Sequence record: MH595538.1
Direction: 5' to 3' (one strand)
Length of the DNA: 64,000 nt
This document shows positions 1-64,000 of the stretch, one piece after another. The notes beneath the pieces were generated by a model. The model saw only the letters and a list, made by a program, of their open reading frames with translations. It was not told where the DNA came from and searched no databases. Made by a program: the position numbers and the translations under genes. Every line of letters starts with the position of its first letter. Position 1 is the first letter of the stretch.

Positions 1-1
1 A

Positions 2-1114
2 ACTAAACTAGCCGTTGTAATTATGCGTGCACAACAACCAACTGATGCACACTTCTATCTTATCCGTAAAGCTTTATCAGTAGCTGAAGATGTACTCGTT
101 GTACTCGGCTCTACAAACCGAAGCTTATCGACAGTCAATCCTTTCTACTACCATCAGCGAGTTTCGCTTATTAAAGCGGGTCTAAAAGGCTTAGAGCATG
201 CTAGGGTTCAGTTTAAAGGATCTAAAGACTATGTCTGGTTGGATGATGAATGGGAAGGTGCAGTTGAAAGAACGGTGATGAATCATCTTTATCATATCAT
301 GCCAGTTGCTAAGTCAATGTCCGATGCACATAAGCATGTTGTCTTAGTGGCACATAAGAAAGACAAGTCTACTGCGGACTACGTTGAAATGTTTCCAAAG
401 TTCAAAAAGAACTACGTAGCTCCCTATCTTGTTTCAGCAGGCAATGGTACTGATGACCGTATTCTGTTAAACGCAACTGACGAACGACGTAAGTTCTTTG
501 TCGATGGCGACGTTGATTCACTGTACACTCCAGAAAGTGTCAAGCAGGCGCTTCGAGACTTCATGGACAGCAATCGTGAACAATACGAATACGTACAGCG
601 TCGATACGCGCAAATTGCAACAGCAAAGAAACCCTATGCGGGCTTGCAATGGGGAATTAAGTTCATTACAGCCGATCCATTGGTTGTCTGTAAAGGGCAT
701 GTTCTCTTAGGTAAGCGCGCAGCAGGTTACGGGGAAGGTCAATGGTGCATCCCCGGTGGTTACGTCGAACAGGATGAACTGATCGATGATGCCATGACTC
801 GTGAACTCTATGAAGAAACTTCAATCGACATTCCAGATCCGGCAATGAAGAATGCCCATAAAGGCACTCGCAAGTTCGAATATGTGGGTCGAGATGAACG
901 AGGTGACTTCACTACTTTCTGTGGTTTATTCGTACTGCATCCGTCTGCTGACGGTAGGCTACCTAAAGTAAAACCGCAAAGAGAAGAGATCACAGAAGTT
1001 CGATGGGTTCCGTTTGCCGACCTTGAAGGACTTGCGAAGCATATGTTCCTTGATCATTACTTTATCATTGAAATTATGCGTCGTGCTCAAGCCATTAACG
1101 GCAACACTCTGTAA
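2..1114 (+). CDS. nadM: Bifunctional NMN adenylyltransferase / ADP-ribose pyrophosphatase (NadM-Nudix, NatV-like), 5'-truncated by the window edge
   Basis: Frame is open from base 2 (TKLAVVIMRAQQPTDAH, a variant of the AVxIGRFQPxHxGH nucleotidyltransferase motif); VLGS..NPF motif; Nudix box GGYVEQDELIDDAMTRELYEETS; C-terminal MFLDHYFII. Confidence 0.92.
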   Translation, partial: TKLAVVIMRAQQPTDAHFYLIRKALSVAEDVLVVLGSTNRSLSTVNPFYYHQRVSLIKAGLKGLEHARVQFKGSKDYVWLDDEWEGAVERTVMNHLYHIMPVAKSMSDAHKHVVLVAHKKDKSTADYVEMFPKFKKNYVAPYLVSAGNGTDDRILLNATDERRKFFVDGDVDSLYTPESVKQALRDFMDSNREQYEYVQRRYAQIATAKKPYAGLQWGIKFITADPLVVCKGHVLLGKRAAGYGEGQWCIPGGYVEQDELIDDAMTRELYEETSIDIPDPAMKNAHKGTRKFEYVGRDERGDFTTFCGLFVLHPSADGRLPKVKPQREEITEVRWVPFADLEGLAKHMFLDHYFIIEIMRRAQAINGNTL

Positions 1115-1168
1115 GCAAGGGCTTACATTTAAACTACATTATCCCAATTAAAGAACCAGGAGGTTCAC

Positions 1169-2668
1169 ATGAACACATTACCTAAAAACCAAATCGCAGC
1201 GAATATGCCAGTCGGCGTTGATTTCCAAATGGATCTAACCGCACCTTATAGTTTAACTCCTCCGGTCCTCCTCTCCGTGGATAGTTACAAAGGTGAGCAC
1301 TATAAATACCTTAACTCTGACGTTGACTTCACTCAAGGGTACATCGAAGCACGTAAAGGAGATAAGGTACAGCAGGTCGCGGGCATTACTCGCCTTGCTA
1401 AACAGTTAGCCGTTGGGATCACGACTGATGACATTCTTTACTTTAGTATGTTTGCAGCCAAACACAGCTTTGGCCATGCGGCAATGCATAGCGAAGGATG
1501 GTCACGTATTGTTGATGAAATGGATGGTAATCTGCCATTAGAAATTCACGCTCTGCCAGAAGGCACAGTAGTGAAACCAGGACTACCAATCTTAGTTGTT
1601 CGCAATACCGTCGCCGGTTTCGGTTGGCTTGTGAACTATTTCATTGATATGATCTTAAAAGTTTGGAAAGACATGTCAGTGGCAGGTAAGGCGTTCCGCA
1701 TGAAACGCATTCTAAAGCGCATGGGCTCAAATACGATTAGTGATGCAGATCGGTTCGATTTCTGGCTAACCGTGTGCTTGCATGACTTTGGAGTGCGCTC
1801 TATCGGTACGTCTGAAGAAGCAGCAATCTCTGGCGTCGCAGCTAACCAGAATATTAGCGGTAGTGACAACTGGCCCGCTACTTGGCTCAACATGAAACTC
1901 TATGACTTAACCATGGATCAAATGCCCACTGGTTCTGTCGTAGCACTAGAGCACAATGTGATCCTAAGCGTCGGTGAAGAAGGAGAACATGAACTCCTGC
2001 TTAACTTCGCAAAAGACATATTGACGTCTGGTCGTGTCGGCAGTGTTTTAATTGATACTTACGACATAGACGCCGTACTTGAGATGTTTGCTAAAAATAA
2101 AGAGTTGCTTCTTCAATGGTTAGCAGAAGGCGACTATCAAGGTAAACTGGTATTCCGTCCTGACTCAGGTCATGAAATTGAAACACCTATTATGGTATGT
2201 GAGTTCCTGATGCGTACATTCGGATCAGTCACTAACGATAAAGGCTTCCGTGAACTAGACGGATGGCTAGGTGTTATTCAAGGAGATGGCGTAAATGAAG
2301 ACATGCTTGAAATGTTCGAGAATCGTCTTTATGAAACTGAATTGTCTGCACTGAACTTTGTCTTTGGCTGCGGCGGTGAATTGATTTCTAATCACACTCG
2401 CGATGACTACAGCTGGTGCGGTAAAGTGACAGTCAATACACTGAATGACGGTACTGAGGTGCCTTGTGGTAAATCTCCTAAATATGGCGCAGGTAAGAAG
2501 ACTAAACAAGGATACTTCCGTGTTTATGAAACTGATGGCGGCTGGGGATATGACCAAGTTGATAGCTTTGATCTCATGGAAGGGTTTTATTGTTACTTCT
2601 ACAACGGAGTAGCATTGAAACCACAGACATGGGATGAAGTGAAAGAACGCGCTTACTCTTACCTATAA
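1169..2668 (+). CDS. nadV: Nicotinamide phosphoribosyltransferase (NAMPT)
   Basis: Motifs VDSYK, LHDFGVRS, ALEH, LIDTYD, FRPDSG, IQGDGV, FGCGG; SD AGGAGG; adjacent to NadM-Nudix. Confidence 0.95.
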   Translation: MNTLPKNQIAANMPVGVDFQMDLTAPYSLTPPVLLSVDSYKGEHYKYLNSDVDFTQGYIEARKGDKVQQVAGITRLAKQLAVGITTDDILYFSMFAAKHSFGHAAMHSEGWSRIVDEMDGNLPLEIHALPEGTVVKPGLPILVVRNTVAGFGWLVNYFIDMILKVWKDMSVAGKAFRMKRILKRMGSNTISDADRFDFWLTVCLHDFGVRSIGTSEEAAISGVAANQNISGSDNWPATWLNMKLYDLTMDQMPTGSVVALEHNVILSVGEEGEHELLLNFAKDILTSGRVGSVLIDTYDIDAVLEMFAKNKELLLQWLAEGDYQGKLVFRPDSGHEIETPIMVCEFLMRTFGSVTNDKGFRELDGWLGVIQGDGVNEDMLEMFENRLYETELSALNFVFGCGGELISNHTRDDYSWCGKVTVNTLNDGTEVPCGKSPKYGAGKKTKQGYFRVYETDGGWGYDQVDSFDLMEGFYCYFYNGVALKPQTWDEVKERAYSYL

Positions 2669-2675
2669 CGTAAAT

Positions 2676-2695
2676 CCTCTCCCTCCGGGGAGAGG
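2676..2695 (+). terminator. Hairpin after nadV
   Basis: CCTCTCCC-TCCG-GGGAGAGG. Confidence 0.6.
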
Positions 2696-2723
2696 TACTC
2701 TCTTATTAAAAGGTTGCATTATT

Positions 2724-3338
2724 ATGAACGAAAAAGATTTAGCTAAATTGAATCACCCGCCGGAAGAATTAATGGATCCGTCTTGGCAGCAGCTTTCACT
2801 AGACGCTGCGGTAGAAGATATCGTGTTTCCGAAAGGCATTAATCATGGAGAATCTATTCTTAGAAGGCGCTACGGTCCGGAGGGTGCGACTTGTGAAGTA
2901 TATGACGCGCTGCCTAAGGATCCTGACGAGATACTAAAAAAACTACAAGCGCTTAATGCGGAGATAAAGACACTAACAGGCCCTTCATCTGACGCAGAAA
3001 GAAGAATGCATAAGTTCATCACTCTCATGCATCACGCAGGGGCTATGTCATCCATTCCGATGCATAAGATAGACTCGCTTTGGCCAGAAGGGCTATTAAG
3101 TCCCGAAGATCCAGAAAGGGAATTAATTCGTTATGCTCAGCTTCGAGAAAAGACAGTCAGAGATTTTGATGGAGACTCGATGATCTTGCCTCGAACTAAG
3201 CCAAATCACGAACCTGAAGTTATTTGGAAAAAGAAACAGAAAACAGTCGGCCCAGTAGGACAAGGGAAAGCCCCTAGGTCTAAACGCAAAACAAAACGTC
3301 AAGCTCAGAAACAATCTCGTAAAAACAATCGTAAATAA
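2724..3338 (+). CDS. Hypothetical protein with basic C-terminal tail
   Basis: 204-aa ORF ending KRQAQKQSRKNNRK, a tail shared with 15102..15695. Confidence 0.8.
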   Translation: MNEKDLAKLNHPPEELMDPSWQQLSLDAAVEDIVFPKGINHGESILRRRYGPEGATCEVYDALPKDPDEILKKLQALNAEIKTLTGPSSDAERRMHKFITLMHHAGAMSSIPMHKIDSLWPEGLLSPEDPERELIRYAQLREKTVRDFDGDSMILPRTKPNHEPEVIWKKKQKTVGPVGQGKAPRSKRKTKRQAQKQSRKNNRK

Positions 3339-3347
3339 GGAAGTCTC

Positions 3348-3848
3348 ATGGAAAAGCGCAAACCTGAATTATATGTCGTTACCGGAAAAACATCATTGCA
3401 CGTACGTGATTTTGGTGAAAGACTATATATGTCGAAAAATCCTCATTGGTGTAAGCACAGCATCTATCCTGAAAACCATAAATCGGTATTTGAATTAGCC
3501 GATGAACTTAAAAGACTTATTGCCGAGTCCTTTGAGAACGGCACTGATCTTATCATCACTACTTTATCTCCGATAGTGCCTGATATGATCAATAGCTTTA
3601 TGTTAAAGCGCATCTCCGTAGACGAACCTTATTATGAAACATGTCATGTTTATGATGTACTCTCTGATAATGCATCAAGGGACCGCAGCTTCAATTTCAA
3701 AGATGGAATATTACACCTGACTGCTCAAAAAGACTTAGAGGTCTTTTATCATGCATACCATGACTTGATGGCTGAAAGAAAAGCTCAAATAATGGAGCGC
3801 ATAACGACTCCAAGATCCTCCCTGAAACCTACTGACATTCCAGATTAA
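3348..3848 (+). CDS. Hypothetical protein, possibly a degenerate ABC/AAA_21-type ATPase fragment
   Basis: YPENHKS and IITTLSP resemble EPENHLHP and IITTHSP; no intact Walker A. Confidence 0.4.
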   Translation: MEKRKPELYVVTGKTSLHVRDFGERLYMSKNPHWCKHSIYPENHKSVFELADELKRLIAESFENGTDLIITTLSPIVPDMINSFMLKRISVDEPYYETCHVYDVLSDNASRDRSFNFKDGILHLTAQKDLEVFYHAYHDLMAERKAQIMERITTPRSSLKPTDIPD

Positions 3849-3872
3849 TCAAAGTTCATTAGAACTCAAACT

Positions 3873-3889
3873 CTATATTATCATAACGA
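3873..3889 (+). promoter_or_regulatory. Putative phage promoter motif, copy 1
   Basis: CTATATTATC-ATAA-CGA in the intergenic gap. Confidence 0.65.
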
Positions 3890-3915
3890 ATAAACCCAAC
3901 TAAGGAATCATTATT

Positions 3916-4743
3916 ATGTCAAAACAAAATAACTTCAGTTCTTTCGCCGTTTTTGTAGGCAGTATTGTCTCTGTATGTACCGTAGATGAATCAAAAGCTG
4001 ACCTGAGGACAATGATAAGCCGCCTGGTCCAGGATGGATTAGCTCAGAACAGTATGATCAACCCTACTGTAAGGATATATGGATTAGGAGGGGTAGGGGA
4101 TAGTCGCTTAACATATATGCGCATTGGAGATGTTGAGATTAATCGATTCATAGAAAGAGCTGTTATCAACGCCCCTTTAAAATTCGCTACTTTGGAACTG
4201 GCACAAAAAGCATTTGGAGACTGGCGAGATATTCCTATGACGGAAGCCGACGAGTATCAAGAACGTTTTACCATTAAAGCGATCTCGAAATATTTTCCAG
4301 ATCTATGGAAAGAGACTATCGAAGGCGGATGGATGATTCCTTATTCTAAATTGAAGCCTTTTATCGCAGAGGCACGCGATAAATATTCAGAACATGTGAA
4401 ATCAGAAAGTGCTTGTAAGTTCGATCCCACACGCCATTATCCCCAGCCAGAATTCGGAGGTCAATTCGGATGTTTTAGTTCTCCTGCCCCAGGAGCAACT
4501 AACCCTCTGAATATGACTATTATGCAGCTGGAACAAACCATTGCAGCTACGGAATCTCAATTGAATATGATGCGATATCAATTACAAACTATCAAGCAAT
4601 TGGCTGGTGTCCAATCCATGTCCCCAAGTCCTTATGTCCACCAAGGTCCTTATGCATCACCTATTGCCCCAGGCCAAGTCAATCCTCATAAAGAAAATAT
4701 GACTGCTAAGCAGTCACAATTCCGTACTGTTGATGACCAGTAA
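3916..4743 (+). CDS. Hypothetical protein with P/Q/G-rich C-terminus and coiled coil
   Basis: 275-aa ORF with SD; first gene after the promoter motif. Confidence 0.8.
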   Translation: MSKQNNFSSFAVFVGSIVSVCTVDESKADLRTMISRLVQDGLAQNSMINPTVRIYGLGGVGDSRLTYMRIGDVEINRFIERAVINAPLKFATLELAQKAFGDWRDIPMTEADEYQERFTIKAISKYFPDLWKETIEGGWMIPYSKLKPFIAEARDKYSEHVKSESACKFDPTRHYPQPEFGGQFGCFSSPAPGATNPLNMTIMQLEQTIAATESQLNMMRYQLQTIKQLAGVQSMSPSPYVHQGPYASPIAPGQVNPHKENMTAKQSQFRTVDDQ

Positions 4744-4785
4744 TTAAATAAACCCTAATCTTTTAATCTTACAAAAGGAAGAGTT

Positions 4786-5502
4786 ATGTCAACTCAAACA
4801 TTAAACATGTGGTCAGCGTTCAGCCCTAAAACAATTGTACGTGATTTAATGGACCTAAAGCTCGAAGACATTGGCTTCTTAGTCGTATTGATGGCCATTA
4901 TGTCGTGCGCAATGATCTATTGGGAAAGTGCATGGCTGGAATGGCTATCTTCACTCACTGGCGTCATGTGTGTATTTCTGGTGGCTCGTCGTAAACTATC
5001 CAACTACTTCTGGGGAATTATCAATGTAACGACTTATACTTACATTGCCTATAATGCGAAGTACTTCGGCGATACAATGCTGTTTGGATTGTTCTATACA
5101 CCGATTCAATTTATCGGTGCGTATCTATGGTCTAAGCACATGTTCGGTGAAAACGTGATCTCTCGCAAAATCGAGAGCTTCCGTGCTCTGTTTATGCTGG
5201 GTATAGGCGCTACTTTTATCACCTTTGGCTATGCAATGCTGTTAGAGTCGATAGGCGGTAATCTGCCTGCTGTGGATGCTTTCACAACAGTAGGTTCCGT
5301 ATTGGCTACCTTCTTTATGGTCTATGGTTATCGTGAGCAATGGTTGGTTTGGATTGCGATTAACCTAAGCTCTATTTACATGTGGGCGAATGTCTATATG
5401 GAAGATGGCACTGGCGTGGGTATGTTAGCGATGTGGTCTGTATATCTGATCAACTCGACTTACGGCACTTACATCTGGTTTAAAGGCTCTAAGAGCAATT
5501 AA
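4786..5502 (+). CDS. pnuC: Nicotinamide riboside transporter PnuC
   Basis: About 7 hydrophobic helices; motifs GVMCVFLVARRKLSNYFWG, IGAYLW, DAFTT, YREQWLVWIAIN. Confidence 0.88.
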   Translation: MSTQTLNMWSAFSPKTIVRDLMDLKLEDIGFLVVLMAIMSCAMIYWESAWLEWLSSLTGVMCVFLVARRKLSNYFWGIINVTTYTYIAYNAKYFGDTMLFGLFYTPIQFIGAYLWSKHMFGENVISRKIESFRALFMLGIGATFITFGYAMLLESIGGNLPAVDAFTTVGSVLATFFMVYGYREQWLVWIAINLSSIYMWANVYMEDGTGVGMLAMWSVYLINSTYGTYIWFKGSKSN

Positions 5503-5508
5503 CATAAC

Positions 5509-5534
5509 TAGGAGAGGGCATGTGCCCTCTCCTA
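5509..5534 (+). terminator. Hairpin (GGGCA-NN-TGCCC family)
   Basis: TAGGAGAGGGCA-TG-TGCCCTCTCCTA followed by a T-rich tract. Confidence 0.7.
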
Positions 5535-5567
5535 ATCTTATTTCTCTTTTTTATAATGGAAACGATT

Positions 5568-6389
5568 ATGACACCGATGAGTATATTCGATTCTGGCGCA
5601 AGTGTTATGGCGCTATATACGGTCACTAAAGATAAACATTTAACGACAAGGGTGCCGGTTCCCTTGGAAGCATTTTTTGATTCAATCAATGACTCCGAGA
5701 TTATCAAGAGATTAAAAGTCATTCGAGACATCTTCATGCTAGACAAAGAATCTCGTTATGAAGAACGTCCTCCGGGCACGGCAGATTATATCGTCGACGG
5801 ACAGGATGTCTACGATACGCCAGCTAATCCCCGATTATTTTACACTGACGAGGAAGGCTATAGTCGTCACGTTACTTGGGAAAATGATTTTAGTATCGGA
5901 AACAGGCATAAAATAAGCGACAGGTTCCAGACGGCAAAGCTCGTGAATTCCAGAGTCGGACAATGGCCGATTGTTGTAAAGACTCCTTGCAATGTTCATC
6001 TGAGAGGTAAGATATTGCAGGTTACTGGGCACTCAGCAATGAACTGTCTCAATACGGAAACCGGTGAAATCACTACCGTGTCAGCACATCTTCAGAAATT
6101 AAAGGATCTGATCTTAAATGACGTGGATGAGCAAAGTGCTGAACGTGTATCTCGTTTGTTGACTGATGCTAAACTAGAAGTAGGCTACGGACAACTGAAT
6201 TTCAAAATCAATTTAGAATACTATCCGGCATTTGGTTTTACGTTTAATTTGCACCACCGCATGGGTCTACAGGGATTTCATTTTAACGGCTGTGGGTTAT
6301 CAGTAATGGAAATCTCATGGACAACTGCAACGGCTGTAAGAATCTACGAGCTGGCCCAAAATCATATAAAAGCAATCACTGTAAACTAA
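5568..6389 (+). CDS. Hypothetical protein
   Basis: Long ORF; start moved downstream of the terminator to the ATG at 5568 (5556 is the alternative). Confidence 0.75.
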   Translation: MTPMSIFDSGASVMALYTVTKDKHLTTRVPVPLEAFFDSINDSEIIKRLKVIRDIFMLDKESRYEERPPGTADYIVDGQDVYDTPANPRLFYTDEEGYSRHVTWENDFSIGNRHKISDRFQTAKLVNSRVGQWPIVVKTPCNVHLRGKILQVTGHSAMNCLNTETGEITTVSAHLQKLKDLILNDVDEQSAERVSRLLTDAKLEVGYGQLNFKINLEYYPAFGFTFNLHHRMGLQGFHFNGCGLSVMEISWTTATAVRIYELAQNHIKAITVN

Positions 6390-6398
6390 GGAAAACAT

Positions 6399-7265
6399 AT
6401 GAGTTTTAAATTTGTATACGTCGACGGACGTGCTTCTCTGATTAATACTACGGCTACTGAAGGAGAAACAGGAATTATCGATGTCTCCTCTCTGATGCAT
6501 TATATTAATGTCGTCAAACTAAGTCGAGACGCTTCTGACTTTTCTACACGAATGGAAATCCTCGCTTATGTCATGACGAAAATGTGTTTTACTGAGGGAC
6601 ATATAATTGATAATGACAGTGCCTACGGGGAAGTATCTCGAGCTGCTATTATTAATCTGGGTCATGAGAAAGTTCTTCATAGACCCAAATCGTTAGTTGT
6701 TGCCATGGTAAATCGACGCAGCGAATACGTGCGCGATAAGATGACTCCTAGAGAAAATCCGGAATGGACTTGCCCTGGTCTTTTACTGGCTAACGTGATA
6801 GAGTGCAGTGAATTGCAATCCAATATAAACCAAGATGGAGAGTTGATTCTTTTCAAAAATAATAACACTGCGGCAGAAGAAATTGCATTCTTACGTGTCA
6901 ATATGGAAGAACGACGTATTGAATGCGAGATGGTCAATCCTAAGGAATACTTCAGGACATCATTGATGGCACCAGGTAAGATTAAGCGAGCAATGGCATC
7001 TCCTGGCATCGGAGCTGCTATAGATCATATCGCAGCTAGTCTATCAGTAAATAATACCAAGCCAGTTGATATTTCCTTGAGAGACATCTATGGTGATTCC
7101 AATTGCGGGATTTCTGTTTCGATAAACTGCAGCAACAATATTGAAGCTAAGTTTCGTACGCTTGGTGTGAGCAAGGAAATAGACTTCAAAACAAAATCTG
7201 ATTATGACAAGGCACTGAATACTGTCATTAAAGATTTAGAAAATGCAGCAACTCGTTTTATCTAA
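6399..7265 (+). CDS. Hypothetical protein
   Basis: 288-aa ORF, SD AAGGA. Confidence 0.8.
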   Translation: MSFKFVYVDGRASLINTTATEGETGIIDVSSLMHYINVVKLSRDASDFSTRMEILAYVMTKMCFTEGHIIDNDSAYGEVSRAAIINLGHEKVLHRPKSLVVAMVNRRSEYVRDKMTPRENPEWTCPGLLLANVIECSELQSNINQDGELILFKNNNTAAEEIAFLRVNMEERRIECEMVNPKEYFRTSLMAPGKIKRAMASPGIGAAIDHIAASLSVNNTKPVDISLRDIYGDSNCGISVSINCSNNIEAKFRTLGVSKEIDFKTKSDYDKALNTVIKDLENAATRFI

Positions 7266-7278
7266 AAGAAATAACTTA

Positions 7279-7307
7279 TATTCTCCTTCCCAATGGGAAG
7301 GAGAATA
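7279..7307 (+). terminator. Intrinsic terminator
   Basis: TATTCTCCTTCCC-AAT-GGGAAGGAGAATA with a downstream T-run. Confidence 0.75.
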
Positions 7308-7368
7308 ATTAATCCTTTTATTTTTTTAACAGATATGAAAAATACTGTGGTTCATTCAGCATATAGAT

Positions 7369-7385
7369 CTATATCACTGTAATGA
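7369..7385 (+). promoter_or_regulatory. Putative phage promoter motif, copy 2
   Basis: CTATATCACT-GTAA-TGA after a terminator. Confidence 0.7.
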
Positions 7386-7410
7386 GTTTAATCAATAAAG
7401 GAACATTATT

Positions 7411-7773
7411 ATGTTAGTTAAAAGCACCGAAGAATTGTGCCTATTGATGGCGGAAAAATGTATTGCAGCATGGAATGACATTCCTGGCATACTTGATTCT
7501 GGCGTTATCTTCACACAGGTAACTAAGAACCTGGCGTTTGATATTTCTGTCTTTCCAGAACGCGTAGAGATCTCCGGAGTAATGGGCTTATTGCCGAGCA
7601 CACTTATTATCTTTGCAAACGAAGAACCTGAAATTAAAATTACAGGTACCGATGAAACTGATGAAACATTCATCTTTCCAGAAATCGAAACGTATCTAAA
7701 GATGATGCGCATCGCTGAAGGGATCATTCGTACAATCATGCAGGAGAAAGAACTTTGGATTTCCAAAAACTAG
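7411..7773 (+). CDS. Hypothetical protein
   Basis: 120-aa ORF, SD AAGGA. Confidence 0.75.
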   Translation: MLVKSTEELCLLMAEKCIAAWNDIPGILDSGVIFTQVTKNLAFDISVFPERVEISGVMGLLPSTLIIFANEEPEIKITGTDETDETFIFPEIETYLKMMRIAEGIIRTIMQEKELWISKN

Positions 7774-8306
7774 CTACTGAAACGCCTAGAAATTTACCGC
7801 CTGTAGATAGGGTTGTCACATTGGGCCCTTATGGCATTCCTTATCTAGAGCAGTCTTATATACCAGCAATGACTACAAAGGTAGCGCGATCACTAGTTGG
7901 ACGTACATACATGGGTGAGTACATGCAGCCTGATCTAAGGAAGCTTTCTTTAGTGGAAGGTTATCAGCGCATAAGAACCGTAGAACGTCGTCGCGCATGT
8001 TTGAAAGCGAAGGTACTTGAAATCACTACGTCGATGCTCGGCGAGTGGGAAGTGTTCTATATCAAGGTACATGTTAAAGAGTTTGGTCCAATGGCTGAAT
8101 ACTTTCGAAAAGATGTATCTTTAGATTCATCCTTTAAATTGCATTTACGATGGGATATCATAGGATCGAACAGACGTCATCCTTTCAAGCTCAATGGTAA
8201 AAGCCACGTTTATCCTGAATCTAATGTTACTGCATTTCATGCCTTTGATTACGGAGGATATCAACTGACCCCTCTTGTAGATCTCACAACCGGAGAAAAG
8301 AAATGA
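7755..8306 (+). CDS. Prohead-protease-like protein (phiKZ gp175 / T4 gp21 fold), probably inactive
   Basis: GEYMQP...QRIRTVE...AC...FGPM pattern resembles GEYGHP...RI..I..VC..H...GP; catalytic His and Ser not evident. Confidence 0.4.
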   Translation: MDFQKLATETPRNLPPVDRVVTLGPYGIPYLEQSYIPAMTTKVARSLVGRTYMGEYMQPDLRKLSLVEGYQRIRTVERRRACLKAKVLEITTSMLGEWEVFYIKVHVKEFGPMAEYFRKDVSLDSSFKLHLRWDIIGSNRRHPFKLNGKSHVYPESNVTAFHAFDYGGYQLTPLVDLTTGEKK

Positions 8307-8716
8307 TTAAAGAACTAGGTCCTTATAACGTCTTCGTCGATGCTGGAGAAGGCAAGTTAAAAAACTTGTATTTTAGCTATGAAGCATTGACCAATTGTGT
8401 AGGCAAAGAGTACTTTGTAACGTTTCCAGATAAACGAGAAACGGCTGCAGATTACGAACATGTGGCGATCAGTGAAATTGGCGCATCGTTTAAACTCAAA
8501 CGATACCATAAGCGAGAAGACGGTCTTTATCTAATCGGAGATATGAAACCTGCTGGTAAACAAGCAGATCGTTTGCAAGCACTGTTAGAAGAAGAAACAG
8601 AATTAGGTACGTTCGGTATTCGTGGCATGTCTAACCATATCTTAACCGAAGAAGGTAATAAGATCTATAAAATGATCAGCATTACCGCAATTGATTGTTT
8701 TCCTAAGCAATCCTAA
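8303..8716 (+). CDS. Prohead-protease-like protein, probably inactive
   Basis: LIGDMKPAGKQADRLQALLEEETELGTFGIRGMS resembles the G..TP.G..L..L...G.SSRG.G segment, with the Ser missing. Confidence 0.4.
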   Translation: MIKELGPYNVFVDAGEGKLKNLYFSYEALTNCVGKEYFVTFPDKRETAADYEHVAISEIGASFKLKRYHKREDGLYLIGDMKPAGKQADRLQALLEEETELGTFGIRGMSNHILTEEGNKIYKMISITAIDCFPKQS

Positions 8717-8759
8717 CTCGCGACAATAACGTCGCATCACTAACTCAATGAGGTGTCTC

Positions 8760-9185
8760 ATGAAAAAACTACTGCTGACTGTGAATGATGTGTATCGTCA
8801 TATCAATAAGCTAAATCTCCCTAAAGAACTGCAGGTGGCTGCAAGAACATTCTATTTCTTATCCGAAGAGATAAGCATGGATTATATCGCAGGGCGTGTT
8901 GACTTTAGAGTCGTGGCTTATGAACGTAATGACGCAATCGGCTTTGCTATCATTCACAAAGATGACTTCCATGGCAATTATCGCTTTAATAAGATCTATA
9001 ACAACTTTCTAGACATCAAACTAGATGGCGTTTATGCAATGGCGCAAGGCAAGGCATTTCCTCGCATCTCTATTGATGCATGGAAAGGCATGTCCGCTTT
9101 TCGCTGGAGCGATATCTTTAGCCAGGCATTGGCTAATAGAAAGCACCATATGAAAGGCAAAGAAGTCTTCAAAAAGATTATCTAA
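8760..9185 (+). CDS. Hypothetical protein
   Basis: ORF with SD GAGGTG before MKKLL. Confidence 0.75.
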   Translation: MKKLLLTVNDVYRHINKLNLPKELQVAARTFYFLSEEISMDYIAGRVDFRVVAYERNDAIGFAIIHKDDFHGNYRFNKIYNNFLDIKLDGVYAMAQGKAFPRISIDAWKGMSAFRWSDIFSQALANRKHHMKGKEVFKKII

Positions 9186-9191
9186 CTGAAA

Positions 9192-9214
9192 GGAGGCCTT
9201 CGGGTCTCCTTTTT
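9192..9214 (+). terminator. Intrinsic terminator
   Basis: GGAGGCC-TTCG-GGTCTCC-TTTTT. Confidence 0.85.
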
Positions 9215-9284
9215 ACTTTATATGCTGTAACATACCAGAGCAATAAGTTGAATCATTCTCAAAAAGGATATAGGAATATTTGTT

Positions 9285-10049
9285 ATGAGTAATAACAAAG
9301 CGTTAATTGCAAGAATTAAACATACCTTGGTTTTTATTAAAGATGCCAACGGGTTTGTGCAAAACTCCAGAGAGATCATTAAATCAATCTTTGAATCAGA
9401 GTCGGTAGACAACTCTACGTTATGGAGCGACTTACAGAAATTATTGCGTATTTTAATCCATGGTGATGCTGACCCAGCGGTAGCGCAGGTTCTAGGCCCG
9501 GTCTTGAGTGGACTAAAAGGGAAAGGCGATAATAAAGTCGAAGCCATTGAGCGTCTTATTCAACTGATGGAGATGACCAAAAGCTACGAAGGCGAGACAG
9601 TAGTGAGTAACTTAACCGCTGCTCTCTATCAGGTCCTTTTGGAAATCAAGCCGATGTATGAACCCAAGCCTAAAACAATTAAGCCAAAAACAGAAAGGCC
9701 TAAGCCTCAAAAAGTAAAAGAGTGCAAAACCGATAAGGTACTCAAGAAAAAGATCGAAGAAGCAACACCTGATAGCAAAGACTATCTTAAAGCTTGGACT
9801 ACAGAGCCTGGAAAGAAACCTGAGCCTGAACCTGAAGTAGAGCTGCCAGTCGATAATGATATGTTGTTAGACGACGCAGATGGGGATTTCGAAGACACTG
9901 ACTATGACGCAGTATCTAAAATACCAGAACGCATGTCTCGCGGTCAACGTAAAGCATGCGATGAATCTCGTCGCCGCATTGAAGCACTAAAAGAGATTCG
10001 ACAGTTGGGTTTAACCATTGAAGAAGCGAAAGAAGCGGGGTTATTATAA
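9285..10049 (+). CDS. Hypothetical protein (helical N-terminus, K/P/E-rich linker)
   Basis: 254-aa ORF with SD. Confidence 0.8.
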   Translation: MSNNKALIARIKHTLVFIKDANGFVQNSREIIKSIFESESVDNSTLWSDLQKLLRILIHGDADPAVAQVLGPVLSGLKGKGDNKVEAIERLIQLMEMTKSYEGETVVSNLTAALYQVLLEIKPMYEPKPKTIKPKTERPKPQKVKECKTDKVLKKKIEEATPDSKDYLKAWTTEPGKKPEPEPEVELPVDNDMLLDDADGDFEDTDYDAVSKIPERMSRGQRKACDESRRRIEALKEIRQLGLTIEEAKEAGLL

Positions 10050-10543
10050 TGGCGTATGATGAAGCAGTTAGACCACGTCCGACGTATAACAACTGGATGT
10101 ATCGTAAACGCGTAATGTACTTAACATTGATTTACTGCGTTACGGTATGTATATACTTACTCTTATTTGCAGAAGGTGAATCTTCATTGCATGTTGCTAT
10201 TGCAAATAACCTGATCCTGTTAGCAGCAACGTCAGTAGGTACTTTTGTATTTGGACACATTGCCGATGGTGAGACGGAAGAGTATAGAAGGGATGATCAG
10301 ATGGCCAGCTGGAATGAAAAGCGGGGATTGGTGTTTGTCTTTCTACTTATCTGTGCAATAGGCGTTACCTATCTAGTTATAAAAGGCGAAGATACAGAAA
10401 TGACGAATACTTTTGCGGATGGCCTATGTCTTGCTTTTGCTGCAATACAATCTAGTTATGTCTTTGGTGCAGTCTGGAGTGACAGTAGACTGCGTAAGAC
10501 CAAAGCATCAGTCGATAAAACGGTTAGTGATAAAAACTGGTAA
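10049..10543 (+). CDS. 4-TM membrane protein built from a duplicated 2-TM unit (holin-like, tentative)
   Basis: Two repeats, RKRVMYL...GTFVFGHIAD and EKRGLVF...SSYVFGAVWSD. Confidence 0.65.
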   Translation: MAYDEAVRPRPTYNNWMYRKRVMYLTLIYCVTVCIYLLLFAEGESSLHVAIANNLILLAATSVGTFVFGHIADGETEEYRRDDQMASWNEKRGLVFVFLLICAIGVTYLVIKGEDTEMTNTFADGLCLAFAAIQSSYVFGAVWSDSRLRKTKASVDKTVSDKNW

Positions 10544-10565
10544 AATTAATTTAAAGGAATCAAAG

Positions 10566-11117
10566 ATGGAAATCAATCATATTCTAAGCATTTATGTCGA
10601 TGAAAAACTGAAATATATGCGCTTGGCTAAAGATGACCTGCGTTCTGAACTGAGTGATCATATCTCATATGTGGTCGACCGAACACATGATCAAAACAGC
10701 AAATTGTTCGTACTGGCATTAGGTGCTGACGGAATCAGCGCTTTTACTAGTTTCAGCCTAAACGGTGATTATGATAAAGATATATTGATCAGTTGTTTTA
10801 TCAGAGACTATCATAAAGCGGGCATGTATAAAGCCGAAACAAGGCCAGTGACTGATGCGAATTCCTTGCGTGATTGGCTAGTCAACCAGGCAGAAATTAA
10901 CCTAATGCCTAAGTACAATCAATATTTGTTTCAGACAGCAGAAATGATAAAAGCCGCAGAGCTTTCAGAAAAGATAGCTCTAGCCTATGACTTTACTGGG
11001 ACACTCACCTTGACCAGGCAAAGTAAGGAAAAAGACATCCAGGAATGTGTCGACAATATTGCAATGTGGCAAAATCGTTTAAACGAACTCATCGGCGTTA
11101 AGCCAAAGACTCTATAG
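10566..11117 (+). CDS. Hypothetical protein
   Basis: Start moved to MEINH after SD AAGGA. Confidence 0.75.
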   Translation: MEINHILSIYVDEKLKYMRLAKDDLRSELSDHISYVVDRTHDQNSKLFVLALGADGISAFTSFSLNGDYDKDILISCFIRDYHKAGMYKAETRPVTDANSLRDWLVNQAEINLMPKYNQYLFQTAEMIKAAELSEKIALAYDFTGTLTLTRQSKEKDIQECVDNIAMWQNRLNELIGVKPKTL

Positions 11118-11131
11118 TAAGAGGAATAATC

Positions 11132-12487
11132 ATGAAACTAACTATGCCTAACTGGCTAAAAACACTAACGGCTAAAGACCAATCTAAATCAATCGATAAG
11201 GAATCTATGGGAATGAATAGCGACAGTACTCAGAACAGCTCTACCCGATGGATAAGAATGACAGAAGATGAAGTCAAAAAATTCCTTAATGTCATTGATA
11301 GCGATCTGGGTGTCGTGATTGCCCCTTATGTTAAAGCCGGGAAGCTTGCTGATTTAAGAACTGACAACTTTGATGTCATCTCGTTAGAGCATGAGAATAA
11401 ATTTATTTCTTCTCTATCTCTCTATACCGAAACAGTTAAACTCAAAGCGATCATCACCGTCTTATTATTCGGACATGTTGACCGCCGAGATCGAGATATA
11501 ACACGCCTGATTAAATGCTTGCCTCTTACTCCATGGGCAGTCAATATAGGCGGGGGCTTAGTATTCACCAACATACTGGAAGAAATGGACGGTTTCATTC
11601 TCGACCATTATGATGAACTGCCTAGACACCACCCGGTGATGCTTTTCCATGAACTGGGACAAAGGGAGGATCCTTGCTATCCGATCAGATTGGTCGCCCA
11701 GGAAGATTTCAATCCTAATCTTTATTGCATTCGTGATAGAAAGATAACTAAATATCGAGTTACTGCTATTGACCTTGACCTGTTAAGTTCAGAAAATGAA
11801 CCATCTGAAATGAAATCTGCGATGGTGAAAGCTAACCTTGACATAATGGCTCGTAAATCCAGAGATAGGTATCTTCGTGAATATGAAGGGATATTTAAAC
11901 ACAAGCCCGCTATTTATTGTCAGAATGAACAAAAGGAGTACCGCCTGCATGATCTTTATACGCAGCCTAAAAAATCATCAACCGCAGAGCTCGTTGCTAA
12001 AACAAAATATCGTGGTTTCGTCTCAGACCACTGTATTTATATGGAGCGATTGACATCTCTGTCGACGTGGCATTTCATGTCCTTTCCGGATAAATCCATC
12101 TATTCTTTAAATGAGCAAGACAGGAAGAGTCTTTATCAGGATTATGAGAGGTCAGTGTATGATGACTTGATGAAAACTTTAGAAAACCAGCCGTTTGCAG
12201 TTGCCAAGTCGCTAACAGAAGGATATGTTTATTTCGTAGAAAGCGTTGAATCTGTTAGAACTATCTATGACAATAGCAAAGAAAAAGGCAAGGTCGAATA
12301 TAGCTTTCATCCAGTTGCCAAGACGACATCGGGAGAGGTCATTGAGCTTATCCATTTGGATATGGATCACGATATTCAAGTCAGCAGTAGAGACTATGAT
12401 TATTCGATCCCTAACCATACTGCGGGCGCGTATCCTACGTCTACCCCTGAAATAGCTGAGAGATTCATTCGATCTATGATGTCGTAA
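11132..12487 (+). CDS. Hypothetical protein
   Basis: 451-aa ORF, SD GAGG. Confidence 0.8.
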   Translation: MKLTMPNWLKTLTAKDQSKSIDKESMGMNSDSTQNSSTRWIRMTEDEVKKFLNVIDSDLGVVIAPYVKAGKLADLRTDNFDVISLEHENKFISSLSLYTETVKLKAIITVLLFGHVDRRDRDITRLIKCLPLTPWAVNIGGGLVFTNILEEMDGFILDHYDELPRHHPVMLFHELGQREDPCYPIRLVAQEDFNPNLYCIRDRKITKYRVTAIDLDLLSSENEPSEMKSAMVKANLDIMARKSRDRYLREYEGIFKHKPAIYCQNEQKEYRLHDLYTQPKKSSTAELVAKTKYRGFVSDHCIYMERLTSLSTWHFMSFPDKSIYSLNEQDRKSLYQDYERSVYDDLMKTLENQPFAVAKSLTEGYVYFVESVESVRTIYDNSKEKGKVEYSFHPVAKTTSGEVIELIHLDMDHDIQVSSRDYDYSIPNHTAGAYPTSTPEIAERFIRSMMS

Positions 12488-12491
12488 CTAA

Positions 12492-12523
12492 TATACTGCC
12501 TGGGCACTTGCCCAGGCAGTATA
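12492..12523. terminator. Bidirectional hairpin between convergent genes
   Basis: TATACTGCCTGGGCA-CT-TGCCCAGGCAGTATA. Confidence 0.8.
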
Positions 12524-12534
12524 CATATTTTTTT

Positions 12535-14640
12535 TTATCTTTTCAAGATATAGTCTGTTGTATTGATCTGGCCAGCTTGTCTATGGAACGCACCGACCGC
12601 ACAGTTTTCAGTACCGCCTGGATCCCATGAGCGAGACTTATAAGCAAAGCCACTATGGTCAGTATTTGGAGCTTGTGCGATACGACCCCAGTAAACGTAT
12701 TCATCGCCCTCCTGATTGACCAATAGATTTTCAGCTTCGTTATAATACCGAGGATCTTTAAACATCAGACGTTCAATAATGATATCGCCCAGTGTAAAGT
12801 TGTTTGGACTGCCATAAACATTGTCCTGCAGTACATCGTCTACAGTGTAGTCTGTTTCATTGATAGTGAATAGGACTGAAGTGCCGATAAGATCAGGTGC
12901 CCAAAAGATACTGTTCGCAACCTTAAGCTTATTACCTGTGCCGAATACTTCGAATAAGCGGCGTCGGGTATTTACCTGGTAATTGGTAAATATTGCGTTG
13001 TATATTTCAAGGTCACAGTTATCGGAATCAATGCCAAAGCACCCTGGAGGATTATTGGTATCCAGCCCGCTATGTATATGAATAGTCGGGTTATAGAATC
13101 TTCCTTTTACCGGACCTCTTAACGCAACAGCGCCAGATTTCACGCCGAAGGCGTTACCGCCGCCTATGAATATATCAGCAAAGCTATAGACAAAGCCTAT
13201 ATTTGGAGAGTCACCCATCCACTGTAGCGCGCCAGTACCATAGTTAACCGTCTTATGGTTTGAACTATCATATATGTTTCGCGCAGAAACAATTTTAGGC
13301 CCTACGTCAGTAGCTCGGTTATAGTCATTGACGTACAATGGAGAATGACAACCAGTGATAATAGAATCCGTAATTTCTACTAGTCCACTGCCGTAACCTA
13401 AGTTTACATAGATGCCTGCCGAGTCACTGCCGTATGCACGGTAACGACGGAATGTTACCTTTTTAAACGTATTGTAAATACGCGTCATGTAATCGAGAGG
13501 ACCAACAATCTCCATGTCTATGATTTCAATTTCTTCATCTTCGCGACCGACATAGTCATCTTGATCATTCACACCGATAAACATTGCGATTTCGCCACCA
13601 TCGGCTCGGCAACGTCTAAGCTTAGCGCCGGCATTGACTCGATAGCCTGTGCCAATGACATGGTTAGTTTCACATCGATCTAGAACAGTACCTTTCTTTT
13701 CAATCTGGAAGCCTGACGTATTAGATATGCTTGCAGTACATCGTCTAAGAGTCGCAGGTTCTTTTATATGAAAGGTAATATCTCCTCCAGTCAAATCGAT
13801 ATCTTCTACTAGTTGCCCTGCTTCATCGATCGTAAGCATTGACGTAGGGTTATCTTCATCAGGAGCGCGGGCAATATAAACCTCGGTAAGATTCGGCGTA
13901 TGAGGCCATTTTATAGTCACCTTATCAGACTCTATATAAAGATCCCCAAAACGCAATAGTTCAGCAGGGTCAGATACCATACGCTCTTTTCTGACCATGA
14001 TGCCAAATAGCGTCATCGCAACAACCGGGTCACCAACTTCGATTGCATGAGACCAGGTTTCATTGCCTTCATCTATCCAGTTAGACAATCGCTCATTTTC
14101 ATAAGTCAGTTCGGTTGCCGTGGGTGCAGTTAACAATAGTTTCCACTTGGCTGTGTCGGTTAAAGCCACATTGCTGTTTTCAGGAATGTCTTCTTGTGCC
14201 TGATAGACTTCGCCATTTACCCATACCAGATCACTTTGTTTATATTCGGTGTTAACATCGTGACTGTCAAAGTTACGCGCTGCCTCTGGTTTGCCCTGTA
14301 GTTGTTTCCAGTAAGTCGTATCGGTTAATGGAATATTACTATTCGGGGTAATATCTTGGAGACACTCATAGATGCCTTCTGGGATATAAAGGAAGTCCTT
14401 GGCTTTGTACTCGCCATTAACATCATGGGATGTATCTGTGTTACCGCCTTTAAAGGTAACCAGCAATTCTTTCCAGTGCTCTGTGTTTGTAATAGGGATA
14501 TTCATGCTCGCTGGCACGTCTTTAATACATTCGTACACATCGCCGTCTACCCATACCTCATCGAGTTTTAGGTACTCGGCATTGGTATCGTGACTTGGGT
14601 ACTTATCACCTTTAATACGAGCAATAACTTTATCAGTCAT
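12535..14640 (-). CDS. Putative virion appendage protein: 3 CBM5/12-like repeats plus a C-terminal parallel beta-helix (pectin-lyase-like) domain
   Basis: Three SHDxNxEY...V...G.Y....D.P...N..LT....WK.L repeats; beta-helix-like short-strand periodicity in the C-terminal half. Confidence 0.7.
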   Translation of the reverse strand: MTDKVIARIKGDKYPSHDTNAEYLKLDEVWVDGDVYECIKDVPASMNIPITNTEHWKELLVTFKGGNTDTSHDVNGEYKAKDFLYIPEGIYECLQDITPNSNIPLTDTTYWKQLQGKPEAARNFDSHDVNTEYKQSDLVWVNGEVYQAQEDIPENSNVALTDTAKWKLLLTAPTATELTYENERLSNWIDEGNETWSHAIEVGDPVVAMTLFGIMVRKERMVSDPAELLRFGDLYIESDKVTIKWPHTPNLTEVYIARAPDEDNPTSMLTIDEAGQLVEDIDLTGGDITFHIKEPATLRRCTASISNTSGFQIEKKGTVLDRCETNHVIGTGYRVNAGAKLRRCRADGGEIAMFIGVNDQDDYVGREDEEIEIIDMEIVGPLDYMTRIYNTFKKVTFRRYRAYGSDSAGIYVNLGYGSGLVEITDSIITGCHSPLYVNDYNRATDVGPKIVSARNIYDSSNHKTVNYGTGALQWMGDSPNIGFVYSFADIFIGGGNAFGVKSGAVALRGPVKGRFYNPTIHIHSGLDTNNPPGCFGIDSDNCDLEIYNAIFTNYQVNTRRRLFEVFGTGNKLKVANSIFWAPDLIGTSVLFTINETDYTVDDVLQDNVYGSPNNFTLGDIIIERLMFKDPRYYNEAENLLVNQEGDEYVYWGRIAQAPNTDHSGFAYKSRSWDPGGTENCAVGAFHRQAGQINTTDYILKR
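14140..14595 (-). repeat. Three tandem ~44-aa CBM5/12-like repeats (protein level)
   Basis: SHDTNAEY..., SHDVNGEY..., SHDVNTEY..., each ending in WKEL, WKQL or WKLL. Confidence 0.85.
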
Positions 14641-14708
14641 TAGATAATCCTTTATGTTTTGATTCTAGTACTCAGTCGATTCGTCGTTGTTTCAGCGACA
14701 TTTAATAC

Positions 14709-14725
14709 CTATATCACCAGGATGA
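14709..14725 (+). promoter_or_regulatory. Putative phage promoter motif, copy 3
   Basis: CTATATCACC-AGGA-TGA in a divergent gap. Confidence 0.7.
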
Positions 14726-14752
14726 AATAACTCAATAAAAGGAGTATAGATC

Positions 14753-15055
14753 GTGACTATTATCACAGCAGGCAAAACCTTTAAGATTAAGCGCTATGCA
14801 AACGGAGAGCTCTTAACTCGAACGGGCCCTTATAAGGTTCTGGTCGATTTCGATATGGGGATCGAATATCGTCGTTACTTAAAGGAAGAAGAACTTAACG
14901 ACATTATTGATATGCAAGGATTCGATACAATGATTCCTACAGCAGATCAACAACGTAAGTTCATTAACTGGCTAGAAAAAGAGAAGTTCATTCTACAGCC
15001 AGAATCACTAGGTGACGTCACGTTTGAAATACATGACGGTAAATTAACCGCGTAA
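14753..15055 (+). CDS. Hypothetical protein
   Basis: GTG start, SD AAGGAG. Confidence 0.75.
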   Translation: MTIITAGKTFKIKRYANGELLTRTGPYKVLVDFDMGIEYRRYLKEEELNDIIDMQGFDTMIPTADQQRKFINWLEKEKFILQPESLGDVTFEIHDGKLTA

Positions 15056-15060
15056 TTATC

Positions 15061-15078
15061 GAGAGGCTTCGGCCTCTC
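15061..15078 (+). terminator. Hairpin with UUCG loop
   Basis: GAGAGGC-TTCG-GCCTCTC. Confidence 0.7.
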
Positions 15079-15101
15079 TTATATATTTTGATGGAGTAGT
15101 T

Positions 15102-15695
15102 ATGTCGTTTAATAGCGAAGAAATAGACAAGTCGGTCGTACCGCAAGCAGCTATCGATAAGATAGAAGAAAGGTTTAAAGAAGTAGCCAATGTTGAACCT
15201 GCTAAATCCCCGTTAGTCAAACATGATATTGACGATGAACTGGAGTGGCGCATGAAACAACAATTGGTATTGACTAACATCAATATGACACTAGATGAAG
15301 TAGCAGCTGATCCTGTACTTGCGCAAAAATTTATCCGCCCCTATGAGGAGGACTTATCGCAAACTCAAGGCATGTGGATTCTAAATCCTCCTTATGGAGG
15401 AGCTCGTAACAAACGCACGCGCAAGCCGTTAAACATCTGGGGTAATATTGGCGGGAGCTCTGTGATTATATGCGGTCATCCTGGAGAAGATGCCGAGTTA
15501 GTATGGCAGACCTATAATCCTACTGGTGCTCGCCGTGTTGCTGCTAAGCGAGCGATAGAAAACGGCATACGTAGCCTATGGGCAGATGATCTTAAAAAGG
15601 CATTGCCAAAACAAGGTCATCTGCCTGACACTATGAAGAAATTACGCAAGGCAAAGCGCCAGGCTCAAAAACAATCACGTAAAAAGAACAGGTAA
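15102..15695 (+). CDS. Hypothetical protein with basic C-terminal tail
   Basis: Ends KRQAQKQSRKKNR. Confidence 0.8.
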   Translation: MSFNSEEIDKSVVPQAAIDKIEERFKEVANVEPAKSPLVKHDIDDELEWRMKQQLVLTNINMTLDEVAADPVLAQKFIRPYEEDLSQTQGMWILNPPYGGARNKRTRKPLNIWGNIGGSSVIICGHPGEDAELVWQTYNPTGARRVAAKRAIENGIRSLWADDLKKALPKQGHLPDTMKKLRKAKRQAQKQSRKKNR

Positions 15696-15698
15696 GGT

Positions 15699-16142
15699 AT
15701 GGAAGTATATTCAAAGAAAGCACCGCTCTCTAGAATCAAAGAGTCAAAACATCTCCGTGTCTTAGACTATGCTCGTCGCAGTGAAGCGACAATGTGTACG
15801 GTTAGACTAAGATCATGTCGTTATGGAAACCATCCTCTCGGCATGAAAGATCTTGCTCATAAACCATTTCGTGATTTAGCGGCAGTTGAATATGGCAATT
15901 ATGTCTATACAGCCTTTATTAATCATGACACGGGTAAGAAAGAATGCTGGAGATTTCTTAAAGACGCATACCATCATAAAATCGATATCTCTGTAGCTGG
16001 GCGTAAATTCTGTCCTACTTGCAACCTGGCAACAAGAATCCTTTTAGATGACGGCAGTAAAAAATTGAGATGTCCTGCGTGTATTCAGACTACTCTGGAA
16101 GAGAATCGCACTAACGCTATTTTCAAAATAACAGATACGTAA
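15699..16142 (+). CDS. Hypothetical protein with a Zn-ribbon
   Basis: CPTC...CPAC. Confidence 0.7.
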   Translation: MEVYSKKAPLSRIKESKHLRVLDYARRSEATMCTVRLRSCRYGNHPLGMKDLAHKPFRDLAAVEYGNYVYTAFINHDTGKKECWRFLKDAYHHKIDISVAGRKFCPTCNLATRILLDDGSKKLRCPACIQTTLEENRTNAIFKITDT

Positions 16143-16151
16143 TGTATCACA

Positions 16152-16173
16152 AAGAGTCCTTGCGAGGGCTCTT
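16152..16173 (+). terminator. Hairpin
   Basis: AAGAGTCCT-TGCG-AGGGCTCTT. Confidence 0.6.
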
Positions 16174-16228
16174 GATGATGCACGTCGCATCACCTGTGGA
16201 AGCAGGTAAATTAACTTAGGAAACTATC

Positions 16229-17503
16229 ATGAAAGAAATAACAAGAGAAGAATACATCAATATGCTAGAACTATTTGATGCTAGACCAGGATTAGTGACG
16301 ACACTTACGGATGCTCCGTACGAAGTATGCTGGTCGGCAATTTCTCTATCTGGAGCAAGAAACTTAGCCGATTTAATAAAGGCAGAAGGAAAGATTCCTG
16401 AAGAATTGTCCCGTTCATTGGGGTTATTCATGCCCAAAAAATACATGCGTTATTATTCCCCTTCCGCAGGGATTTTGAGAGCTGACTGTACATGTAAATC
16501 CTCTCCAGACGGTTCAGTCGTTAGCCGCATTGAATTTGATACAAGCGTTGAGCCGGCAACCATCAGTATCTATAAGAAGGGGCTCAGTCGAAGCAACCCG
16601 ATCCCTAGTCGAGTCATTGATAAAAACGGAGTAGTTGTTCAACAAGCATACCTTGGTTACACGCAGAAATATATGCAGAGGGCACATGAGCTCATCAATG
16701 GCGACACTTTGGAAATCGAGGACACTGTTGAGATCAAAGATGATGTTGTTGCAGCCAGAACACAAACAACCCATCATGCCCACGCCGTTCATAACGAAAT
16801 ATATACCGACGGCAGTTCATTGATGAAAGTGGTAAACAATCACGATGTTTTAAGCTGGGGTCCCATGGGCGCCACCGCTGAGATAGCGATAAATGTTGCT
16901 CATTGGAATGCCGGTCATCTACACTCTAATGTCTGGGAATGGCGAAACGACATATTTATCAGCAAAAGAGGTAATGAGTCAAAACGCACAGTAGAGTACG
17001 GTAGCTTCTTTCGCAGTAATGGTCTACCTGGACTCTATGCTAAATCCCGCAGTATCGACGGAGAAGTCAAATCACCATATGCGATTGTAACCAAGGGCGA
17101 TGGCAATGGAGGTATGATTGTAAACTATGTCAAAATAGATGAAGCAGGTAAAGTCACAGAAGATTACATTAGTTATCGAGTTCCTGGCTTTGTAGCCGAA
17201 GTAGGTCATTTTGTTCAGCGACAGTATCCTGACAAAGCAGTGGCCAAGCTTGACGAACTAGGATCCAAGATGACTGGCGAACCTAAAGACACCAAGGTAT
17301 ATTATATCAATAGCGACGATCATGAATTTGATAACGATTGGTTCTTTGGAATGACGAAAGCCACTCCTATAAATCCAAGAGGTCTTATTGCCGTACACCT
17401 CAATAATCCAGCTCCTGAGAGTATCAGAGAATCGGATTACAACAATATTGTGTTTATTTCCAGAGACATGATATTTGGATTCGAAGCAAAACAGCTAAAT
17501 TAA
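16229..17503 (+). CDS. Hypothetical protein
   Basis: 424-aa ORF, SD AGGA. Confidence 0.8.
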   Translation: MKEITREEYINMLELFDARPGLVTTLTDAPYEVCWSAISLSGARNLADLIKAEGKIPEELSRSLGLFMPKKYMRYYSPSAGILRADCTCKSSPDGSVVSRIEFDTSVEPATISIYKKGLSRSNPIPSRVIDKNGVVVQQAYLGYTQKYMQRAHELINGDTLEIEDTVEIKDDVVAARTQTTHHAHAVHNEIYTDGSSLMKVVNNHDVLSWGPMGATAEIAINVAHWNAGHLHSNVWEWRNDIFISKRGNESKRTVEYGSFFRSNGLPGLYAKSRSIDGEVKSPYAIVTKGDGNGGMIVNYVKIDEAGKVTEDYISYRVPGFVAEVGHFVQRQYPDKAVAKLDELGSKMTGEPKDTKVYYINSDDHEFDNDWFFGMTKATPINPRGLIAVHLNNPAPESIRESDYNNIVFISRDMIFGFEAKQLN

Positions 17504-17515
17504 GCCAAACATTAA

Positions 17516-17539
17516 AAGAGTCCCTTAACGGGGACTCTT
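17516..17539 (+). terminator. Hairpin
   Basis: AAGAGTCCC-TTAACG-GGGACTCTT. Confidence 0.6.
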
Positions 17540-17553
17540 AGGAGATTTTTATT

Positions 17554-20256
<2,703 letters not shown>

Positions 20257-20257
<1 letters not shown>

Positions 20258-20688
20258 TGGCCGAAGAAAGTGATAGCGATAAAGGCATGGAAGATATGAT
20301 TACTCAGGGCAATCAGCTTATGCATGAGTTAAAAGAAGCAGGGGAACGATTCAATGACCTGTTATGGAAGTCTAATCTGACATTGGAAGAGAAGACTCAG
20401 TCTTTAAAGAACACTAGCTTTTGCACTCATATAACACAAGAGCTTAGCAAAGTCATTACTTATGAATTATCGACTGGTGCGTTTGTTAAGATGCTAAAAG
20501 AAAAGCGTCCAGAATACGCAGATACTCCTTATATGGCGATTACGATCGACAAGTATATTGAGTATGTGAATTCTTCGAAATTTGCACTAGTGATGGCTGA
20601 AAGCATGTTGCCTCGACGCATTGCCAGAGTTGCTCGTGATGAGTTACTGATAGCGACTGAAACAGCTAAAGAAGTTAGAAAGACTTAG
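20257..20688 (+). CDS. Hypothetical protein
   Basis: 143-aa ORF coupled to ligA. Confidence 0.75.
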
Positions 20689-20697
20689 GGAGGGGTC

Positions 20698-21330
20698 ATG
20701 GGAATTGTTTACTGGATGTCCGATCCGCATGACGGGCATAAAAACATCGCTAGCTTTCGAGGGCGATATATCCCGGAAGTAAAGTGTGCTGAAACTAACC
20801 GTGAATTTATCCGTAAGAACTGGCGAGCTCGAGAAGACGATAAAGTCATTATACTTGGCGATTGCTGTTTCAGTCAAGAAAGTGCTTTGTTCTTTAAATC
20901 CCTGCCAGGGCGTAAAGAATTAGTGCTAGGCAACCACGATCTTGAAAACACGAACCGGCCGTCTGTTTTGCAGTTAGCAGATGCGTTCGATAAGATCTGT
21001 GGCGTTCGATCACATACGCTTGGCGAAAGACAAGTAGGGTGTGATACATATCCTAAAGAAAAGGTATGGCTACAGCACATTCCTATTCACCCACAACACC
21101 TGAGAGGAAGACGTCAGGTGCATGGCCATGAACACGAGTGGTATAAGGACCATATGACTCCCGGAACACCCCGGCATGATCAGAACTATATCAATGTCAA
21201 CTTAGATGTCATCTGGCATCGATTGGGCAAAATCATGATTACTACCGATGAGCTTGTCCAATATTCATACGGGGACTTACCATGGAGAAAACATACGTCG
21301 CCTACTCCGACATCCAGTCCGGAGACATAA
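20698..21330 (+). CDS. Calcineurin-like metallophosphoesterase
   Basis: SDPHDGH, LGD, LGNHD, QHIP, VHGHEH motifs. Confidence 0.88.
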   Translation: MGIVYWMSDPHDGHKNIASFRGRYIPEVKCAETNREFIRKNWRAREDDKVIILGDCCFSQESALFFKSLPGRKELVLGNHDLENTNRPSVLQLADAFDKICGVRSHTLGERQVGCDTYPKEKVWLQHIPIHPQHLRGRRQVHGHEHEWYKDHMTPGTPRHDQNYINVNLDVIWHRLGKIMITTDELVQYSYGDLPWRKHTSPTPTSSPET

Positions 21331-21533
21331 TTGAACTAAGATCTGATGGCCCTAATGAAATTGTTTGGTCTGACAAACTGCTGTATCGATTAGGGAATGC
21401 GATGTTCTTTCGCTCTTACTGTAACCCAGGAGAGACAGTGAAAAAGATCATTCCTTGCGATAGTTACATTGCCTCAATATTAAAAGGCACTGAAATAACG
21501 CATGTATTCAGAAAAGAAAGCACTATAGGTTAG
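21282..21533 (+). CDS. Small hypothetical protein
   Basis: 83-aa ORF with SD GGGGA, overlapping the upstream gene end. Confidence 0.55.
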   Translation: MEKTYVAYSDIQSGDIIELRSDGPNEIVWSDKLLYRLGNAMFFRSYCNPGETVKKIIPCDSYIASILKGTEITHVFRKESTIG

Positions 21534-21550
21534 GGCATCTGCCCTAACCT
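21527..21550 (+). terminator. Hairpin (GGGCA-NN-TGCCC family)
   Basis: AGGTTAGGGCA-TC-TGCCCTAACCT. Confidence 0.6.
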
Positions 21551-21574
21551 TAGATTTTTAAAGGAGACAATAAA

Positions 21575-21895
21575 ATGTCAAATAATGAACTTGATGAAGC
21601 CATTATCAATAAAGAGCCTTACATAAGTTATGAGATTTCTGAGACCTTAGGTCTTATAGAAATCCAGTATCTTTATGTTCCCAAGGAACTTTGTGGTAAA
21701 GGCATAGGTACTGCACTGCTAGCCGATACCATCGAAGATATTCGTAACTTCAGTGAGCTGCCTATCGAAGTAGGTGCATTGGCGTTTAATCATTGCAATA
21801 TTCCTAATCATAATCTGGCTGACTGGTACGAACGAAGAGGGTTCGAAATAGTGAGCTGGGAAGCAGACGTAACAAGAATGAGATATCGAGGTTAA
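21575..21895 (+). CDS. Minimal GNAT acetyltransferase
   Basis: LYVPKELCGKGIGTALL (motif A) and LADWYERRGF (motif B). Confidence 0.85.
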   Translation: MSNNELDEAIINKEPYISYEISETLGLIEIQYLYVPKELCGKGIGTALLADTIEDIRNFSELPIEVGALAFNHCNIPNHNLADWYERRGFEIVSWEADVTRMRYRG

Positions 21896-21897
21896 TT

Positions 21898-23058
21898 ATG
21901 AATTTGTTTAAATGGCGTAATAAGGAAAAGCCTGTACTGAGAGAAGCAAGTGCAAGGGCAACGATTGGATATCTTTCGTTAATGACCGATCCTGATTTTG
22001 TCACTATCGACAAGATCATAGATACTATTGGAATGCCTGAAATTATATACTATGACCACCATGAGCCTAGCTGGCATGAAGAAAGCTATCAGCATGGCAA
22101 GATCAAAGTAGATGGCATTGATCGCCAGGTGGCCTACATTAATTGGAATGAAGCTATCGAAAATAATGGACTTGGCGATCTCTATGCTACTGATCCTGAT
22201 TTTGTTCATAGTCTATTCCTTAACATGATCTATATTGATCAGCGTAATACAGGTACGATACTCCCATGCTATCCTGCTAGCATAGCCGCCCATGATCTTT
22301 TAAGGACTAAATTATGGGAAACTATTGGTCCCGTATTGGCATTGCCTTGTTATAATGATGAAGATGAGCATATCGTCCTTACATCAGATTTTGCTCATGT
22401 CTATGACCCCATGGAGTTTGCTGGCAGTGTGCTATATCCAGATGTCTATAATTGGAGCAGAAAAGTTATAGGTAAGCACTACGTCATAAAGGAACAGGAT
22501 AAAATTAAAGTCAAGGAGATTCCTGTATTTAAGGACTGGAAAGACCCTCTTTCTTTGTTTGTGGCTCATATGCCTCCTGCTTCCTTTAAGCTTCTACCGG
22601 CACAAGTCCCTACTCTGAGTATCCATAAAGGAGAACTTGGCTATCGGCCTGCCCTATCAGAAAACGCCCAATTTGGAGCCATCGTGGCTAACAAAGAGGA
22701 TTATTTCATTACGCTTGAAAAAGAATCCTTGCTCTTAGAAGAAGGATTCATTTATAGCGAGGTCCCGAATTCGGACTTGAAAAAGACTACGGTCGAGGAG
22801 CTTGAAGCAACAAGACGCGCAGCCGGAAAAGATGTTGTTGAACTTATAAAACAACAATTTGATCACGATAGTGGACAGGGAATCATCATCACTACACGGG
22901 ATGGTCTTCGTTACCCATATTGTCGACTGGAAGTACGATATGAAATTGCAGGCGATAATATTGCACATGTAGAAGATATCGTAGTCTTTGACAATAAAGA
23001 AACCAAAATCATCTCTCCGTTTGAAATCGCGTCTATTGCACCCGCTAAAATTATTTAA
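21898..23058 (+). CDS. Hypothetical protein
   Basis: 386-aa ORF. Confidence 0.8.
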   Translation: MNLFKWRNKEKPVLREASARATIGYLSLMTDPDFVTIDKIIDTIGMPEIIYYDHHEPSWHEESYQHGKIKVDGIDRQVAYINWNEAIENNGLGDLYATDPDFVHSLFLNMIYIDQRNTGTILPCYPASIAAHDLLRTKLWETIGPVLALPCYNDEDEHIVLTSDFAHVYDPMEFAGSVLYPDVYNWSRKVIGKHYVIKEQDKIKVKEIPVFKDWKDPLSLFVAHMPPASFKLLPAQVPTLSIHKGELGYRPALSENAQFGAIVANKEDYFITLEKESLLLEEGFIYSEVPNSDLKKTTVEELEATRRAAGKDVVELIKQQFDHDSGQGIIITTRDGLRYPYCRLEVRYEIAGDNIAHVEDIVVFDNKETKIISPFEIASIAPAKII

Positions 23059-23069
23059 AGGAGTATTTA

Positions 23070-24185
23070 ATGCTTAACGCTATAATAAGTTATTTCACTG
23101 GCAATTATCAATACAAGGATAATGCAGAGCCATGGAAGGAACTCTGTGCCGGAGTAATTAATCTTAAAGACCGTAAGATACTGTCTGATAACTTAACCAT
23201 CACTTTCAGTAATAAACTCTATCATGTTTCTGAAGCAGGCGATGGCCCTTATATACTGAAAGACAGTCAGTGTCGAGATCTTAAATATCTCTGTTTTAGC
23301 GAGAATGGAGAGAAGAGTAATCTAGGTGAACTCAGTGACCGTGCCTTAGCGGCACTGTATGACTTACTAGAGATTCTAATACGCAAAGATGTTGACCCTG
23401 ATAAGACGGAATCAATGCGTGAACTACAAAAGGATCTTGGTTGGCAGCTTCCGTCTGTATTTATAGTCAGGGATGCCTTTAGTAAACATCGTGATCGTCC
23501 TCGTGTCTATTTCGATGCTAGTTATATCACGGACCCGCTAGCCTCCATTAAAAGACCTTGCTTCCCTAGAAAGCCATATCTATATAAGGTGACTGGATTG
23601 TGCGCATTCATGATGGCTGACTATATGGACGGTGCTGATGGTTTCAATTGGTACCATGCAGATAAATTTAGGGTTACTCGTAGAAACATAGCTGTAACGT
23701 CTGGGTTTAACAACTGTTCATTAAAACTAGATGGGATTGGTAATCCTCACGGCCCTGTTCTTGTGGTTGACAACATGCTGTATCTGCCTAGGAAATTGAC
23801 ATGGCTAGAAAACTTGCTGTCAGCTAAACCTGGAACGGTATATGTAGAATATATGCGTGGAGACGGTGACTTAAATGATCGCTATCTTGATTACCCTCAG
23901 GGAGAAATAGTTTACATGTCTAGCAAGCAGTTCCTCAGACTCTTAGAAAAGCACCAGGCTAAGTTAAAGGAACAATATGCTTTCTGTATAGAAAACCTAA
24001 ATCCAGATGAAAACGAAATCATAGTTCAGCTGGATGGGGAGCTGTATATTCTATCTGATACTGTCGAGGATAAATACACGTTATTTAAACCACAGAATGA
24101 GGACGATTCAAAAAGCAATCAATGCCATGTAGATATACGGATGGATGACATCCGTATAGATCGCATTTACCTAGGTAAAATATGA
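23070..24185 (+). CDS. Hypothetical protein
   Basis: 371-aa ORF, SD AAGGAG. Confidence 0.8.
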   Translation: MLNAIISYFTGNYQYKDNAEPWKELCAGVINLKDRKILSDNLTITFSNKLYHVSEAGDGPYILKDSQCRDLKYLCFSENGEKSNLGELSDRALAALYDLLEILIRKDVDPDKTESMRELQKDLGWQLPSVFIVRDAFSKHRDRPRVYFDASYITDPLASIKRPCFPRKPYLYKVTGLCAFMMADYMDGADGFNWYHADKFRVTRRNIAVTSGFNNCSLKLDGIGNPHGPVLVVDNMLYLPRKLTWLENLLSAKPGTVYVEYMRGDGDLNDRYLDYPQGEIVYMSSKQFLRLLEKHQAKLKEQYAFCIENLNPDENEIIVQLDGELYILSDTVEDKYTLFKPQNEDDSKSNQCHVDIRMDDIRIDRIYLGKI

Positions 24186-24205
24186 GGTTCAACGAAATCT
24201 TAGAT

Positions 24206-24222
24206 CTATATTATCTAGGTGA
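24206..24222 (+). promoter_or_regulatory. Putative phage promoter motif, copy 4
   Basis: CTATATTATC-TAGG-TGA. Confidence 0.7.
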
Positions 24223-24302
24223 GACTGCTTGAGTAAAGCGTCTTATTCCTTGCTAATTGTAAATATTGCCGGCCCGCATCTGCGGGTTCCGGCATTCTTT
24301 TT
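24220..24302 (+). ncRNA. Candidate small RNA or attenuator leader
   Basis: Directly after the promoter motif: hairpin GAGAC.GCTT/AAGC.GTCTT, then TGCCGG-CCCGCA-TC-TGCGGG-TT-CCGGCA and TTCTTTTT. Confidence 0.4.
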
Positions 24303-24341
24303 CAAGGATAACTCATTTTCTTTTTGTTCTAAGGATCTAAC

Positions 24342-24749
24342 ATGCTCCATTACTACAACTCTTATCCACGGGCATCCAAGATGCCTACACCAATTACTAC
24401 TGCGTTATTAAACGCACCAGATCGAATATTGCATATCATCGCTCCTTTTGAAAAGGATCGAATGCTAATGGCTAAGATGCTGCGTGCGCAGTTCATGGCC
24501 TTAGGACATTATGCATGGATCGATCAACCCAGTAACTTATTGAAAAGTGCTGGTGATTATGTACTCATTCAAAAGACCGGCAATGATCTTAAAAACTATC
24601 AAGATCAATTAGCCATGGCTAAACGAGGCGCTAACTTCATTGGCCATGAAAATAAGATCATGGTCGAACGCATAGACGATCGTCTCAAATTATACTTCCG
24701 TGGAATGACAACAGCATTCACACAAAAAGAACTTACTGCTTTTTACTAA
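24342..24749 (+). CDS. Hypothetical protein
   Basis: 135-aa ORF, SD AAGGA. Confidence 0.7.
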   Translation: MLHYYNSYPRASKMPTPITTALLNAPDRILHIIAPFEKDRMLMAKMLRAQFMALGHYAWIDQPSNLLKSAGDYVLIQKTGNDLKNYQDQLAMAKRGANFIGHENKIMVERIDDRLKLYFRGMTTAFTQKELTAFY

Positions 24750-24802
24750 ACCTAATTTACAAACTTTAAAAACTTAAACTTAATTTGCAAGGAATCATTA
24801 TT

Positions 24803-25318
24803 ATGAAAACTCTAGTATCTCTATTCGCAACTGTATTCGCTCTAGCAACTACTTCTGTTCAAGCTGTTGAACTTGATGTGTTTAACATCGGTGACTGGGA
24901 CAAAGCTGAACCTTCAATCATTATCGGCGCAATGTCTTATCACTTTGATGCCGAAGATCACAAATACCTAAATGAAACTCACCCTGCAATCGGCATTGAG
25001 CTATGGGACATCTCTGTTGTTTACACTAGTGAAAACAGCTGGGAAGAACAAAGCTTCTATGTGGCATGGCGTCCAGACGTACTAGAAACTCAGCATCTAG
25101 ACATCTCTATCGATCTGGGTTTCTCTACTGGCTACTATGAAGATTCTTACGTAGTACGCGACGGCTACCGTTACAGCCGTACTGAGGGCATCAACATCAT
25201 TGATGGTATTCAGCCTCTTGGCGCTATTACTTTCGAAGGTAAAATCAACAAAGAGTTCAGTATCGAGGCCACTATTTCATACGGCGTTGGTATGCTATCT
25301 GGTCGTTACAACTTCTAA
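24803..25318 (+). CDS. Outer-membrane beta-barrel protein, PagP-like (lipid A acyltransferase-like)
   Basis: Sec signal peptide ending VQA; SYHFD, NETHPAIGIE and ENSWEEQS motifs; alternating strands; C-terminal YNF (BAM signal). Confidence 0.7.
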   Translation: MKTLVSLFATVFALATTSVQAVELDVFNIGDWDKAEPSIIIGAMSYHFDAEDHKYLNETHPAIGIELWDISVVYTSENSWEEQSFYVAWRPDVLETQHLDISIDLGFSTGYYEDSYVVRDGYRYSRTEGINIIDGIQPLGAITFEGKINKEFSIEATISYGVGMLSGRYNF

Positions 25319-25324
25319 AAATAC

Positions 25325-25348
25325 AGCCCTGCTTAATTAAGCAGGGCT
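25325..25348 (+). terminator. Perfect palindrome / hairpin
   Basis: AGCCCTGCTTAATTAAGCAGGGCT. Confidence 0.6.
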
Positions 25349-25384
25349 AATCTCTTCAATAAATTTTTTACATGAGGCATTATT

Positions 25385-26533
25385 ATGCGTAAATTTAAGT
25401 TTCCTTTTCTTAATCACAAAAAAGAAAAATTGACTGCTGTTACCAGCGAGAATAATCTTCCGGAGTGGGAAGATTATCGTGAAAGTAAAAGATTCACTGA
25501 CATGTACTCTTTTTACAGCGAATGTATAAAGGCTGCGATTGAATCTGGGCTGACATGGGCTGAAGAACTTAATGAATGGATCGAAGGGGTATTCCGGGGA
25601 GATGCTAGCGATGCCCTGACTTCCGCTATCTTAAATCCAGACTGTCATGCTTTACTGGAATGTATTAATGAAGCGAGCAAGCCAATAGGTCCTCCTCTAA
25701 AAGACCGCACAGGCGTAGCTTACATTTCGCCGGTGGATATACATGCTGATGTCAACATCAATGGACGCATTGCATTATTCTGTGATTTGAAAGCAGATAT
25801 GGTCTCTGGAAATAATACTGGCGTGTTTGTCTCCATTGCCTTTCCTCACAAAAAGCAAATAGATCCATCAAATATCGACGAGCGACTTCTAGAGCAAGGA
25901 GCATCTAGCTTTTATTACATTGGCGATATTGCACGTATTCGAGATAAACTGAATGAGGTCCATCCAGAAATAAACGTTATTCCTGTTTCATGTTCCGGCA
26001 TCACTATCAGACAAAGCGGGTATTTCAGATGTTTCCATGATGCTTATACAGAGTCTGAATATGGTTTCTCTGGAATTGATGGCTTGATATATAGACATAT
26101 CGGACCTAGTATGAGTGAGGCATTGGGCACGAATGCAAATATCTATTCGGCAGTAGGAGTCGGCAGCGGTGCTGAATGCACAACACTCCAGATCGATACT
26201 TCGGAAAAAGAAGCGATAATGATTTCACATCATGAATATGTTTCTTTGACCTACGTCGCTGAAAAACTACAGGTAAAGAAGGCTATTTCCTTGCGCGATG
26301 AAGGTAAGAGTTTCGTTCTCGTTACTCCCGATGGGAAAAGCAGAGTTGACGGATTTATCGATGATGAGGGAGAGGTAGCATCCCATGGCATTCTAGGTGT
26401 AATTGCACTTGGTGAAAAATGGTTCGTCGAAGAAGTGAAGTCTTTTGATGACAGTTATTGTCGAAGTACTGAAAATTGGGAAAAGCTCAAAAGGTCAGGC
26501 ATCGACGTTGACATATTAGATTGCGAAAAATAA
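25385..26533 (+). CDS. Hypothetical protein (paralog of 26559..27926)
   Basis: Shared N-terminal Y..YR.S..F....FY.ECI.A......EEL.EW..GV..G. Confidence 0.8.
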   Translation: MRKFKFPFLNHKKEKLTAVTSENNLPEWEDYRESKRFTDMYSFYSECIKAAIESGLTWAEELNEWIEGVFRGDASDALTSAILNPDCHALLECINEASKPIGPPLKDRTGVAYISPVDIHADVNINGRIALFCDLKADMVSGNNTGVFVSIAFPHKKQIDPSNIDERLLEQGASSFYYIGDIARIRDKLNEVHPEINVIPVSCSGITIRQSGYFRCFHDAYTESEYGFSGIDGLIYRHIGPSMSEALGTNANIYSAVGVGSGAECTTLQIDTSEKEAIMISHHEYVSLTYVAEKLQVKKAISLRDEGKSFVLVTPDGKSRVDGFIDDEGEVASHGILGVIALGEKWFVEEVKSFDDSYCRSTENWEKLKRSGIDVDILDCEK

Positions 26534-26558
26534 ACAATTAGTTAAAAGGATCATTATT

Positions 26559-27926
26559 ATGATATTCGGATTAAAATTTACACCACCCTGGAAAAAGACC
26601 CTGGGTGACGGAAAGGTCGCATGCAATCAAGGCGATAAAGAAGTGCATGTGGATCCAGTAAGGGACTCTTACGCATCTTATCGCAAAAGCGACGACTTCA
26701 AAGCATTACTGTGTTTTTACGTTGAATGTATAGAAGCTTCCGAATCTAACAAATACATTCCTACGGAAGAGCTAAAGGAGTGGTATAAAGGAGTACTGGA
26801 AGGACAGTTATCATCGGAGACTTTATGGAAACCATTATCCATTAATGCCAAGGCATTCCTGATAACTATGCAAGCAGCAGATTGTTCCTCTCATAATTCT
26901 CTGAGAGCACCTAATAACACTGATTACATTCCCCGTAGTTATAGAGCAACCGAGGATTTACTCAGTGAGTCTCTCGTACTGGTTTGTGAGCACAGCGCCA
27001 ATCCGGAAACGAAGTATGTTTCCGTAGCCGCGCCGGTGAGACCCAATGAGTCGGTTATTCCAATGACTTACAGCTGTATTGGCAATGGTGAAGAAGTATG
27101 CGCTAAGATCAATCGACTGCATCCTCACCTGACCATCCTGTATGTAAAATCTAAAGCATTGACTGATTTCAGCGTTGCACATATCGAATCGATGAAGAAA
27201 AGGGATGTTCTCAAAAATCGCGTATGGCGAGCGATAGACGGAAACTTCTATCAATGGATAGGCGAGGTTAAAACTAAGTCACTTGGAACTCATACGACAT
27301 TCTTAGTACAGGGGACATTTTATTCCAATTATGAACATCTTTTGAATATTGATGATTCTAGCAATAAAGTGATTCTTGCAAATAGTGCATTGGAAACTAA
27401 GTTAAACCATCTTATGAGAATAGGGGAAAAGGAAAAGGTAAGTCGCCATCCATACACCGGCTATAGTTTGCTGATGATCAATAGCCAGAGTGGAACTATT
27501 AAGCGAACTTACTATGAAGGTGAGACATTAAGGTTTATTGATGGTGCCGAAGTAGAAGACATCGGAGTGAAATGGTTCGTTCACGATAAGATACGAGACC
27601 GCTATACGCTCGATGACATTATTGAAAGTGAGCTTCAGTTGACTCCTTCTCAACAAAAGGCACTGGCTAAGATCGACGATGGGTTTGCACGAAGCGTAAG
27701 TTCTTTACCTATTGATCGTCTTGAACAAGCCATTAAAATGACTCGCGCTTCTGACGGTGAGAGAATAGCAGTGGCTACGACCAAGGTCGATGCCGCAATA
27801 AAAGAATACCTTTATTCTCGCATCAGAGAAGGCGACGAGGAAGGCTATTCGGTCATTGAACAATTGGACAACTATCTTCCAAAAGGAGATTTACATGAAA
27901 GAGAATCTTCAGATTCTATGGAGTGA
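26559..27926 (+). CDS. Hypothetical protein (paralog of 25385..26533)
   Basis: Same shared segment; also LG.KWFV.....D. Confidence 0.8.
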   Translation: MIFGLKFTPPWKKTLGDGKVACNQGDKEVHVDPVRDSYASYRKSDDFKALLCFYVECIEASESNKYIPTEELKEWYKGVLEGQLSSETLWKPLSINAKAFLITMQAADCSSHNSLRAPNNTDYIPRSYRATEDLLSESLVLVCEHSANPETKYVSVAAPVRPNESVIPMTYSCIGNGEEVCAKINRLHPHLTILYVKSKALTDFSVAHIESMKKRDVLKNRVWRAIDGNFYQWIGEVKTKSLGTHTTFLVQGTFYSNYEHLLNIDDSSNKVILANSALETKLNHLMRIGEKEKVSRHPYTGYSLLMINSQSGTIKRTYYEGETLRFIDGAEVEDIGVKWFVHDKIRDRYTLDDIIESELQLTPSQQKALAKIDDGFARSVSSLPIDRLEQAIKMTRASDGERIAVATTKVDAAIKEYLYSRIREGDEEGYSVIEQLDNYLPKGDLHERESSDSME

Positions 27927-28209
27927 GTTTAAAGACTCGCCTGCAAAATGGCTGCTTCGCATTGCAGTCATTCTTGCGATAGGGACAATAGTGTTCCTAT
28001 TCCTCTCTGCTAGGCTGCCTGGATGGTTTAAGTCCATGGCGATACAGTATGACTTACCTGATAAAGAAGTCGATTATAAATGGCTTACAGGAAGCTGTAC
28101 ATTGAATACGGGAACAGAGAAAAACCCTGATTGGGTTTTATGTAGTCGTTACTATGGCAGTAAAGACAGCAGTAACTCTGAGCCTGATGTAGACATGCCA
28201 GATAACTAA
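27895..28209 (+). CDS. Single-TM membrane protein
   Basis: SD AAGGAG; hydrophobic WLLRIAVILAIGTIVFLFL; periplasmic Cys pair. Confidence 0.7.
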   Translation: MKENLQILWSEFKDSPAKWLLRIAVILAIGTIVFLFLSARLPGWFKSMAIQYDLPDKEVDYKWLTGSCTLNTGTEKNPDWVLCSRYYGSKDSSNSEPDVDMPDN

Positions 28210-28242
28210 GGGACTCCGGTCCCTTAACAAGGAAACAATATT

Positions 28243-28524
28243 ATGTCAAGAAAATTTAATGTTCGTTTGTTCCATAAGGACAAACCAAAAGGTAAGCAAT
28301 GGGGACCGGTGCTTAAGTTCTCTGATCTAGCGGAACTAGATGCGATCCTCAAGCCTTCTAAACCACTAGGGTATCCAAACTGCCCTATTCGTTATCGCTA
28401 CGGAAAGAACCATGTTGAAGCTTACGTAGCCGAAGGACCTAAAGAACGAATCATCGCAGCAGTGGATGCCAATGCCGCACTAACTGGACTTAAAATAGAA
28501 GGGAGAAGACCAGATGACTACTAA
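28243..28524 (+). CDS. Hypothetical protein
   Basis: 93-aa ORF, SD AAGGA. Confidence 0.7.
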   Translation: MSRKFNVRLFHKDKPKGKQWGPVLKFSDLAELDAILKPSKPLGYPNCPIRYRYGKNHVEAYVAEGPKERIIAAVDANAALTGLKIEGRRPDDY

Positions 28525-29179
28525 ACGTTTAATACATGGAATTGGCAATCGCTCAGGCATGCCCACTACTGTCATTGGCAGTAACGGAAAGTCTAAATTA
28601 TGTCCAATCTATCAGCGCTGGTATCGCTTACTGTCTGATGCCAATGAAAATAAAATTACGGTAGATGATGAACTTGCCGATTTACGTCTATTTTCAGACC
28701 ATATAAAGGCACAAGGTTATGAGCCAAATAAGCATCGTATTGTTGATTTGTCTTACTTTACAACCTTAACTGGGGATTGTACCGTAACGAAGAGACTTTG
28801 TGATATTATTGTTGTCAAGAAAGAACATACGCATTACTTTATCAGCAAGCGACCAGAGCGTGAACTTCCATTCTGGGTTCACTATGCCGGAGGCGTCTTT
28901 CGAGCTCAAGTAACAATGTGGAATCGAAACTGCTGGGAGCGTAAAGAAGGAGAGCGTCGCGAAGGCAAGAAAACTGTAAAATTAGGTAAAGATCCCATCG
29001 TTTTACACTTATGGGCTATCGAACGTAAGATAGAAAACTTCCTGTATTTGATGCGGGAATATGAATCAGGCAGTGCTGCTCAGATCGGCATGAATAACGT
29101 TATCGAAACGTTAAAGAAAGCAGCAGATCTAAAAGCAGAATACATTCCATCAAAGATAGAGATACAGAGGGTCGCATGA
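28514..29179 (+). CDS. Degenerate HNH/AP2-like family protein (paralog 2 of 3)
   Basis: LIHGIG...PIYQRWYRLL...FSDHIKAQGYE...LPFWV..GGVFRAQV...LGKDPIVLHLWAIERKI. Confidence 0.5.
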   Translation: MTTKRLIHGIGNRSGMPTTVIGSNGKSKLCPIYQRWYRLLSDANENKITVDDELADLRLFSDHIKAQGYEPNKHRIVDLSYFTTLTGDCTVTKRLCDIIVVKKEHTHYFISKRPERELPFWVHYAGGVFRAQVTMWNRNCWERKEGERREGKKTVKLGKDPIVLHLWAIERKIENFLYLMREYESGSAAQIGMNNVIETLKKAADLKAEYIPSKIEIQRVA

Positions 29180-29186
29180 CCCTCTG
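29165..29186 (+). terminator. Hairpin
   Basis: CAGAGGGTC-GCAT-GACCCTCTG. Confidence 0.65.
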
Positions 29187-29199
29187 ATTATTTATATCT

Positions 29200-29216
29200 C
29201 TATATTATCTAAGTGA
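29200..29216 (+). promoter_or_regulatory. Putative phage promoter motif, copy 5
   Basis: CTATATTATC-TAAG-TGA. Confidence 0.7.
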
Positions 29217-29239
29217 ATTAATCAAAAGGAAACATTATT

Positions 29240-29764
29240 ATGTTAAATAAACAAACTCCAGTCAAACACCCAGGTGACCTAGCATTTGCACTGCAGCGCT
29301 TACTGTCAATTAAATCACTCACCGGCTATGAAGCTTGCAAGATTCTAGATAATCTAGCAAAGGGCTGGTCGCATCAACAGATCTATCGCTGCTTTACCAA
29401 GTATAAAGGCATTTACTGGGACTTCACCTTGGTGCCTCAAGAAGGCAAGCCAGATAAAAAGGTATACTGGGCGTTGCCTGATGCCGAGCAAATCGCCCTG
29501 CCTAAAGAACTGCGTATTGAAGTGGCCTGTAATGTCTGTACGCGTAAAGAGATCTATAAAATGATTAATCTACTCATTACTGATGAGAAGCGCGTAAAGA
29601 AAGCACTGGAGCAAGCGGGGACTGATCAATTGAAGTCTTTCATTTGCAATGTTGAATTGACGCGGCTAAATGGCGAGTTCGAACGATTGAACATGGCATT
29701 AAATAGTTCGCTGAATGTGGAAGATGGTCCATATCCGTTTATCCTTGCATCAGTGATGAAATAG
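29240..29764 (+). CDS. Hypothetical protein
   Basis: 174-aa ORF with SD. Confidence 0.8.
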   Translation: MLNKQTPVKHPGDLAFALQRLLSIKSLTGYEACKILDNLAKGWSHQQIYRCFTKYKGIYWDFTLVPQEGKPDKKVYWALPDAEQIALPKELRIEVACNVCTRKEIYKMINLLITDEKRVKKALEQAGTDQLKSFICNVELTRLNGEFERLNMALNSSLNVEDGPYPFILASVMK

Positions 29765-29775
29765 GAGTATTGAAC

Positions 29776-30528
29776 ATGTCTAAATGTATTCACGTATTTA
29801 CACTATGTAATGGCGAACTAACCCAGTTCAATATCCATCGTCCCTTAATGGATGCTGAGTTCTTCTTCATTTCTCCTCCTTCTAACATCTTCGATACTTT
29901 TATTGTCACTCCTGGTGAAACGCGAGTCTTTACTGCAAAGAACTTAGGCTCCGGATACACCAGCTCTGTTGATATAACCAGAGAGGTTAACGAGTTGTTA
30001 GACGGAGATGCACAGCCTGAGTTTGATGCTTTGGCTGCACTTAAGTCGTCTGAACATCTTTATAACTTACCAAAGAACTTGCCTGTGAGCGAGGAGGTAA
30101 CGTTAGAAGCAGAAGCAAGTACATCATCTGCGATGTGGCGAGATGAAGGAAAAGCCGATCCTTTCGACGATCATTATACGAAAAGCAATCCTGCGGTCGC
30201 GGCACTGCATTATGAAAGAGATCAAATCCTTGATCTATGCTCAGCTAAAATGTTTACAGACCTAGGTGCTGCTTCGATTATTAAAGACCACATACGCTAT
30301 TGGACTCGTAAACTATGTGATCTCGAATCCAAAGAAGAGTGCCACTTAAATAACCTAGAGCGAGCACAATTAAAGTTCGGTGTTTGCAGCGATGACAATC
30401 TGGCGAACCTGGTTTATCTTTATGGTGATTCACACCATGATATTTACTTTGCAAGCAAGATACAAGACGCTGCTAAAGAAAGAATGGAATGGTTGTACGC
30501 TAAATATGATCAATTAGCATTAGCCTAA
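29776..30528 (+). CDS. Hypothetical protein
   Basis: ORF with SD AGGAG; C-terminal internal pseudo-repeat. Confidence 0.75.
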   Translation: MSKCIHVFTLCNGELTQFNIHRPLMDAEFFFISPPSNIFDTFIVTPGETRVFTAKNLGSGYTSSVDITREVNELLDGDAQPEFDALAALKSSEHLYNLPKNLPVSEEVTLEAEASTSSAMWRDEGKADPFDDHYTKSNPAVAALHYERDQILDLCSAKMFTDLGAASIIKDHIRYWTRKLCDLESKEECHLNNLERAQLKFGVCSDDNLANLVYLYGDSHHDIYFASKIQDAAKERMEWLYAKYDQLALA

Positions 30529-30549
30529 ATTAACAACGGAGGCAATATT

Positions 30550-31194
30550 ATGTCTAACAAGAAACTGGTATTGGGCATTGGGGATACGGATGTCCCATCA
30601 TCGATCAAAAGAGAAGGAGGCGGCTATGACCGCACTCCTTATTATTACGCATGGTCTACGCTGCTAAGAGCCCTTGTAAAGAACACCGAGCTAAAGCCTT
30701 CTGAGAAAGTGCTAAAACTCAGTCACGTACAAGATAGTCTCATTAAACAAGGCTATGATAATACCTTGCATACCATTAAGATGGTGCCGTCTAGCTGGTG
30801 TATCGATGAGAGTCCTAAAGGAAAGGTTGATATTGAAGACATCTTTATTGTCGACCGTTGTGATTCCGGACTGTTTGCAAGCCCTCGTGGCAAAAGAGAT
30901 CTACCTCTGTGGGTGACTAACCCTAAGGACTGCAAGGGTTATCGTGCAAACATTGCTGTCTTTAATCCAGAACACTATGATCTATTTGGCTATAGCGAAG
31001 TACTTTACAAGTTTGGTCCTGATCCAATGGAGCTGCATTACTGGGCAATGGATCATAAGATCCGCAGCCTAGAACTATTGCTTGGTAAATACCCTCCGTT
31101 TGGCCAGACTCAAACTACCCATCGTGCAATTAACAAAGTTATCAACAAACTTAAACTAGTGGCATCTACTAAAGAGGAAGCGCTGTCATGTTAA
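30550..31194 (+). CDS. Degenerate HNH/AP2-like family protein (paralog 3 of 3)
   Basis: LVLGIG...PYYYAWSTLL...LIKQGYD...LPLWV...GYRANI...FGPDPMELHYWAMDHKI. Confidence 0.5.
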   Translation: MSNKKLVLGIGDTDVPSSIKREGGGYDRTPYYYAWSTLLRALVKNTELKPSEKVLKLSHVQDSLIKQGYDNTLHTIKMVPSSWCIDESPKGKVDIEDIFIVDRCDSGLFASPRGKRDLPLWVTNPKDCKGYRANIAVFNPEHYDLFGYSEVLYKFGPDPMELHYWAMDHKIRSLELLLGKYPPFGQTQTTHRAINKVINKLKLVASTKEEALSC

Positions 31195-31421
31195 CTAATG
31201 TTGTTCGAGTGGGAGACTATGATCTCCCTATTCTTGATTGGCTATGTTCTATCCTGTTTGTTCTCGTCGTCATTCTAGGAGGGTTCAGTTATGTTCTCTC
31301 CTTTGCTGATATGACTCCTGGTTATTTCACTGACTTTTATATTAAATTGTCAATAACGATCTTTCTTACTACTGGCGTCGCAACATTGCCATTACACCTT
31401 CGTAAGCAACGTAACTTTTAA
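31188..31421 (+). CDS. Small 2-TM membrane protein
   Basis: Two hydrophobic segments and a basic C-terminus. Confidence 0.65.
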   Translation: MLTNVVRVGDYDLPILDWLCSILFVLVVILGGFSYVLSFADMTPGYFTDFYIKLSITIFLTTGVATLPLHLRKQRNF

Positions 31422-31433
31422 AAGGAATTTATC

Positions 31434-32600
31434 ATGGGCGAATCCTATATTTTTGCACTAGTAGAAACCATTAAAGACACGGTCTTTATCATTACTCGTG
31501 ATCGCATCGAGGACTTTATCAACGCCTCTGCAGACCCTGATTCATTGAAAAGAAAGATCAATGTCTTTACAGGCAATAGTCATTCCATTCTGGAAACCAA
31601 TGAAGATCCTGAAATTCTAAAACAAACACTCACTGAAGTTTTCGACAATGGGGATTTATTTCATACTGCGCTTCCTGAAGACGCAAATGGGATTCGCCAA
31701 TGGGCAAAATGTTGCCAGGAAGAGTACGTCATGCTGCACAGCATGGCTAACTATAGCTTGGTCAAGATAGGAGAGGAATATAAAAACCTTCACGTAATCC
31801 AAGAAAACCAACGTAAAAACAGCGGCATGGGTAAAGCACTATTAATCGTTGATGACCAGATCGATCCGGAAGTATGGAAAAAGAATCACGAATGGATCGC
31901 TCATCCCTTAAGGCAACATCATAACGAAGAGATTGGAATTCGTCTCTTTGTTGCTGATGATGAACTCGCTCTTAAGCGATACATGGAAACATTAGGCATT
32001 ACGCTGGATCCTGAAACCAGTGCACTAAAGGCCGTAGTATTAATCGCCGACAATGGATTTTGGCGTAAAGCACAACCTGAAGATAGTCTTCTCCAGCTGG
32101 AAAATGAAGCCTGGTATTTAGAGGAGAGTTATATTGTATCAGTCATGCATGATTTGCGTAATGAAATTAATTCTGAGACGGCTCCTGCCGGCATTGATCT
32201 ATCGCTGCCTTTAGAGGATGATGAAGAAAAACCAGAACCTATTGTTGGCGTAACTACCCATGACCGCGGTAAGTTCACTCAAAGCTTTGGTGCGATCTTT
32301 CCATCGCCAGGTCAGCATTTCTTCGATGCAACTGGTTATTGTTACCAGTTAAACACACTGGGCAAGCCTGTCAAGCTTATTGGCGTTGACGAAGAATGGT
32401 CTAAGATCAGCAATGAAGACGGCAGTGTGCATTATATCATTCCTGAGTCAGTTAAAGAAATGGAGGATTATGAGTACCTGCTTTCTACTAAGGGCACTGC
32501 CATTGCGGTTAATCGCAATAAACTCATTAATGGCATCTTCTTGCCGGTCGTTGAGCTGGATGAAGTTCAATATACCTTAAAGTGCGTAAGCCTTAATTAA
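31434..32600 (+). CDS. Hypothetical protein
   Basis: 388-aa ORF with SD. Confidence 0.8.
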   Translation: MGESYIFALVETIKDTVFIITRDRIEDFINASADPDSLKRKINVFTGNSHSILETNEDPEILKQTLTEVFDNGDLFHTALPEDANGIRQWAKCCQEEYVMLHSMANYSLVKIGEEYKNLHVIQENQRKNSGMGKALLIVDDQIDPEVWKKNHEWIAHPLRQHHNEEIGIRLFVADDELALKRYMETLGITLDPETSALKAVVLIADNGFWRKAQPEDSLLQLENEAWYLEESYIVSVMHDLRNEINSETAPAGIDLSLPLEDDEEKPEPIVGVTTHDRGKFTQSFGAIFPSPGQHFFDATGYCYQLNTLGKPVKLIGVDEEWSKISNEDGSVHYIIPESVKEMEDYEYLLSTKGTAIAVNRNKLINGIFLPVVELDEVQYTLKCVSLN

Positions 32601-32618
32601 TTTAAAAAGGACAATAAT

Positions 32619-33170
32619 ATGTCAGATTCAAACACGACAGTTGATGATATTCCTACTGAGGGATTTTATGCTATTGTCACCGACGTGCCAGGAGTGCATA
32701 GATTATCGAAAAAAGGGGATCTCGTAGGTCGATGCACGGAAGGCAACGTGGAGTACATGCTTTACTTGTTCGATAAAAAAGAGGAGGCACAATTAATCTC
32801 TGAGGAGATCCGCGCATTGGGAGGGAATCAAACTATCATGTACTATGGCAGCAGCGCTATGGAATGGCGGGATTTTACCGACGACAAATTCCTTTACATC
32901 GAGAGTCGCGGCCCTGCTCCCTCTGCAGAGAGATGTCTGAAGGCAATCAACACGATGAGAGTTCTTAAAGGAGAAACTGAGCTATCTTGTAACTTCAATG
33001 AGCTCGAAATTAAATCCACAGCGGGCTTTCAGCAGTTAAAAGCAGCTGCTGGCGTCGCAGAAGTTAGAAGTGAAAACATCAAAGATCAGATTGAAAAGAT
33101 GGAGGCTATCGCTATCAATCTAAATAATCAGATCCAAGAACTAAAACGTAGTCTAGGCTACATTGACTAA
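32619..33170 (+). CDS. Hypothetical protein with C-terminal coiled coil
   Basis: 183-aa ORF with SD. Confidence 0.8.
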   Translation: MSDSNTTVDDIPTEGFYAIVTDVPGVHRLSKKGDLVGRCTEGNVEYMLYLFDKKEEAQLISEEIRALGGNQTIMYYGSSAMEWRDFTDDKFLYIESRGPAPSAERCLKAINTMRVLKGETELSCNFNELEIKSTAGFQQLKAAAGVAEVRSENIKDQIEKMEAIAINLNNQIQELKRSLGYID

Positions 33171-33180
33171 TATCTAAAAA

Positions 33181-33204
33181 TGTCCAGGGGTAATTCCCTG
33201 GACA
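33181..33204 (+). terminator. Hairpin
   Basis: TGTCCAGGG-GTAATT-CCCTGGACA. Confidence 0.65.
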
Positions 33205-33241
33205 GTCTATTTTAACTAACAGCAATATAAGGAGCATTACT

Positions 33242-33874
33242 ATGCCATCACATGACGGAAGAGCGATTCGCCCATCTCACTTCACTAAACAGTTCCAAGG
33301 AACAGGCAGCATAACTAAAGTTGAATTAGAGTTAAATGGCTATACCTGGCATGACCAACTGTTTTGTCCTGCTTCCGAAAATACTGAGCAAACCAAGCTG
33401 TCATTAGAGGACATCGTCAAAGCAGTCATTACTGCTGAAAATCTAGGGGGCGATCTATTAAGTGACGCCATAGGTTATGCTACTGGCGGTATCGAAACAG
33501 AAGCAATTGCTTGCCATGTCCCTAACCAGATGCAGGGAGAGATGTATACGTTTGTGGTCAAGAACTACAATGACGTTAGGCAAATTAATGTCAAGTGCGA
33601 TACAGGTAATGTCACTATCTACCTAACTCCTGTAATGGACATTATCGCAGCAGGCAGTTTAGTGCGCATTGACGGCACTACTTACTTAGCGACACGTACT
33701 CTGGATTGGTCATCTTGGCTAGTGACATTGGCCGCTGAAACTAACACACCGGTGAATGACCTCCGTCTTACAGACGTGCTGCAATACCATATCGACTCTG
33801 ACCGTCTTATCAAAGTAGATGAGAAGGTTAAAAACCTTAAAGCAGGCGACGCGGCTGCTTCTCTACGTTCTTAA
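33242..33874 (+). CDS. Hypothetical protein
   Basis: 210-aa ORF, SD AAGGAG. Confidence 0.8.
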   Translation: MPSHDGRAIRPSHFTKQFQGTGSITKVELELNGYTWHDQLFCPASENTEQTKLSLEDIVKAVITAENLGGDLLSDAIGYATGGIETEAIACHVPNQMQGEMYTFVVKNYNDVRQINVKCDTGNVTIYLTPVMDIIAAGSLVRIDGTTYLATRTLDWSSWLVTLAAETNTPVNDLRLTDVLQYHIDSDRLIKVDEKVKNLKAGDAAASLRS

Positions 33875-33879
33875 TATCA

Positions 33880-33904
33880 TACTCTCTCCTATATGGAGAG
33901 AGTA
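33880..33904 (+). terminator. Hairpin
   Basis: TACTCTCTCC-TATAT-GGAGAGAGTA followed by TTTT. Confidence 0.7.
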
Positions 33905-33934
33905 CTTTTAATGTTTTAAAACAGGTAACTGATC

Positions 33935-34759
33935 ATGGCTGAAACAAAATTCTTTTTACTGGCAGACAAGGCAGTAAGCTTCATCGAACTCGACGGTAAC
34001 AAATACGTGGATGTGCATTCAGGCACTGTGCGTACCTTTCACAGTAGCTACAAAACACTAATGAAAAACGAGCCTCTTAAACAAGAGAGCTGTGTATTGA
34101 TTAATAATCGAGATATTGAGATTCGTGCATCAGTGCAGTATGCCGATAAGATTGATGCATGGCTGGAATATCCTCAAGAATTCATCAACCTTATTAATAG
34201 CGCGTATATGTGGACGCCTGCGATGCCATTGTCTCTTTTCCAGGTAGTCTATGATCGTCAAACCGTAAGGTCATTTGATCGAGATGGTGTTTCTACCGAA
34301 AAGAAAATCAAAACGAATTACATCAAAGAAGTCCTTACTGATCAAGTTGTCGATGTCGACAGTTTTCCTCTAGATGAAGTATTCTATTTCAGCTACAGAA
34401 ACTTGGATATTAATCGCATTCGTGAAGCTTTATATACAAAACAGATCGCAGATATTTCTGAGATTCTATGTAAAGAGGACATCCGTAACTTCCGAACTAT
34501 GTGGTCTTTTGCCGATATGGAAGAAGATGAGGAGTTCGGTTTTGATTCCGGCACTGATCTTGGCAATCTCGTTAAGCCTTCTTTTATCAGCTTAGCAATA
34601 GAAGCGCTGCCTGAAATCCCTAACCCAGCGGGTGAGTCCATGCAAGTCTTCTACAGTGGACTGTTTGGCGCAATGGCTCGCGATGGAAGAACTCACCATA
34701 GCGACCTTATGGGATTAGAGACTCGTAACTTTATTCGCGAGTTTGCTAAGAAACTATAA
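33935..34759 (+). CDS. Hypothetical protein
   Basis: 274-aa ORF. Confidence 0.8.
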   Translation: MAETKFFLLADKAVSFIELDGNKYVDVHSGTVRTFHSSYKTLMKNEPLKQESCVLINNRDIEIRASVQYADKIDAWLEYPQEFINLINSAYMWTPAMPLSLFQVVYDRQTVRSFDRDGVSTEKKIKTNYIKEVLTDQVVDVDSFPLDEVFYFSYRNLDINRIREALYTKQIADISEILCKEDIRNFRTMWSFADMEEDEEFGFDSGTDLGNLVKPSFISLAIEALPEIPNPAGESMQVFYSGLFGAMARDGRTHHSDLMGLETRNFIREFAKKL

Positions 34760-34763
34760 TTAC

Positions 34764-34790
34764 AGGAGGGTTTTGCCCTCCTTTCTTTTT
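34764..34790 (+). terminator. Intrinsic terminator
   Basis: AGGAGGG-TTTTG-CCCTCCT-TTCTTTTT. Confidence 0.75.
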
Positions 34791-34831
34791 TACATCTTTG
34801 TTGAATATCGTGTATCAGACATAATAGAAGT

Positions 34832-34848
34832 CTATATAACCATGATGA
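34832..34848 (+). promoter_or_regulatory. Putative phage promoter motif, copy 6
   Basis: CTATATAACC-ATGA-TGA. Confidence 0.7.
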
Positions 34849-34874
34849 GTTTAATCAATAAAAGGAAAATAACA

Positions 34875-35303
34875 ATGTCCATGAATGCCATTCATAAAGC
34901 TAAGCTAAATGAAACTATGCCTGGGGATTACCTGCTGGAGCAGAAGGCCCGTGTGTTAAAACACAAAGACGATACGGTTTATCTACGACAAGGGCGCAAC
35001 ATTCTAGAAATGAACCTAGTCGAAGATGGTGAAAAAGAAGTCACGTTCCTGCCAGGTACTTATCTTGCAGATAAAGTAGTGGTTGGCTGTCTCTACCGCT
35101 ACGAATATTGCCGCGGCATAAGTCATGAAGGCATCGGTCTATTGCGCGGAATGGACGATCATGAATACTGGCTAAAAACCATCAAGGGCGATAATCACTT
35201 TAGCGATTCTCGTGGCGGTCATTACCAGAACTTTGTGATCTTTAATAACGTTACTTTGAGTATTTTGGCACCTGCTGAAGATCTAGCACTTGGCAATATC
35301 TAA
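34875..35303 (+). CDS. Hypothetical protein
   Basis: Start moved to MSMNA after SD AAGGA. Confidence 0.75.
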   Translation: MSMNAIHKAKLNETMPGDYLLEQKARVLKHKDDTVYLRQGRNILEMNLVEDGEKEVTFLPGTYLADKVVVGCLYRYEYCRGISHEGIGLLRGMDDHEYWLKTIKGDNHFSDSRGGHYQNFVIFNNVTLSILAPAEDLALGNI

Positions 35304-35314
35304 GAGGATGGCCT

Positions 35315-35692
35315 ATGAAAAAATATACGAAAAAGCCCGCGCTGAAAAAGATTACCAAAGCCAAGTATCTGAGAGCTGTTGAATACGTTGGGAATGACAA
35401 GAAAGTTGATCTTGACATCAGCGGTATCTGGCCATCGGATGTTGAATTGGATCCGAACTGCCCTAGGCCTAAATGTGACCTGCCCTATATACAGTCTGGT
35501 CATGTTAACCAGAACTATATCTATTTCGAAAGAATAGATCCAGTGCGTTCTCGTGCGGCTCCTTCTTCATGCGTTTATAACGTAACTCATTGGAGAATAC
35601 ATATTCGGAAATATCAGATCGGAATGCTCTACCAAGCCATTGACTTACTGGAGGAAATATGTCTAGAAACCGACAACGATTTGAATCCATAA
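35315..35692 (+). CDS. Hypothetical protein
   Basis: 125-aa ORF, SD GAGG. Confidence 0.7.
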   Translation: MKKYTKKPALKKITKAKYLRAVEYVGNDKKVDLDISGIWPSDVELDPNCPRPKCDLPYIQSGHVNQNYIYFERIDPVRSRAAPSSCVYNVTHWRIHIRKYQIGMLYQAIDLLEEICLETDNDLNP

Positions 35693-36057
35693 GAGCAAAC
35701 GTTCGTGACATTTGCAATCAATGCTGGGAACGACATGGCTCATTACCTAACTACTGGAATGGGTTCGATAAGAATCGCGCTCCAAACTTTCACTATGAGC
35801 ATAAACGTTGCTATCAGGAAATTTACATTGACAAGCTTAACAAGTCGCGTAAGTTCCGTCAGGCCGTAGCACTGGCTTACGATCTCTGCTTGAAAGATCG
35901 TGAAGAGTCTCATGCCGGAATCGATAAATTTAAGAAAGATACCGGATTCAGTTTTCGTCAGATTCAGGAGATCAATAGCATGATTCAAAACCTGTTAGAA
36001 TCTGACCGTCAGCAACTAAGAGCCCTAGGAGGCAAAAGTGTTTCATCCATTAATTAA
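35659..36057 (+). CDS. Hypothetical protein
   Basis: 132-aa ORF, SD GGAGG. Confidence 0.7.
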   Translation: MSRNRQRFESIRANVRDICNQCWERHGSLPNYWNGFDKNRAPNFHYEHKRCYQEIYIDKLNKSRKFRQAVALAYDLCLKDREESHAGIDKFKKDTGFSFRQIQEINSMIQNLLESDRQQLRALGGKSVSSIN

Positions 36058-36973
36058 TATCGACCCAAGTACTTTAAATTCTGTTGCACTAGTGCGCCCT
36101 AATTGGCCGTTCAGTATACCTAATCCTCGTACTGAAAGCAAGGGAGAAATCACAGCAGGGATGCGTAACTCATTATATATCTGCGACAACGAGTCTGCTA
36201 ATACATTGATGTCGTTTATGTCAATATCTATAAATGCTCTTTATGGATTAAATGCTACTCCTAGAGTAGAGCGTCCATTGATTGCACGCATTCACACGAA
36301 TGATTTCAATACATGGCAGGAAGCGTTTGATTCTGGCGTGGCTGAATTAGCAAAGCTAAACAAGTCGTCACTAGGTGTAAGCCAGGGATTCCCTGTTATG
36401 CCCGTAGACTCTAATCATGCTGCGCAAGTACAGATCATTATCGACTTCATTGGTGACTTCGATCAAAAGTCAGCGTTAGCTTCCTTCATGCCGGAACTGC
36501 GAACCTTGACCCAAGATCGCATCGGCTTAACGATGTTCATTAATCGCAAGGACGTAACAGAAGATCTGAAAGATCTGTTTGACATCGTATGGGATACTAG
36601 CATGATTTACGGAACCGCGGCAGATCCTGCGATTTGCGGTAATGTCGTTCGTTCCATCTATGGCGAAACGGGGATTCGCCGTAACCTGTTCCTTGAGAAC
36701 TATCTAGATGCCATCGATCCTACGAAGACACCCAGTTATACCGTGAAGCCATCTGAGGTAGTTCGCGAGCTAATCGAGCGCTATGACTATTACATCCTCA
36801 ATGCCTTTTCGTCTAACCCTTACTTGGACGTCATCGAAAACCTTAACGTAGAAATGGAGCGCTTACGTGATCTGCGTAAGGCCAGCAATAAAAAGCGCAT
36901 GTACGGCCGAGCGATGAAAATTCTTGCTGATTATCACGGAACTATCAATTACAAGAACTGGGTGATGCAATGA
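36038..36973 (+). CDS. Hypothetical protein
   Basis: GTG start, SD GGAGG; 311 aa. Confidence 0.75.
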   Translation: MFHPLINIDPSTLNSVALVRPNWPFSIPNPRTESKGEITAGMRNSLYICDNESANTLMSFMSISINALYGLNATPRVERPLIARIHTNDFNTWQEAFDSGVAELAKLNKSSLGVSQGFPVMPVDSNHAAQVQIIIDFIGDFDQKSALASFMPELRTLTQDRIGLTMFINRKDVTEDLKDLFDIVWDTSMIYGTAADPAICGNVVRSIYGETGIRRNLFLENYLDAIDPTKTPSYTVKPSEVVRELIERYDYYILNAFSSNPYLDVIENLNVEMERLRDLRKASNKKRMYGRAMKILADYHGTINYKNWVMQ

Positions 36974-37413
36974 AATTCTACTTAAGGTCAAATCGAAAAA
37001 GAATGGAGGGCTTTTTAAAACATGTCCGTCGTTCTAAGACTGGTGCCAGTCTAAGATTAATTGCACTGGCTATTCGTAAATGGGATCGAGCAAAGCGCTT
37101 CCCTAAGGTCTGGGCCAAAGGCAGTCCAGAGGACTTTGCTTGGTCTTTTTGTAAACTAACAGGCGATCTCAAGCTTTGGCATCGCACTGCTGATAATTGT
37201 CTGGTTCTGTATGAATCTTTCTTTGCAGGACTGGACTATCCTTATGTTCAAGTAATGACTATTGAACATGGTACCGTTAAAGAGGTAAATCCAAATGAGT
37301 TTGAAAAATTTAATTGCTGGTATGATTACTGGCACAAAGATAAAACCATCTCTGAGCGAAAGCAAGAAGAGTCCCGTCTCCTCGGATTTCTTAATCGCTT
37401 CGGAGATCAATGA
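36970..37413 (+). CDS. Hypothetical protein
   Basis: ATGA-coupled ORF. Confidence 0.7.
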   Translation: MKFYLRSNRKRMEGFLKHVRRSKTGASLRLIALAIRKWDRAKRFPKVWAKGSPEDFAWSFCKLTGDLKLWHRTADNCLVLYESFFAGLDYPYVQVMTIEHGTVKEVNPNEFEKFNCWYDYWHKDKTISERKQEESRLLGFLNRFGDQ

Positions 37414-37702
37414 AGTCGATAAAGGCGAAAGACAGCTGCATGTTTGGGTCGATGATATACATGAAGGACTGATCAAGCACGTCTTCTCGACTGATGAAGA
37501 GTTTGTTCCTCAACTGCATCGTCATTTCAAGAAGGACGAAATGAACTATGTCTTTTGTTATGTAGATACGGATACTTCTCCATCTATCTATGCGTACAAC
37601 AAATTCACAGGTGGGTTGTACTACATCGGAATGATCTCAGAAGGAGACCTTGCTGAAACTAATCTGCCCTATGCAAGAGATGTCAAAGGAATCATACATT
37701 GA
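37295..37702 (+). CDS. Hypothetical protein
   Basis: ORF overlapping the previous one by about 120 nt; start uncertain. Confidence 0.55.
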   Translation: MSLKNLIAGMITGTKIKPSLSESKKSPVSSDFLIASEINEVDKGERQLHVWVDDIHEGLIKHVFSTDEEFVPQLHRHFKKDEMNYVFCYVDTDTSPSIYAYNKFTGGLYYIGMISEGDLAETNLPYARDVKGIIH

Positions 37703-38013
37703 CCGCTTTCTATGTAAAACACACCTTTCGTAAACCAAAAGCAAAACCTAATGTCTTGAAGGAACAGGGATGGGTCTCTCGTTACCGCGGGCCCTTTAAC
37801 ACCAAAGAAGAAGCTGAGATCTATATGCAGCCCTTTGTGGATCGTTATGGAAAGGGCAGCTGCTTTAAAGTATTAGAATTAAGTGAGTGCCAAAGAGCGG
37901 CTTGTCCTAGTGCTTATGACCCTGCTTATCAATTCCGTGATGCTAAATTACGAGAGCGTTTAAAAGTTGGCCTTATTAAAGGCCTATCAACCCGATCGTT
38001 TCATACCAGTTAA
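37699..38013 (+). CDS. Hypothetical protein
   Basis: TTG start coupled to the upstream stop. Confidence 0.6.
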   Translation: MTAFYVKHTFRKPKAKPNVLKEQGWVSRYRGPFNTKEEAEIYMQPFVDRYGKGSCFKVLELSECQRAACPSAYDPAYQFRDAKLRERLKVGLIKGLSTRSFHTS

Positions 38014-38065
38014 AGATCATTCTACTATTGCCGAAAAAGGCTGAAATCCAAAAAGGAAATAAACT

Positions 38066-38998
38066 ATGTCTATCTATCAAAACCGCACCGCCACTATGAC
38101 TTGGGAAGAATTGAAAACGAAAGGACGTCTTCCTGAAGAAGTACGCGAAGAGATCTTTGCTATCAATAACCCTGAGCTAGCGGGCCTAGATCCCTATATG
38201 GTGGAAGATCCTGCAATGCAAGAAAAGGTGATCATTGAAGCGATCACCAATCCATGGTATACTTTGAGTCATCTTGTTCGTGTCCCCATCATTAGCGGCT
38301 CGTCTATTCGTCTCCGTTGGAGTGAAGAAATCGTTACCTTTTTCTTAGCAGGCATGGACGCCGATTTGGTTTACCTAGAAGGTCCAAGACAGGCAGGAGG
38401 CACTACTCTCATGCTTGCTCGCATCGTCACGGAGTTGATTCAAGGACTGCATACTAATGTTGATATAAAGGGCATAAGCAGAGAACATGATATCGTGGGG
38501 ATCAGGAAACTAAGTGAGTTCATTGACGCCTTACCGGACTATGTTATTGATTACTTGGATCTGGACGTGATCACTACCGAAGGTAATATGTACAAGTATC
38601 CTCGTAGCCCAGAAGCCAAGTATGAGTTATTCAAGTCAGCAGCGGCTATCTGCGGGACTGCTTCTCGTTATTATTTTCGTTTAAGAGGAATGAACGACCG
38701 TGTAGAAATCCCTGAAGACATGGATCGCTGGTATGATCAGATGTATTATCACTCAGGTGAGACAAATCATGTTCATGAAAGTAAAGGCGAACCTAAGCTA
38801 ATTATCGTGGAAAGATTCTGTAGTTATACCCATAGTGAAATAACACGAGATCGAGAGCGTATTGCCAAATGGTCTTTACTGCCTGAGCTGATTACTCCTA
38901 CTGCTGCAACGCTTCGTAGCATGGAAGGAAAAGCAATCTACATCCAGCTTAGTATGCTGAATGACTTGCGTACTGAAATGCGTTTTCTACGCGACTAA
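38066..38998 (+). CDS. Truncated, degenerate terminase-large-subunit-like protein
   Basis: PELAGLDPY...EAITNPWY....VRVP...GPRQAGGT resembles a jumbo-phage TerL N-terminus; Walker A Lys replaced by Gly; only 310 aa, no nuclease domain. Confidence 0.55.
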   Translation: MSIYQNRTATMTWEELKTKGRLPEEVREEIFAINNPELAGLDPYMVEDPAMQEKVIIEAITNPWYTLSHLVRVPIISGSSIRLRWSEEIVTFFLAGMDADLVYLEGPRQAGGTTLMLARIVTELIQGLHTNVDIKGISREHDIVGIRKLSEFIDALPDYVIDYLDLDVITTEGNMYKYPRSPEAKYELFKSAAAICGTASRYYFRLRGMNDRVEIPEDMDRWYDQMYYHSGETNHVHESKGEPKLIIVERFCSYTHSEITRDRERIAKWSLLPELITPTAATLRSMEGKAIYIQLSMLNDLRTEMRFLRD

Positions 38999-39005
38999 TA
39001 GTATC

Positions 39006-39033
39006 TGTAACTGTGGCTTTTGTCACAGTTACA
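39006..39033 (+). terminator. Hairpin
   Basis: TGTAACTGTGGC-TTTT-GTCACAGTTACA. Confidence 0.6.
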
Positions 39034-39052
39034 ATAACTTACAGGAATAATT

Positions 39053-39985
39053 ATGTCTCAGCAGCAATCTTTCGATAAAAGAAAAAATTATCATCTCTAC
39101 GCACCTTATTTCAAAATTATTAATTTCCGACAGTTTAAAAATGCGGCTGATCACGCTAAAACAAACAGAGGCATATACCATGCCAAGCGAGTGGAAGGTC
39201 TTTTACCTCCTTATGCGGCCTGTATGCTAGACGTACATCCCGTTGTGTCTTTATATCGGGGCATCAAGGTAGGTCCCTATATTTACGCCCAGCTATGGGA
39301 CAAAGATCTAAACTTGTTTTACGCCAGAATAAAATGCGGAGTTAACGATGAGCCTTCTATATCTGAACGCAGTCGCAGGAATAGCCGCGACTGGGAACAG
39401 GTTCATTACGAGCGTCTATTCCACTATATGCGAACGGGCCGAATACTAGGCTATGGCGAAACTCTTACTCATACAGTCGGATTCCACAGCAATCGATACT
39501 ATAACGAGGAAACATGGAAAACCATCTCTAAAGAAGAACGTAATTTCTTCCGTCGCAATGTCTATGCAAATGAAACCGCTTTTCCTGTTAAACTCACCAA
39601 TAGTTATTTTGAGCGCACGGAAGAATTGGTCTGGAGTAAATATCGTCGATATCGAGGTAAAGTTTGGTTAACCCGAGGAATGATGCATCTCATCATTAAT
39701 TGCTTCATGCTTCACATGCGGAGACTGAGGAAAACTTGTCCTCAGAAAAAAGCATTTGGCAGAATGATTGGCACTGCTATATCATGGGCGGCTTCCGGCT
39801 ATAGCATGACTTACACTAATATGGAATTGGATGGTTCAGGTCGACTAAGTCATCTTCCTTACCTTTCAAAAGAAGATAGGATTCACATATATTCATGCGT
39901 TGAAGATATTCCTGAAGGAACGTTCTTTCATGATAAAAAATACGACGAAGTACTCGGTCTATTAGAAAAGCAGTTAAGTAAATAA
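39053..39985 (+). CDS. Hypothetical basic protein
   Basis: 310-aa ORF, SD AGGA. Confidence 0.8.
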   Translation: MSQQQSFDKRKNYHLYAPYFKIINFRQFKNAADHAKTNRGIYHAKRVEGLLPPYAACMLDVHPVVSLYRGIKVGPYIYAQLWDKDLNLFYARIKCGVNDEPSISERSRRNSRDWEQVHYERLFHYMRTGRILGYGETLTHTVGFHSNRYYNEETWKTISKEERNFFRRNVYANETAFPVKLTNSYFERTEELVWSKYRRYRGKVWLTRGMMHLIINCFMLHMRRLRKTCPQKKAFGRMIGTAISWAASGYSMTYTNMELDGSGRLSHLPYLSKEDRIHIYSCVEDIPEGTFFHDKKYDEVLGLLEKQLSK

Positions 39986-39989
39986 CCAT

Positions 39990-40015
39990 TGCCTGTGTCC
40001 ATATGGACACAGGCA
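39990..40015 (+). terminator. Hairpin
   Basis: TGCCTGTGTCC-ATAT-GGACACAGGCA. Confidence 0.7.
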
Positions 40016-40085
40016 TAGGAGTCCTTTTTTATTTTTTAGGAAATCCTTTAGGCCTGGCCTATATCCCTAGAGAAAGGAATTAACT

Positions 40086-41921
40086 ATGTATGATAATCTC
40101 ATCACTCGCCTACTGCTTAAATCAGACGGCGGAGAAACATTGTTGCCTTGGTTATTAACTGCCGGTAACACGATCACACAAGAGCGCATCTTGCCTTGGG
40201 ATCAAACAAATGCTTATGCTGAAAATGAACTGGTTATTAACCCGTCTGACAATCACGTTTACCATGCTAATGCCGCTATCGTTGCCAATACCGCATGGAA
40301 CGCTGCAGACTGGACACAGGTCGATACTCACGTAGGTTACGTTCAGCCTTATGATGAAAACCGTCAATATGAACCTGATGATCTTGTTCACTTCAATGAC
40401 AAACTGTTCGTAAGTAACAAAGCAACTACTGGCACGTTTGTTGTTGCGGACTGGGTTGAACTATCTAATGACGGACAGATGCAAGACATCTTCGTTTACG
40501 ATGACGACTCGGAAACAGGTACACGCAATGTTACCGACATCTATTTTGTAACTGCTGTTCCTGCTCCGTATGTACACATCCTTTACGATACAATCGTAGG
40601 TGTCGGTTCATCTTTAATGTCATCTATCGTGAAACTCAACAGTGTTTGGATTGATGCCGATGACAGCCCATTCCCATTCCGTGGTGTTGATATCCTAGGT
40701 CAAGCAAACCCTGGCGTCACACTACAGAATGTAAAAGACCGCATCGCGGATGACATCGCTCTAGCCAACGGCAATACGCTATTCATAGTCATGGCAGGTA
40801 CTAGTGACTGTAACACTTATCTAGCACCAGGCGGCATTGATGATAGCGACACAGGCGATATTCTGTCATGGGAATCAATGACTACCGAACAGAAAACGAC
40901 TGCTGAAGGTTTAATGCGTGACATCGTCACTGCGCTACAGCCTCATGGCGACGTAGCTATCGCATCAATCCCTTATGTGGATCCACGTAGTGCTTTGTCC
41001 ATTATGGCCGATAAAGGCCGTAACTTGCATGCAGGTTCATGGAATGACAATCTAGTTAGTCCGCTATGTGAAGAACTAACACCTAACTGGTATGATGCAG
41101 GTAACGGAGCTCCCGTATTCGACTTCTACTCTGTAGGCTATGCAGACCCATCTATTCTAGATGACGATAACCTGCACTACTATATGGATTACGATTACGA
41201 CGCGACTGAGATCGGCTATGCCGATGGCGACGGTACGTTCTCAATGCGTGAATACATGATCAAGCGACTTGCTGATATGGGTAACATTCCTGCTGCTCCG
41301 TTCGATACTGATAAGTATGAGAACCGTATCATTATCAACCTGGCTGATGATCCTACGTATACGCAGCGTCCAGCGATCCGTCGCAAGGCAAACAACATTG
41401 CTGTAGACAAAGACGCAGGCAACCAAGAAAACCTCACTGTGGGTTTCCTAGAAGGCGGTACGGTACCTGCTGGCTTAGCATTGGCTATCGAGTTCACTAG
41501 CCCTGGCGTTATTCGCCGAGGCATTACTGCCGATTCGATGCACTATGATGAAGGCATTCGTGATCCGAATATCCTAAATACCAGCATTAACATTATCAAC
41601 AGTCGCACAATGACGATCAAGATTGCTAATGCAGGTAAAGGCCGTATTCAGATGGCTGGCCTATATCAGTCTACTGCTGAAAACGGAATGGAGACCGAAG
41701 TCACTTTCACTGATGACAATGGCGCTAAAACCATTACGTACAAGAACACACTAGACAACTCTGGCAGCTACACAGTAGAAGACTACTTTGGTGAAGCAGA
41801 GTATGACGTGCGTGTTGCTGGCGAGCTGGTATTGTCGTTTAACGGCATTGGCACCGATAATGCTTCTGACGACAGCAAATATTCTGGTGTTTCTGGCATC
41901 CTATTGGACATCGAAAAATAA
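40086..41921 (+). CDS. CBM5/12-like repeats plus SGNH/GDSL hydrolase plus C-terminal beta-sandwich; putative virion appendage
   Basis: Two W-terminated repeats; SGNH blocks I (VGVGSSL), II (GQANPG), III (AGTSD), V (DDNLH). Confidence 0.65.
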   Translation: MYDNLITRLLLKSDGGETLLPWLLTAGNTITQERILPWDQTNAYAENELVINPSDNHVYHANAAIVANTAWNAADWTQVDTHVGYVQPYDENRQYEPDDLVHFNDKLFVSNKATTGTFVVADWVELSNDGQMQDIFVYDDDSETGTRNVTDIYFVTAVPAPYVHILYDTIVGVGSSLMSSIVKLNSVWIDADDSPFPFRGVDILGQANPGVTLQNVKDRIADDIALANGNTLFIVMAGTSDCNTYLAPGGIDDSDTGDILSWESMTTEQKTTAEGLMRDIVTALQPHGDVAIASIPYVDPRSALSIMADKGRNLHAGSWNDNLVSPLCEELTPNWYDAGNGAPVFDFYSVGYADPSILDDDNLHYYMDYDYDATEIGYADGDGTFSMREYMIKRLADMGNIPAAPFDTDKYENRIIINLADDPTYTQRPAIRRKANNIAVDKDAGNQENLTVGFLEGGTVPAGLALAIEFTSPGVIRRGITADSMHYDEGIRDPNILNTSINIINSRTMTIKIANAGKGRIQMAGLYQSTAENGMETEVTFTDDNGAKTITYKNTLDNSGSYTVEDYFGEAEYDVRVAGELVLSFNGIGTDNASDDSKYSGVSGILLDIEK

Positions 41922-41925
41922 TACC

Positions 41926-41953
41926 TATACCTGGGGCAATTGCCCCAGGTATA
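41926..41953. terminator. Bidirectional hairpin (GGGCA-NN-TGCCC family)
   Basis: TATACCTGGGGCA-AT-TGCCCCAGGTATA between convergent genes. Confidence 0.75.
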
Positions 41954-41956
41954 TAT

Positions 41957-42691
41957 TTATGTTACTCTGACGATCAAGAAACCTTTCTCATCCACGATCA
42001 TGTCAGTGCCCGGCAAGAACTCCTGGCTGGATGTAAAGACCAGTTCACCATTATCATTAACTGAAAAAGAAGAAGGACTATCTATCGGAACCGATAACTC
42101 TAGCTTACCTTCGGGACTAGATATTACATCAATTGAAAAGATAAGTTCATCAGGATTGATGTACTGAATAACATCAGGAGATGACACATCTGCTCTTAGA
42201 TTGTTATCATTAAGCTCGATAACTACAGCTTCTTCAATCTGTACATATTCTTGATCGCCATCAACTTGCTTATACCAGATCTCAGTAATTAAGTCACCAG
42301 TCTCTAGTTCAATCCAGTCATCCGCATTAAACTCCTGTACAGCCCCTGCGGCGGTTTTAACGTAAATCTTATCCTCTTCTACCACCACATCTTCTTTTGC
42401 GTAACCACGGCTGAATACGGGCTTCGAAACAGTAGCATCAGGAACTGTGATTATTTCAGTATCGCTAGGTTGATGGACAACCGATATTGAACCGTCATCA
42501 TCAAGATAAAGCGTTCCTGTTTTCACTCCTGTTGTAGAGTCTGATATCATCGGTACCAGTTCGCCATGTTCTGTAAACATAGAACTGCGAATAGCAAGAT
42601 AAGAGTCCTTGTCAATTAAGAACAAGTTAGTGGGGATTTTCGTTTCGCTAACCAGGGATATAATCCTGGCAAAAAAGGATGGCTTATCCAT
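41957..42691 (-). CDS. Acidic protein with one CBM-like repeat and C-terminal VDExGxL repeats; putative appendage adaptor
   Basis: Start moved to MDKPS after SD GGAG; repeat GYAKEDVVVEEDKIY...DDWIEL. Confidence 0.6.
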   Translation of the reverse strand: MDKPSFFARIISLVSETKIPTNLFLIDKDSYLAIRSSMFTEHGELVPMISDSTTGVKTGTLYLDDDGSISVVHQPSDTEIITVPDATVSKPVFSRGYAKEDVVVEEDKIYVKTAAGAVQEFNADDWIELETGDLITEIWYKQVDGDQEYVQIEEAVVIELNDNNLRADVSSPDVIQYINPDELIFSIDVISSPEGKLELSVPIDSPSSFSVNDNGELVFTSSQEFLPGTDMIVDEKGFLIVRVT

Positions 42692-42795
42692 AGTTACTCC
42701 TAAGTACATCTTAACATAAGATTTCATCTAACTTAAATATGACAGGGATGATTCATGATGTAGGTAAAACTGCCATTGATCAAAAGAGAACGGAA

Positions 42796-43458
42796 ATGAC
42801 AACCAAATTTATTGCCATCGAAGGCGTTGATTCAGTCGGTAAGGAAACCCAGACAAAACTACTCAAAGAGTGGCTTGGTACTTTCCTTGATTCTAAAAAC
42901 ATACATACTTATAGTTATCCTGATTATTCAAGTAAAACAGGCAAGCTAGTTAGATCTTATCTAAACGGTGAATTCGGAGATGCCGTTACAATGGATCCTC
43001 GTTTATCTGGGGCTCTATATTCCCTAGATCGTGTTAAAGCAAAAGGTGAATTTGATAACCTTATTGGCGCAGGCGATCAGGTCGTGCTACTGGATCGTTA
43101 TGTCCACAGTAATTGTGCTCTGCAAGGCGCTAAAATAGAAGAAGCTGCAGAGCGTGAAGCGTTCTATCGTCACTGTGAATCTCTGGAGTTCTTAGATCTA
43201 GGATTACCTCGTCCAGATATGATTATCTTCCTAGATGCCGACCCAGAAACCGCACAAGAACTCATGAAGAAGCGTACTGGCCAAGATAGAGATCAGCATG
43301 AGTCTAACTTGCCATTCTTAAAAGCAGCGCATCGCAATTACAAAGAGTTAGCCACTGATGATTCATGGGTAACGATTCCTTGTATAGCAGGCGGTGAAAT
43401 GCGCTCTATTGAAGCAATCTCACTGAATATAAGAGCAGCTGTAAAACAACTATTCTAA
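42796..43458 (+). CDS. tmk: Thymidylate (dTMP) kinase
   Basis: FIAIEGVDSVGKETQ P-loop; LYSLDR, LLDRYVHS, PRPD..IFLD motifs. Confidence 0.92.
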   Translation: MTTKFIAIEGVDSVGKETQTKLLKEWLGTFLDSKNIHTYSYPDYSSKTGKLVRSYLNGEFGDAVTMDPRLSGALYSLDRVKAKGEFDNLIGAGDQVVLLDRYVHSNCALQGAKIEEAAEREAFYRHCESLEFLDLGLPRPDMIIFLDADPETAQELMKKRTGQDRDQHESNLPFLKAAHRNYKELATDDSWVTIPCIAGGEMRSIEAISLNIRAAVKQLF

Positions 43459-43534
43459 ATTAGTCTATTGGATAGAAATAGGCAATAACCAATATTATAC
43501 CTAGAGTAAAAATGTCATTAAGAGGAAAGATAAA

Positions 43535-44428
43535 ATGACGCAAACATTAGATGATATTCGAGTACTTAAACGCAATGGTAAATTGGAACCAGTAGACCTG
43601 GATAAGATTCACCGCGTATTACATTGGGCTGCTGAAGGCCTAGCCGGTATCTCAATATCCGACGTCGAATTAAAAGCTCACGTACAGTTCTTTGACGGCA
43701 TCGAGACTAAAGACATCCATGATCTGTTAGTCAAAGCGGCAGCTGAGCTCATTACCGCAGAAGAACCAGACTATCAGTACTTCGCTGCACGCCTAAAGCT
43801 ATTCTCATTGCGCAAAGAAGCATACGGTCAGTTTGAACCACCCAAACTGGTTGACCACATTAAAAACATGATTGACATTGGCAAGTATGACATGGAAATA
43901 CTTGGCATGTATACGCCAGAAGATTTTGAATACTATGAAGGCATCATCAATCACTGGAATGACATGAATTATGCTTACGCAGCCATGGAACAATTCTCTG
44001 GTAAATACTTAGTCAAGAACCGTGATACTGGCCGTATATATGAGACCCCTCAATTTATCAATATCATGGCCCCTTTGACCATGTTTGGTAAATATCCAGA
44101 GCCTCAGCGTCGTGAACTTGTAACGGATTTCTATCAAGCTTTGGTTGACGGTAAGTTATCTCTACCAACACCTATTATGTCAGGTGTGCGAACACCTACT
44201 CGCCAATTCAGCAGCTGTACTCTTATCGATTGTGATGATACTCTAGAGTCTATTATTGCGACCACTGGCGCTATTGTCCGCTATGCGGCTAAGCGAGCAG
44301 GCATTGGTATCAACGCAGGTCGTATTCGCGGTATTGGCTCTCCTATCCGTGATGGAGAAGCAGTATCGACAGGGGAAGTTGGTTTCCTTAAATTGTTTAA
44401 CTCGGCAGTGGGATGCTGCTCACAGGGT
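43535..44428 (+). CDS. nrdA: Ribonucleotide reductase class Ia alpha subunit, exon 1 (298 aa)
   Basis: ATP-cone VLKRNG; PTPIMSGVRT, FSSCTL; ends CSQG. Confidence 0.96.
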
Positions 44429-44882
44429 GAATATTGCCCCGCATAGAGGTAACTCTATGTTGTAAACTCCTTTAATTGCTGGGACTCCCTAAAGCTTGCT
44501 TGCCTCTTTGAGGAGCCGAAAGGCAGAAACAAGTAGCAAGATGGGCTAAGACGATAGTAAGTCTAAGGTCTTGATAATGGGACATCAGCCTTCGCATCAA
44601 GTAATGTGATTCAACGACTATCGAAAGCTTAACCTGAGAAGAAATATCTCGGGGGATGATAAGCTTACCTGTGGGTAAGTGAAGCGAGTAGAGTACGGCC
44701 CAAGCGGGTGGGTTCCCAATCCCTTAAATGGAAACAAGGAGGGTCCTTGATTTGGTAACAGAATCAAGGATCGTGATATAGTCTCGTCAGTCAAACTTAT
44801 CCCTTTCGGTTTGACATTCTATGGAAACATAGAGCTGCAGGTAATGCTGCGGACTGGTCTAGCGAACCAGTTGAAGATTACG
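44429..44882 (+). mobile_element. Group I intron (IA2-like, 454 nt, no ORF) in nrdA
   Basis: Removal restores CSQG|GVRKGSA in frame (762 aa in total); exon-terminal U pairs with GCCC (P1); P2 CATAGAG-GTAA-CTCTATG; R CAACGACTAT and S GATATAGTC; ends in G. Confidence 0.92.
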
Positions 44883-46277
44883 GGTGTAAGAAAGGGATCA
44901 GCAACTACCTTTTTCCCGATATGGCACATCGAAGCCCGTCAATTAATGGAACTTAAAAACAACCGTGGTGTTGAAGAAAACCGTGTTCGTACTATGGACT
45001 ATGGTTTCCAGATTAACCGTTTCTTCTACGAGCGCCTACAGCGTGGTAAGACTATTCGTTTATTCTGTCCTTCAGAAGTTCCTGGGCTATACGAAGCATT
45101 CTTCCAAGATCAAGCTGAGTTTGCAAGACTGTATGAAAAGTATGAAAAGATGCCTCACTTGCGTCATCATGATGTTGCCGCTAAAGATCTATTCGGTACA
45201 TTGATGCAGGAGCGCGCTGGTACAGGCCGTATCTATATACAGCACGTCGACCATACAAACATGTACGGTAATTTCATTGAAGAAGAAGCGCCAACGTTCA
45301 TGTCTAACCTGTGTGTAGAAATCACACTGCCTACTAAGCCACTCAAGTTTGATAACGACCCAGAAGGTGAAATTGCTCTATGTACTTTAGCGGCATTTAA
45401 CCTTGGCGTGATTACACTCGAAGAGTTCCCTCGTTTGGCTGAACTGGTTGTGCGTTTCCTAGATGCGCTATTAGACTATCAAGATTATCCTTCTGAAGCA
45501 GCACGTAATTCATCGATGAAGCGCCGTACTTTAGGGGTTGGCATCATCAACTATGCATACTGGATCGCTAAGAATGGATTTAAGTATTCAGACGGCAGTG
45601 CAAACAACATGACTCACCTTTGGATTGAGAACATGCAGTACAGCCTAATGAAAGCATCAGTTCAGTTGGCAAAAGAGAAAGGTGCTTGTCCTGCGTTCAA
45701 TCAAACTAAGATGGCCAAAGGTATTCTCCCGATTGATAATTACAAGCGTGAAGTCGATGAACTGCATACCCAAGAACTAACTTGCGATTGGGAAGGTCTG
45801 CGTGCCGATATCGCTAAGTATGGTATGCGTAACTCTACTATGTCTGCGTTCATGCCTTCTGAAACATCATCTCAGATTGCTAATGCAACAAACGGCATTG
45901 AGCCACCTAACAAGCTTATGACTCGTAAGGCATCTAAAGACGGTATTCTTTCCCAGGTTGTACCTGACGTCGAGAACTTACGTGACTCTTATGAGCTTCG
46001 TTGGAACATGCCAGACAACATTGGTTATATTCACCTAGTTGGCATTATGCAGAAGTTCGTATGTCAGGCAATATCTGCGAATACGAACTACGATCCTGCT
46101 AAGTTCCCAGGCGGAAAAGTGCCAATGAACGTTATGCTTAAAGAACTCATGACGTGTTATAAATATGGTGTTAAAACTCTGTACTATCATAACACGGAAG
46201 ACGGTAGCAACGACCCAGTAGCTAACGCTATTGAGAAAGAAGACGAAAGCTGCGGCGGTGGTGGCTGTAAGATTTAA
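44883..46277 (+). CDS. nrdA: Ribonucleotide reductase class Ia alpha subunit, exon 2
   Basis: SNLCVEI active site, PSETSSQI, KTLYY, C-terminal CGGGGC. Confidence 0.96.
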   Translation, partial: GVRKGSATTFFPIWHIEARQLMELKNNRGVEENRVRTMDYGFQINRFFYERLQRGKTIRLFCPSEVPGLYEAFFQDQAEFARLYEKYEKMPHLRHHDVAAKDLFGTLMQERAGTGRIYIQHVDHTNMYGNFIEEEAPTFMSNLCVEITLPTKPLKFDNDPEGEIALCTLAAFNLGVITLEEFPRLAELVVRFLDALLDYQDYPSEAARNSSMKRRTLGVGIINYAYWIAKNGFKYSDGSANNMTHLWIENMQYSLMKASVQLAKEKGACPAFNQTKMAKGILPIDNYKREVDELHTQELTCDWEGLRADIAKYGMRNSTMSAFMPSETSSQIANATNGIEPPNKLMTRKASKDGILSQVVPDVENLRDSYELRWNMPDNIGYIHLVGIMQKFVCQAISANTNYDPAKFPGGKVPMNVMLKELMTCYKYGVKTLYYHNTEDGSNDPVANAIEKEDESCGGGGCKI

Positions 46278-46288
46278 TCCGGCACCAT

Positions 46289-46319
46289 AAGGGGAGGTGT
46301 GAATACTTCCCCTTTTTTT
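46289..46319 (+). terminator. Hairpin plus T-run between nrdA and nrdB
   Basis: AAGGGGAGGT...ACTTCCCCTT-TTTTT. Confidence 0.6.
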
Positions 46320-46354
46320 AACTTATTAAAAATTGAATTTATCAGGAGACTAAA

Positions 46355-47059
46355 GTGTCTAAACAGGTTATCTTCAAAGCAGGTCCAACAAACTACCTTA
46401 ATCAACCAATGTTCTTCGGCGACTCTGTATCAACCGCTCGCTATGATCAGCAGACATATCCGTTCTTTGAAAAGCTTATCGAAAAGCAGCTTTCATTCTT
46501 TTGGCGACCTGAAGAAGTAGATGTCTCTGCAGACCGTCGCGATTGGCAAGGACTCTCTAAAGCGGAGAAACATATCTTTATCTCTAATCTTCAGTATCAG
46601 ACACTGCTAGATTCTATCCAAGGCCGTAGCCCCAATATCGCATTCTTGCCAATCACCTCAGTACCTGAAGTAGAGACATGGATTGAAACCTGGTCATTCT
46701 CAGAAACGATTCACTCTCGTTCGTACACGCATATTATGCGTAACATCCTCACAGGTGAAGAAATGGACGAGGTGTTTAATGGCATTACTACCATTCCTGA
46801 AATCATTGCTCGCGCCGAGCGTTTTGGCCGTGCTTACGAAGAACTGATTGAATGCAACAATGCTCTGCTGCAGTCTAAAGTAGACGTACCTAACCGAGCT
46901 GAATTGGAGCGTGAACAAAAACGTAAGTTCCTGCGTGCCCTTGTAACAGTAAACGGTTTAGAAGCTTTAGCATTCTACGTATCATTTGCATGCTCATGGG
47001 CATTTGCCGAACGTTCTATCATGGAAGGTAACGCTAAGATCATTAGACTCATCGCCCGT
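46355..47059 (+). CDS. nrdB: Ribonucleotide reductase class Ia beta subunit, exon 1 (235 aa)
   Basis: GTG start with SD AGGAG; [27 protein letters not shown]; ends IIRLIAR. Confidence 0.96.
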
Positions 47060-48197
47060 TAATATGGCGGCTTCATGGAGTGATCCATGAATGCACACCT
47101 CGTGAAATCAGGGGACTCCGGTAACAGGAAATCCTGAGGTTGCTCTATATCAAATCACCTCCATATAAAACGTTTTGGTTTTATAGCGAGAGGTTTTATA
47201 TGAAATGATTTGTTATGGTGAAATATGGATGGATCATAAAGAAAGACCTGATGATTATATTGTCAGTAATTTTGGCAGGGTCTTTTCCAGAAAAAGTTGT
47301 ATGATGTTAAAGCAGTCACTAACCAAGGCAGGATATCTAACTTATGGGAGTAGGTTAGGATCGGTCCATCGTTTGATTGTGACGCATTATTTAGGACCCA
47401 TTCCCAAAGGAATGGTAGTTAATCATAAAAATGGAATTAAGACAGATAACTGGATTGATAACCTAGAGATAACTACTCATTCTGCTAATACCCAACATGC
47501 TTACGATACGGGTTTAGCCAAAGGGAAAAAGGGCGCTGCTAACTCACAGGCTAAAGTAACAGAAGAAATCATTCTTGATATTTATAAGATGTTCGAAGCT
47601 GGCTTTAGTAACCAAGACATTAGTAAAAGATACGGACTGCATGACCGCTACGTATCTCTCATAAGACATGGAAAAAGATGGAAGTATCTGTATGTAAGAT
47701 ACGGTAAGACTTTCCCACGATCGTATGAATTTGTCTTTCGAAAAGAACAGATTCTTATGGCAAGGGAACTATTACTCAAGGGCCATAACAATTTAACTAT
47801 TGCAATGGCAACCGGAATAGAGAAGTCTAACATATCCAGATTCCGACATGGAAAAATGAATGCTTGGTGTGAGTGGATGGCAATATACGACAGAGCAACC
47901 GCAACGACTATCGAAAGCTTAACTTGAGAAGAAATCTCTCGAGGGATGATAAGCTTACCCGCGGGTAAGTGAAGCGAGTAGAGTACAGCCACAAGCTTAT
48001 GGTGGTCCTGAAAGGGATAGCGGAGAAATCCGTAATGGAAGCGCGAGGGGTCTCTTATCTGGTAACAGGGTAAGAGATCATGATATAGTCTGGCCCGGCC
48101 TTAACGGCCTATCTGTGAATACACAGGTATCCTAGGTAATGCTAGGAGCAGTATATGAAACTATACGGGTGTGTTTTGCGAACACACTGAACATACG
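47060..48197 (+). mobile_element. Group I intron (IA2-like, 1138 nt) with HNH homing endonuclease in nrdB
   Basis: Removal restores IAR|DETLH (iron ligands; 374 aa in total); exon CCGU pairs with GCGG (47067-70); P2 TTCATGGA-GTGA-TCCATGAA; R and S elements; ends in G. Confidence 0.93.
47205..47927 (+). CDS. Intron-encoded HNH homing endonuclease (I-HmuI-like architecture with two HTH-like repeats)
   Basis: VSNFGRV; VHRL...VNHKNGIKTDN..DNLE..T...N..H; 3' end overlaps the intron R element. Confidence 0.92.
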   Translation: MICYGEIWMDHKERPDDYIVSNFGRVFSRKSCMMLKQSLTKAGYLTYGSRLGSVHRLIVTHYLGPIPKGMVVNHKNGIKTDNWIDNLEITTHSANTQHAYDTGLAKGKKGAANSQAKVTEEIILDIYKMFEAGFSNQDISKRYGLHDRYVSLIRHGKRWKYLYVRYGKTFPRSYEFVFRKEQILMARELLLKGHNNLTIAMATGIEKSNISRFRHGKMNAWCEWMAIYDRATATTIESLT

Positions 48198-48617
48198 GAT
48201 GAAACTTTACATTTAGCCGGCACACAGTACATGATCAATGAACTGGCTAAAGGCGCTCAAGGAGCTGAATGGAAAGAGCTCTTTGAAGAAATGCGTGATG
48301 AGCTAGGTGAGATCATGCTAGCTATTGCCATGCAGGAAAAAGAGTGGGGTCGCTACCTGTTTAAAGACGGTACGATGATCGGCCTTAACTCAAACATTAT
48401 AGACCAGCTTATCGAGTACTTCTGTAATATCCGTTGTGCGGCTATTAAACTAGATAAGCCTTTTGCAGAACAGAAAAAGAATCCAATTGGATGGTTTAAC
48501 TCTTGGATTCAATCCGCCGGTGTTCAAGTAGCACCGCAAGAAACAGAGCAGTCTTCTTACCTTGTCGGTCAAGTAGATTCTACTATTGATGAAGACGCTC
48601 TAGACATGGATCTTTAA
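48198..48617 (+). CDS. nrdB: Ribonucleotide reductase beta subunit, exon 2
   Basis: DETLH, QEKEWGRYLF, QVAPQETEQSSY. Confidence 0.95.
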   Translation, partial: DETLHLAGTQYMINELAKGAQGAEWKELFEEMRDELGEIMLAIAMQEKEWGRYLFKDGTMIGLNSNIIDQLIEYFCNIRCAAIKLDKPFAEQKKNPIGWFNSWIQSAGVQVAPQETEQSSYLVGQVDSTIDEDALDMDL

Positions 48618-48638
48618 CCGCACATAAGTGCACAACCC

Positions 48639-48665
48639 GAGTAGCTTTGTTAGACAGAGCTACTC
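48639..48665 (+). terminator. Hairpin
   Basis: GAGTAGCTTTGT-TAG-ACAGAGCTACTC. Confidence 0.6.
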
Positions 48666-48687
48666 AACTATTCTTTAGGAGAATATT

Positions 48688-49425
48688 ATGAAATACGAAC
48701 CAATCTATGTAACCCCGTTAGTCGCTTTATTCTTTCGCCAACTCGTAGACCAGAAGTCTAATTTTAAGGCATATGCCCATGTTGAAGAAAATACTTATCT
48801 TTCTTTCACAATCTCTGACATGGAATGGAGAAATGGTCCCCGATGTTATCTGGCGGATAAGTTTGTCAAAGTCCATATGAAAAATTCCTCTGTTAATGAA
48901 CTTCAACATGCCGAAGATAAGCTCTTAGGGAAAGGTTATTGCAACGGACCTATTATCGATGATATTTATGAATCCAATGTTATTCCTGCTCTTAAAACAG
49001 ATGTTGAAGGAAGATATTATCTTGACTCTCCATGTATAAAAGGGTCCCTCACCGATCTTTCATTTAAGTTTCTTAACGATCGCTCATCCGAAGTTGATGC
49101 TGCATGGGCGAGTAAGTTTTCTCCGCTAGTGGAAGCGATGGCCAAAGCTGACATCAATGATCTGGTCATGTCTACAGTCTATTATCGCATAGACATACAT
49201 GGAAACATTGAGATATGCGCTGGATTAAAAGATCTTATTCCAGTACATCGTTATGACTGGGCCTTAAATCGATTTGTCGTCTATGAACATCCGCGGGCTG
49301 CTCAGGCAACTAAGTACCATATTCCCAGTCAGAACTTAAACTTCATTCTAGGCAAAGGGCCGGATGGCGAACGAGATATAAGTACGAAATGGTACTTTGA
49401 CAAGTTTGACCGCATCGAGGATTAA
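48688..49425 (+). CDS. Hypothetical protein
   Basis: 245-aa ORF, SD AGGAG. Confidence 0.8.
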   Translation: MKYEPIYVTPLVALFFRQLVDQKSNFKAYAHVEENTYLSFTISDMEWRNGPRCYLADKFVKVHMKNSSVNELQHAEDKLLGKGYCNGPIIDDIYESNVIPALKTDVEGRYYLDSPCIKGSLTDLSFKFLNDRSSEVDAAWASKFSPLVEAMAKADINDLVMSTVYYRIDIHGNIEICAGLKDLIPVHRYDWALNRFVVYEHPRAAQATKYHIPSQNLNFILGKGPDGERDISTKWYFDKFDRIED

Positions 49426-49437
49426 AAAAATAGATAC

Positions 49438-49460
49438 TGCACCGGCTTTTTGCCGGTGCA
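49438..49460 (+). terminator. Hairpin
   Basis: TGCACCGGC-TTTTT-GCCGGTGCA. Confidence 0.65.
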
Positions 49461-49507
49461 TGTTATTTTATTGAATCTGATGACTATAAAAACCCAAGGA
49501 GTTGATT

Positions 49508-51232
49508 ATGTCACTTATTCGCTTAGTTAAGCTAGTAGACGGCGTTGCAACAGGACTGGGCACTGTCATTAGAACACAAGACAGTCCATATCCTGTACAA
49601 GCTAGTTATAACGAATTTAGACCCACAGAGAACTATCTTAAAGATCATGTCACTTTCTATAACGGAGAGTTATATCAGGCCAAGGCAGACATTGCCGCTG
49701 GTCAATGGAATATCGATCACTGGACAGCGGTCAACGAGTACGTAGGTTATATACAGGAATATCAAGCAGGAGAAACTTACAATCTTGATGAGTTTGTTAT
49801 CCATAATGATCGTCTTTACAAAACCAAAGAGGATGGAATTACAGGCACATGGGATGTAAGTCGATGGGAAGAACTAACGGCTAATACGACTGTCGAAACC
49901 ATCAATGCCTACTTAATCGACAACCACCAATTAAATAAACCTTTATCTAGTGCGGTACTAAAAGGGAATGTAAGAAAGCTGTACTTAGCAGACGGTTCTA
50001 TTCCTGGAGAAACTAGTGGAGTAACGGCTAAAATAAAAACACTTATTGGCTATTACCCTACATGGCGTACAGAGTTCTTTGGCTCAGGTAATACCGACCT
50101 AACGATTCGTAAGCCGTCTAATAGTCCTAGTGCTTTTAGCCACGTTAAACTATCCTTTGCTCACACTAAGCCTGTGTTTGATCCTACTAGTCCCGATTTG
50201 ACCGGGATTGGTTTTAATACTCAATCTGGATTAGAAGCTGCCTTTAAAGAAGACATCGGTAAACTAAGAGCTCGTGGTACAAAAGTCTATCTGTCTGTAG
50301 GAGGAGCCACTTACGGAAGACCTGACGTTGCTGATGCGTGGACTGGACTTATTGATGAATCCGACATTATTGATGCTGGCAGCAATGACTATCCTGCACA
50401 GACTCCTTACACTAAAGCTTTAGTTGATGTGATCGAGTACTTAGACTTGGATGGGATTGATCTGGACTTTGAAGATGATATGGCCTGGCATACTAACGTT
50501 CGAACAACATGGCTAGACAATCAATATAAGCTACTGCGTCTATTTAGGTTCATCGCTGATACAGCAGGCACTGCTTTAGGAAGACCTATTGCGACAGCTA
50601 CTGCATGTTGGTCAACCGGATGGGATAGCAGCGCAGGGAGCGTTGCAGACATTGCTACTCCAGACTACGATGGAAACAAGGTTTCTTACTTTGGAGGATC
50701 GGCTGGTCGAGACAGAAGTCTGTACGGAGGTTACACATCCGTAGACTTAGGTGGCGTGATGAACGCATCCAGCTTTGTTGATGTCTTTGTCAATATGACC
50801 TATGATGCAATATTTTCAGATTTTGCAGGTAATGAAGATCCTGCTGGGCCTTTCGATTCTAACTACGATCCCGTTAAAGCTTATGAGCAGTGCCGCAGCA
50901 TCATTACCGATCCAAATAAAATCTGTACCATAGGGGTTACTAACAATCCAGGGTTTGGAGATCATGAACTTATGGTCTACAGTAACCAGTGTGCTCCCTC
51001 AGGGCCTCATCCTACGGTTTTAGACAAGGATCAATACGGTAACGTCATTGACGCTCCTTTCTCTGTTCAGAGAGTCACTGAGGCGATTGAAGCAAATCTC
51101 ACCCAGTATCCTAATGACGGAATTATTCAATGGTCGATTTATGCGATTGATCCGACAACGTCATATGTCCATGAGGGGAATGCCGAAGCATCCTGGAAAG
51201 ACATCGTGGATTATGTAGCAACTAAAATGTAA
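49508..51232 (+). CDS. CBM5/12-like repeats plus GH18 chitinase-like catalytic domain
   Basis: YLSVGGATY (SxGG), LDGIDLDFE (DxxDxDxE), VNMTYD, IIQWS; two N-terminal repeats closely similar to those of 40086. Confidence 0.85.
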   Translation: MSLIRLVKLVDGVATGLGTVIRTQDSPYPVQASYNEFRPTENYLKDHVTFYNGELYQAKADIAAGQWNIDHWTAVNEYVGYIQEYQAGETYNLDEFVIHNDRLYKTKEDGITGTWDVSRWEELTANTTVETINAYLIDNHQLNKPLSSAVLKGNVRKLYLADGSIPGETSGVTAKIKTLIGYYPTWRTEFFGSGNTDLTIRKPSNSPSAFSHVKLSFAHTKPVFDPTSPDLTGIGFNTQSGLEAAFKEDIGKLRARGTKVYLSVGGATYGRPDVADAWTGLIDESDIIDAGSNDYPAQTPYTKALVDVIEYLDLDGIDLDFEDDMAWHTNVRTTWLDNQYKLLRLFRFIADTAGTALGRPIATATACWSTGWDSSAGSVADIATPDYDGNKVSYFGGSAGRDRSLYGGYTSVDLGGVMNASSFVDVFVNMTYDAIFSDFAGNEDPAGPFDSNYDPVKAYEQCRSIITDPNKICTIGVTNNPGFGDHELMVYSNQCAPSGPHPTVLDKDQYGNVIDAPFSVQRVTEAIEANLTQYPNDGIIQWSIYAIDPTTSYVHEGNAEASWKDIVDYVATKM

Positions 51233-51260
51233 TATAAGGGCCGGATGTCCGGCCCTTATA
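51233..51260 (+). terminator. Hairpin
   Basis: TATAAGGGCCGGA-TG-TCCGGCCCTTATA. Confidence 0.7.
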
Positions 51261-51283
51261 TGTATCTCAATTTCTTTTTATAC

Positions 51284-51300
51284 CTATATAACCATGGTGT
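51284..51300 (+). promoter_or_regulatory. Putative phage promoter motif, copy 7
   Basis: CTATATAACC-ATGG-TGT. Confidence 0.65.
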
Positions 51301-51331
51301 AATACATCACTTTAAAAACGAGGAAAGGCTA

Positions 51332-51685
51332 ATGGAATATCTTATTCAAGACTGGCCAGTTGTGTTAATGCTAATCGGACTATTCTCAATTCCTTTTATG
51401 CTTCCTGGCGGCCCAGTTGACAATTATCAGAAAAAGAAGGCAGCACTTAAGAAATGGGAAACCATTGAAAAGCAGATTCAGATATTTGAATCTAAGTCTT
51501 TATCAATAGACCCGATAGACTTTCTACATGCTAAAGCAAATTACCTTATCTCTTTGCATCGAGCTTCAATATGCGATCATCCGCTAATTGGGCAAAAGAT
51601 CATGGAGCGAATAAACGAAGTGGAGCGTGAAGTACGTGAAACACAAATGTTCTTAAAATCAACACCTAAACAAGGAGTCCAATGA
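51332..51685 (+). CDS. N-terminally anchored membrane protein
   Basis: Start moved to MEYLI after SD; hydrophobic N-terminus. Confidence 0.7.
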   Translation: MEYLIQDWPVVLMLIGLFSIPFMLPGGPVDNYQKKKAALKKWETIEKQIQIFESKSLSIDPIDFLHAKANYLISLHRASICDHPLIGQKIMERINEVEREVRETQMFLKSTPKQGVQ

Positions 51686-51987
51686 TGGACAACATAATGG
51701 CTATTATTCTAGTTATTGCAATTACGGTTACTATCACTGTAACCGTAATGAGAAAGTCAGATCGTTCTAAGGCACATCTATGGAAAAGGAAATACGGGGA
51801 TGCTTGCGTATATGCCGCGCAGTTAAGTCCTGTTGAAGAAGCACGTTTCCAAGTACATATGTTAGGCCATGCCCACACTAGTCTGTTGTTTAACGACATT
51901 GAGACCTATGACTTCATTTTTGAAAAACTAGACTATTGGACAGCACGGTTAAACGAACTAGAGTCAAAAGAGGACGCTTCTACCTAA
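51682..51987 (+). CDS. N-terminally anchored membrane protein
   Basis: IMAIILVIAITVTITVTV followed by RK. Confidence 0.75.
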   Translation: MMDNIMAIILVIAITVTITVTVMRKSDRSKAHLWKRKYGDACVYAAQLSPVEEARFQVHMLGHAHTSLLFNDIETYDFIFEKLDYWTARLNELESKEDAST

Positions 51988-51992
51988 TAGTA

Positions 51993-52166
51993 TAGTAGAA
52001 CGACCACTGCTTATCGTCTACTTGACATAATTGTCAACTCCTGTATTTAGTCATGGAAGACTTAATCTGCCGCAAGGATGAGTAGGCACCGAAGCGGAGT
52101 TTGGATTAAAGCAGTAAATGACATTTTTCATTATTTGAGTCCTCCTTCGGGAGGGCTCAATTTTTT
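51993..52166 (+). ncRNA. Candidate structured ncRNA or leader ending in an intrinsic terminator
   Basis: ~200-nt ORF-free gap with several stems (ACTGCTT/AAGCAGT, TTGACA-TAAT-TGTCAA, AACTCC/GGAGTT, TTAATC/GATTAA, CC-GCAA-GG). Confidence 0.4.
52135..52166 (+). terminator. Intrinsic terminator
   Basis: TTGAGTCCTCC-TTCG-GGAGGGCTCAA-TTTTTT. Confidence 0.85.
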
Positions 52167-52184
52167 ATGTTTTAAGGAAAAGAT

Positions 52185-52640
52185 ATGACTACTGAAGGCT
52201 TCCCTTTCATCGACCATGGCAAGATGATTGAAGATGTAGAACGCATAGCAATTACCTATGATGAATCTACAATAAGAGGAGGGATTAACATGCTAGTCCC
52301 TTCAGAAGATGGAAATGAAAACATCCTTGTCTCTATAAATCCGGATGTGGTGAAAGAAGGCCCTGGAACTGATCTTCTGTATCGGCGACATAAAAATAAA
52401 GGAGAGTATTATTTCGACTATCAGCCAGGTCCTGAAGCATGCAAGGACACTGACATTGGAGCGGTTTCCCCATTAGCGCTCAGTAGGCAAGCAGAAATTT
52501 TTGACTGGAATCACAGAAGGGCAAAAGAACAGGAAGTTAAGCTTCTTACAGAAGCCGACATTATTAAGCAGATTGCTGAGCATAGCGAGCAAATAAAAGC
52601 GCTTACGGAAACTTTAACGAACATGAAAAAGGAAAAGTAA
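52185..52640 (+). CDS. Hypothetical protein with C-terminal coiled coil
   Basis: 151-aa ORF with SD. Confidence 0.8.
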   Translation: MTTEGFPFIDHGKMIEDVERIAITYDESTIRGGINMLVPSEDGNENILVSINPDVVKEGPGTDLLYRRHKNKGEYYFDYQPGPEACKDTDIGAVSPLALSRQAEIFDWNHRRAKEQEVKLLTEADIIKQIAEHSEQIKALTETLTNMKKEK

Positions 52641-53105
52641 ATGTGGGAAGAACTACATAGATTTAGTCCATTAGAAGGACTATTGATAGCCAATGTTATT
52701 GCGATGACGCTGACCTTAACTATTGCTCATTTAAAGAAACGACATGGCAAAGACCATAAGTTCCTTCGGATGCAGTCAATCATTAACGAGGAGCTACCTA
52801 AAGAGGCTGAACACCTCCATAACAACGGTCTTAACTTTAACGATGCATGTTGCCTCTCCAGAATCAAGGTGATCAATTCGGTCTGGGCTGCTTATTGTGA
52901 TTCATATACTTGTACGGAATACTTGCTTGAAGATCTCGCTAAGGAAGCCTATGATCTGCGCAGACTTTATGATAACGCACGAAAGGCCGGCAATCAAGAT
53001 TTCTATTGCAAAGCAGTAATCGAGGCAGTAGATTTTTCAAGAGCAGCGTGTTATTACGCAGAAGAAATCCACGGTATACATAAGGAGTCATTAGGATGGC
53101 TATAA
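52641..53105 (+). CDS. N-terminally anchored membrane protein
   Basis: GLLIANVIAMTLTLTIA followed by HLKKR. Confidence 0.75.
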   Translation: MWEELHRFSPLEGLLIANVIAMTLTLTIAHLKKRHGKDHKFLRMQSIINEELPKEAEHLHNNGLNFNDACCLSRIKVINSVWAAYCDSYTCTEYLLEDLAKEAYDLRRLYDNARKAGNQDFYCKAVIEAVDFSRAACYYAEEIHGIHKESLGWL

Positions 53106-53443
53106 CACTTTCATTATTAGACTTTTCCGTACTTGTATTTTTCAATCTAATACTTACGCTGAAGGTCATTGGAGACTGGAGAACGAAACGACGCGGCAGT
53201 AAATTATGGACAGGGCTTACTTCTCACCTGCAATATGTACGTAACCAGATTCACATTACGTACTTATTGAAAATGCCAGTGCATGAGCGTAATCGACATT
53301 TGGCTCAAAACATCCGTAAAGTCATCGAGCTAAACACCGTTACTAAAGACCCTTTGTTTAATGTTTTCGTAGCTAAAGAACTGGCTTACGCAAACAGACT
53401 AGAACGCACACTTGATGATCCGTATGGACCAGAGAAATTATAG
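53096..53443 (+). CDS. N-terminally anchored membrane protein
   Basis: FSVLVFFNLILTL followed by KRR. Confidence 0.75.
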   Translation: MAITLSLLDFSVLVFFNLILTLKVIGDWRTKRRGSKLWTGLTSHLQYVRNQIHITYLLKMPVHERNRHLAQNIRKVIELNTVTKDPLFNVFVAKELAYANRLERTLDDPYGPEKL

Positions 53444-53452
53444 GAGACTACC

Positions 53453-54040
53453 ATGGGTTCTTTTGCAGGAATTGCATTTAACTTTAAACTTAAGCCTTGG
53501 GATAAACTCAATCCTAAAATGACCGCAGTCGCGGCCTTTATGTCGCACTGTAATGACGGCGTGCCAACGAAACCATTCAAGGCAATGCTGGAGTCTCATA
53601 AACTCGATGCCAGAATGTTTAATGGCTTCTCAGGCGATCATCTATTTAACTGGGATGCGACAGGCCATATGGTTAAAGACGACGAAGATGCCATTACGAT
53701 ATGCAGCGTGGTCTCTTGTCGGTCAGGATATGTTGGTCAATGGCAGAAGTTCTTAGATGAATGCAGCTGGAGCAGTCAATTTGAATTGCCTGATGAGCCA
53801 ACGGTAATCATGGTAGCCATTCATGAAACACCTACGTCCCATGCTTACACTAGGCTGACTCTATTGCCGTGCGGTTTTATAACAACCGAGACACATCCTT
53901 TGTCTGCAGAACTTGCAACCAGAGCGATCTGTCCAAGCGAACCATTTAAACCACTAAGGGTTAGTGAGCTATGGGTCCCGTCCATGCTGACTGTTCCTCG
54001 CAAAGAAACACTGGTCAGTAAATCTTGCCAGCTTTCTTAA
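53453..54040 (+). CDS. Hypothetical phage protein
   Basis: 195-aa ORF, SD AGGAG. Confidence 0.75.
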   Translation: MGSFAGIAFNFKLKPWDKLNPKMTAVAAFMSHCNDGVPTKPFKAMLESHKLDARMFNGFSGDHLFNWDATGHMVKDDEDAITICSVVSCRSGYVGQWQKFLDECSWSSQFELPDEPTVIMVAIHETPTSHAYTRLTLLPCGFITTETHPLSAELATRAICPSEPFKPLRVSELWVPSMLTVPRKETLVSKSCQLS

Positions 54041-54087
54041 TGCGTAATTTTACAAAGCATAAACTTTAACAACAGAGAGTAACAATC

Positions 54088-54429
54088 ATGAAAAAAGAAG
54101 TTCTAGATCTACTAGCAAAAGAAGGCGACGTTCTTAAATTCAAAATCCTGGGCTTTCCAGCACAGGGTAAGATGCGTATCAGTCTTGCGGCCAATAATAG
54201 CCTGGGTGCTGAAGACGTGACCGTTGCTCGTCCTAGCGATTTAAACGAAGCGAAGGTTGGCCAGATGGTTAAGATCATCGATGCCTATGGTGATGCGACC
54301 TACGTAACACTAGCCGACAAGAAAACTGCTAAGCCTGCAAAACCTGAAAGAACAGATTCTCGTAAAAACGAACGCACTCCTAACTTTAAGCAGGTATCCG
54401 GTGTAGCTCGTGAAAAGCGTGAATGGTAA
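54088..54429 (+). CDS. Small hypothetical protein (possible OB-like fold plus basic tail)
   Basis: 113-aa ORF; fold guess is weak. Confidence 0.7.
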   Translation: MKKEVLDLLAKEGDVLKFKILGFPAQGKMRISLAANNSLGAEDVTVARPSDLNEAKVGQMVKIIDAYGDATYVTLADKKTAKPAKPERTDSRKNERTPNFKQVSGVAREKREW

Positions 54430-54440
54430 ACTGAACTTAT

Positions 54441-54463
54441 AGAGACTGGCATTGCCAGTCTCT
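54441..54463 (+). terminator. Hairpin
   Basis: AGAGACTGGCA-T-TGCCAGTCTCT. Confidence 0.6.
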
Positions 54464-54492
54464 AATCAATATTTTATTTAAAGGATGATAGT

Positions 54493-55107
54493 ATGACTAC
54501 AATCGTACTGGCTAGAGGAAACCTTGCATCAGATCGCATGTGCGTTGAATATACGAACCACTTCATGCATCTACGCAAGAAATCAGCGGTTGGAACAAAT
54601 GGCACTGTGGGTATCGCTATTGGCGGTAAGGCACGCACTAATGAAATACTAGTTAAATTAGCTGACATGTGTGAAGCCTTAGACTGGATTGATATTCATA
54701 TCGAAGAAAATGAAGAAAAGTATAAATATCTTCGCGACGACGCACTGGCACTTTCTAAATCACTCGCTGAGTTACTAGATGAAGATTCACTCTTCGTTGT
54801 ATATCGAAGTCGCGGTAAGGTCAAGATGTGTTATGCCGAAGGACATGTCGGTAATTCGGGAGATCTAGATCTAAAGTCATTGTTCGATGATTCATATCAG
54901 ACATATGGGACCGGTGCAGCTATGGCGGAGTTTGAAATACGCCATCAGTACAGTAAAGGCATTGAAGACTATGCTGTGCTGTTTGAAGTAGTAAGCTCTA
55001 TTGAAGAATGCACCAGCAAAGAACACGATGTCATTTATGGCGAAGATCTTAAGGACATTGCCGAAGTTAAAGAAGTGGATATCAAGATCAAGGAGCTGTT
55101 GAAATGA
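54493..55107 (+). CDS. Ntn-hydrolase, proteasome-beta / HslV-like protein
   Basis: N-terminal M-TTIV, LASD, K near position 30, GIAIGG, YGTGA. Confidence 0.6.
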   Translation: MTTIVLARGNLASDRMCVEYTNHFMHLRKKSAVGTNGTVGIAIGGKARTNEILVKLADMCEALDWIDIHIEENEEKYKYLRDDALALSKSLAELLDEDSLFVVYRSRGKVKMCYAEGHVGNSGDLDLKSLFDDSYQTYGTGAAMAEFEIRHQYSKGIEDYAVLFEVVSSIEECTSKEHDVIYGEDLKDIAEVKEVDIKIKELLK

Positions 55108-55655
55108 ACAAACCGATTATCTTAAACGGCGATTACATTACGTATCCTACATCGACACTAGCGTATGGCAATACCGCTATACATGATGGTTACTGTCGAA
55201 TGACGGAATACGGGATGTTGTTTGCAGATAGCGCAGCAGATCTTACCTACTTTAATGTCCTGCGTAAAGGTTATCCTATTGAAAACTATTTGACTCTAGC
55301 AGGACAGTATGATAAGCGCCGCTTTATACTGATCAATGATCAAGGAGACATCATTGTCCGTACGTTGACTACCGGACCTAAGAAAAATAGTTTCAATGAA
55401 ATAGTCAATGTACACTGCTCTGATATGAAGATGAAGATTGGCTTTTCTGAAAATGCACGCACCGTAGATTTTATCTTAACTGGCCTGCATAAAGGAATGG
55501 ACGGCCCTGAAATCGTAGATTTCCTCAAAGAGCATTCATGTATCGCTACTGACTTTAAAACCGAAAAGGTCAGTGCTATTGTCAAAAGACTCAAAAAGAA
55601 AAAGCTGGGTAACAAACATTTACCTGGCGCTAAATCACTTTTCTCTAATGAATAA
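55104..55655 (+). CDS. Hypothetical protein, possible inactive Ntn-fold partner
   Basis: Coupled to the previous gene; weak positional similarity; no N-terminal Thr. Confidence 0.35.
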   Translation: MNKPIILNGDYITYPTSTLAYGNTAIHDGYCRMTEYGMLFADSAADLTYFNVLRKGYPIENYLTLAGQYDKRRFILINDQGDIIVRTLTTGPKKNSFNEIVNVHCSDMKMKIGFSENARTVDFILTGLHKGMDGPEIVDFLKEHSCIATDFKTEKVSAIVKRLKKKKLGNKHLPGAKSLFSNE

Positions 55656-55682
55656 CTTCCGCATAATTTAAGGAGACGGAAA

Positions 55683-56600
55683 ATGTCAAACACTAAAGAA
55701 TCTATCATCACTTACAAAACTGGTCCAGCTACAGGTACTTTTGTTCTACTGAACAACTCATTTGCCTTTCAGGTATTCGCCGCCTTCTGTGAAGAATGGA
55801 CGGATGCCGACACAGGCATTGCGGCCATCCCAAAAGGCAATATCCATAAAGTCACACGGGATGATAAACAGGGGCCGCTGACTGTCAATGACCTTAAAAA
55901 TCCTAATGGGATCGACTCCTGTGTCTATATCAAGCCAACTCGTCGTGCTGATGGATCGCACTCCCTTGAAGTACAATTGCCAAATAGCGATAAAGGAATC
56001 ATAGGCGGTAGTACTTGCTGTCGTGAAAATAACTGGGTTGGTTTCATATCTGTGACTTATGAAGCAGAATGGTCCAAGCATCGTGCCTTGTACAGTGCTG
56101 CTGATCAATGGGTTCTTAGTAATGCTCGTCGACATAAATTGACAGCGCCTAAGTCAAAAGCGATCTATATGCGAAAGATCACGAATCCGGCACTGGCGCT
56201 ACTGACGGCAGCTAAAGATAATCCTGTGTTCGTTACTGGCGATGGCCGTAACTACCAGGCATATACTTCGGAAAACGTCGCTATGTTGGCTAACGTCCAA
56301 GGCATCACTACTAGCAAGCTAGACTATTATAGTATCAGCTATTACGATAAAGGTATGTCGTATACTGGTGAGCAGCTTGCTCTTGTCAAAGCCATTGCTG
56401 ATAAACCTCGTTTTGTAGAGTTGGCTGCTTTCACTCCTTATCAGGATAAGTTAGGCCATCCTAACTATACTCTGATGCTGCCTAATGCAGAAAGCATTAA
56501 AGTAGAGGCGCACAGTGATGTAAGAATGGTCTATGCGACTAAGGAAGGCAAGCTACTTTACGTTGATGTCCCAGCTGGCAATCTGTCTTTAATTAAATAA
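55683..56600 (+). CDS. Hypothetical protein
   Basis: 305-aa ORF, SD AAGGAG. Confidence 0.8.
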   Translation: MSNTKESIITYKTGPATGTFVLLNNSFAFQVFAAFCEEWTDADTGIAAIPKGNIHKVTRDDKQGPLTVNDLKNPNGIDSCVYIKPTRRADGSHSLEVQLPNSDKGIIGGSTCCRENNWVGFISVTYEAEWSKHRALYSAADQWVLSNARRHKLTAPKSKAIYMRKITNPALALLTAAKDNPVFVTGDGRNYQAYTSENVAMLANVQGITTSKLDYYSISYYDKGMSYTGEQLALVKAIADKPRFVELAAFTPYQDKLGHPNYTLMLPNAESIKVEAHSDVRMVYATKEGKLLYVDVPAGNLSLIK

Positions 56601-56604
56601 AATA

Positions 56605-56630
56605 TAAAGGAGGGCAAATGCCCTCCTTTA
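56605..56630. terminator. Bidirectional hairpin (GGGCA-NN-TGCCC family)
   Basis: TAAAGGAGGGCA-AA-TGCCCTCCTTTA between convergent genes. Confidence 0.75.
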
Positions 56631-56651
56631 CTTATTTACTTTTTTATTTTG

Positions 56652-58886
56652 TTAAGTAAGTACAGTAACGCCTAGAGCCGCTGTATCGATGTCTGCGTTA
56701 TCGGAACGTGAAAGCGCAGTATGTCCCTTAGCATAGTTACTATGGCACATATGACTCAATATACGAGCTCCTGAAGGCACATAAATAGGTCGCCCTGACG
56801 TAGTACCGGTATGATCCCATATGTCATTGCCTTTAACCTTCAAGGTACCATTCTCACCTGGTTGTCCTTCTGCAATGGACGGGTTACCACAGGTTACTGA
56901 AATGTGGTTAGAGCCATCATCGCCATTTGGATAAGCCAGTTCGTTATCCGCAACAACTACATGCATTGCAAAGCCCATATCATCACGGCCTACAACGATG
57001 CCTGCCTGGTTTAAGTTAGGTAAGATGTTGTTTCTTACTTCCACTCGCTCAATAGGCCAGCTGTCAGTAGGCAAAGTCAAACTAACGCCCTTAGTGCACT
57101 TGTTGGCGTAGTTATTCTTGATATGTAGCTCAGGAGAGCCGATAGTAGAGTCTGGATCTACTTCATGCGTCCAATCGATGAAGGTACCTTCATAATCTAA
57201 GACCTTATTATCTTCGATGAAGACCGCACTATCACCATGGATGTTACAGTTGTTACGCATCCAGTGATCGCCGCCTTTGAAAGTATTGTTCTTGATTACA
57301 CAGGTCCTAACGATGCTTGCGCGTTGCTTAACAGAGTTCTCACCAGTATATGTATGCGAGAAGAAGCGAATTGCTTCAGCAGGGTAACTGGCAGGCTGTC
57401 CTTCAGCAGCTGAGTTATGTGCTTCATAGTAATTGTCATACATGAACAGATCACCAGGAATCGGATTAGAGTCCATGTCATTGAGATCCATGCCTCGGTT
57501 CTGCAAGAACAAGAATCGTTCACGACCGCCTAAGATAATGTTACCATAGATCTTGATCACTCCATATTTAGTAATCGTAGGATAGGTATCGGTAGTACCA
57601 TCCGTGTTTGACGATAACATGAACGAGATGCCTACATCTCTGATAACATTACCAGCGATAATCATTTCTTTACCGCCTTGCACCTGGAATGCTTCGCCTT
57701 CTTCATAACCAAGGACGATGTTATTGGCAATGATTGCACCCCACGCATCCTCACCCATTCGAGAAGCTGTTTTAATAGCTGCGCCGTTAGAATCGATAAA
57801 GACATTATCTGTCCAGATTTGACGGTTAGTACCACCAGGCGTCATCGTATTCTGATAACAGTACCGGAAGTAACAGGCGGTCACGCGCACGTCAAATGAA
57901 GAAACCGCATCAGGAACTGTAGCGCTATCATAACCGCCTGAGTGAGCACGCAGTCCGGCATCCCCGAATGACTCTAGGAAACAGCCATCAGCCACAGGAC
58001 TCGTACAGGCACGGAAGTAAAGGCCCTGCTCACCCCAGTTATTATTCTTACTGGTTCCGTTAAGTCCTTTAAGACCAGTGTTCGATAACATCGGAGACAC
58101 ACAGCTATCAAAGCGCACTAGATATTCGCCGCTCCACAATAGGGTGTCTTTAAACAAACGACCATAGGCCATGCGGAAGTTAGACTTGTTTTCAATTAAG
58201 AAGGTAGACTTGCATGCATAGTCGCCATCGATGAATACGGTTGAGCCATCAGGCATAAACTTATTGATGCGAATACAAGCATCCTCTACTGACTGAGGAT
58301 CACCCATTTTAGCGCCAAAGTCAGATAGCTTCACTACGAGGCCATATTCTACATCCATATCCAGAGGCTTAGACGGCAAGAAGTCATTGGCTGTTAATTC
58401 AGCTATTGTTGGACGTTCGGTTTCACCTGCCCATGAGAAACTGACTACTAATGTCTCTGATTCGTCAATGACAGTAACCGGAGCCATAACGCCAGATGCG
58501 TTAATTGTGATTCCGTTATGGATTGCAGGATCTATTGTAACATCTGTCTGCAAGAAGGTTTTGATCTCAAGTAGCGCACTGCTATCATAAAAGAGTGCCC
58601 GGAAACGAGGAATGGTCAGTACGCCTGTCGATGAGTTATATGACAGATTACCGCCTAGTCTGGAAATACCTTTACTGGAAATCGCCGGTACTGCTTTTGT
58701 ATCCGATACGGTTTTCACCCAGTACTCAGGGTCCGTGGGAGCTGTACCTAAAGGTACATCTTTTAATGCACGATATACGCCGTCGCCGGACACTCGTACT
58801 TCGTCAAGGAAACTGTAGACCTCGCTAATGTCATATTCTTCCCTGAACTTACCAAAAACCCTGGCCAGCTTTTTTGTTTGTGCCAT
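56652..58886 (-). CDS. Tailspike / depolymerase-like protein: CBM-like N-terminal repeat plus right-handed parallel beta-helix
   Basis: LARVFG...Y..LDEVRV.G.GVY.A.KDVP.GTAPTDPEYW; repeated IxGNxI and IxNNxL strands; FGAKMGD...TVFIDGDY start typical of pectin-lyase folds. Confidence 0.8.
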   Translation of the reverse strand: MAQTKKLARVFGKFREEYDISEVYSFLDEVRVSGDGVYRALKDVPLGTAPTDPEYWVKTVSDTKAVPAISSKGISRLGGNLSYNSSTGVLTIPRFRALFYDSSALLEIKTFLQTDVTIDPAIHNGITINASGVMAPVTVIDESETLVVSFSWAGETERPTIAELTANDFLPSKPLDMDVEYGLVVKLSDFGAKMGDPQSVEDACIRINKFMPDGSTVFIDGDYACKSTFLIENKSNFRMAYGRLFKDTLLWSGEYLVRFDSCVSPMLSNTGLKGLNGTSKNNNWGEQGLYFRACTSPVADGCFLESFGDAGLRAHSGGYDSATVPDAVSSFDVRVTACYFRYCYQNTMTPGGTNRQIWTDNVFIDSNGAAIKTASRMGEDAWGAIIANNIVLGYEEGEAFQVQGGKEMIIAGNVIRDVGISFMLSSNTDGTTDTYPTITKYGVIKIYGNIILGGRERFLFLQNRGMDLNDMDSNPIPGDLFMYDNYYEAHNSAAEGQPASYPAEAIRFFSHTYTGENSVKQRASIVRTCVIKNNTFKGGDHWMRNNCNIHGDSAVFIEDNKVLDYEGTFIDWTHEVDPDSTIGSPELHIKNNYANKCTKGVSLTLPTDSWPIERVEVRNNILPNLNQAGIVVGRDDMGFAMHVVVADNELAYPNGDDGSNHISVTCGNPSIAEGQPGENGTLKVKGNDIWDHTGTTSGRPIYVPSGARILSHMCHSNYAKGHTALSRSDNADIDTAALGVTVLT

Positions 58887-58896
58887 GTTAGTGTCC

Positions 58897-59391
58897 TTAT
58901 AAAACTAAAGTCAAGTAGCCGTCTTCATCGACTATATATTTATCAATGTCTTCACCAGACGTGGTTAATTCTAAATAGCCATCATCAGATACTTCGAGAA
59001 TCCATAAACCTGTTTGAGGATCATAGAAATTCTCCCAGTAAGTGGGATCGGTTAATGCGGCATTAGATGCACCAGGGACATCGCTCTTAGCGCGATAGAA
59101 TCCTGATGCAAGGAATATTTCATCGCCCTTCTGATAGTCTTGTGTTGGATCATGAGACTTATAATAGGTTGCATCAGACACTGGACCGCCAGGACTGTTG
59201 CCGCCTGTCCATAACTGCTTCCAGTATTCTGTATCCGAAAGACTGACGTTACTATTTTCAGGTACGTCTTTGATGCAGCTATAAATCCCGTTACCGTCGA
59301 TAAAGACCATGTCTATTTCTGTGTATGCCGCATTGACATCATGCGTGGTCAGTACATCACCTCTGACACGAGCCAAAATTTTATCTATCAT
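58897..59391 (-). CDS. Small protein of two CBM-like repeats plus VDEDGYL tail; putative appendage adaptor
   Basis: MIDKILARVRGD matches MTDKVIARIKGD of 12535; THDVNAAY and SHDPTQDY repeats. Confidence 0.75.
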   Translation of the reverse strand: MIDKILARVRGDVLTTHDVNAAYTEIDMVFIDGNGIYSCIKDVPENSNVSLSDTEYWKQLWTGGNSPGGPVSDATYYKSHDPTQDYQKGDEIFLASGFYRAKSDVPGASNAALTDPTYWENFYDPQTGLWILEVSDDGYLELTTSGEDIDKYIVDEDGYLTLVL

Positions 59392-59479
59392 ATACGTCTC
59401 GATATTTTAACGGATGGAATGAATCTTACGTAAGATAACTAAATTGCTAGTATCTAAAAGATTCAATGTATCTTAATCT

Positions 59480-59496
59480 CTATATAACCATACTGA
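59480..59496 (+). promoter_or_regulatory. Putative phage promoter motif, copy 8
   Basis: CTATATAACC-ATAC-TGA in a divergent gap. Confidence 0.7.
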
Positions 59497-59517
59497 CTTT
59501 AATCAAGGAATGTAACG

Positions 59518-60066
59518 ATGAAGTATGCAATAGGAACCGAATATAATTGTCTTTTAGTGAGAGTACCAACTCTAGATAGAAAGACAAACGGAGATCTGAA
59601 GGTATTGACTGCTCGACGATCGCTTGACTTACACAGTGTAGAAAAAGCTCGCTTTGAACTGATCGCATGGCAAACCCGGCGCGGACAGGAAGAATGGGGA
59701 CGTAACCGATGGGAGCGAATTAAAGAAAAAGGATGTCTGTTATATACCTCACAATGGTTTGGCGTAAGGGTTGTCCTGGACGATCGTAAGAACGGACCTA
59801 GATGGATGACTAAGATGATGATCAAGTCAGAGGGGCAAAGATCCTATCGTGGATTTGGCATTAAAAAATACGGTGATGAAACTGCACGTAAGCTTGCTGA
59901 GTTTCAAGCTACTCTATGGCGTTGTCATTTATGTCAAACTGATCTGATTCTCCCTGAAGGAATTGTCAATGATTTAACTGATGGCCACATTGATCTATTC
60001 CCTGAGTTAGTTAAAATGACTAACGGCGATGCTATTTACTACGGTTATCTTGGAGATAAAGAATGA
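59518..60066 (+). CDS. AP2-domain DNA-binding protein
   Basis: GVRVV....PRWMTK......RGFGIKKYGDETARKLA matches the viral/apicomplexan AP2 pattern. Confidence 0.6.
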   Translation: MKYAIGTEYNCLLVRVPTLDRKTNGDLKVLTARRSLDLHSVEKARFELIAWQTRRGQEEWGRNRWERIKEKGCLLYTSQWFGVRVVLDDRKNGPRWMTKMMIKSEGQRSYRGFGIKKYGDETARKLAEFQATLWRCHLCQTDLILPEGIVNDLTDGHIDLFPELVKMTNGDAIYYGYLGDKE

Positions 60067-60377
60067 TTAAACTAAATACTGGCTTTGTAGAACAAAAAGC
60101 ATTGATCGAATTTCTTGACACTGTCCTTGAATCGACACACATCCCTGGGCCAAAGACTCCAAGAGGACGAATTGCCGAACGAGTAAAAGCAGCCGAAGCA
60201 GGAACAGTCGCTGTCTATACAGACAACAAACGAGATCCTATCGTTGTACTGCATCGAGAAAAGGGACTGTGTGTCCATGCTGACATGCAGCTTAATTTAA
60301 CCCATGAACGCATGTTGAGAAAGATAATGATCAAACATGCCGATAAGGAACCATTAGTATGCTTACCGAAGTCTTAA
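60063..60377 (+). CDS. Hypothetical protein
   Basis: ATGA-coupled 104-aa ORF. Confidence 0.7.
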   Translation: MIKLNTGFVEQKALIEFLDTVLESTHIPGPKTPRGRIAERVKAAEAGTVAVYTDNKRDPIVVLHREKGLCVHADMQLNLTHERMLRKIMIKHADKEPLVCLPKS

Positions 60378-61015
60378 TCCAGTTAGAACCTGGTATCTTA
60401 ATTAAAGAACATGGCTATGGCACCACCATTGTCAGTCGTGTACTGGACTATCCTGTTAAAGACAGTAACGGGAATGTCAAATTTAAAGCCAAGGTTGTTG
60501 ATTCAGACAGAATTATTGACTATGTCGCTGGCGGGACATATGGACCTAATATAGAGGTCGTTAATCGCTTAAACTTTAAAGATGGCGATATCTTTAAATT
60601 CTATAATGAACATGACGTATTTATTCACCAAGCAAATTGTCAATGTCGAATTAAGTCTGGTGTTGCTAAGGGCGTAAGTATCCATATGCCGGAACTGGTA
60701 GAAGCTGACAACCTTACGATCAAGGGCGATCCTCGTAAGTTAGGGACTTTCTCTACAGCAACGATAAATGATACGATTTGTATTAACTTGTATGGACAGT
60801 TCTATTACGGGACTGATGAAGTACAAACTGACTATGCGGCAATTAGTCGCGCATTAAAAGCCATAGGCATTATGTATCGCGGATTAAACATCTGCATGCC
60901 TAAAATAGGATCCGGTCTTGCAGGCGGCCATTGGCCAATTATTCAAGACCTTATTAATATTCACCTAAGACATTGCAGTGTAACAGTGTATTGTTATGAA
61001 GAGGAATCAGTATGA
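60359..61015 (+). CDS. Macrodomain protein (T4 Tk.4-like ADP-ribose-binding / hydrolase) with N-terminal extension
   Basis: GDIF...IHQANC...SGVA, INLYGQFYYG, MPKIGSGLAGGHW. Confidence 0.85.
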   Translation: MLTEVLIQLEPGILIKEHGYGTTIVSRVLDYPVKDSNGNVKFKAKVVDSDRIIDYVAGGTYGPNIEVVNRLNFKDGDIFKFYNEHDVFIHQANCQCRIKSGVAKGVSIHMPELVEADNLTIKGDPRKLGTFSTATINDTICINLYGQFYYGTDEVQTDYAAISRALKAIGIMYRGLNICMPKIGSGLAGGHWPIIQDLINIHLRHCSVTVYCYEEESV

Positions 61016-61842
61016 CTTTAAGAATTGTAAGTGCGGATTTTGAAACCGACTGTTTTGACGGCCCTTATGTATATGGCGATAAAGAATCGGGCTATCGTGT
61101 ACAGACCGACATCACCGGAGGCGTGCTAACGGGAGCCCGTAATGGCCATATCTTAGAGGCGTCCTTTCGTCTATTAGACCGGGATATGAATTATCTTGAT
61201 GACGTGAGTGTATTGATTCGCCATCCTAAATCCGTATGGAATGACATGAATGAAAGTGTGCGTGAATTTCACTCTAAATGTCACGAAGGTAAAGAATACA
61301 GCTTCCAAGAACGTTACTTTAAGTTCGTTTACGGGACGGATACCTTTGTTGATCAAACAGAATATCCGGGCATTGAAATTCACGAAGATGAAAACGGCAA
61401 TGAAGAGTGGGTAGCTGAATCAGTTGAGTGCTTAGAAAAAGCGATTATCCAGATGCTTAAGAATGATAATCCGGATCTTGAACTCTATGATATGCGCTCT
61501 GAAGACCAGTTATTCCTGCTCGGTAAATCGGTTCGCTTTGACCGTAATTTCATGGATGCGCAGATGCCTATCGTATCTCGAATGCTCAATCATCAGATCC
61601 TAGATCCTTCGGTGCTCAAATTAGCAGGTCGTCTATGGGGACCAGCTTATGAAATTCAGCCGCGTCGTTCTACACACGATGCTTATGAAGATTGTTTGGC
61701 TGCGGAAAAAGACATGGAAGTTCTCATGACTTTCTATAAGTCATTACCTAAAGTCAAATATCAGAAAGATGCTTATCGTGCCGTGCGTAATCCACTTTAC
61801 CGCACTTGGCTATGGATAAAGCGTCATTTAATAGGGGTGTAA
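61012..61842 (+). CDS. Oligoribonuclease-like DEDDh 3'-5' exonuclease
   Basis: ADFETD, GKSVRFDRNF..AQMP, LDPSVLK, THDAYED (parallels Orn GNSIGQDRRF..KYMP, LDVSTLK, HxAxDD). Confidence 0.75.
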   Translation: MTLRIVSADFETDCFDGPYVYGDKESGYRVQTDITGGVLTGARNGHILEASFRLLDRDMNYLDDVSVLIRHPKSVWNDMNESVREFHSKCHEGKEYSFQERYFKFVYGTDTFVDQTEYPGIEIHEDENGNEEWVAESVECLEKAIIQMLKNDNPDLELYDMRSEDQLFLLGKSVRFDRNFMDAQMPIVSRMLNHQILDPSVLKLAGRLWGPAYEIQPRRSTHDAYEDCLAAEKDMEVLMTFYKSLPKVKYQKDAYRAVRNPLYRTWLWIKRHLIGV

Positions 61843-61869
61843 TGCCCCTTCTTTTTTTGAGGAAAAACC

Positions 61870-62553
61870 ATGCGTAATATGATTGTCCTTAATGGACCGC
61901 CTGGCTGTGGCAAGGATGAAGCAGCTAAGATGATCATGGAAATGTTTTCTGGCACCGATCATAATCTTGTTGCCAAGCAGCACATGAACAAGTCTTCCAT
62001 CATTCGGATTGCTTGTAGTATTATCGGAATCACTGTTGAAGAATTCATGGATGGTTATTTTGATCTAACTGAAGATCGTTCATTGAAAGAGCGTGAACAT
62101 GCGATTCGAATGGAAAGCTTGACGGGTAAACGCTATCGTCGGTATAAAGAAGTGCCTTTATATCAGATCGATAAGAACTGGTACTCTAAGCGCACATTAC
62201 TGATTCATGTTTCAGAAATCGTTGTTAAACCATACTTTGGCGAAGATGCATTTGGCCATATCTTTGCAAACACGATTCCAGAATGTGACCTAGTGGTTGT
62301 GCCGGATAGCGGATTCCCTGATGAGCTTAAGCCATCCATTGAATTGCTAGGTGCGGAAAACATTGCTGTTGTCAAGATCTTCCGTGAAGGCTATGATTTT
62401 GAAGAAACTGAAGGTCAAGAAAAAGACAGTCGCCGTTACTTAGAGCGTGAAGACTTTGATTACAAGTTAATGTTCTGTGAAGTGCAAAACGTAGAGGGTG
62501 ATCTGTCTGTACTGCGTGGGCAACTCGAGACAGTACTTGCCAATTTTCTTTAA
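61870..62553 (+). CDS. Deoxynucleoside monophosphate kinase-like P-loop kinase
   Basis: LNGPPGCGKD, PYFGEDAFG, VPDSGFPDE. Confidence 0.75.
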   Translation: MRNMIVLNGPPGCGKDEAAKMIMEMFSGTDHNLVAKQHMNKSSIIRIACSIIGITVEEFMDGYFDLTEDRSLKEREHAIRMESLTGKRYRRYKEVPLYQIDKNWYSKRTLLIHVSEIVVKPYFGEDAFGHIFANTIPECDLVVVPDSGFPDELKPSIELLGAENIAVVKIFREGYDFEETEGQEKDSRRYLEREDFDYKLMFCEVQNVEGDLSVLRGQLETVLANFL

Positions 62554-62564
62554 AAGATAATATG

Positions 62565-62588
62565 CTCCTCTCCCTTGCGGGAGAGGAG
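62565..62588. terminator. Bidirectional hairpin
   Basis: CTCCTCTCCC-TTGC-GGGAGAGGAG between convergent genes. Confidence 0.75.
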
Positions 62589-62607
62589 GTGTTTTTAGTT
62601 TTTATTT

Positions 62608-63999
62608 TTATCTACGCCAACGAACATTGCCGAATTCGTCTATCTTCATTGTCACAATAGTACGCTTGCCGTTATTGTAAATAAGCGTATGTGACCAAGA
62701 CCATGAAGAAGGGCCTTTTGCATAATCAGGGTCTTTCTTACAGGTTATGCCTGATTGATAAACGCCTGACTTAATACCTGCCTTGTGTGAATGCCCGATA
62801 CACATTTTGATACCTAGTTTCTTGAATGCAAGCAAGCCACCTCTAGCTCCATCCAATCCGGTATCGCCATGGTAGCCACATTCAACATCCACAACAGGAA
62901 ATGACTCATCTTGCTTTAAGAAGATAGAACGAAGCTCTGGTCTGGACAAACGAATGTTCCACTCTAGAGGATCCACTTCTCTGTTTTCTTCGATGCCTTT
63001 ATATATCTCTGCTTGCGTCTCTAAGAAGAATCTCGCGTTAATTGGATCACGATGCCAATCTTTGACTTGTTCAAGCATATAACGCATTGTAGCGCGATCA
63101 TGATTAGAATTCACAACAACAGGAGTCACAAACTGATGTTGTTCAACGGCATGCAGTAAATTACCTACATTATCAATCTCATCCCGTATAGACTCTTCCC
63201 CGTGGATAAACTGGCGATAGCGGAAATGAGGGTTATTGATATTGTGATGGTTTCTTGGTTTAAAGTCACAGATATCGTGTCCCATTACAAAACAGGGCTT
63301 AAGATCTAACATTAAGGATTTAGCTTCAGAAGGACTAAAGCTCATTCGGCCATTGCCTAAATAGGCCACATCGATACCTAGTGTTGCTCTTGCGATATCT
63401 GGATGGATTTGGTTCGTATGAATATCACCAGGAACCAATCCTGCAATGGTTTGGTTTTCAAATGCACCATCAGCGGTATAGTAAGTATCATAATCAAAGA
63501 AATTACCGGTATCAGATTCTGCATTGACCTGTCTGACATGCACCATGCCTACTTCGTCAATTTCCAATACGAGACCCCCGATGATATGATCGAACTCTGC
63601 CTTCTGCCCTGCTTTCTGTTGACGATAGTTAGGTAAACTGATTGTTCCTGTCGTATACATCATGACAGGCTCTTCGCCTTTAGGCTGTGCAATAGACTGC
63701 AGTTCTTGCTTAACATGCCCAAAGATAGCCGAGTGTCCACGACAGAAACCTTCCATGCCAGTAAGGGGATTAACTGCAGACGGAGAAATATTAAGGTTAC
63801 CGCGCATGACCATTTCCTTAGAGAAACGAATCACGTCATCATTGATGTACGGCTTTATATCCCTGTCATATTGTCCCTGTCCCTTCTGAGAGGGCTGTCC
63901 TGCCATTTTGGCATAGGTGAACGTCGTAGTGATAAAGTCGGCGTCATTGCGCTTACAGAACGTTTTAATGGCATTTAAGAACCCTTTGTGGATATGGGT
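62608..63999 (-). CDS. Large phage calcineurin-like metallophosphoesterase, 5'-truncated at the window end
   Basis: Frame open to the window edge (THIHKGFLNAIKTF...); GDIH, GHDICD, NSNHD, HGD, GHSH motifs. Confidence 0.8.
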   Translation of the reverse strand, partial: THIHKGFLNAIKTFCKRNDADFITTTFTYAKMAGQPSQKGQGQYDRDIKPYINDDVIRFSKEMVMRGNLNISPSAVNPLTGMEGFCRGHSAIFGHVKQELQSIAQPKGEEPVMMYTTGTISLPNYRQQKAGQKAEFDHIIGGLVLEIDEVGMVHVRQVNAESDTGNFFDYDTYYTADGAFENQTIAGLVPGDIHTNQIHPDIARATLGIDVAYLGNGRMSFSPSEAKSLMLDLKPCFVMGHDICDFKPRNHHNINNPHFRYRQFIHGEESIRDEIDNVGNLLHAVEQHQFVTPVVVNSNHDRATMRYMLEQVKDWHRDPINARFFLETQAEIYKGIEENREVDPLEWNIRLSRPELRSIFLKQDESFPVVDVECGYHGDTGLDGARGGLLAFKKLGIKMCIGHSHKAGIKSGVYQSGITCKKDPDYAKGPSSWSWSHTLIYNNGKRTIVTMKIDEFGNVRWRR

Positions 64000-64000
64000 A

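Follow-up and report, generated by a model that had tools for sequence, protein, structure and literature searches.

In multi-tailspike systems such as TSP1-4 of CBA120 (Ackermannviridae) and those of phi92, the Klebsiella jumbo phages PhiK64-1/RaK2, and G7C (the esterase gp63.1 and gp66), several receptor-binding proteins on one virion combine conserved N-terminal attachment parts with interchangeable depolymerase or esterase heads. The genes for these systems lie in one cluster, and their branched architecture has been established experimentally. It is also well established that phages of one host exchange depolymerase heads that are swapped on a common anchor. Two solved virion structures, those of the tailspike gp124 of Agrobacterium phage Milano (8FQC) and the long tail fiber gp015 of phage 7-7-1 (9RKV), provide a second point of reference. 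Each phage is a flagellotropic myovirus of ordinary size that has a single protein of this kind, and in both papers the segment of interest here is the baseplate/tail anchor, a module wedged into the baseplate for which no glycan contact was reported. According to the authors, the fiber bodies of both proteins are nonenzymatic; in Milano, cysteines cross-link the arm to the tail, and the N-terminal domains of gp124 resemble those of CBA120 TSP1/TSP3.

For phiKZ-like jumbo phages, the receptor-binding proteins are poorly defined. In the phiKZ-like Vibrio phage BONAISHI, which has been proposed as an agent against a coral pathogen, the genes described here are all still labeled hypothetical. The host species of BONAISHI carries vps/rbm clusters. 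RbmB of V. cholerae (9ozd) is a VPS lyase (PMC12993940), and the link from RbmB to phage tails is already known, RbmB-related tail proteins of vibriophages and prophages having been published (bioRxiv 10.1101/2024.08.19.608685). Here we describe six genes in a 64,000-nucleotide stretch of the BONAISHI genome (bases 186001-250000 of MH595538.1; the window), which probably belong to a 14-gene paralogous set encoding the receptor-binding tail fibers and tailspikes of this phage.

A family of arm-and-repeat proteins

A sequence-only reading of the window had singled out six ORFs as a family carrying one to three copies of an ~45-aa repeat. All six are present where that reading placed them and correspond to BONAISHI ORF192c, ORF229, ORF230c, ORF238, ORF249c, and ORF250c, each of which is annotated "hypothetical protein" in the deposited record. 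An iterated repeat HMM, applied in pieces to all 2407 six-frame ORF segments of BONAISHI, converged on a single ~45-aa repeat that matched all six genes (three copies in ORF192c, two each in ORF229, ORF238, and ORF250c, and one each in ORF230c and ORF249c), every protein scoring at E <= 1.6e-9, with no off-frame or unrelated match among the segments. The repeat is therefore present in all six, as proposed, but the family is larger: genome-wide, the same HMM finds 14 genes with 37 repeat copies, eight of the genes lying outside the window. Members include the fiber-like ORF141, with 16 repeats, and ORF168c, a paralogue of ORF229 (45% identical).

A common plan runs through the family: a short conserved arm comes first, and then one to three repeats (16 in ORF141) with the CBM5/12 fold. 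In all six window proteins the repeats fall inside the first 170 residues, preceded by a conserved arm of type A or type B. These two types, which had been recognized as N-terminal subtypes in the earlier reading, are recovered by BLASTP, which sorts the N termini into {ORF192c, ORF249c, ORF250c} and {ORF229, ORF238}; both occur in the window, and over the whole genome there are three types of arm and no fewer than four classes of head. Two tyrosines and a tryptophan (Y, Y, and W) are invariant across the type-A repeats, and profile-profile comparison with hhalign joins the type-A and type-B repeats (81% probability, E = 1.2e-5).

The repeat and its solved relatives

The assignment of the repeat to the CBM5/12 type is supported. 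On Pfam CBM_5_12 (PF02839; cut-off, 26.2 bits), ORF141 reaches 94.5 bits, and the database relative P0012, in which the repeat is combined with Phage_fiber_2 and tail-fiber PHROGs, scores 54.1 bits. None of the six window proteins reaches the cut-off (19.8, 12.8, and 21.0 bits, or no match), and one converged HMM ties these six, ORF141, and P0012 together. In an AlphaFold model of ORF250c (pLDDT 62 overall, 70-88 in the repeats), single repeats superpose at ~2-3 Å on the chitin-binding domains of chitinases and on the tandem CBM12 of Vibrio chitin-oligosaccharide deacetylases; matches of this moderate-confidence model include 2d49 (rmsd, 2.6 Å over 48 residues), 1wvu, and 4tx8, and the tandem CBM12 of 9jeo/4ny2. 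Judged by its sequence and its modeled fold, the repeat is of the CBM5/12 type, sharing its sequence pattern and small hairpin-plus-strand fold with the domains of Streptomyces ChiC, Serratia ChiB, and Vibrio chitin-oligosaccharide deacetylase. Unlike those domains, it is N-terminal behind a docking arm, is present in up to 16 tandem copies, and has structural fiber modules as its nearest relatives.

In a Foldseek search of the PDB, the ORF250c model matches 9rkv_M (E = 1.8e-5) and 8fqc_Q1 (E = 3.2e-4) best, ahead of the CBM12 and CBM5 domains; the global TM-scores of both are low because the domain orientations differ. Residues 38-133 of ORF229 match residues 29-123 of 9rkv_M (E = 5.5e-7) and residues 30-126 of 8fqc_P1 (E = 3.3e-4). 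As in Milano gp124 and 7-7-1 gp015, an N-terminal arm and two tandem ~45-residue repeats are seen in ORF229, and the order of parts is likewise anchor, then beta-helix or enzyme body, then C-terminal beta-sandwich. BONAISHI differs from these two phages in having 14 carriers with three arm types and in having enzyme-like heads. ORF141 is also similar to a PHROG annotated "tail fiber protein proximal subunit" (E = 4e-18), and the proteins bearing the same module in a viral fold library include tail fibers, tail proteins, pectate lyases, and chitinases. Because the closest solved relatives are N-terminal tail-binding modules, an anchor or shaft role is more likely for the repeat than chitin binding. 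The arm and repeats would form a trimeric module by which the protein is attached either to the baseplate or to another fiber and which also serves as its proximal shaft, an anchor role suggested by what the homologous segment of gp124 and gp015 does in the solved virions.

The sequence-only reading had instead taken the repeats for chitin-binding modules. They might indeed be working CBM5/12 modules that tether the virion or its enzymes to chitin or a GlcNAc-rich polymer, with a GH18 head digesting chitin and the 16-repeat ORF141 acting as an adhesive fiber. This would fit the score of ORF141 on CBM_5_12 and the weaker matches of several other members, the superposition of the ORF250c repeats on chitin-binding domains, the intact GH18 catalytic motif of ORF238 described below, and the annotation of the viral fold library relatives as chitin-binding. 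We nevertheless consider it unlikely: in the nearest solved relatives the module is a buried baseplate anchor, and here it always follows a conserved arm at the N terminus, with the enzyme at the other end of the protein. Furthermore, ORF229 has a separate C-terminal CBM-like domain, and an exhaustive search with ORF192c brought up no chitinase-type proteins of cellular origin. The anchor and glycan-binding roles do not exclude each other in the case of the distal ORF141 repeats.

Enzyme-like heads

The variable C-terminal heads would be the parts that recognize and cut host surface or matrix polysaccharide. The best-identified head is that of ORF249c (56652..58886, minus strand; 744 aa), which from its sequence resembles the biofilm-polysaccharide lyase RbmB. 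In ORF249c, the type-A arm and a single repeat (aa 16-58, 58713-58841) precede a beta-helix like that of the polysaccharide lyase RbmB (aa 189-486, 57429-58322), and more C-terminal sequence follows, whereas RbmB is a secreted monomer of ~408 aa with a signal peptide. Residues 189-486 match chain residues 12-302 of 9ozd_A at E = 4.3e-12. With RbmB residues numbered as in PMC12993940 (a chain offset of 28 was deduced from W138, R167, and R231), W138 and R167 have identical equivalents in ORF249c; K372-x3-R376 has the spacing of K227/R231, K227 being the catalytic base, but lies two positions upstream in the HMMER alignment. Among the VPS-specific recognition residues, R307 is replaced by F and E253 by Q, and R349 falls beyond the aligned stretch, and the substrate of ORF249c need not be VPS of the V. 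cholerae type. Since this head is related to a VPS lyase, a biofilm-matrix reading is stronger than the emphasis on chitin of the earlier reading.

Phage YC encodes a full-length homologue of ORF249c, gp103 (31% identity, E = 3e-88), which includes the type-A arm and scores 45.7 bits on Pfam Beta_helix; it keeps this arm despite the different baseplate of its family, which makes strictly baseplate-specific docking uncertain. YC is one of four Ackermannviridae infecting the same or related hosts (YC, GR28A, RYC, and Kuja) whose tail proteins are homologous to the heads of ORF249c and ORF229. The Kuja tail-fiber gene named in bioRxiv 10.1101/2024.08.19.608685 is also matched by ORF249c, and the Kuja "tail collar fiber protein" has an ORF229-type head behind a PF12571 N terminus. 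Interchangeable fibers or spikes with a common docking N terminus and swapped heads, as previously proposed, are supported by these homologies, by the matches of ORF229 and ORF250c to the solved anchors, and by the gene linkage in Yong XC31 described below; the part of that proposal that is not supported is the chitin-binding role of the repeats.

ORF229 (40086..41921, plus strand; 611 aa) opens with a type-B arm and a pair of repeats (aa 36-127, 40191-40466). Its core (about aa 165-400, 40578-41285) is probably an SGNH/GDSL esterase, and by fold match its C-terminal part is a beta-sandwich (about aa 500-611, 41583-41918). G172, G174, and S176 (including the block I Ser) and D361, N362, L363, and H364 (the block V D-x-x-H) are invariant in six relatives, three of which match Lipase_GDSL_2 (weakly; best E = 0.012) and one Lipase_GDSL (E = 0.097). 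ORF229 itself has no Pfam match, and a profile search of the PDB returned no esterase. In the AlphaFold model of ORF229 (pLDDT 50), strands and helices alternate, and the fold search is dominated by the C-terminal sandwich, which in this low-confidence model matches CBM6/32/35 folds with probability 1.0. The head is probably an SGNH esterase followed by a CBM-like sandwich, and this sandwich would be a better candidate for glycan binding than the repeats.

ORF238 (49508..51232, plus strand; 574 aa) combines a type-B arm and a pair of repeats (aa 34-124, 49607-49879) with a head that resembles a GH18 hydrolase. The catalytic DxxDxDxE motif is intact (D-G-I-D-L-D-F-E, aa 315-322, 50450-50473), and the Pfam match ends there. 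ORF238 scores 23.2 bits on Glyco_hydro_18, missing the cut-off of 29.6 bits; its orthologue in Yong XC31 reaches 28.7 bits, with profile positions 2-184 covered, and ORF238 itself matches chitinase A in the PDB at E = 1e-3. For both of these proteins, the head classes proposed earlier, SGNH and GH18, find support in catalytic motifs and weak profile matches but do not reach curated thresholds.

ORF192c (12535..14640, minus strand; 701 aa) has a type-A arm, three repeats (aa 14-170, about 14131-14601), and a 530-aa head (12535-14124) that we leave without a class. The description of this head as a second beta-helix is not confirmed: it rests on a sub-threshold match of 19.8 bits to Pfam Pect-lyase_RHGA_epim, and no relatedness to the ORF249c head was detectable. 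Only three relatives of the head were found among 1.84 billion representatives; in one of them, P0010, it stands behind a tail-fiber PHROG N terminus. An orthologue of ORF192c is present in Yong XC31 (QAX96198).

Members without heads

Two members lack an enzymatic head. ORF230c (41957..42727, minus strand) is 256 aa long from the first ATG (244 aa from the deposited start at 42691) and has a type-B-like arm, one repeat (aa 106-142, 42302-42412; E = 1.8e-6 with the B-repeat HMM and 1.6e-9 with the iterated HMM), and a C-terminal stretch of three D-x-x-G-x-L-x-L hairpin motifs (41969-42118). ORF250c (58897..59391, minus strand; 164 aa) carries two repeats (aa 15-122, 59026-59349) after its type-A arm, and its C-terminal tail contains two such motifs (58900-58989). 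In the whole phage, these are the only two proteins in which the motif occurs at least twice, in agreement with the earlier observation that both end in hairpin repeats. With an anchor and a short beta-hairpin tail, they would most likely be short fibers or adaptors that assemble beside the enzyme-bearing members. ORF250c lies 10 nt upstream of ORF249c on the same strand and is probably cotranscribed with it; the order of small gene and then lyase is mirrored in YC by gp104 and then gp103.

The related jumbo phage Yong XC31 encodes full-length orthologues of ORF230c (QAX96195, E = 2e-15) and ORF250c that have kept the same size at 27-39% identity, which points to long-term selection. Occupancy of the loci differs between the two phages. 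In Yong XC31, the homologues of ORF230c, ORF250c, and ORF192c are grouped in one operon-like block on the opposite strand.

Gene arrangement

Four of the six family genes are on the minus strand, compared with five of 81 in the window (P = 4.4e-5). Each transcription unit of the family has a strong hairpin at its 3' end: a 14-bp stem between the convergent ORF191 and ORF192c (12492..12523), a bidirectional 12-bp stem between the convergent ORF229 and ORF230c (41926..41953), a 13-bp stem at the 3' end of ORF238 (51232..51261), and a 12-bp stem between the convergent ORF248 and ORF249c (56604..56631). Hairpins are also found upstream of ORF229, after ORF228 (11-bp stem, 39990..40015), and upstream of ORF238 (9-bp stem, 49438..49460). 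The family genes are separate transcription units, either inverted with respect to the operons for replication and nucleotide metabolism or closed off by hairpins, and the strand bias and flanking hairpins behind the earlier picture (genes scattered singly among early-type operons, four of them on the opposite strand and most bounded by their own terminators) are real. The neighboring genes function in replication and in nucleotide and NAD metabolism, and several are preceded by a promoter-like box found on the plus strand only, of which the window has four copies (0.04 expected) and which adjoins three family genes. A box also precedes the capsid and sheath genes; within the family, only ORF192c and ORF250c have a copy of it with one mismatch, as do two unrelated genes. 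This insulated layout may give the family genes an expression timing of their own.

Like the multi-tailspike phages, BONAISHI has several distinct heads and common N-terminal attachment parts in one genome. Unlike the genes of those systems, its genes are dispersed and partly inverted in a phiKZ-like jumbo phage; the six in the window lie among nonstructural genes, without the clustering with tail or baseplate genes that is typical of multi-tailspike loci. Partial clustering is seen in the ORF141-169 region of BONAISHI and in Yong XC31. The six genes occupy the nonstructural arm, a long way from the genes annotated as tail and baseplate components, and this position counts against a virion location. 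The products could instead be soluble nonvirion enzymes, freed at lysis to degrade biofilm matrix, capsule, or chitin so that progeny spread, with the repeats as merely generic oligomerization or substrate-targeting domains. RbmB, the closest solved relative of the ORF249c head, is such a free dispersal enzyme, and the repeat is not confined to fibers, since in the database protein P0015 it is fused to the NUDIX domain of a nonstructural enzyme. However, the N-terminal homology is to tail-binding modules solved in virions, other phages fuse the same heads to recognized tail-fiber N termini, and the head-less ORF230c and ORF250c would have no purpose as soluble enzymes; the family genes are insulated from the flanking operons among which they lie, and phiKZ-like genomes scatter structural genes in any case. 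We therefore regard soluble enzymes as decidedly improbable. That the family is evolutionary debris, made up of receptor-binding protein genes acquired from other vibriophages, duplicated, and mostly unused, with the head-less members as truncated remnants, can practically be dismissed, for although heads are held in common with unrelated Ackermannviridae, occupancy differs in Yong XC31, and two members lack heads, all six reading frames are intact, catalytic signatures are kept, and the head-less proteins have same-size orthologues and end in a specific common motif rather than at random.

Conclusions

Tail fibers and tailspikes for receptor binding remain the probable function of the 14-gene set, and we infer a virion location for its products from their sequences. 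Fourteen genes of BONAISHI can now be assigned to one fiber/spike family with a probable attachment module, identified via two solved virion structures, and the sequences suggest likely substrates: a VPS-like matrix polysaccharide, acetylated glycans, and GlcNAc polymers. The genes thereby gain a concrete annotation, and virion proteomes and baseplate maps can be checked for a short list of proteins. A tail-attachment module widespread among phages emerges as being built from the CBM5/12 fold, which the structural papers did not point out. A more speculative proposal, which we put forward as a long shot, is that the repeats do double duty, with the repeat nearest the arm docking to the tail and the exposed copies, chiefly the 16 of ORF141, binding chitin or a GlcNAc-rich matrix, and that chimalliviruses, as a general regulatory layout, set late receptor-binding protein genes at the borders of early operons, in islands that are inverted or insulated by terminators. 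If this were true, a giant vibriophage would stay on the chitin particles and biofilms of its hosts while its lyase, esterase, and GH18 heads worked their way through.

A repeat family of 14 genes in phage BONAISHI

The window sequence is identical to bases 186001-250000 of record MH595538.1 (288,967 bp in total), the genome of BONAISHI, a phiKZ-like jumbo myovirus that infects Vibrio coralliilyticus. Its six repeat-bearing genes, designated here by their start positions and strands as 12535(-), 40086(+), 41957(-), 49508(+), 56652(-) and 58897(-), correspond to ORF192c, 229, 230c, 238, 249c and 250c, respectively, and every one is deposited as a hypothetical protein. The paper describing BONAISHI tabulates three of the six with weak BLAST hits and without discussion, and contains no virion proteomics (PMC6207643).

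BLASTP among the six proteins separated 12535, 56652 and 58897 from 40086 and 49508, bearing out the two N-terminal subtypes proposed in the sequence-only reading, and gave no link between 41957 and the other five. An HMM of the approximately 45-residue repeat as it occurs in the first group (type A) also missed 41957 and reached 49508 only marginally. The HMM of the second group's repeat (type B) found 41957 at E = 1.8e-6 and 12535 at E = 3.6e-4, and hhalign joined the two repeat types with 81% probability (E = 1.2e-5). The repeat HMM was then refined in successive rounds until it converged, searching the complete set of 2407 six-frame segments of the phage in separate pieces. It recovered all six window proteins at E <= 1.6e-9 and produced no spurious hits among these segments; the copy numbers in 12535, 40086, 41957, 49508, 56652 and 58897 were 3, 2, 1, 2, 1 and 2, respectively. 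The possibility that 41957 is an unrelated gene is countered by its match to the type B HMM, its E value of 1.6e-9 with the iterated HMM, its N-terminal arm and the place of its homologue in a gene block of the related jumbo phage Yong XC31. One HMM thus unites the six genes, as had been suggested, but they are not the complete family: the genome-wide scan identified 14 members with 37 repeat copies.

The extreme N-termini ahead of the repeats form three arm types, of which A and B are present in the window, and the arm of 41957 is type B-like. At the C terminus, the motif D-x-x-G-x-L-x-L is rare in the phage (0.16 per 1000 aa), and no protein of the phage other than 41957 and 58897 has it more than once. 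No family member matched NCBIfam, a word-based search of a 5.8-billion-protein set returned only self-matches for 12535 and 58897, and IMG/VR scans found no relatives of 58897 or 41957.

Eight members lie beyond the window: ORF141, ORF142, ORF160, ORF162, ORF164, ORF165, ORF168c, which is a paralogue of 40086 (45% identical), and ORF169. ORF141 (L005:45070-48201, +), located downstream of the GH19 endolysin region, encodes 1043 aa with 16 tandem repeat copies; its homologues occur in Yong phages only, and it is likely to be the long fibre of the BONAISHI lineage. ORF160, 162, 164 and 165 (L006:19856-25835, +) are single-repeat proteins with the third arm type in common; ORF160 has an additional match to Pfam DUF4457 (30.5 bits).

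The repeat as a probable attachment and shaft module

Assignment of the repeat to the CBM5/12 sequence type was upheld. ORF141 passes the Pfam CBM_5_12 cut-off with 94.5 bits, a threshold reached by none of the six window proteins, and the AlphaFold model of 58897 superposes on chitin-binding domains. ORF141 also matches the PHROG of a proximal tail-fibre subunit (E = 4e-18), and 40086 matches, over residues 38-133, the N-terminal parts of gp015 of phage 7-7-1 (9RKV; E = 5.5e-7) and gp124 of phage Milano (8FQC; E = 3.3e-4). Both of these fibres have been solved in virions, and the authors call the matched segment a tail-binding module: in Milano gp124, a globular domain (residues 26-120) is inserted between baseplate wedge proteins, preceded by a 25-residue arm that touches sheath and baseplate, and the 7-7-1 gp015 fibre is anchored by its residues 1-120 (PMC10811340, PMC12796354). 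The same two fibres are the best PDB fold matches of the 58897 model (pLDDT 62 overall, 70-88 across the repeats), followed by the tandem CBM12 domains of Vibrio chitin-oligosaccharide deacetylases and classical chitin-binding domains, at approximately 2-3 A per repeat. A viral fold library contains many phage proteins with the module, labelled tail fibres, tail proteins, pectate lyases, chitinases and CBM5/12 proteins.

The sequence-only reading had taken the repeats as a means of capturing glycan. The tail-binding modules of 9RKV and 8FQC instead make attachment and proximal shaft the best-supported role, and that the repeats are working chitin binders is unlikely. Exposed copies may still bind glycan, and ORF141 is the best test case for this. 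A 286-aa protein retrieved in the representative search, P0015, carries type A repeats (aa 13-137) fused to a NUDIX hydrolase domain, a non-fibre context that counts slightly against a fibre-only role.

Variable heads

Textbook signatures, DxxDxDxE for GH18 and the SGNH blocks, served as membership criteria for the C-terminal heads. Against Pfam GH18 (cut-off 29.6 bits), 49508 scored 23.2 bits and its Yong XC31 orthologue 28.7 bits; the signature is intact in 49508 as D-G-I-D-L-D-F-E, and by sequence this head is GH18-like. In 40086, whose head is a probable SGNH esterase, the residues G172, G174, S176 and D361-N-L-H364 show no variation across six relatives, some of which weakly match the GDSL profile. 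Only the C-terminal sandwich of its AlphaFold model (mean pLDDT 50) was interpreted; in this low-confidence model the last ~110 residues resemble CBM6/32/35 sandwiches by fold match. A profile of the 40086 family returned nothing but spurious antibody matches from PDB sequences.

Residues 189-486 of 56652 match V. cholerae RbmB (E = 4.3e-12), a lyase that cuts the biofilm polysaccharide VPS (structure 9OZD). The equivalents of W138 and R167 are identical in 56652, and it has a K-x3-R pair spaced like the catalytic K227/R231 but two positions out of register. No conservation is seen at the VPS-specific positions R307 and E253. The kinship of RbmB with vibriophage tail proteins, including a gene of phage Kuja that 56652 also matches, has already been published, together with the presence of vps/rbm clusters in V. 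coralliilyticus (bioRxiv 10.1101/2024.08.19.608685), and a VPS-dependent tailspike has been described in phage Peru-2. Of the two beta-helix heads proposed from sequence, that of 56652 is thus backed by RbmB, but the head of 12535 has no assignable class and only three relatives among 1.84 billion representatives, and hhalign gave a probability of 0.1% that the two are related.

Gene layout and regulatory boxes

Four of the six family genes lie on the minus strand, compared with 5 of the window's 81 genes (P = 4.4e-5), and five of the eight minus-strand genes in the 171-gene, nearly unidirectional genome arm are family members (P = 8.5e-5). Every family unit has a hairpin at its 3' end, and the plus-strand genes 40086 and 49508 are preceded by one as well; the stems measure 9-14 bp. 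The earlier description of four opposite-strand genes and of putative terminators bounding most members is borne out as to strand and hairpins. The window contains four copies of the 11-nt box CTATATMACCA (14709-14719, 34832-34842, 51284-51294 and 59480-59490; 0.04 expected), and its main form has nine exact copies in the whole phage, in each case on the plus strand. In the window, a family-gene boundary is no more than 90 nt away from three of the four copies. The box sits approximately 30-40 nt upstream of the first gene in plus-strand operons and probably serves one transcription class of this chimallivirus as its promoter. Strand inversion, hairpins and boxes together place the family genes at operon junctions, shielded from read-through by inversion or hairpins.

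A second, TTAAAACAT-like box lies upstream of 12535 (14654-14662, -) and 58897 (59402-59410, -), and elsewhere in the record upstream of ORF37c, 104, 113, 121 and 141. With at most one mismatch, it precedes the capsid, sheath, ORF104, ORF121, ORF141, 12535 and 58897 genes by 10-45 nt. This box may act as a late promoter element; because unrelated genes (ORF219 and ORF256c) have it upstream as well, however, the argument is suggestive only.

Elsewhere in the window, the record annotates an NAD salvage cluster (23-5502, +) encoding nicotinamide-nucleotide adenylyltransferase, nicotinamide phosphoribosyltransferase and a nicotinamide riboside transporter. The deposited annotation divides the ribonucleotide reductase genes (43535-48617, +) into ORF232 and ORF233 for the alpha subunit, and ORF234 and ORF236, with the HNH endonuclease ORF235 in between, for the beta subunit, an arrangement that looks like homing-endonuclease or intron-type interruption. 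ORF227 and ORF228 (38066-39985, +) are not tandem duplicates: both are exactly 310 aa but unrelated by BLASTP, and the shared length is a coincidence.

Family parts in other phages

In the Kuja 'tail collar fiber protein', encoded inside a tail gene cluster, a PF12571 N-terminus is followed by the 40086 head as the C-terminal part. The 12535 head is preceded by a tail-fibre N-terminus in P0010, a database protein. In phage YC, gp103 is homologous to 56652 over the full length, type A arm included, and gp108, approximately 2 kb away, carries the esterase-like head. The order 58897 then 56652 is mirrored by YC gp104 then gp103, and gp104, like 58897, ends with the D-x-x-G-x-L-x-L motif. YC and Kuja belong to the Ackermannviridae, known for multi-tailspike complexes. 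With heads of the family recurring behind tail-fibre N-termini, we regard it as improbable that the proteins are soluble enzymes released at lysis. In Yong XC31, homologues of 41957, 58897 and 12535 and a repeat-less beta-helix protein form a four-gene block on the strand opposite its neighbours, and the GH18 orthologue of 49508 is again a lone inverted gene. The repeat-less protein, QAX96197 (L010:5721-6986, +), is a 421-aa Beta_helix/NosD-type protein whose gene is flanked by the 58897-like and 12535-like ones; BONAISHI lacks a homologue, and the protein may be a head that docks via a separate adaptor.

Conclusions

The best explanation, in which we have reasonable confidence, is that the family constitutes a large receptor-binding fibre/spike set, in which a common CBM5/12-fold attachment and shaft module would carry exchangeable polysaccharide-degrading heads and the head-less 41957 and 58897 would serve as short fibres or adaptors. 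Placement of these proteins in the virion, their trimerisation, their docking partners and substrates, and the timing of their expression are inferences. Reading frames are intact in all six window genes, and that they are decaying acquisitions is very improbable. A receptor-binding set of this kind would follow the same multi-receptor-binding-protein strategy as CBA120, phi92 and PhiK64-1/RaK2, although the dispersed and insulated gene layout of BONAISHI is unusual by comparison. This known strategy would now be met in an unannotated phiKZ-like vibriophage.

Follow-up and report, generated by a model that had tools for sequence, protein, structure and literature searches.

ORF206 of Vibrio phage BONAISHI, a predicted outer-membrane β-barrel protein and possible divergent PagP-type enzyme

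Results and Discussion

ORF206 of Vibrio phage BONAISHI encodes a protein that is predicted to be secreted and to form an eight-stranded barrel in the outer membrane, and we estimate at about one in two the probability that this protein is a very divergent PagP-type acyl enzyme that alters the lipopolysaccharide layer of Vibrio cells during infection. PagP palmitoylates lipid A with a palmitoyl group that comes from phospholipid. The idea of a PagP-like phage protein is not new, since relatives of ORF206 are already named 'PagP' in RefSeq and PHROGs.

The window, i.e. the whole stretch of 64,000 nucleotides that was analysed, is identical to the BONAISHI sequence MH595538.1. BONAISHI has been described as a strictly lytic jumbo phage (PMC6207643), and the initial annotation of this DNA had indeed expected a lytic jumbo phage. 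The bacterium that it infects is a coral pathogen. ORF206 (AXH70947.1), which was deposited under the name 'hypothetical protein', is a real reading frame and occupies exactly the coordinates at which it had been placed:

24803-25318, plus strand: ORF206 with its stop codon, coding for the precursor of the outer-membrane barrel protein (171 aa; ATG at 24803, stop at 25316-25318)
24789-24794, plus strand: ribosome-binding site AAGGAA, 8 nt 5' of the ATG, visible in the sequence

The start context around this ribosome-binding site, GGAA-N-CATTATT-ATG, is common to several other genes in the window. The GC content is level across ORF206, so that there is no sign of a recent transfer. Metabolic and replication genes surround ORF206, and no lysis gene was found among its annotated neighbours. 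Searches of PADLOC with ORF206 and its neighbours, and of PHROGs with the neighbours, gave no match.

Export signals and barrel fold

The features of the ORF206 product that relate to export and membrane insertion are:

24803-24865, plus strand: signal peptide (residues 1-21), predicted to be cleaved after V-Q-A (read from the sequence; helix at residues 2-15 in the model)
24866-24913, plus strand: residues 22-37, by which the mature protein is extended at its N-terminus, predicted to lie in the periplasm and to lack a helix (coil with pLDDT 62-69)
25286-25315, plus strand: strand 8 (residues 162-170 in the model) and the C-terminal Y-x-F assembly signal

At its N-terminus, ORF206 has the features of a Sec signal, namely K2, a hydrophobic core and V-Q-A ahead of V22, and an equivalent N-terminus is present in all full-length members of the family. 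Since ORF206 contains no Cys, it is not a lipoprotein. The C-terminus reads Y-N-F. In the alignment of 26 family representatives on which all our conservation counts are based, the terminal F is present in 17 and Y169 in 14. A single-sequence AlphaFold2 prediction was useless (pLDDT 35) and was replaced by a model based on the alignment of the 26 relatives, which displays eight long strands with a pLDDT of 90.6 and a pTM of 0.78. All strong matches of this model to PDB folds, as detected with Foldseek, are eight-stranded outer-membrane barrels. The signal peptide, the small β-barrel and the terminal Phe that had been noted at the outset are thus borne out by the sequence, the model and the fold matches, which support the view that ORF206 is a secreted eight-stranded outer-membrane barrel.

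The lining of the barrel lumen and the clustering of conserved residues were derived from strand alternation alone. On this basis, the lower lumen appears to be polar (E66, S71, D100, R104, T143, E145, S166 and K168) and the upper lumen small or apolar (G42, A62, G64, V73, V75, T88, G106, A108, I137, L139, G141, V162 and M164).

A phage-borne protein family

ORF206 significantly matches phrog_3600 and is thereby a member of PHROG 3600 (E-value 1.1e-18, 68.4 bits, residues 2-144). Within this profile, S45-Y46-H47 occupy columns 194-196 and N78-S79 occupy columns 226-227. The family is small, with about 28 representatives in a set of 1.84 billion proteins, and it is carried almost entirely by phages; three long proteins among the 31 representative matches (P0023, P0024 and P0027) were rejected as unrelated repeat proteins. 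In total, 46 phage records, mostly of Aeromonas and Vibrio phages, contain the family when BONAISHI is included, and in the 45 others tblastn showed 28-36% identity over 60-96% of ORF206. A word-indexed protein search retrieved ORF206 alone, and just two more members when the alignment was used, while a scan of viral contigs yielded nothing beyond phage YC, which was already known. The family occurs in virulent Aeromonas and Vibrio phages of the T4-like, Ackermannviridae and jumbo types, and therefore a role in lysogeny only cannot account for the distribution. In two Psychromonas genomes, a family homologue travels with a gene for a CdsA-family lipid enzyme. We considered whether these copies represent prophages, and rejected this view as the flanking genes are ordinary cellular genes.

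Among the clear relatives of ORF206 are phage proteins that RefSeq names 'antimicrobial peptide resistance and lipid A acylation protein PagP', for example gp168 of Vibrio phage YC and proteins of Aeromonas phages 25, AS-gz and D6 and of phage IME13. Like ORF206, the PHROG 3600 and RefSeq relatives have a signal peptide, a barrel, and the S-x-H, N-E-x-x-P and N-S motifs. ORF206 belongs to a 'long' subfamily with a longer loop 3 and the 16-residue N-terminal extension, both of which are lacking in the Aeromonas-phage forms. The extension is confined to this subfamily (10 of the 26 representatives), where it is conserved, and is missing from the other 16. The name PagP is a computational label in this family, and ORF206 was deposited without it. 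A literature search revealed no experimental work on any member of PHROG 3600. A 2026 preprint discusses PagP-like proteins in three integrase-encoding phages of V. coralliilyticus. This label has been copied onto dozens of phage genes and is discussed as denoting a virulence factor, and the sequence evidence behind it is weak.

Conservation at the extracellular rim

The conserved and variable segments of ORF206 on the predicted extracellular side are:

24935-24943, plus strand: S45-Y46-H47, extracellular end of strand 1 (S in 24/26 and H in 25/26 representatives)
24971-24994, plus strand: N57-E58-T-H60-P61-A-I-G64, extracellular start of strand 2 (N in 24/26, E in 18/26, N or H at position 60 in 25/26, P in 21/26, G in 25/26)
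25034-25054, plus strand: loop 2, N78-S79 through S84 (N in 26/26, S79 in 25/26, S84 in 24/26)
25118-25135, plus strand: G106-F-S-T-G110-Y111, extracellular end of strand 5 (G106 in 26/26, A or S at position 108 in 24/26, G110 and Y111 in 25/26 each)
25136-25207, plus strand: loop 3, residues 112-135, long and extracellular, the most variable and indel-rich part of the family
25214-25216, plus strand: P138, close to where strand 6 ends on the extracellular side (24/26)

The motifs on which the initial annotation had based its PagP proposal are present at residues 45-49, 57-64 and 77-80, and they are conserved beyond chance among the 26 representatives. S45, H47, N57, G64, S79 and S84 are conserved in at least 90% of these sequences, and Y74, N78 and G106 are invariant. 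The near-invariant residues S45, H47, N57, Y74, N78, S79, S84 and Y111 are all located at the predicted extracellular rim. Conservation is thus focused on the extracellular strand ends and loop 2, and variability on loop 3, as is typical of outer-membrane enzymes. Together with an apolar upper lumen, this pattern would fit an enzyme rather than a surface protein of the Ail/Lom type.

Such a surface protein is the first alternative to be weighed. ORF206 could be a non-catalytic barrel of the OmpX/Ail/Lom or OmpA type with a structural or surface-masking role, which would act on adsorption or on the envelope by its mere presence. Lom itself is a barrel of this kind in lambda-type phages (phrog_108), and the phage (Lom) and cellular eight-stranded barrels of this group resemble ORF206 in having about 150-170 residues and TM-scores of 0.3-0.45. 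Furthermore, one family member gave a weak match to the Pfam family OMP_b-brl (E-value 0.074), the fold scores of OmpA, Ail and OmpX are nearly as good as that of PagP, and OmpA and OmpW equal or beat PagP in comparisons with the family profile. On the other hand, surface barrels of the OmpX/Ail/Lom type have variable loops and a conserved membrane core. The pattern in the ORF206 family is the opposite, with conservation that is highest at the extracellular rim and polar residues (His, Ser and Asn) that are invariant in loop 2 and where the strands end on the extracellular side. In addition, OmpX matches phrog_108 (E-value 9e-38) and not phrog_3600, whereas ORF206 matches neither phrog_108 nor any Pfam family, and the upper lumen of ORF206 is predicted to be lined by Gly, Ala and apolar side chains where polar ones would be expected for the OmpA/OmpX type. 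Lom is known from temperate phages, while the ORF206 family occurs mostly in virulent ones. Altogether, we regard a non-catalytic barrel as rather unlikely, even though the fold and profile scores lend it some weight.

Comparison with PagP

Several general features of ORF206 are shared with PagP of Enterobacterales (PF07017; PDB 1THQ and 3GP6), which is of similar size and is likewise an eight-stranded outer-membrane barrel with a signal peptide and a C-terminal aromatic residue. Since the same fold is found in OmpA, OmpX and Ail, it does not discriminate PagP from other barrels. At the residue level, we compared ORF206 with PagP of E. coli K-12, in which precursor His58 corresponds to mature His33, a catalytic residue at the end of strand A or in loop 1, and D101-S102 to mature Asp76-Ser77, a pair in loop 2; all three residues are invariant in 22 PagP sequences. 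BLASTP and two hhalign runs all paired H47, which is conserved in 25 of the 26 representatives, with His58 and N57-E58 with N72-E73 of the PagP segment N-E-R-P in alignments that are statistically weak. The three alignments also have a register in common in which P61 faces a Pro, W68-D69 face W-D, P91 faces a Pro, G106 faces a Gly and P138 faces a Pro; in the hhalign alignment, the partner of P138 is the invariant Pro at precursor position 152. Moreover, hhalign paired N78-S79 with D101-S102 and Y74 with a Tyr, while the register of the BLASTP alignment at the Asp76-Ser77 site is shifted by three residues. Most of the PagP residues with which ORF206 residues are aligned are invariant in 22 PagP sequences. 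The likeness to PagP thus comprises conserved residues in collinear order, among them the counterparts of His33 and Ser77, two prolines and the N-E-x-P segment. At the Asp76-Ser77 pair itself, the serine has a counterpart in 25 of the 26 representatives (S79), but the position of the Asp is taken by Asn in all 26. Accordingly, the parallels that had been drawn between the ORF206 motifs and the PagP residues hold for H47, Ser77 and the N-E-x-P segment, Asp76 being replaced by Asn, although the underlying alignments are weak and control barrels score equally well.

The PHROG database provides the sole similarity result that is specific to PagP. E. coli PagP also matches phrog_3600, which carries the label 'PagP' (E-value 1.3e-6), and OmpX, OmpA, OmpW and PldA do not. 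If PagP has no indel in the segment of residues 40-58, its His58 falls on the same column of this profile as H47, namely 196. It is residues 69-186 of PagP, rather than the His region, that contribute most of its score, and therefore phrog_3600 may be a mixed family.

In the Foldseek search of the PDB, the best match was PagP (3gp6; E-value 9.8e-5, TM-scores 0.48/0.52), but the score of OmpA was practically equal and Ail was also not separated from it. Thus, the comparison of an AlphaFold model with PagP that had been suggested as a check yielded a confident barrel with PagP in the first rank, and it did not set PagP apart from OmpA. With respect to the barrel interior, PagP contains a hydrophobic substrate cleft (PMC2887491), with which the predicted apolar upper lumen of ORF206 would be comparable. 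PagP furthermore has a 19-residue N-terminal amphipathic α-helix with a conserved Trp before the barrel, which has been reported to be dispensable for catalysis (PMC2887491). A helix of this type is absent from the AlphaFold2 model of ORF206, and loops 1 and 2 are shorter in the ORF206 family than in PagP.

Sequence profiles did not single out PagP. ORF206 had no match in Pfam at E-values up to 10 and none to the NCBIfam PagP model, the 26 relatives had no match to the Pfam PagP family (PF07017) at E-values up to 1, and a search of PDB chains with the family profile at an E-value of 10 found none, though PagP is included in the PDB. The profile-profile match between the ORF206 family and PagP is weak (probability 7%, E-value 0.005). 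When signal peptides were removed, the hhalign scores against the family profile were 16.5 for mature PagP, 15.3 for OmpX, 21.3 for the OmpA barrel and 25.4 for OmpW, and column-shuffled PagP profiles scored 12.3 on average with a maximum of 21.5. The similarity to PagP therefore does not exceed that to unrelated eight-stranded barrels, and the PagP register was no longer the top alignment after this trimming. Likewise, the HMMER scores for PagP lay inside the range of the controls and shuffles. A tblastn search of phages with E. coli PagP gave just two weak matches in Ralstonia phages, so that there is no obvious intermediate, and a metagenome scan with a PagP alignment retrieved near-identical enterobacterial PagP only, which did not broaden the PagP profile. 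Because the control tests do not single out PagP, we do not claim demonstrated homology. Altogether, the proposal of the initial annotation that ORF206 is a PagP-like enzyme is favoured by the barrel, the rim residues, the membership in PHROG 3600 and the top fold match, and it is weakened by the missing Pfam match, the missing helix, the Asn at the Asp76 position and the equal scores of the control proteins.

The conserved rim residues could also be read as the active site of an outer-membrane lipid hydrolase, which would deacylate lipid A like PagL or cleave phospholipids like OMPLA, with a Ser-His-Asn/Glu triad composed of S45-x-H47 and N57/E58. Such an enzyme might weaken the outer membrane towards lysis. 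Indeed, a Ser and a His are located two residues apart on strand 1, conserved Asn and Glu residues lie on the adjacent strand 2, and it is Asn, not Asp, that is invariant at the position of PagP Asp76. PagL, a lipid A 3-O-deacylase, carries a Ser-His-Glu triad and a conserved Asn on an eight-stranded barrel (PMC4402001). It resembles ORF206 as a small outer-membrane barrel in which one strand bears Ser and His at a spacing of two residues and the next strand an acidic or amide residue. However, neither ORF206 nor its relatives match PagL or any lipase family in Pfam, PagL is missing from the 50 best PDB fold matches, in which PagP ranks first, and E. coli PldA does not match phrog_3600. The order S-x-H in ORF206 is also the reverse of the order of these residues in PagL. 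Lastly, ORF206 lies amid metabolic and replication genes, behind a presumed early-type motif and with no annotated lysis gene nearby, and because of this gene position a role in lysis was ranked low. We therefore consider a lipid hydrolase to be unlikely.

We regard as highly improbable that ORF206 forms a small channel of the OmpW/AlkL type, through which a hydrophobic solute such as a lipid or another apolar compound would cross the lipopolysaccharide layer. An apolar upper lumen would suit such a channel, the fold matches include OmpW, OprG and AlkL, and the C-terminus of OmpW gave the best hhalign score (25.4). However, this OmpW match is limited to the last 30 residues, i.e. the generic assembly signal, OmpW matches a PHROG other than phrog_3600, and a passive channel does not need a rim of invariant His, Ser and Asn residues.

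Possible function during infection

As a PagP-type enzyme, ORF206 would be exported via Sec, lose its signal peptide after residue 21 and be inserted into the outer membrane of the host as an eight-stranded β-barrel. Its rim would present a polar set of residues, consisting of S45 and H47 on strand 1, N57, E58 and N/H60 on strand 2, N78, S79 and S84 in loop 2, and Y111 on strand 5. Below this rim, the upper lumen, lined by glycine, alanine and apolar side chains, could accommodate an acyl chain, which may be taken or cleaved from an outer-leaflet lipid, either lipid A or mislocalised phospholipid, through chemistry performed by the His/Ser/Asn constellation. As an outcome, the infected Vibrio cell would have a changed lipopolysaccharide layer. 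For a lytic phage, the likely benefit would lie in a cell surface that is altered while the latent period lasts. Either fewer additional phages or progeny of the phage itself could adsorb, or the envelope could be kept tighter until lysis. Superinfection exclusion, receptor masking and a stabilised envelope are the roles that the initial annotation had put forward as candidates.

It is also conceivable, if doubtful, that the family is not an offshoot of PagP, but a phage-specific class of outer-membrane enzymes with a Ser-His-Asn chemistry of its own. Virulent Aeromonas and Vibrio phages would make these enzymes early to re-tailor the lipopolysaccharide or outer-leaflet lipids of the host, with the effect that phages no longer attach to the infected cell or its debris. 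Judging from our literature search, it would then be the first case of a membrane-embedded lipid enzyme, used by lytic phages to this end, that has been characterised.

Should these barrels, PagP-derived or not, be active on lipid A or the outer leaflet, it would follow that virulent phages, and not prophages alone, rewrite the outermost lipid layer of their host. This would have a bearing on superinfection exclusion and on the loss of progeny to cell debris. It would also concern the safety review of therapy phages, since BONAISHI is a therapy candidate and PagP-type changes in lipid A affect the resistance of pathogens to antimicrobial peptides.

Transcription unit

The elements around ORF206 that may relate to its transcription are:

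24196-24222, plus strand: promoter-like AT-rich motif with the core TCTATATTA at 24205-24213, candidate start of an ORF205-ORF206 transcription unit
24268-24301, plus strand: imperfect hairpin, rich in GC and with a T-run behind it, in the leader that links the motif to ORF205, read from the sequence
24342-24749, plus strand: ORF205, gene upstream of ORF206, 135 aa, annotated as hypothetical
25324-25349, no strand assigned: perfect 11-bp hairpin right after the ORF206 stop codon (11 pairs, 6 of them G-C)

The promoter-like motif is located 129 nt upstream of ORF205, for which no match was found in PHROG or PADLOC. Its core pattern, TCTATATTA, occurs 15 times in the window, where 5.7 copies would be expected, and 14 of the 15 copies are on the coding strand. 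The motif has an extended consensus in common with sites upstream of other genes. In jumbo phages with their own RNA polymerases, motifs like this one are early promoters (PMC7598289). By analogy, the motif at 24196-24222 may be an early-type promoter, which would indirectly support an early expression of ORF206, as the initial annotation had supposed. A scan for sigma-70 promoters gave a result at chance level. The hairpin at 24268-24301, which a simple terminator scan did not call, may be the terminator of ORF204 or an attenuator. The gap of 53 nt between ORF205 and ORF206 contains neither a motif nor a hairpin, and the two genes are probably co-transcribed. The hairpin at 25324-25349 was called on the minus strand because its T-run is on that side, and it probably represents a transcript end or a stability element. 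Similar hairpins come after many genes in the window.

Gene, start and export signals

The window is an exact match to the record of Vibrio phage BONAISHI (MH595538.1), with record base 186001 corresponding to window base 1, and ORF206 was deposited there as AXH70947.1 under the name "hypothetical protein".

Window 24803-25318, +: ORF206, ATG at 24803, stop codon at 25316-25318, 171 aa

A mechanical ORF list also offers an upstream TTG start at 24785; the ATG was chosen over it in view of the AAGGAA ribosome-binding site 8 nt 5' of the ATG and its recurrent start context. Indeed, a near-identical context, (A)AGGAA-N-CATTATT-ATG, is common to several window genes (3900-3918, 7396-7413, 24789-24805, 25370-25387 and 29225-29242). 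The N-terminus, with K2, a hydrophobic core and V-Q-A ahead of V22, reads as a predicted Sec signal peptide, in line with the cleavable signal proposed in the initial annotation, and since ORF206 contains no cysteines it is not a lipoprotein. The protein ends in Y-N-F, which confirms the terminal Phe noted earlier; outer-membrane barrels usually carry an ending of this type as their assembly signal. The motifs SYHFD, NETHPAIG and ENSW, which had been likened to PagP, are found at residues 45-49, 57-64 and 77-80, respectively.

Predicted fold and conservation

AlphaFold2 modelling with 26 relatives gave a pLDDT of 90.6 and a pTM of 0.78 (pLDDT 35 without the alignment), which supports the small beta-barrel that had been suspected.

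Secondary structure of the ORF206 AlphaFold2 model (residues)
38-47: strand 1
50-55: short loop-1 helix
59-67: strand 2
70-75: strand 3
76-83: loop 2
84-95: strand 4
99-108: strand 5
112-135: long loop 3, with hairpin
136-147: strand 6
152-159: strand 7
162-170: strand 8

Both termini of outer-membrane barrels are periplasmic, and loops 1-4 of ORF206 should therefore be extracellular. The residues that are near-invariant among the relatives (G42, S45, H47, N57, G64, Y74, N78, S79, S84, G106, G110, Y111 and P138), together with E58 and N/H60-P61, are all located at extracellular strand ends or in loop 2, and the variable parts of the family are the periplasmic turns and loop 3. Judging from strand alternation across the alignment, the lower lumen would be polar (E66, S71, D100, R104, T143, E145, S166, K168) and Gly, Ala and apolar residues would line the upper lumen (G42, A62, G64, V73, V75, T88, G106, A108, I137, L139, G141, V162, M164). 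A fixed polar rim over a small or apolar cavity is the look of outer-membrane enzymes. In Ail/OmpX/Lom-type proteins, by contrast, it is the loops that vary, the reverse of what is seen here. The view that ORF206 is a non-catalytic barrel, which the initial annotation had raised as an Ail/Lom-like alternative, is thus at odds with the conservation pattern, although it agrees with the fold scores described below.

A serious alternative is a PagL- or OMPLA-style hydrolase. S45-x-H47 on one strand and N57/E58 on the next resemble the Ser-His-Glu/Asn arrangement described for the lipid A deacylase PagL (PMC4402001). However, PagL was not among the top 50 fold matches, and there were no lipase-family matches.

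Relationship to PagP

E. coli K-12 pagP was taken from NC_000913.3. A single BLASTP comparison of ORF206 with E. coli PagP gave an E-value of 0.004, and the family profile was run in hhalign first against E. coli PagP alone and then against 22 PagP sequences, the latter run giving a probability of 7% and an E-value of 0.005 over 94 columns. BLASTP and both hhalign runs placed the proteins in one collinear register. Its residue pairs (ORF206/PagP) are H47/His33, N57-E58/N-E, P61/Pro, W68-D69/W-D, P91/Pro, G106/Gly and P138/Pro, to which hhalign adds Y74/Tyr and N78-S79/Asp76-Ser77. The PagP partners of these residues are mostly invariant in the PagP alignment. His33, Asp76 and Ser77 reportedly have catalytic roles in PagP, as is said to follow from work by Hwang et al. 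in 2002 and Ahn et al. in 2004. The motif parallels drawn earlier therefore stand for His33, N-E and Ser77 (aligned with H47, N57-E58 and S79), with the limitation that BLASTP shifts the N78-S79 segment by three residues relative to hhalign. The replacement of Asp76 by Asn that had been noted was found in all family members.

The first PDB fold match of the model in Foldseek was indeed PagP (3gp6, 9.8e-5), but OmpA scored practically the same (1.0e-4) and TM values were about 0.5 for all. PHROG 3600, a phage protein family labelled 'PagP', was the exception among the curated libraries in that it matched ORF206 (E 1.1e-18). E. coli PagP also matched it (E 1.3e-6), whereas OmpX, OmpA, OmpW and PldA did not. 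Fragment searches placed S45/H47 at columns 194/196 and N78/S79 at 226/227 of this family, and PagP residue 40 at column 178, so that the precursor residue His58 (mature His33) falls on 196 provided that there is no indel between. It should be noted that the PagP score derives mainly from residues 69-186, with the C-terminal 70 residues alone contributing 19 of 28.7 bits, and that the ORF206 match ends at residue 144. From these sequence matches PHROG 3600 may be heterogeneous, and the PagP cross-match is not independent proof.

Pfam PF07017 was matched by no family member. With signal peptides removed, hhalign scores were 16.5 for PagP (17.8 with the PagP profile, from another local alignment), 15.3 for OmpX, 21.3 for the OmpA barrel and 25.4 for OmpW; column-shuffled PagP profiles averaged 12.3 and went up to 21.5. 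The OmpW match was confined to the C-terminal 30 residues, and an OmpW-like channel is unlikely. HMMER scores for PagP in both directions were inside the range of controls and shuffles. A hallmark of PagP is its 19-residue amphipathic helix (PMC2887491); this helix is absent from the ORF206 model, in which residues 22-37 are coil, and the segment is missing in 16 of the 26 relatives. Because several PagP membership tests gave negative results, "PagP-like" is the strongest name warranted. Our reading of the sequences is that the family would work like PagP-type enzymes, from which it may be descended.

The PagP-like label is itself not new for the relatives, as it is present in PHROGs and on RefSeq copies of their records, the GenBank originals being "hypothetical". 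PagP-like proteins have been discussed for three integrase-encoding V. coralliilyticus phages in a 2026 preprint (10.64898/2026.09.21.753358), and a PagP-like gene has been noted in a Burkholderia phage (PMC10269572). Our literature search found no experimental study of the phage PagP-like family. ORF206 is an unannotated member of a known PagP-labelled family with a putative function.

Distribution of the family

ORF206 had no Pfam matches at E-values up to 10 and nothing relevant in NCBIfam, and no PDB chain was found by sequence with ORF206 or the family profile. tblastn detected relatives with 28-36% identity in 45 other phage records; with BONAISHI counted, the records are from phages of Aeromonas (35) and Vibrio (9) and from the "Stenotrophomonas" phage IME13 (2). 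Among the carriers are T4-like Straboviridae, several jumbo phages and phage YC of the Ackermannviridae, and no neighbouring gene is conserved among these loci. When 1.84 billion representative proteins were searched exhaustively with HMMER, only 31 matched, 3 of which are unrelated repeat proteins and were rejected; the two metagenomic members that were looked up are carried by phage-like contigs. Among 72,556 plasmids there was one match.

NZ_CP016179.1 216618-216899: relative on the 341-kb megaplasmid of Vibrio breoganii, 34% identical over residues 11-111, product annotated as hypothetical

A motif-based scan of 185,579 species genomes found two Psychromonas loci and no other bacterial chromosomal homologue; one of the two is the best BLAST match named in the BONAISHI paper (PMC6207643). 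With so few matches, nearly all in phages, the family is small and overwhelmingly phage-borne. The metagenomic relative P0007 carries about 50 extra residues, with a high content of Ala, Thr, Glu and Pro, after the signal peptide and before the N-terminal extension; this stretch looks like a flexible periplasmic linker.

Locus L010 6101-8564: Psychromonas aquimarina homologue and CdsA-family gene
Locus L011 5477-8111: P. ossibalaenae homologue and CdsA-family gene

In both species roughly 1 kb separates the homologue from a CdsA-family (PF01148) cytidylyltransferase gene, whose products are 92% identical. Two conserved DNA blocks are 87-91% identical between the species, with their order swapped, and are flanked by cellular genes unrelated between the two. 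The pair has the appearance of a small mobile unit of two genes, as if the cassette had been inserted independently or via a circular form. The CdsA neighbour ties the barrel to lipid metabolism by association only.

Genome context and candidate early expression

ORF206 is part of a long run of non-structural genes on one strand, annotated for NAD salvage, DNA ligase, thymidylate kinase and ribonucleotide reductase, with a flat GC content of about 0.40. ORF203-205 and ORF207-209 had no PHROG matches, and ORF205, ORF207 and ORF208 none in PADLOC. An AT-rich motif (core TCTATAT[A/C/T]A / YCTATATHA) occurs 15 times in the window versus 5.7 expected, a number that no shuffle attained. All but one of the copies are on the coding strand, and most intergenic copies are located 41-45 nt 5' of a start codon and have an extended consensus in common (GTTCA ... 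TCTATAT ... TGA ... AATCAA).

Window 3872, 7368, 8056, 13931, 14708, 23579, 24205, 29199, 34831, 41660, 47144, 51283, 55924, 59479, +: AT-rich motif
Window 60547, -: AT-rich motif
Window 24268-24301: imperfect GC-rich hairpin with T-run, between the promoter-like motif and ORF205
Window 25324-25349: 11-bp hairpin 3' of the ORF206 stop codon

The motif copy at 24205-24213 is followed by the imperfect hairpin, ORF205 and ORF206. This hairpin may terminate ORF204 from a position past the next promoter, or it may act as an attenuator in the leader. The RNA polymerases encoded by BONAISHI are phiKZ-like, of both the virion and the non-virion type (PMC6207643), and in such phages the sole bioinformatically findable motif was an early promoter wherever tested (PMC7598289). 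The AT-rich motif is a candidate for such an early promoter, and by analogy with these phages an early ORF205-ORF206 unit would be plausible.

Directly downstream, ORF207 (25385-26533) and ORF208 (26559-27926) form a paralogous pair, with 22% identity across 323 residues (E 9e-15); ORF203 shows no relationship to ORF204. The ribonucleotide reductase genes (43535-48617) are annotated in pieces.

43535-44446 and 44844-46277: alpha subunit, two ORFs 397 nt apart
46355-47062 and 48231-48617: beta subunit, two ORFs
47205-47927: HNH endonuclease gene between the beta-subunit ORFs

The split arrangement points to introns or a homing element, but Rfam gave no group I or II introns at gathering score. 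The NAD salvage cluster, annotated at 1-5502, comprises nicotinamide-nucleotide adenylyltransferase, nicotinamide phosphoribosyltransferase and a nicotinamide riboside transporter, and in Vibrio phage K566, too, a nicotinamide phosphoribosyltransferase gene lies two genes away from a family member.

Follow-up and report, generated by a model that had tools for sequence, protein, structure and literature searches.

A GH18 Chitinase Domain Joined to a Putative Tail-Fibre Anchor in the Vibrio Jumbo Phage BONAISHI

ORF238 and Its Genomic Context

The DNA analysed here (the window, 64,000 nucleotides) corresponds to bases 186001-250000 of the genome of Vibrio phage BONAISHI (MH595538.1), a phiKZ-like jumbo phage whose host is a coral-pathogenic Vibrio. 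On the plus strand, at 49508..51232, lies ORF238 (AXH70979.1), an intact reading frame running from the ATG at 49508 to a stop codon at 51230-51232 and preceded by the ribosome-binding site AAGGAG (49496..49501, +), 6 nt ahead of the start. Its 574-residue product is composed of a putative N-terminal anchor, a linker and a GH18 domain. The protein was deposited as a ‘hypothetical protein’, and the published annotation of BONAISHI lists GH19 and GH23 enzymes alone, ORF238 being left as hypothetical (PMC6207643). Searches of PHROGs with the full-length protein matched no family, and NCBIfam gave no match. A simple hydropathy check and inspection revealed no signal peptide, the protein starting without a hydrophobic, signal-like N-terminus.

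The neighbours of ORF238 encode ribonucleotide reductase, HNH and hypothetical proteins, and no tail module is found there. The ribonucleotide reductase genes are split, and an Rfam search for an intron in them found none. Other phage records contain no homologue of ORF237, considered in a synteny check. Since structural genes are spread across the annotated BONAISHI genome, presence in or absence from a tail cluster is a weak test of function. A terminator-like element, a GC-rich hairpin with a T-rich tract after it, precedes the gene (49438..49460, +), and a hairpin with a 13-bp stem begins at the last base of its stop codon (51232..51261); ORF238 is thus flanked by hairpins on both sides, in the manner of a stand-alone cassette. 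Two promoter motifs recur in BONAISHI: TTAAAACAT, which precedes capsid-type genes and lies upstream of ORF113, ORF104, ORF121 and ORF141, and TCTATATAACCATnnTGA, which precedes at least 12 other genes. Neither was found upstream of ORF238. A sigma-70 scan did no better than on shuffled sequences. The non-tail neighbourhood, the cassette-like hairpins and the absence of the capsid-type motif are features that count against assigning ORF238 to a fibre of the virion.

A GH18 Barrel with All Catalytic Hallmarks

Residues 176-574 (50033..51229, +) form a (beta/alpha)8 catalytic domain of family GH18, as established by AF2 modelling, Foldseek and profile searches. The hallmarks of the family are all present, namely GYYPTW (aa 181-186), the SxGG motif as SVGGATY (aa 263-269; 50294..50314, +), the catalytic DxxDxDxE motif as DGIDLDFE (aa 315-322; 50450..50473, +) with D315, D318, D320 and E322, the MxYD motif as MTYD (aa 430-433; 50795..50806, +), and W542, the conserved tryptophan of the DGxxxW strand near the barrel's C-terminal end (51131..51133, +). 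In an alignment of the seven closest homologues, every one of these elements is invariant. As overall identity among ORF238 and six close relatives is just 27-54%, the invariance of the catalytic residues indicates selection for catalysis.

The DxxDxDxE string on its own is weak evidence, as translating the window in all six frames turns up a second, chance occurrence (shuffle mean, 0.1), and the GH18 assignment accordingly relies on evidence at the level of the domain. The AF2 model (pLDDT 86) displays a TIM barrel of alternating strands and helices over residues 176-574. When it was compared with the PDB by Foldseek, nearly all matches were GH18 proteins, with bacterial chitinases on top, a probability of 1.0 and E-values down to 6e-10; a profile of the ORF238 family likewise matched PDB chitinases (E 2.4e-8). 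Against Pfam PF00704 (GH18), ORF238 scores 23.2 bits, which does not pass the gathering cut-off of 29.6, and the match covers profile positions 2-114 only, i.e., the N-terminal third. Cellular relatives of the domain pass PF00704 with 44-47 bits, and a precomputed PF00704 assignment is present on close homologues of ORF238. Taken together, the motifs, the modelled barrel and the structural and profile matches to chitinases confirm that the domain is a GH18 barrel with every catalytic hallmark, and bear out the sequence-only reading, which had proposed a GH18 enzyme with an intact catalytic motif.

Among solved structures, ORF238 shares its TIM barrel, its DxxDxDxE, SxGG and MxYD motifs and its conserved tryptophan with bacterial GH18 chitinases that have no alpha+beta insertion domain, including those of Chromobacterium violaceum (4tx8), Lactococcus lactis (3ian), Moritella (Chi60, 4w5z), Bacillus cereus (ChiA, 3n11) and Pseudoalteromonas (6k7z), as well as ChiL (6kst), yet identity to any solved structure is only 13-17%. 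ORF238 departs from these bacterial enzymes in belonging to a phage-only clade, in having no signal peptide and in the nature of its N-terminal partner, which resembles the anchor of a phage fibre.

An N-Terminal Module Related to Tail-Fibre Anchors

The N-terminal module (aa 1-143; 49508..49936, +), delineated by AF2, phmmer against the PDB and phrog_972, consists of a conserved arm, MSLIRLVK..., with a beta-hairpin at residues 3-22, and, after it, two CBM5/12-like repeats of the kind found in phage tail fibres. Residues 39-138 align to residues 32-132 of the Milano tail spike gp124 (8fqc; E 2e-4), and the module also matches the 7-7-1 tail fibre gp015 (9rkv; E 1e-3), whereas a genuine chitin-binding domain (2rts) is matched at E 0.17 only (all PDB phmmer). 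The full-length model retrieves 9rkv_M by Foldseek (E 1e-7), and the module is matched by phrog_972, ‘tail fiber protein proximal subunit’ (E 3.7e-4). These comparisons indicate that the module is homologous, at modest significance, to the particle-binding N-termini of tail proteins solved in virions. Residues 1-175 of gp124 constitute a tail-binding module wedged into the Milano baseplate (PMC10811340), and residues 1-120 of gp015 attach the 7-7-1 fibre to the baseplate (PMC12796354). The modules of the three proteins are collinear over about aa 30-135, and the transition from module to body falls near residue 175 in both gp124 and ORF238. The modules of gp124 and gp015 anchor these proteins to baseplate or sheath. 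At E-values of about 1e-3 to 1e-4, the homology of the anchor is modest, and the underlying repeat has genuine chitin-binding modules among its relatives as well.

Indeed, ORF238 scores 21 bits against Pfam CBM_5_12 (PF02839), short of the gathering cut-off of 26.2; relatives of its repeat in tandem arrays do pass PF02839. Among 50 proteins sharing the repeat, 43 match CBM_5_12, and nearly all PHROG matches with a function label are to ‘tail fiber protein’. A CBM5/12-like fold is normal for such anchors, since the head-binding subdomain of CBA120 TSP1 has the same fold as chitinase A1's chitin-binding domain (PMC3966878).

Between the module and the barrel, residues 144-175 (49937..50032, +) form a predicted disordered linker (AF2 pLDDT below 50), and the AF2 model shows neither a coiled coil nor a beta-helix nor a collagen stalk. 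The structural-type stalk proposed in the sequence-only reading therefore stands as far as homology of residues 1-143 to particle-binding modules of tail spikes and fibres goes; in shape, the region is an anchor followed by a disordered linker, not a stalk. This is also where ORF238 parts from gp124 and gp015, in both of which a trimeric beta-helix with a jelly-roll tip makes up the body, and enzyme activity is not evident.

Module Reuse and Relatives

From residue ~3 on, the N-terminal module also heads ORF229, ORF168c and ORF169 of BONAISHI, and ORF141, ORF142 and ORF164 carry the repeat alone. ORF229 (611 aa; 40086..41921, +) joins an ORF238-type module (aa 3-138) to a different, possibly SGNH-like C-terminal body; it matches 9rkv_M (E 5.5e-7), and its AF2 model is folded in the N-terminal module alone (mean pLDDT 40). 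A hidden GH18 domain in ORF229 was considered and rejected because hhalign against the GH18 family aligned only the N-terminal module. On a related contig of 83.7 kb (L009), the module forms the N-terminus of a GDSL/SGNH hydrolase whose gene lies directly upstream of that for the GH18 orthologue. One module thus precedes several C-terminal bodies, in ORF229, ORF168c, ORF169 and the GDSL hydrolase, a modularity that is typical of receptor-binding proteins and recalls CBA120 TSP1-4 and the G7C spikes, in which a conserved N-terminal particle-binding module is combined with exchangeable enzymatic C-termini within one phage.

GH18 proteins of this architecture form a single, phage-only clade (support 100/96). 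By hydropathy and inspection, none of the phage-clade proteins has a signal peptide, and a signal peptide or lipobox starts most cellular relatives, whose catalytic domains are accompanied by CBM_2 or ChitinaseA_N. Phage sm033 and its relatives encode GH18 proteins with a different conserved N-terminus. Two orthologues from related phage contigs, P0012 and P0023, sit on very long branches and have lost all catalytic motifs while keeping the N-terminal module and a body of barrel length; this retention of architecture by catalytically dead proteins speaks for a role in structure or binding that has been conserved. The P0023 gene shares a PhoH/GH19-endolysin neighbourhood with the intact gene of phage Yong XC32. 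A word-indexed search with residues 1-175 returned the self match alone, and one with residues 176-574 gave one additional protein. A scan of IMG/VR with the family alignment yielded no relatives, and a scan of genomes from 185,579 species found just three distant cellular GH18s, none of them in Vibrio.

Function of ORF238

The GH18 fold with its catalytic residues, the anchor homology with its modular reuse and the absence of a signal peptide are direct observations. We infer from here on the virion location, oligomeric state and substrate, and give about an even chance to ORF238 being an enzyme-tipped fibre or spike that is attached to the virion and cuts a beta-1,4-GlcNAc polymer. Docking on the tail or baseplate would be the task of the first ~25 residues together with the beta-rich module (aa 1-143), as in the Milano and 7-7-1 spikes, and a flexible linker of ~30 residues would tether a catalytically competent GH18 domain. 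The latter would act on polymers of beta-1,4-linked N-acetylglucosamine, hydrolysing them by a substrate-assisted, retaining mechanism. The substrate is likely to be either chitin, the material that vibrios inhabit, or a host-envelope glycan rich in GlcNAc. The enzyme would assist the particle in reaching or binding its host. Beta-1,4-GlcNAc glycans such as chitin fit the chemistry of GH18 enzymes; PNAG, which is beta-1,6-linked, and the Vibrio polysaccharide VPS do not. BONAISHI might then display interchangeable heads on one type of anchor, comprising ORF238, the possible esterases ORF229 and ORF168c, and ORF169, the anchor alone. GH18 barrels are normally monomeric, which counts against a fibre.

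The main alternative, possible but less than probable, is a soluble auxiliary chitinase. Under this explanation, the protein would never join the particle but would build up in the infected cell and be freed at lysis, its CBM5/12-like repeats binding chitin and its GH18 domain degrading it, so that progeny would be released from chitin particles or biofilm, or neighbouring hosts would be fed. The order CBM5/12, linker, GH18 is indeed a classical layout of bacterial chitinases, with the weak Pfam CBM_5_12 match as further support, and the chitin- or cellulose-binding modules of the cellular relatives as well as the hairpin-bracketed position amid metabolic genes point the same way. In addition, the GH19 chitinase of the Pseudomonas prophage KT1 helps its lysogenic host to use chitin and raises its growth on it (PMC11788074). 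BONAISHI is described as strictly lytic (PMC6207643), however, and could thus benefit its host only indirectly, and ORF238, having no signal peptide, would not be exported before lysis. Furthermore, its N-terminal module is closer to tail-fibre anchors than to true chitin-binding domains, is shared, down to the extreme N-terminus, with proteins that are not chitinases, and is retained in the catalytically dead orthologues.

That the GH18 domain is instead an N-acetylglucosaminidase acting on host peptidoglycan, in the manner of the GH18 spore-cortex enzymes of Bacillus, and aids genome entry or lysis is very unlikely. Some GH18 enzymes do work on peptidoglycan fragments, and the GH18 gene lies a few genes away from the endolysin gene in Yong XC32 and in another related contig (L014), but the best structural neighbours of ORF238 in Foldseek are all chitinases, no peptidoglycan-binding domain was found in it by Pfam, and in BONAISHI the tasks on peptidoglycan already fall to the tail lysin ORF23c (GH23/M23) and the endolysin ORF138 (GH19) (PMC6207643). 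Least probable of all is a lectin-like receptor binder, comparable to the chitinase-like lectins, in which the fold mainly binds glycan and hydrolysis is incidental: P0012 and P0023, with their architecture kept on very long branches, would suit it, but the invariance of the catalytic residues in BONAISHI and six close relatives counts against it.

Known heads of tail spikes are beta-helix hydrolases and lyases, sialidase propellers and SGNH esterases. The literature searched yielded no description of a GH18 head on a phage tail spike, no enzymatically characterised GH18 tail spike, and no virion proteomics of BONAISHI or of its GH18-carrying relatives. Baculovirus ChiA (5dez) and chlorovirus vChti-1 have the GH18 fold in common with ORF238, all being chitinolytic-type enzymes carried by viruses. 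The baculovirus and chlorovirus proteins are soluble enzymes acting on chitin-containing hosts. ORF238 differs from these and from the prophage chitinase in being encoded by a lytic phage and fused to a module of the tail-fibre anchor type. The ‘virion chitinase’ of Bacillus phage Basilisk was rejected as a precedent, given that an FNIII domain was all that subsequent analysis detected in it (PMC6145125).

Biological Significance

Judging from its sequence, ORF238 is probably a fibre that is carried on the virion and cuts sugars, of a type so far undescribed. Vibrios live on chitin, which governs their colonisation, competence and nutrition. If the fibre reading is true, a chitinase-bearing phage particle would tie phage predation directly to the chitin niche of Vibrio, and the enzymatic heads known from phage receptor-binding proteins would be extended by GH18. 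A broader and distinctly speculative proposal is that BONAISHI-type Vibrio jumbo phages bear several fibres on one type of anchor, including an active GH18 chitinase and SGNH esterases, with which the virion would stick to and cut through chitin or a chitin-associated matrix in the habitats of vibrios, a form of foraging by ‘phage adherence to chitin’; in that case, the chito-oligomers released might also change the behaviour of the host. Should ORF238 be soluble, a strictly lytic phage would be carrying an auxiliary gene for chitinolysis, which would still be of ecological interest, if less surprising. The means by which BONAISHI finds and enters its host also carry practical weight, since its use as a biocontrol agent against the coral pathogen V. 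coralliilyticus has been suggested (PMC6207643).

Locus and Gene Context

The window matches positions 186001-250000 of MH595538.1 at 100% identity, which places it in BONAISHI, a phiKZ-like jumbo phage of 289 kb whose host is Vibrio coralliilyticus. ORF238 (AXH70979.1), a 574-aa protein deposited as "hypothetical protein," is encoded on the + strand from an ATG at 49508 to a stop codon at 51230-51232. An AAGGAG site stands 6 nt before the ATG on the same strand. Hairpins flank the gene: the upstream one (49438-49460) is GC-rich and has a T tract, and the other, with a 13-bp stem, begins on the final base of the stop codon. The BONAISHI genome paper left ORF238 without an assigned function and gave as glycosidases only a GH23 (ORF23c) and a GH19 (ORF138) (PMC6207643), and a literature search found no paper tying BONAISHI to GH18 or to ORF238. 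The neighbors of ORF238 are split ribonucleotide reductase genes, not a tail cluster. In this region of the window (43535-48617), the annotation divides the alpha subunit into two ORFs (43535-44446 and 44811-46277) and the beta subunit likewise (46355-47062 and 48171-48617), with an HNH/NUMOD4 homing-endonuclease ORF (47205-47927) between the beta halves. The pattern resembles insertion of introns or homing elements, but an Rfam search of the split genes detected no intron.

A Complete GH18 Catalytic Domain

The sequence-only reading had claimed a complete DxxDxDxE motif and further GH18 motifs. Present in ORF238 are DGIDLDFE (residues 315-322), GYYPTW, SVGGATY, MTYD and W542. The DxxDxDxE motif by itself is not decisive because a second, chance copy (DDADGDFE, near nt 9870, + strand, frame 3), devoid of GH18 context, occurs in the six-frame translation of the window. 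The Pfam GH18 score of ORF238, 23.2 bits, is below the cut-off of 29.6. The AlphaFold2 model (38-row alignment, mean pLDDT 86) folds residues 176-574 into a (beta/alpha)8 barrel. Nearly all Foldseek matches of the model in the PDB are GH18 proteins, chitinases leading (probability 1.0, best E 6e-10); the top-ranked matches are mostly single-domain and without the alpha+beta insertion (4tx8, ChiL, 3ian, Chi60, B. cereus ChiA, 6k7z). A profile of the seven nearest homologs likewise retrieved chitinases from the PDB (E 2.4e-8). The hallmark residues are invariant in these seven proteins, which are just 27-54% identical to ORF238, and the clade-specific motifs AxWSTG and AGRER/AGRDR recur in the wider alignment. 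On this domain-level evidence (fold model, Foldseek, profile and invariant residues), the catalytic domain of ORF238 is therefore a true GH18 whose catalytic apparatus is complete.

An N-Terminal Module Related to Tail Spikes and Fibers

In the same model, the N-terminal part of ORF238 comprises an arm folded as a beta-hairpin (aa 3-22), then a beta-rich module ending near residue 143, and finally a disordered linker (144-175); its Pfam CBM_5_12 match is sub-threshold. Residues 39-138 are collinear with part of the Milano tail spike, gp124 residues 32-132 (8FQC, E 2e-4), and align with the 7-7-1 long tail fiber gp015 (9RKV, E 1e-3). The N-termini of long-tail-fiber proximal subunits gave weaker matches, and a true chitinase binding domain reached only E 0.17. 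The family profile again matched gp124 and gp015, Foldseek retrieved 9rkv_M with the ORF238 model (E 1e-7), the paralog ORF229 also matched 9rkv_M (E 5.5e-7), and PHROGs labels the module "tail fiber protein proximal subunit." Thus, the nearest solved relatives of this module are the N-termini of tail spikes and fibers, not chitin-binding domains, at a level of homology that is modest. [quoted passage not shown] Tail-spike anchors are thus known to use a CBM5/12-like fold as a building block. CBM_5_12 is matched by 43 of the 50 proteins having the ORF238 repeat, and nearly all function-labeled PHROG families of these proteins are "tail fiber protein."

The ORF238 module, from about residue 3, also heads three other BONAISHI proteins: ORF229 (window 40086-41921, + strand), ORF168c (MH595538.1 178849-180666, or L005:28849-30666, - strand) and the 155-aa ORF169. 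ORF229 and ORF168c are paralogs (45% identity) bearing bodies of about 470 aa that are not GH18. Their alignment with a GDSL/SGNH hydrolase is weak (hhalign E 3e-5, over a span that includes the shared N-module), with GVGSS lying opposite the GDS block and AGTSD opposite the GTND block, and the AlphaFold2 body of ORF229 has a pLDDT below 50; judged from these alignments, both are possibly divergent esterase-tipped fibers. On a related 83.7-kb metagenomic phage contig (L009), a clear GDSL/SGNH hydrolase (6303-7976) lies immediately upstream of a GH18 ortholog (8001-9758), and the two have their N-terminal 170 residues in common at 40% identity. The extreme N-terminus, M..IIRL..Y, is kept across different anchor-bearing enzymes. 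The GH18 protein of phage sm033 (L008:5596-7269) begins with a different conserved N-terminus, MIFPILPG, also found in the homologs P0008 and P0048, which suggests a swapped anchor in the three proteins; the first 150 aa of the sm033 protein have only a weak PHROG tail-fiber match (E 3e-3). Such combinations, in which an anchor is joined to various heads and a head to various anchors, are the hallmark of receptor-binding protein evolution in phages.

The repeat also occurs without the rest of the module in ORF142, ORF164 and the 1043-aa ORF141 (MH595538.1 145070-148201, or L004:45070-48201, outside the window), a tandem CBM5/12-like tail-fiber repeat array (Pfam 94.5 bits; phrog_972 E 4e-18). 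ORF141 and the major capsid gene ORF113 have the upstream motif TAAAATTTnCnnTTAAAACAT in common, a shorter version of which, TTAAAACAT, precedes ORF104 and ORF121; the motif may be a late promoter, and ORF141 may be an abundant fiber protein. ORF238 lacks this motif. Another promoter-like motif, TCTATATAACCATnnTGA, is strongly enriched 35-78 nt upstream of at least 12 function-unassigned BONAISHI genes, with sites at 51284-51294 and about 59480 in the window and others across the genome. One of these copies follows directly after ORF238 and precedes ORF239; ORF238 itself has only a degenerate CTATAAAAACC.

Distribution and Catalytically Dead Relatives

Members of the ORF238 GH18 family are rare. 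Searching 5.8 billion proteins yielded seven, 50,697 phage records contained the family only in BONAISHI, vB_VpaM_sm033 and four nearly identical V. mediterranei "Yong" jumbo phages, IMG/VR yielded nothing, and in 185,579 species genomes the matches were limited to three distant GH18s of cellular origin. The 238 proteins found by an exhaustive HMMER search (E < 1e-3) fall into two classes, matching either residues ~35-130 or residues ~167-550. Cellular proteins matching the catalytic part, one of them annotated as from Crenobacter cavernae, score above the Pfam GH18 cut-off and carry CBM_2, ChitinaseA_N or other secreted-protein modules, and a signal peptide or lipobox opens most of them. The nine phage-architecture proteins group in a maximum-likelihood tree as one clade (support 100/96) separate from the cellular enzymes.

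Two orthologs on phage-like contigs, P0012 (L013:2941-4590) and P0023 (L014:8001-9734), are pseudo-enzymes with very long branches in this tree. Both keep the N-module and an equally long body, but their DxxDxDxE, SxGG, MxYD, WSTG and Trp motifs are gone, a loss confirmed for P0023 by full-length pairwise alignment to the intact Yong protein (E 1e-66). The P0023 contig matches phiKZ internal proteins and has a PhoH/GH19-endolysin neighborhood in common with the Yong XC32 gene. The architecture therefore persists without catalysis, which makes a structural or binding role the likely common denominator. In BONAISHI and its six nearest relatives, catalysis is clearly held under selection.

Proposed Role and Alternatives

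The favored reading, at about an even chance, is that ORF238 is a virion-attached, enzyme-tipped fiber. Its arm and anchor would dock onto the tail, and a flexible tether would hold a GH18 head cleaving a beta-1,4-GlcNAc polymer through substrate-assisted catalysis, the established GH18 mechanism. The putative substrate is by default for the subfamily chitin, the natural substratum of vibrios, or alternatively a GlcNAc-rich envelope glycan; the putative SGNH esterases on the same anchor hint at an acetylated polysaccharide target. Counting against a fiber are the ribonucleotide reductase setting, the absent capsid-type motif, the modest anchor homology and a literature in which no virion proteomics of BONAISHI or GH18-carrying relatives was found.

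The main rival, a possible but rather doubtful one, is a soluble chitinase freed at lysis, whose repeats would be real chitin binders. It has a functional precedent in a prophage-encoded GH19 chitinase that promotes growth of the host (PMC11788074); however, ORF238 has no signal peptide, its extreme N-terminus is common to other enzymes, and dead orthologs exist. A peptidoglycan hydrolase is very improbable because BONAISHI is already equipped with a tail lysin and with an endolysin, and a purely lectin-like protein, in line with the dead orthologs, is about as improbable for BONAISHI given the invariant catalytic residues.

GH18 enzymes and, separately, enzyme-tipped phage fibers are both already well known, and no description of a GH18 head on a phage fiber was found in the literature or in a viral structure library. 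GH18-type matches in that library are mostly from giant and insect viruses, the sole named phage protein matched full-length being a weak match from a Lactobacillus phage. The "virion chitinase" of Bacillus phage Basilisk, considered as a precedent, is actually an FNIII domain (PMC6145125). Given the connection between Vibrio and chitin, a result on virion location or substrate would be notable if positive.
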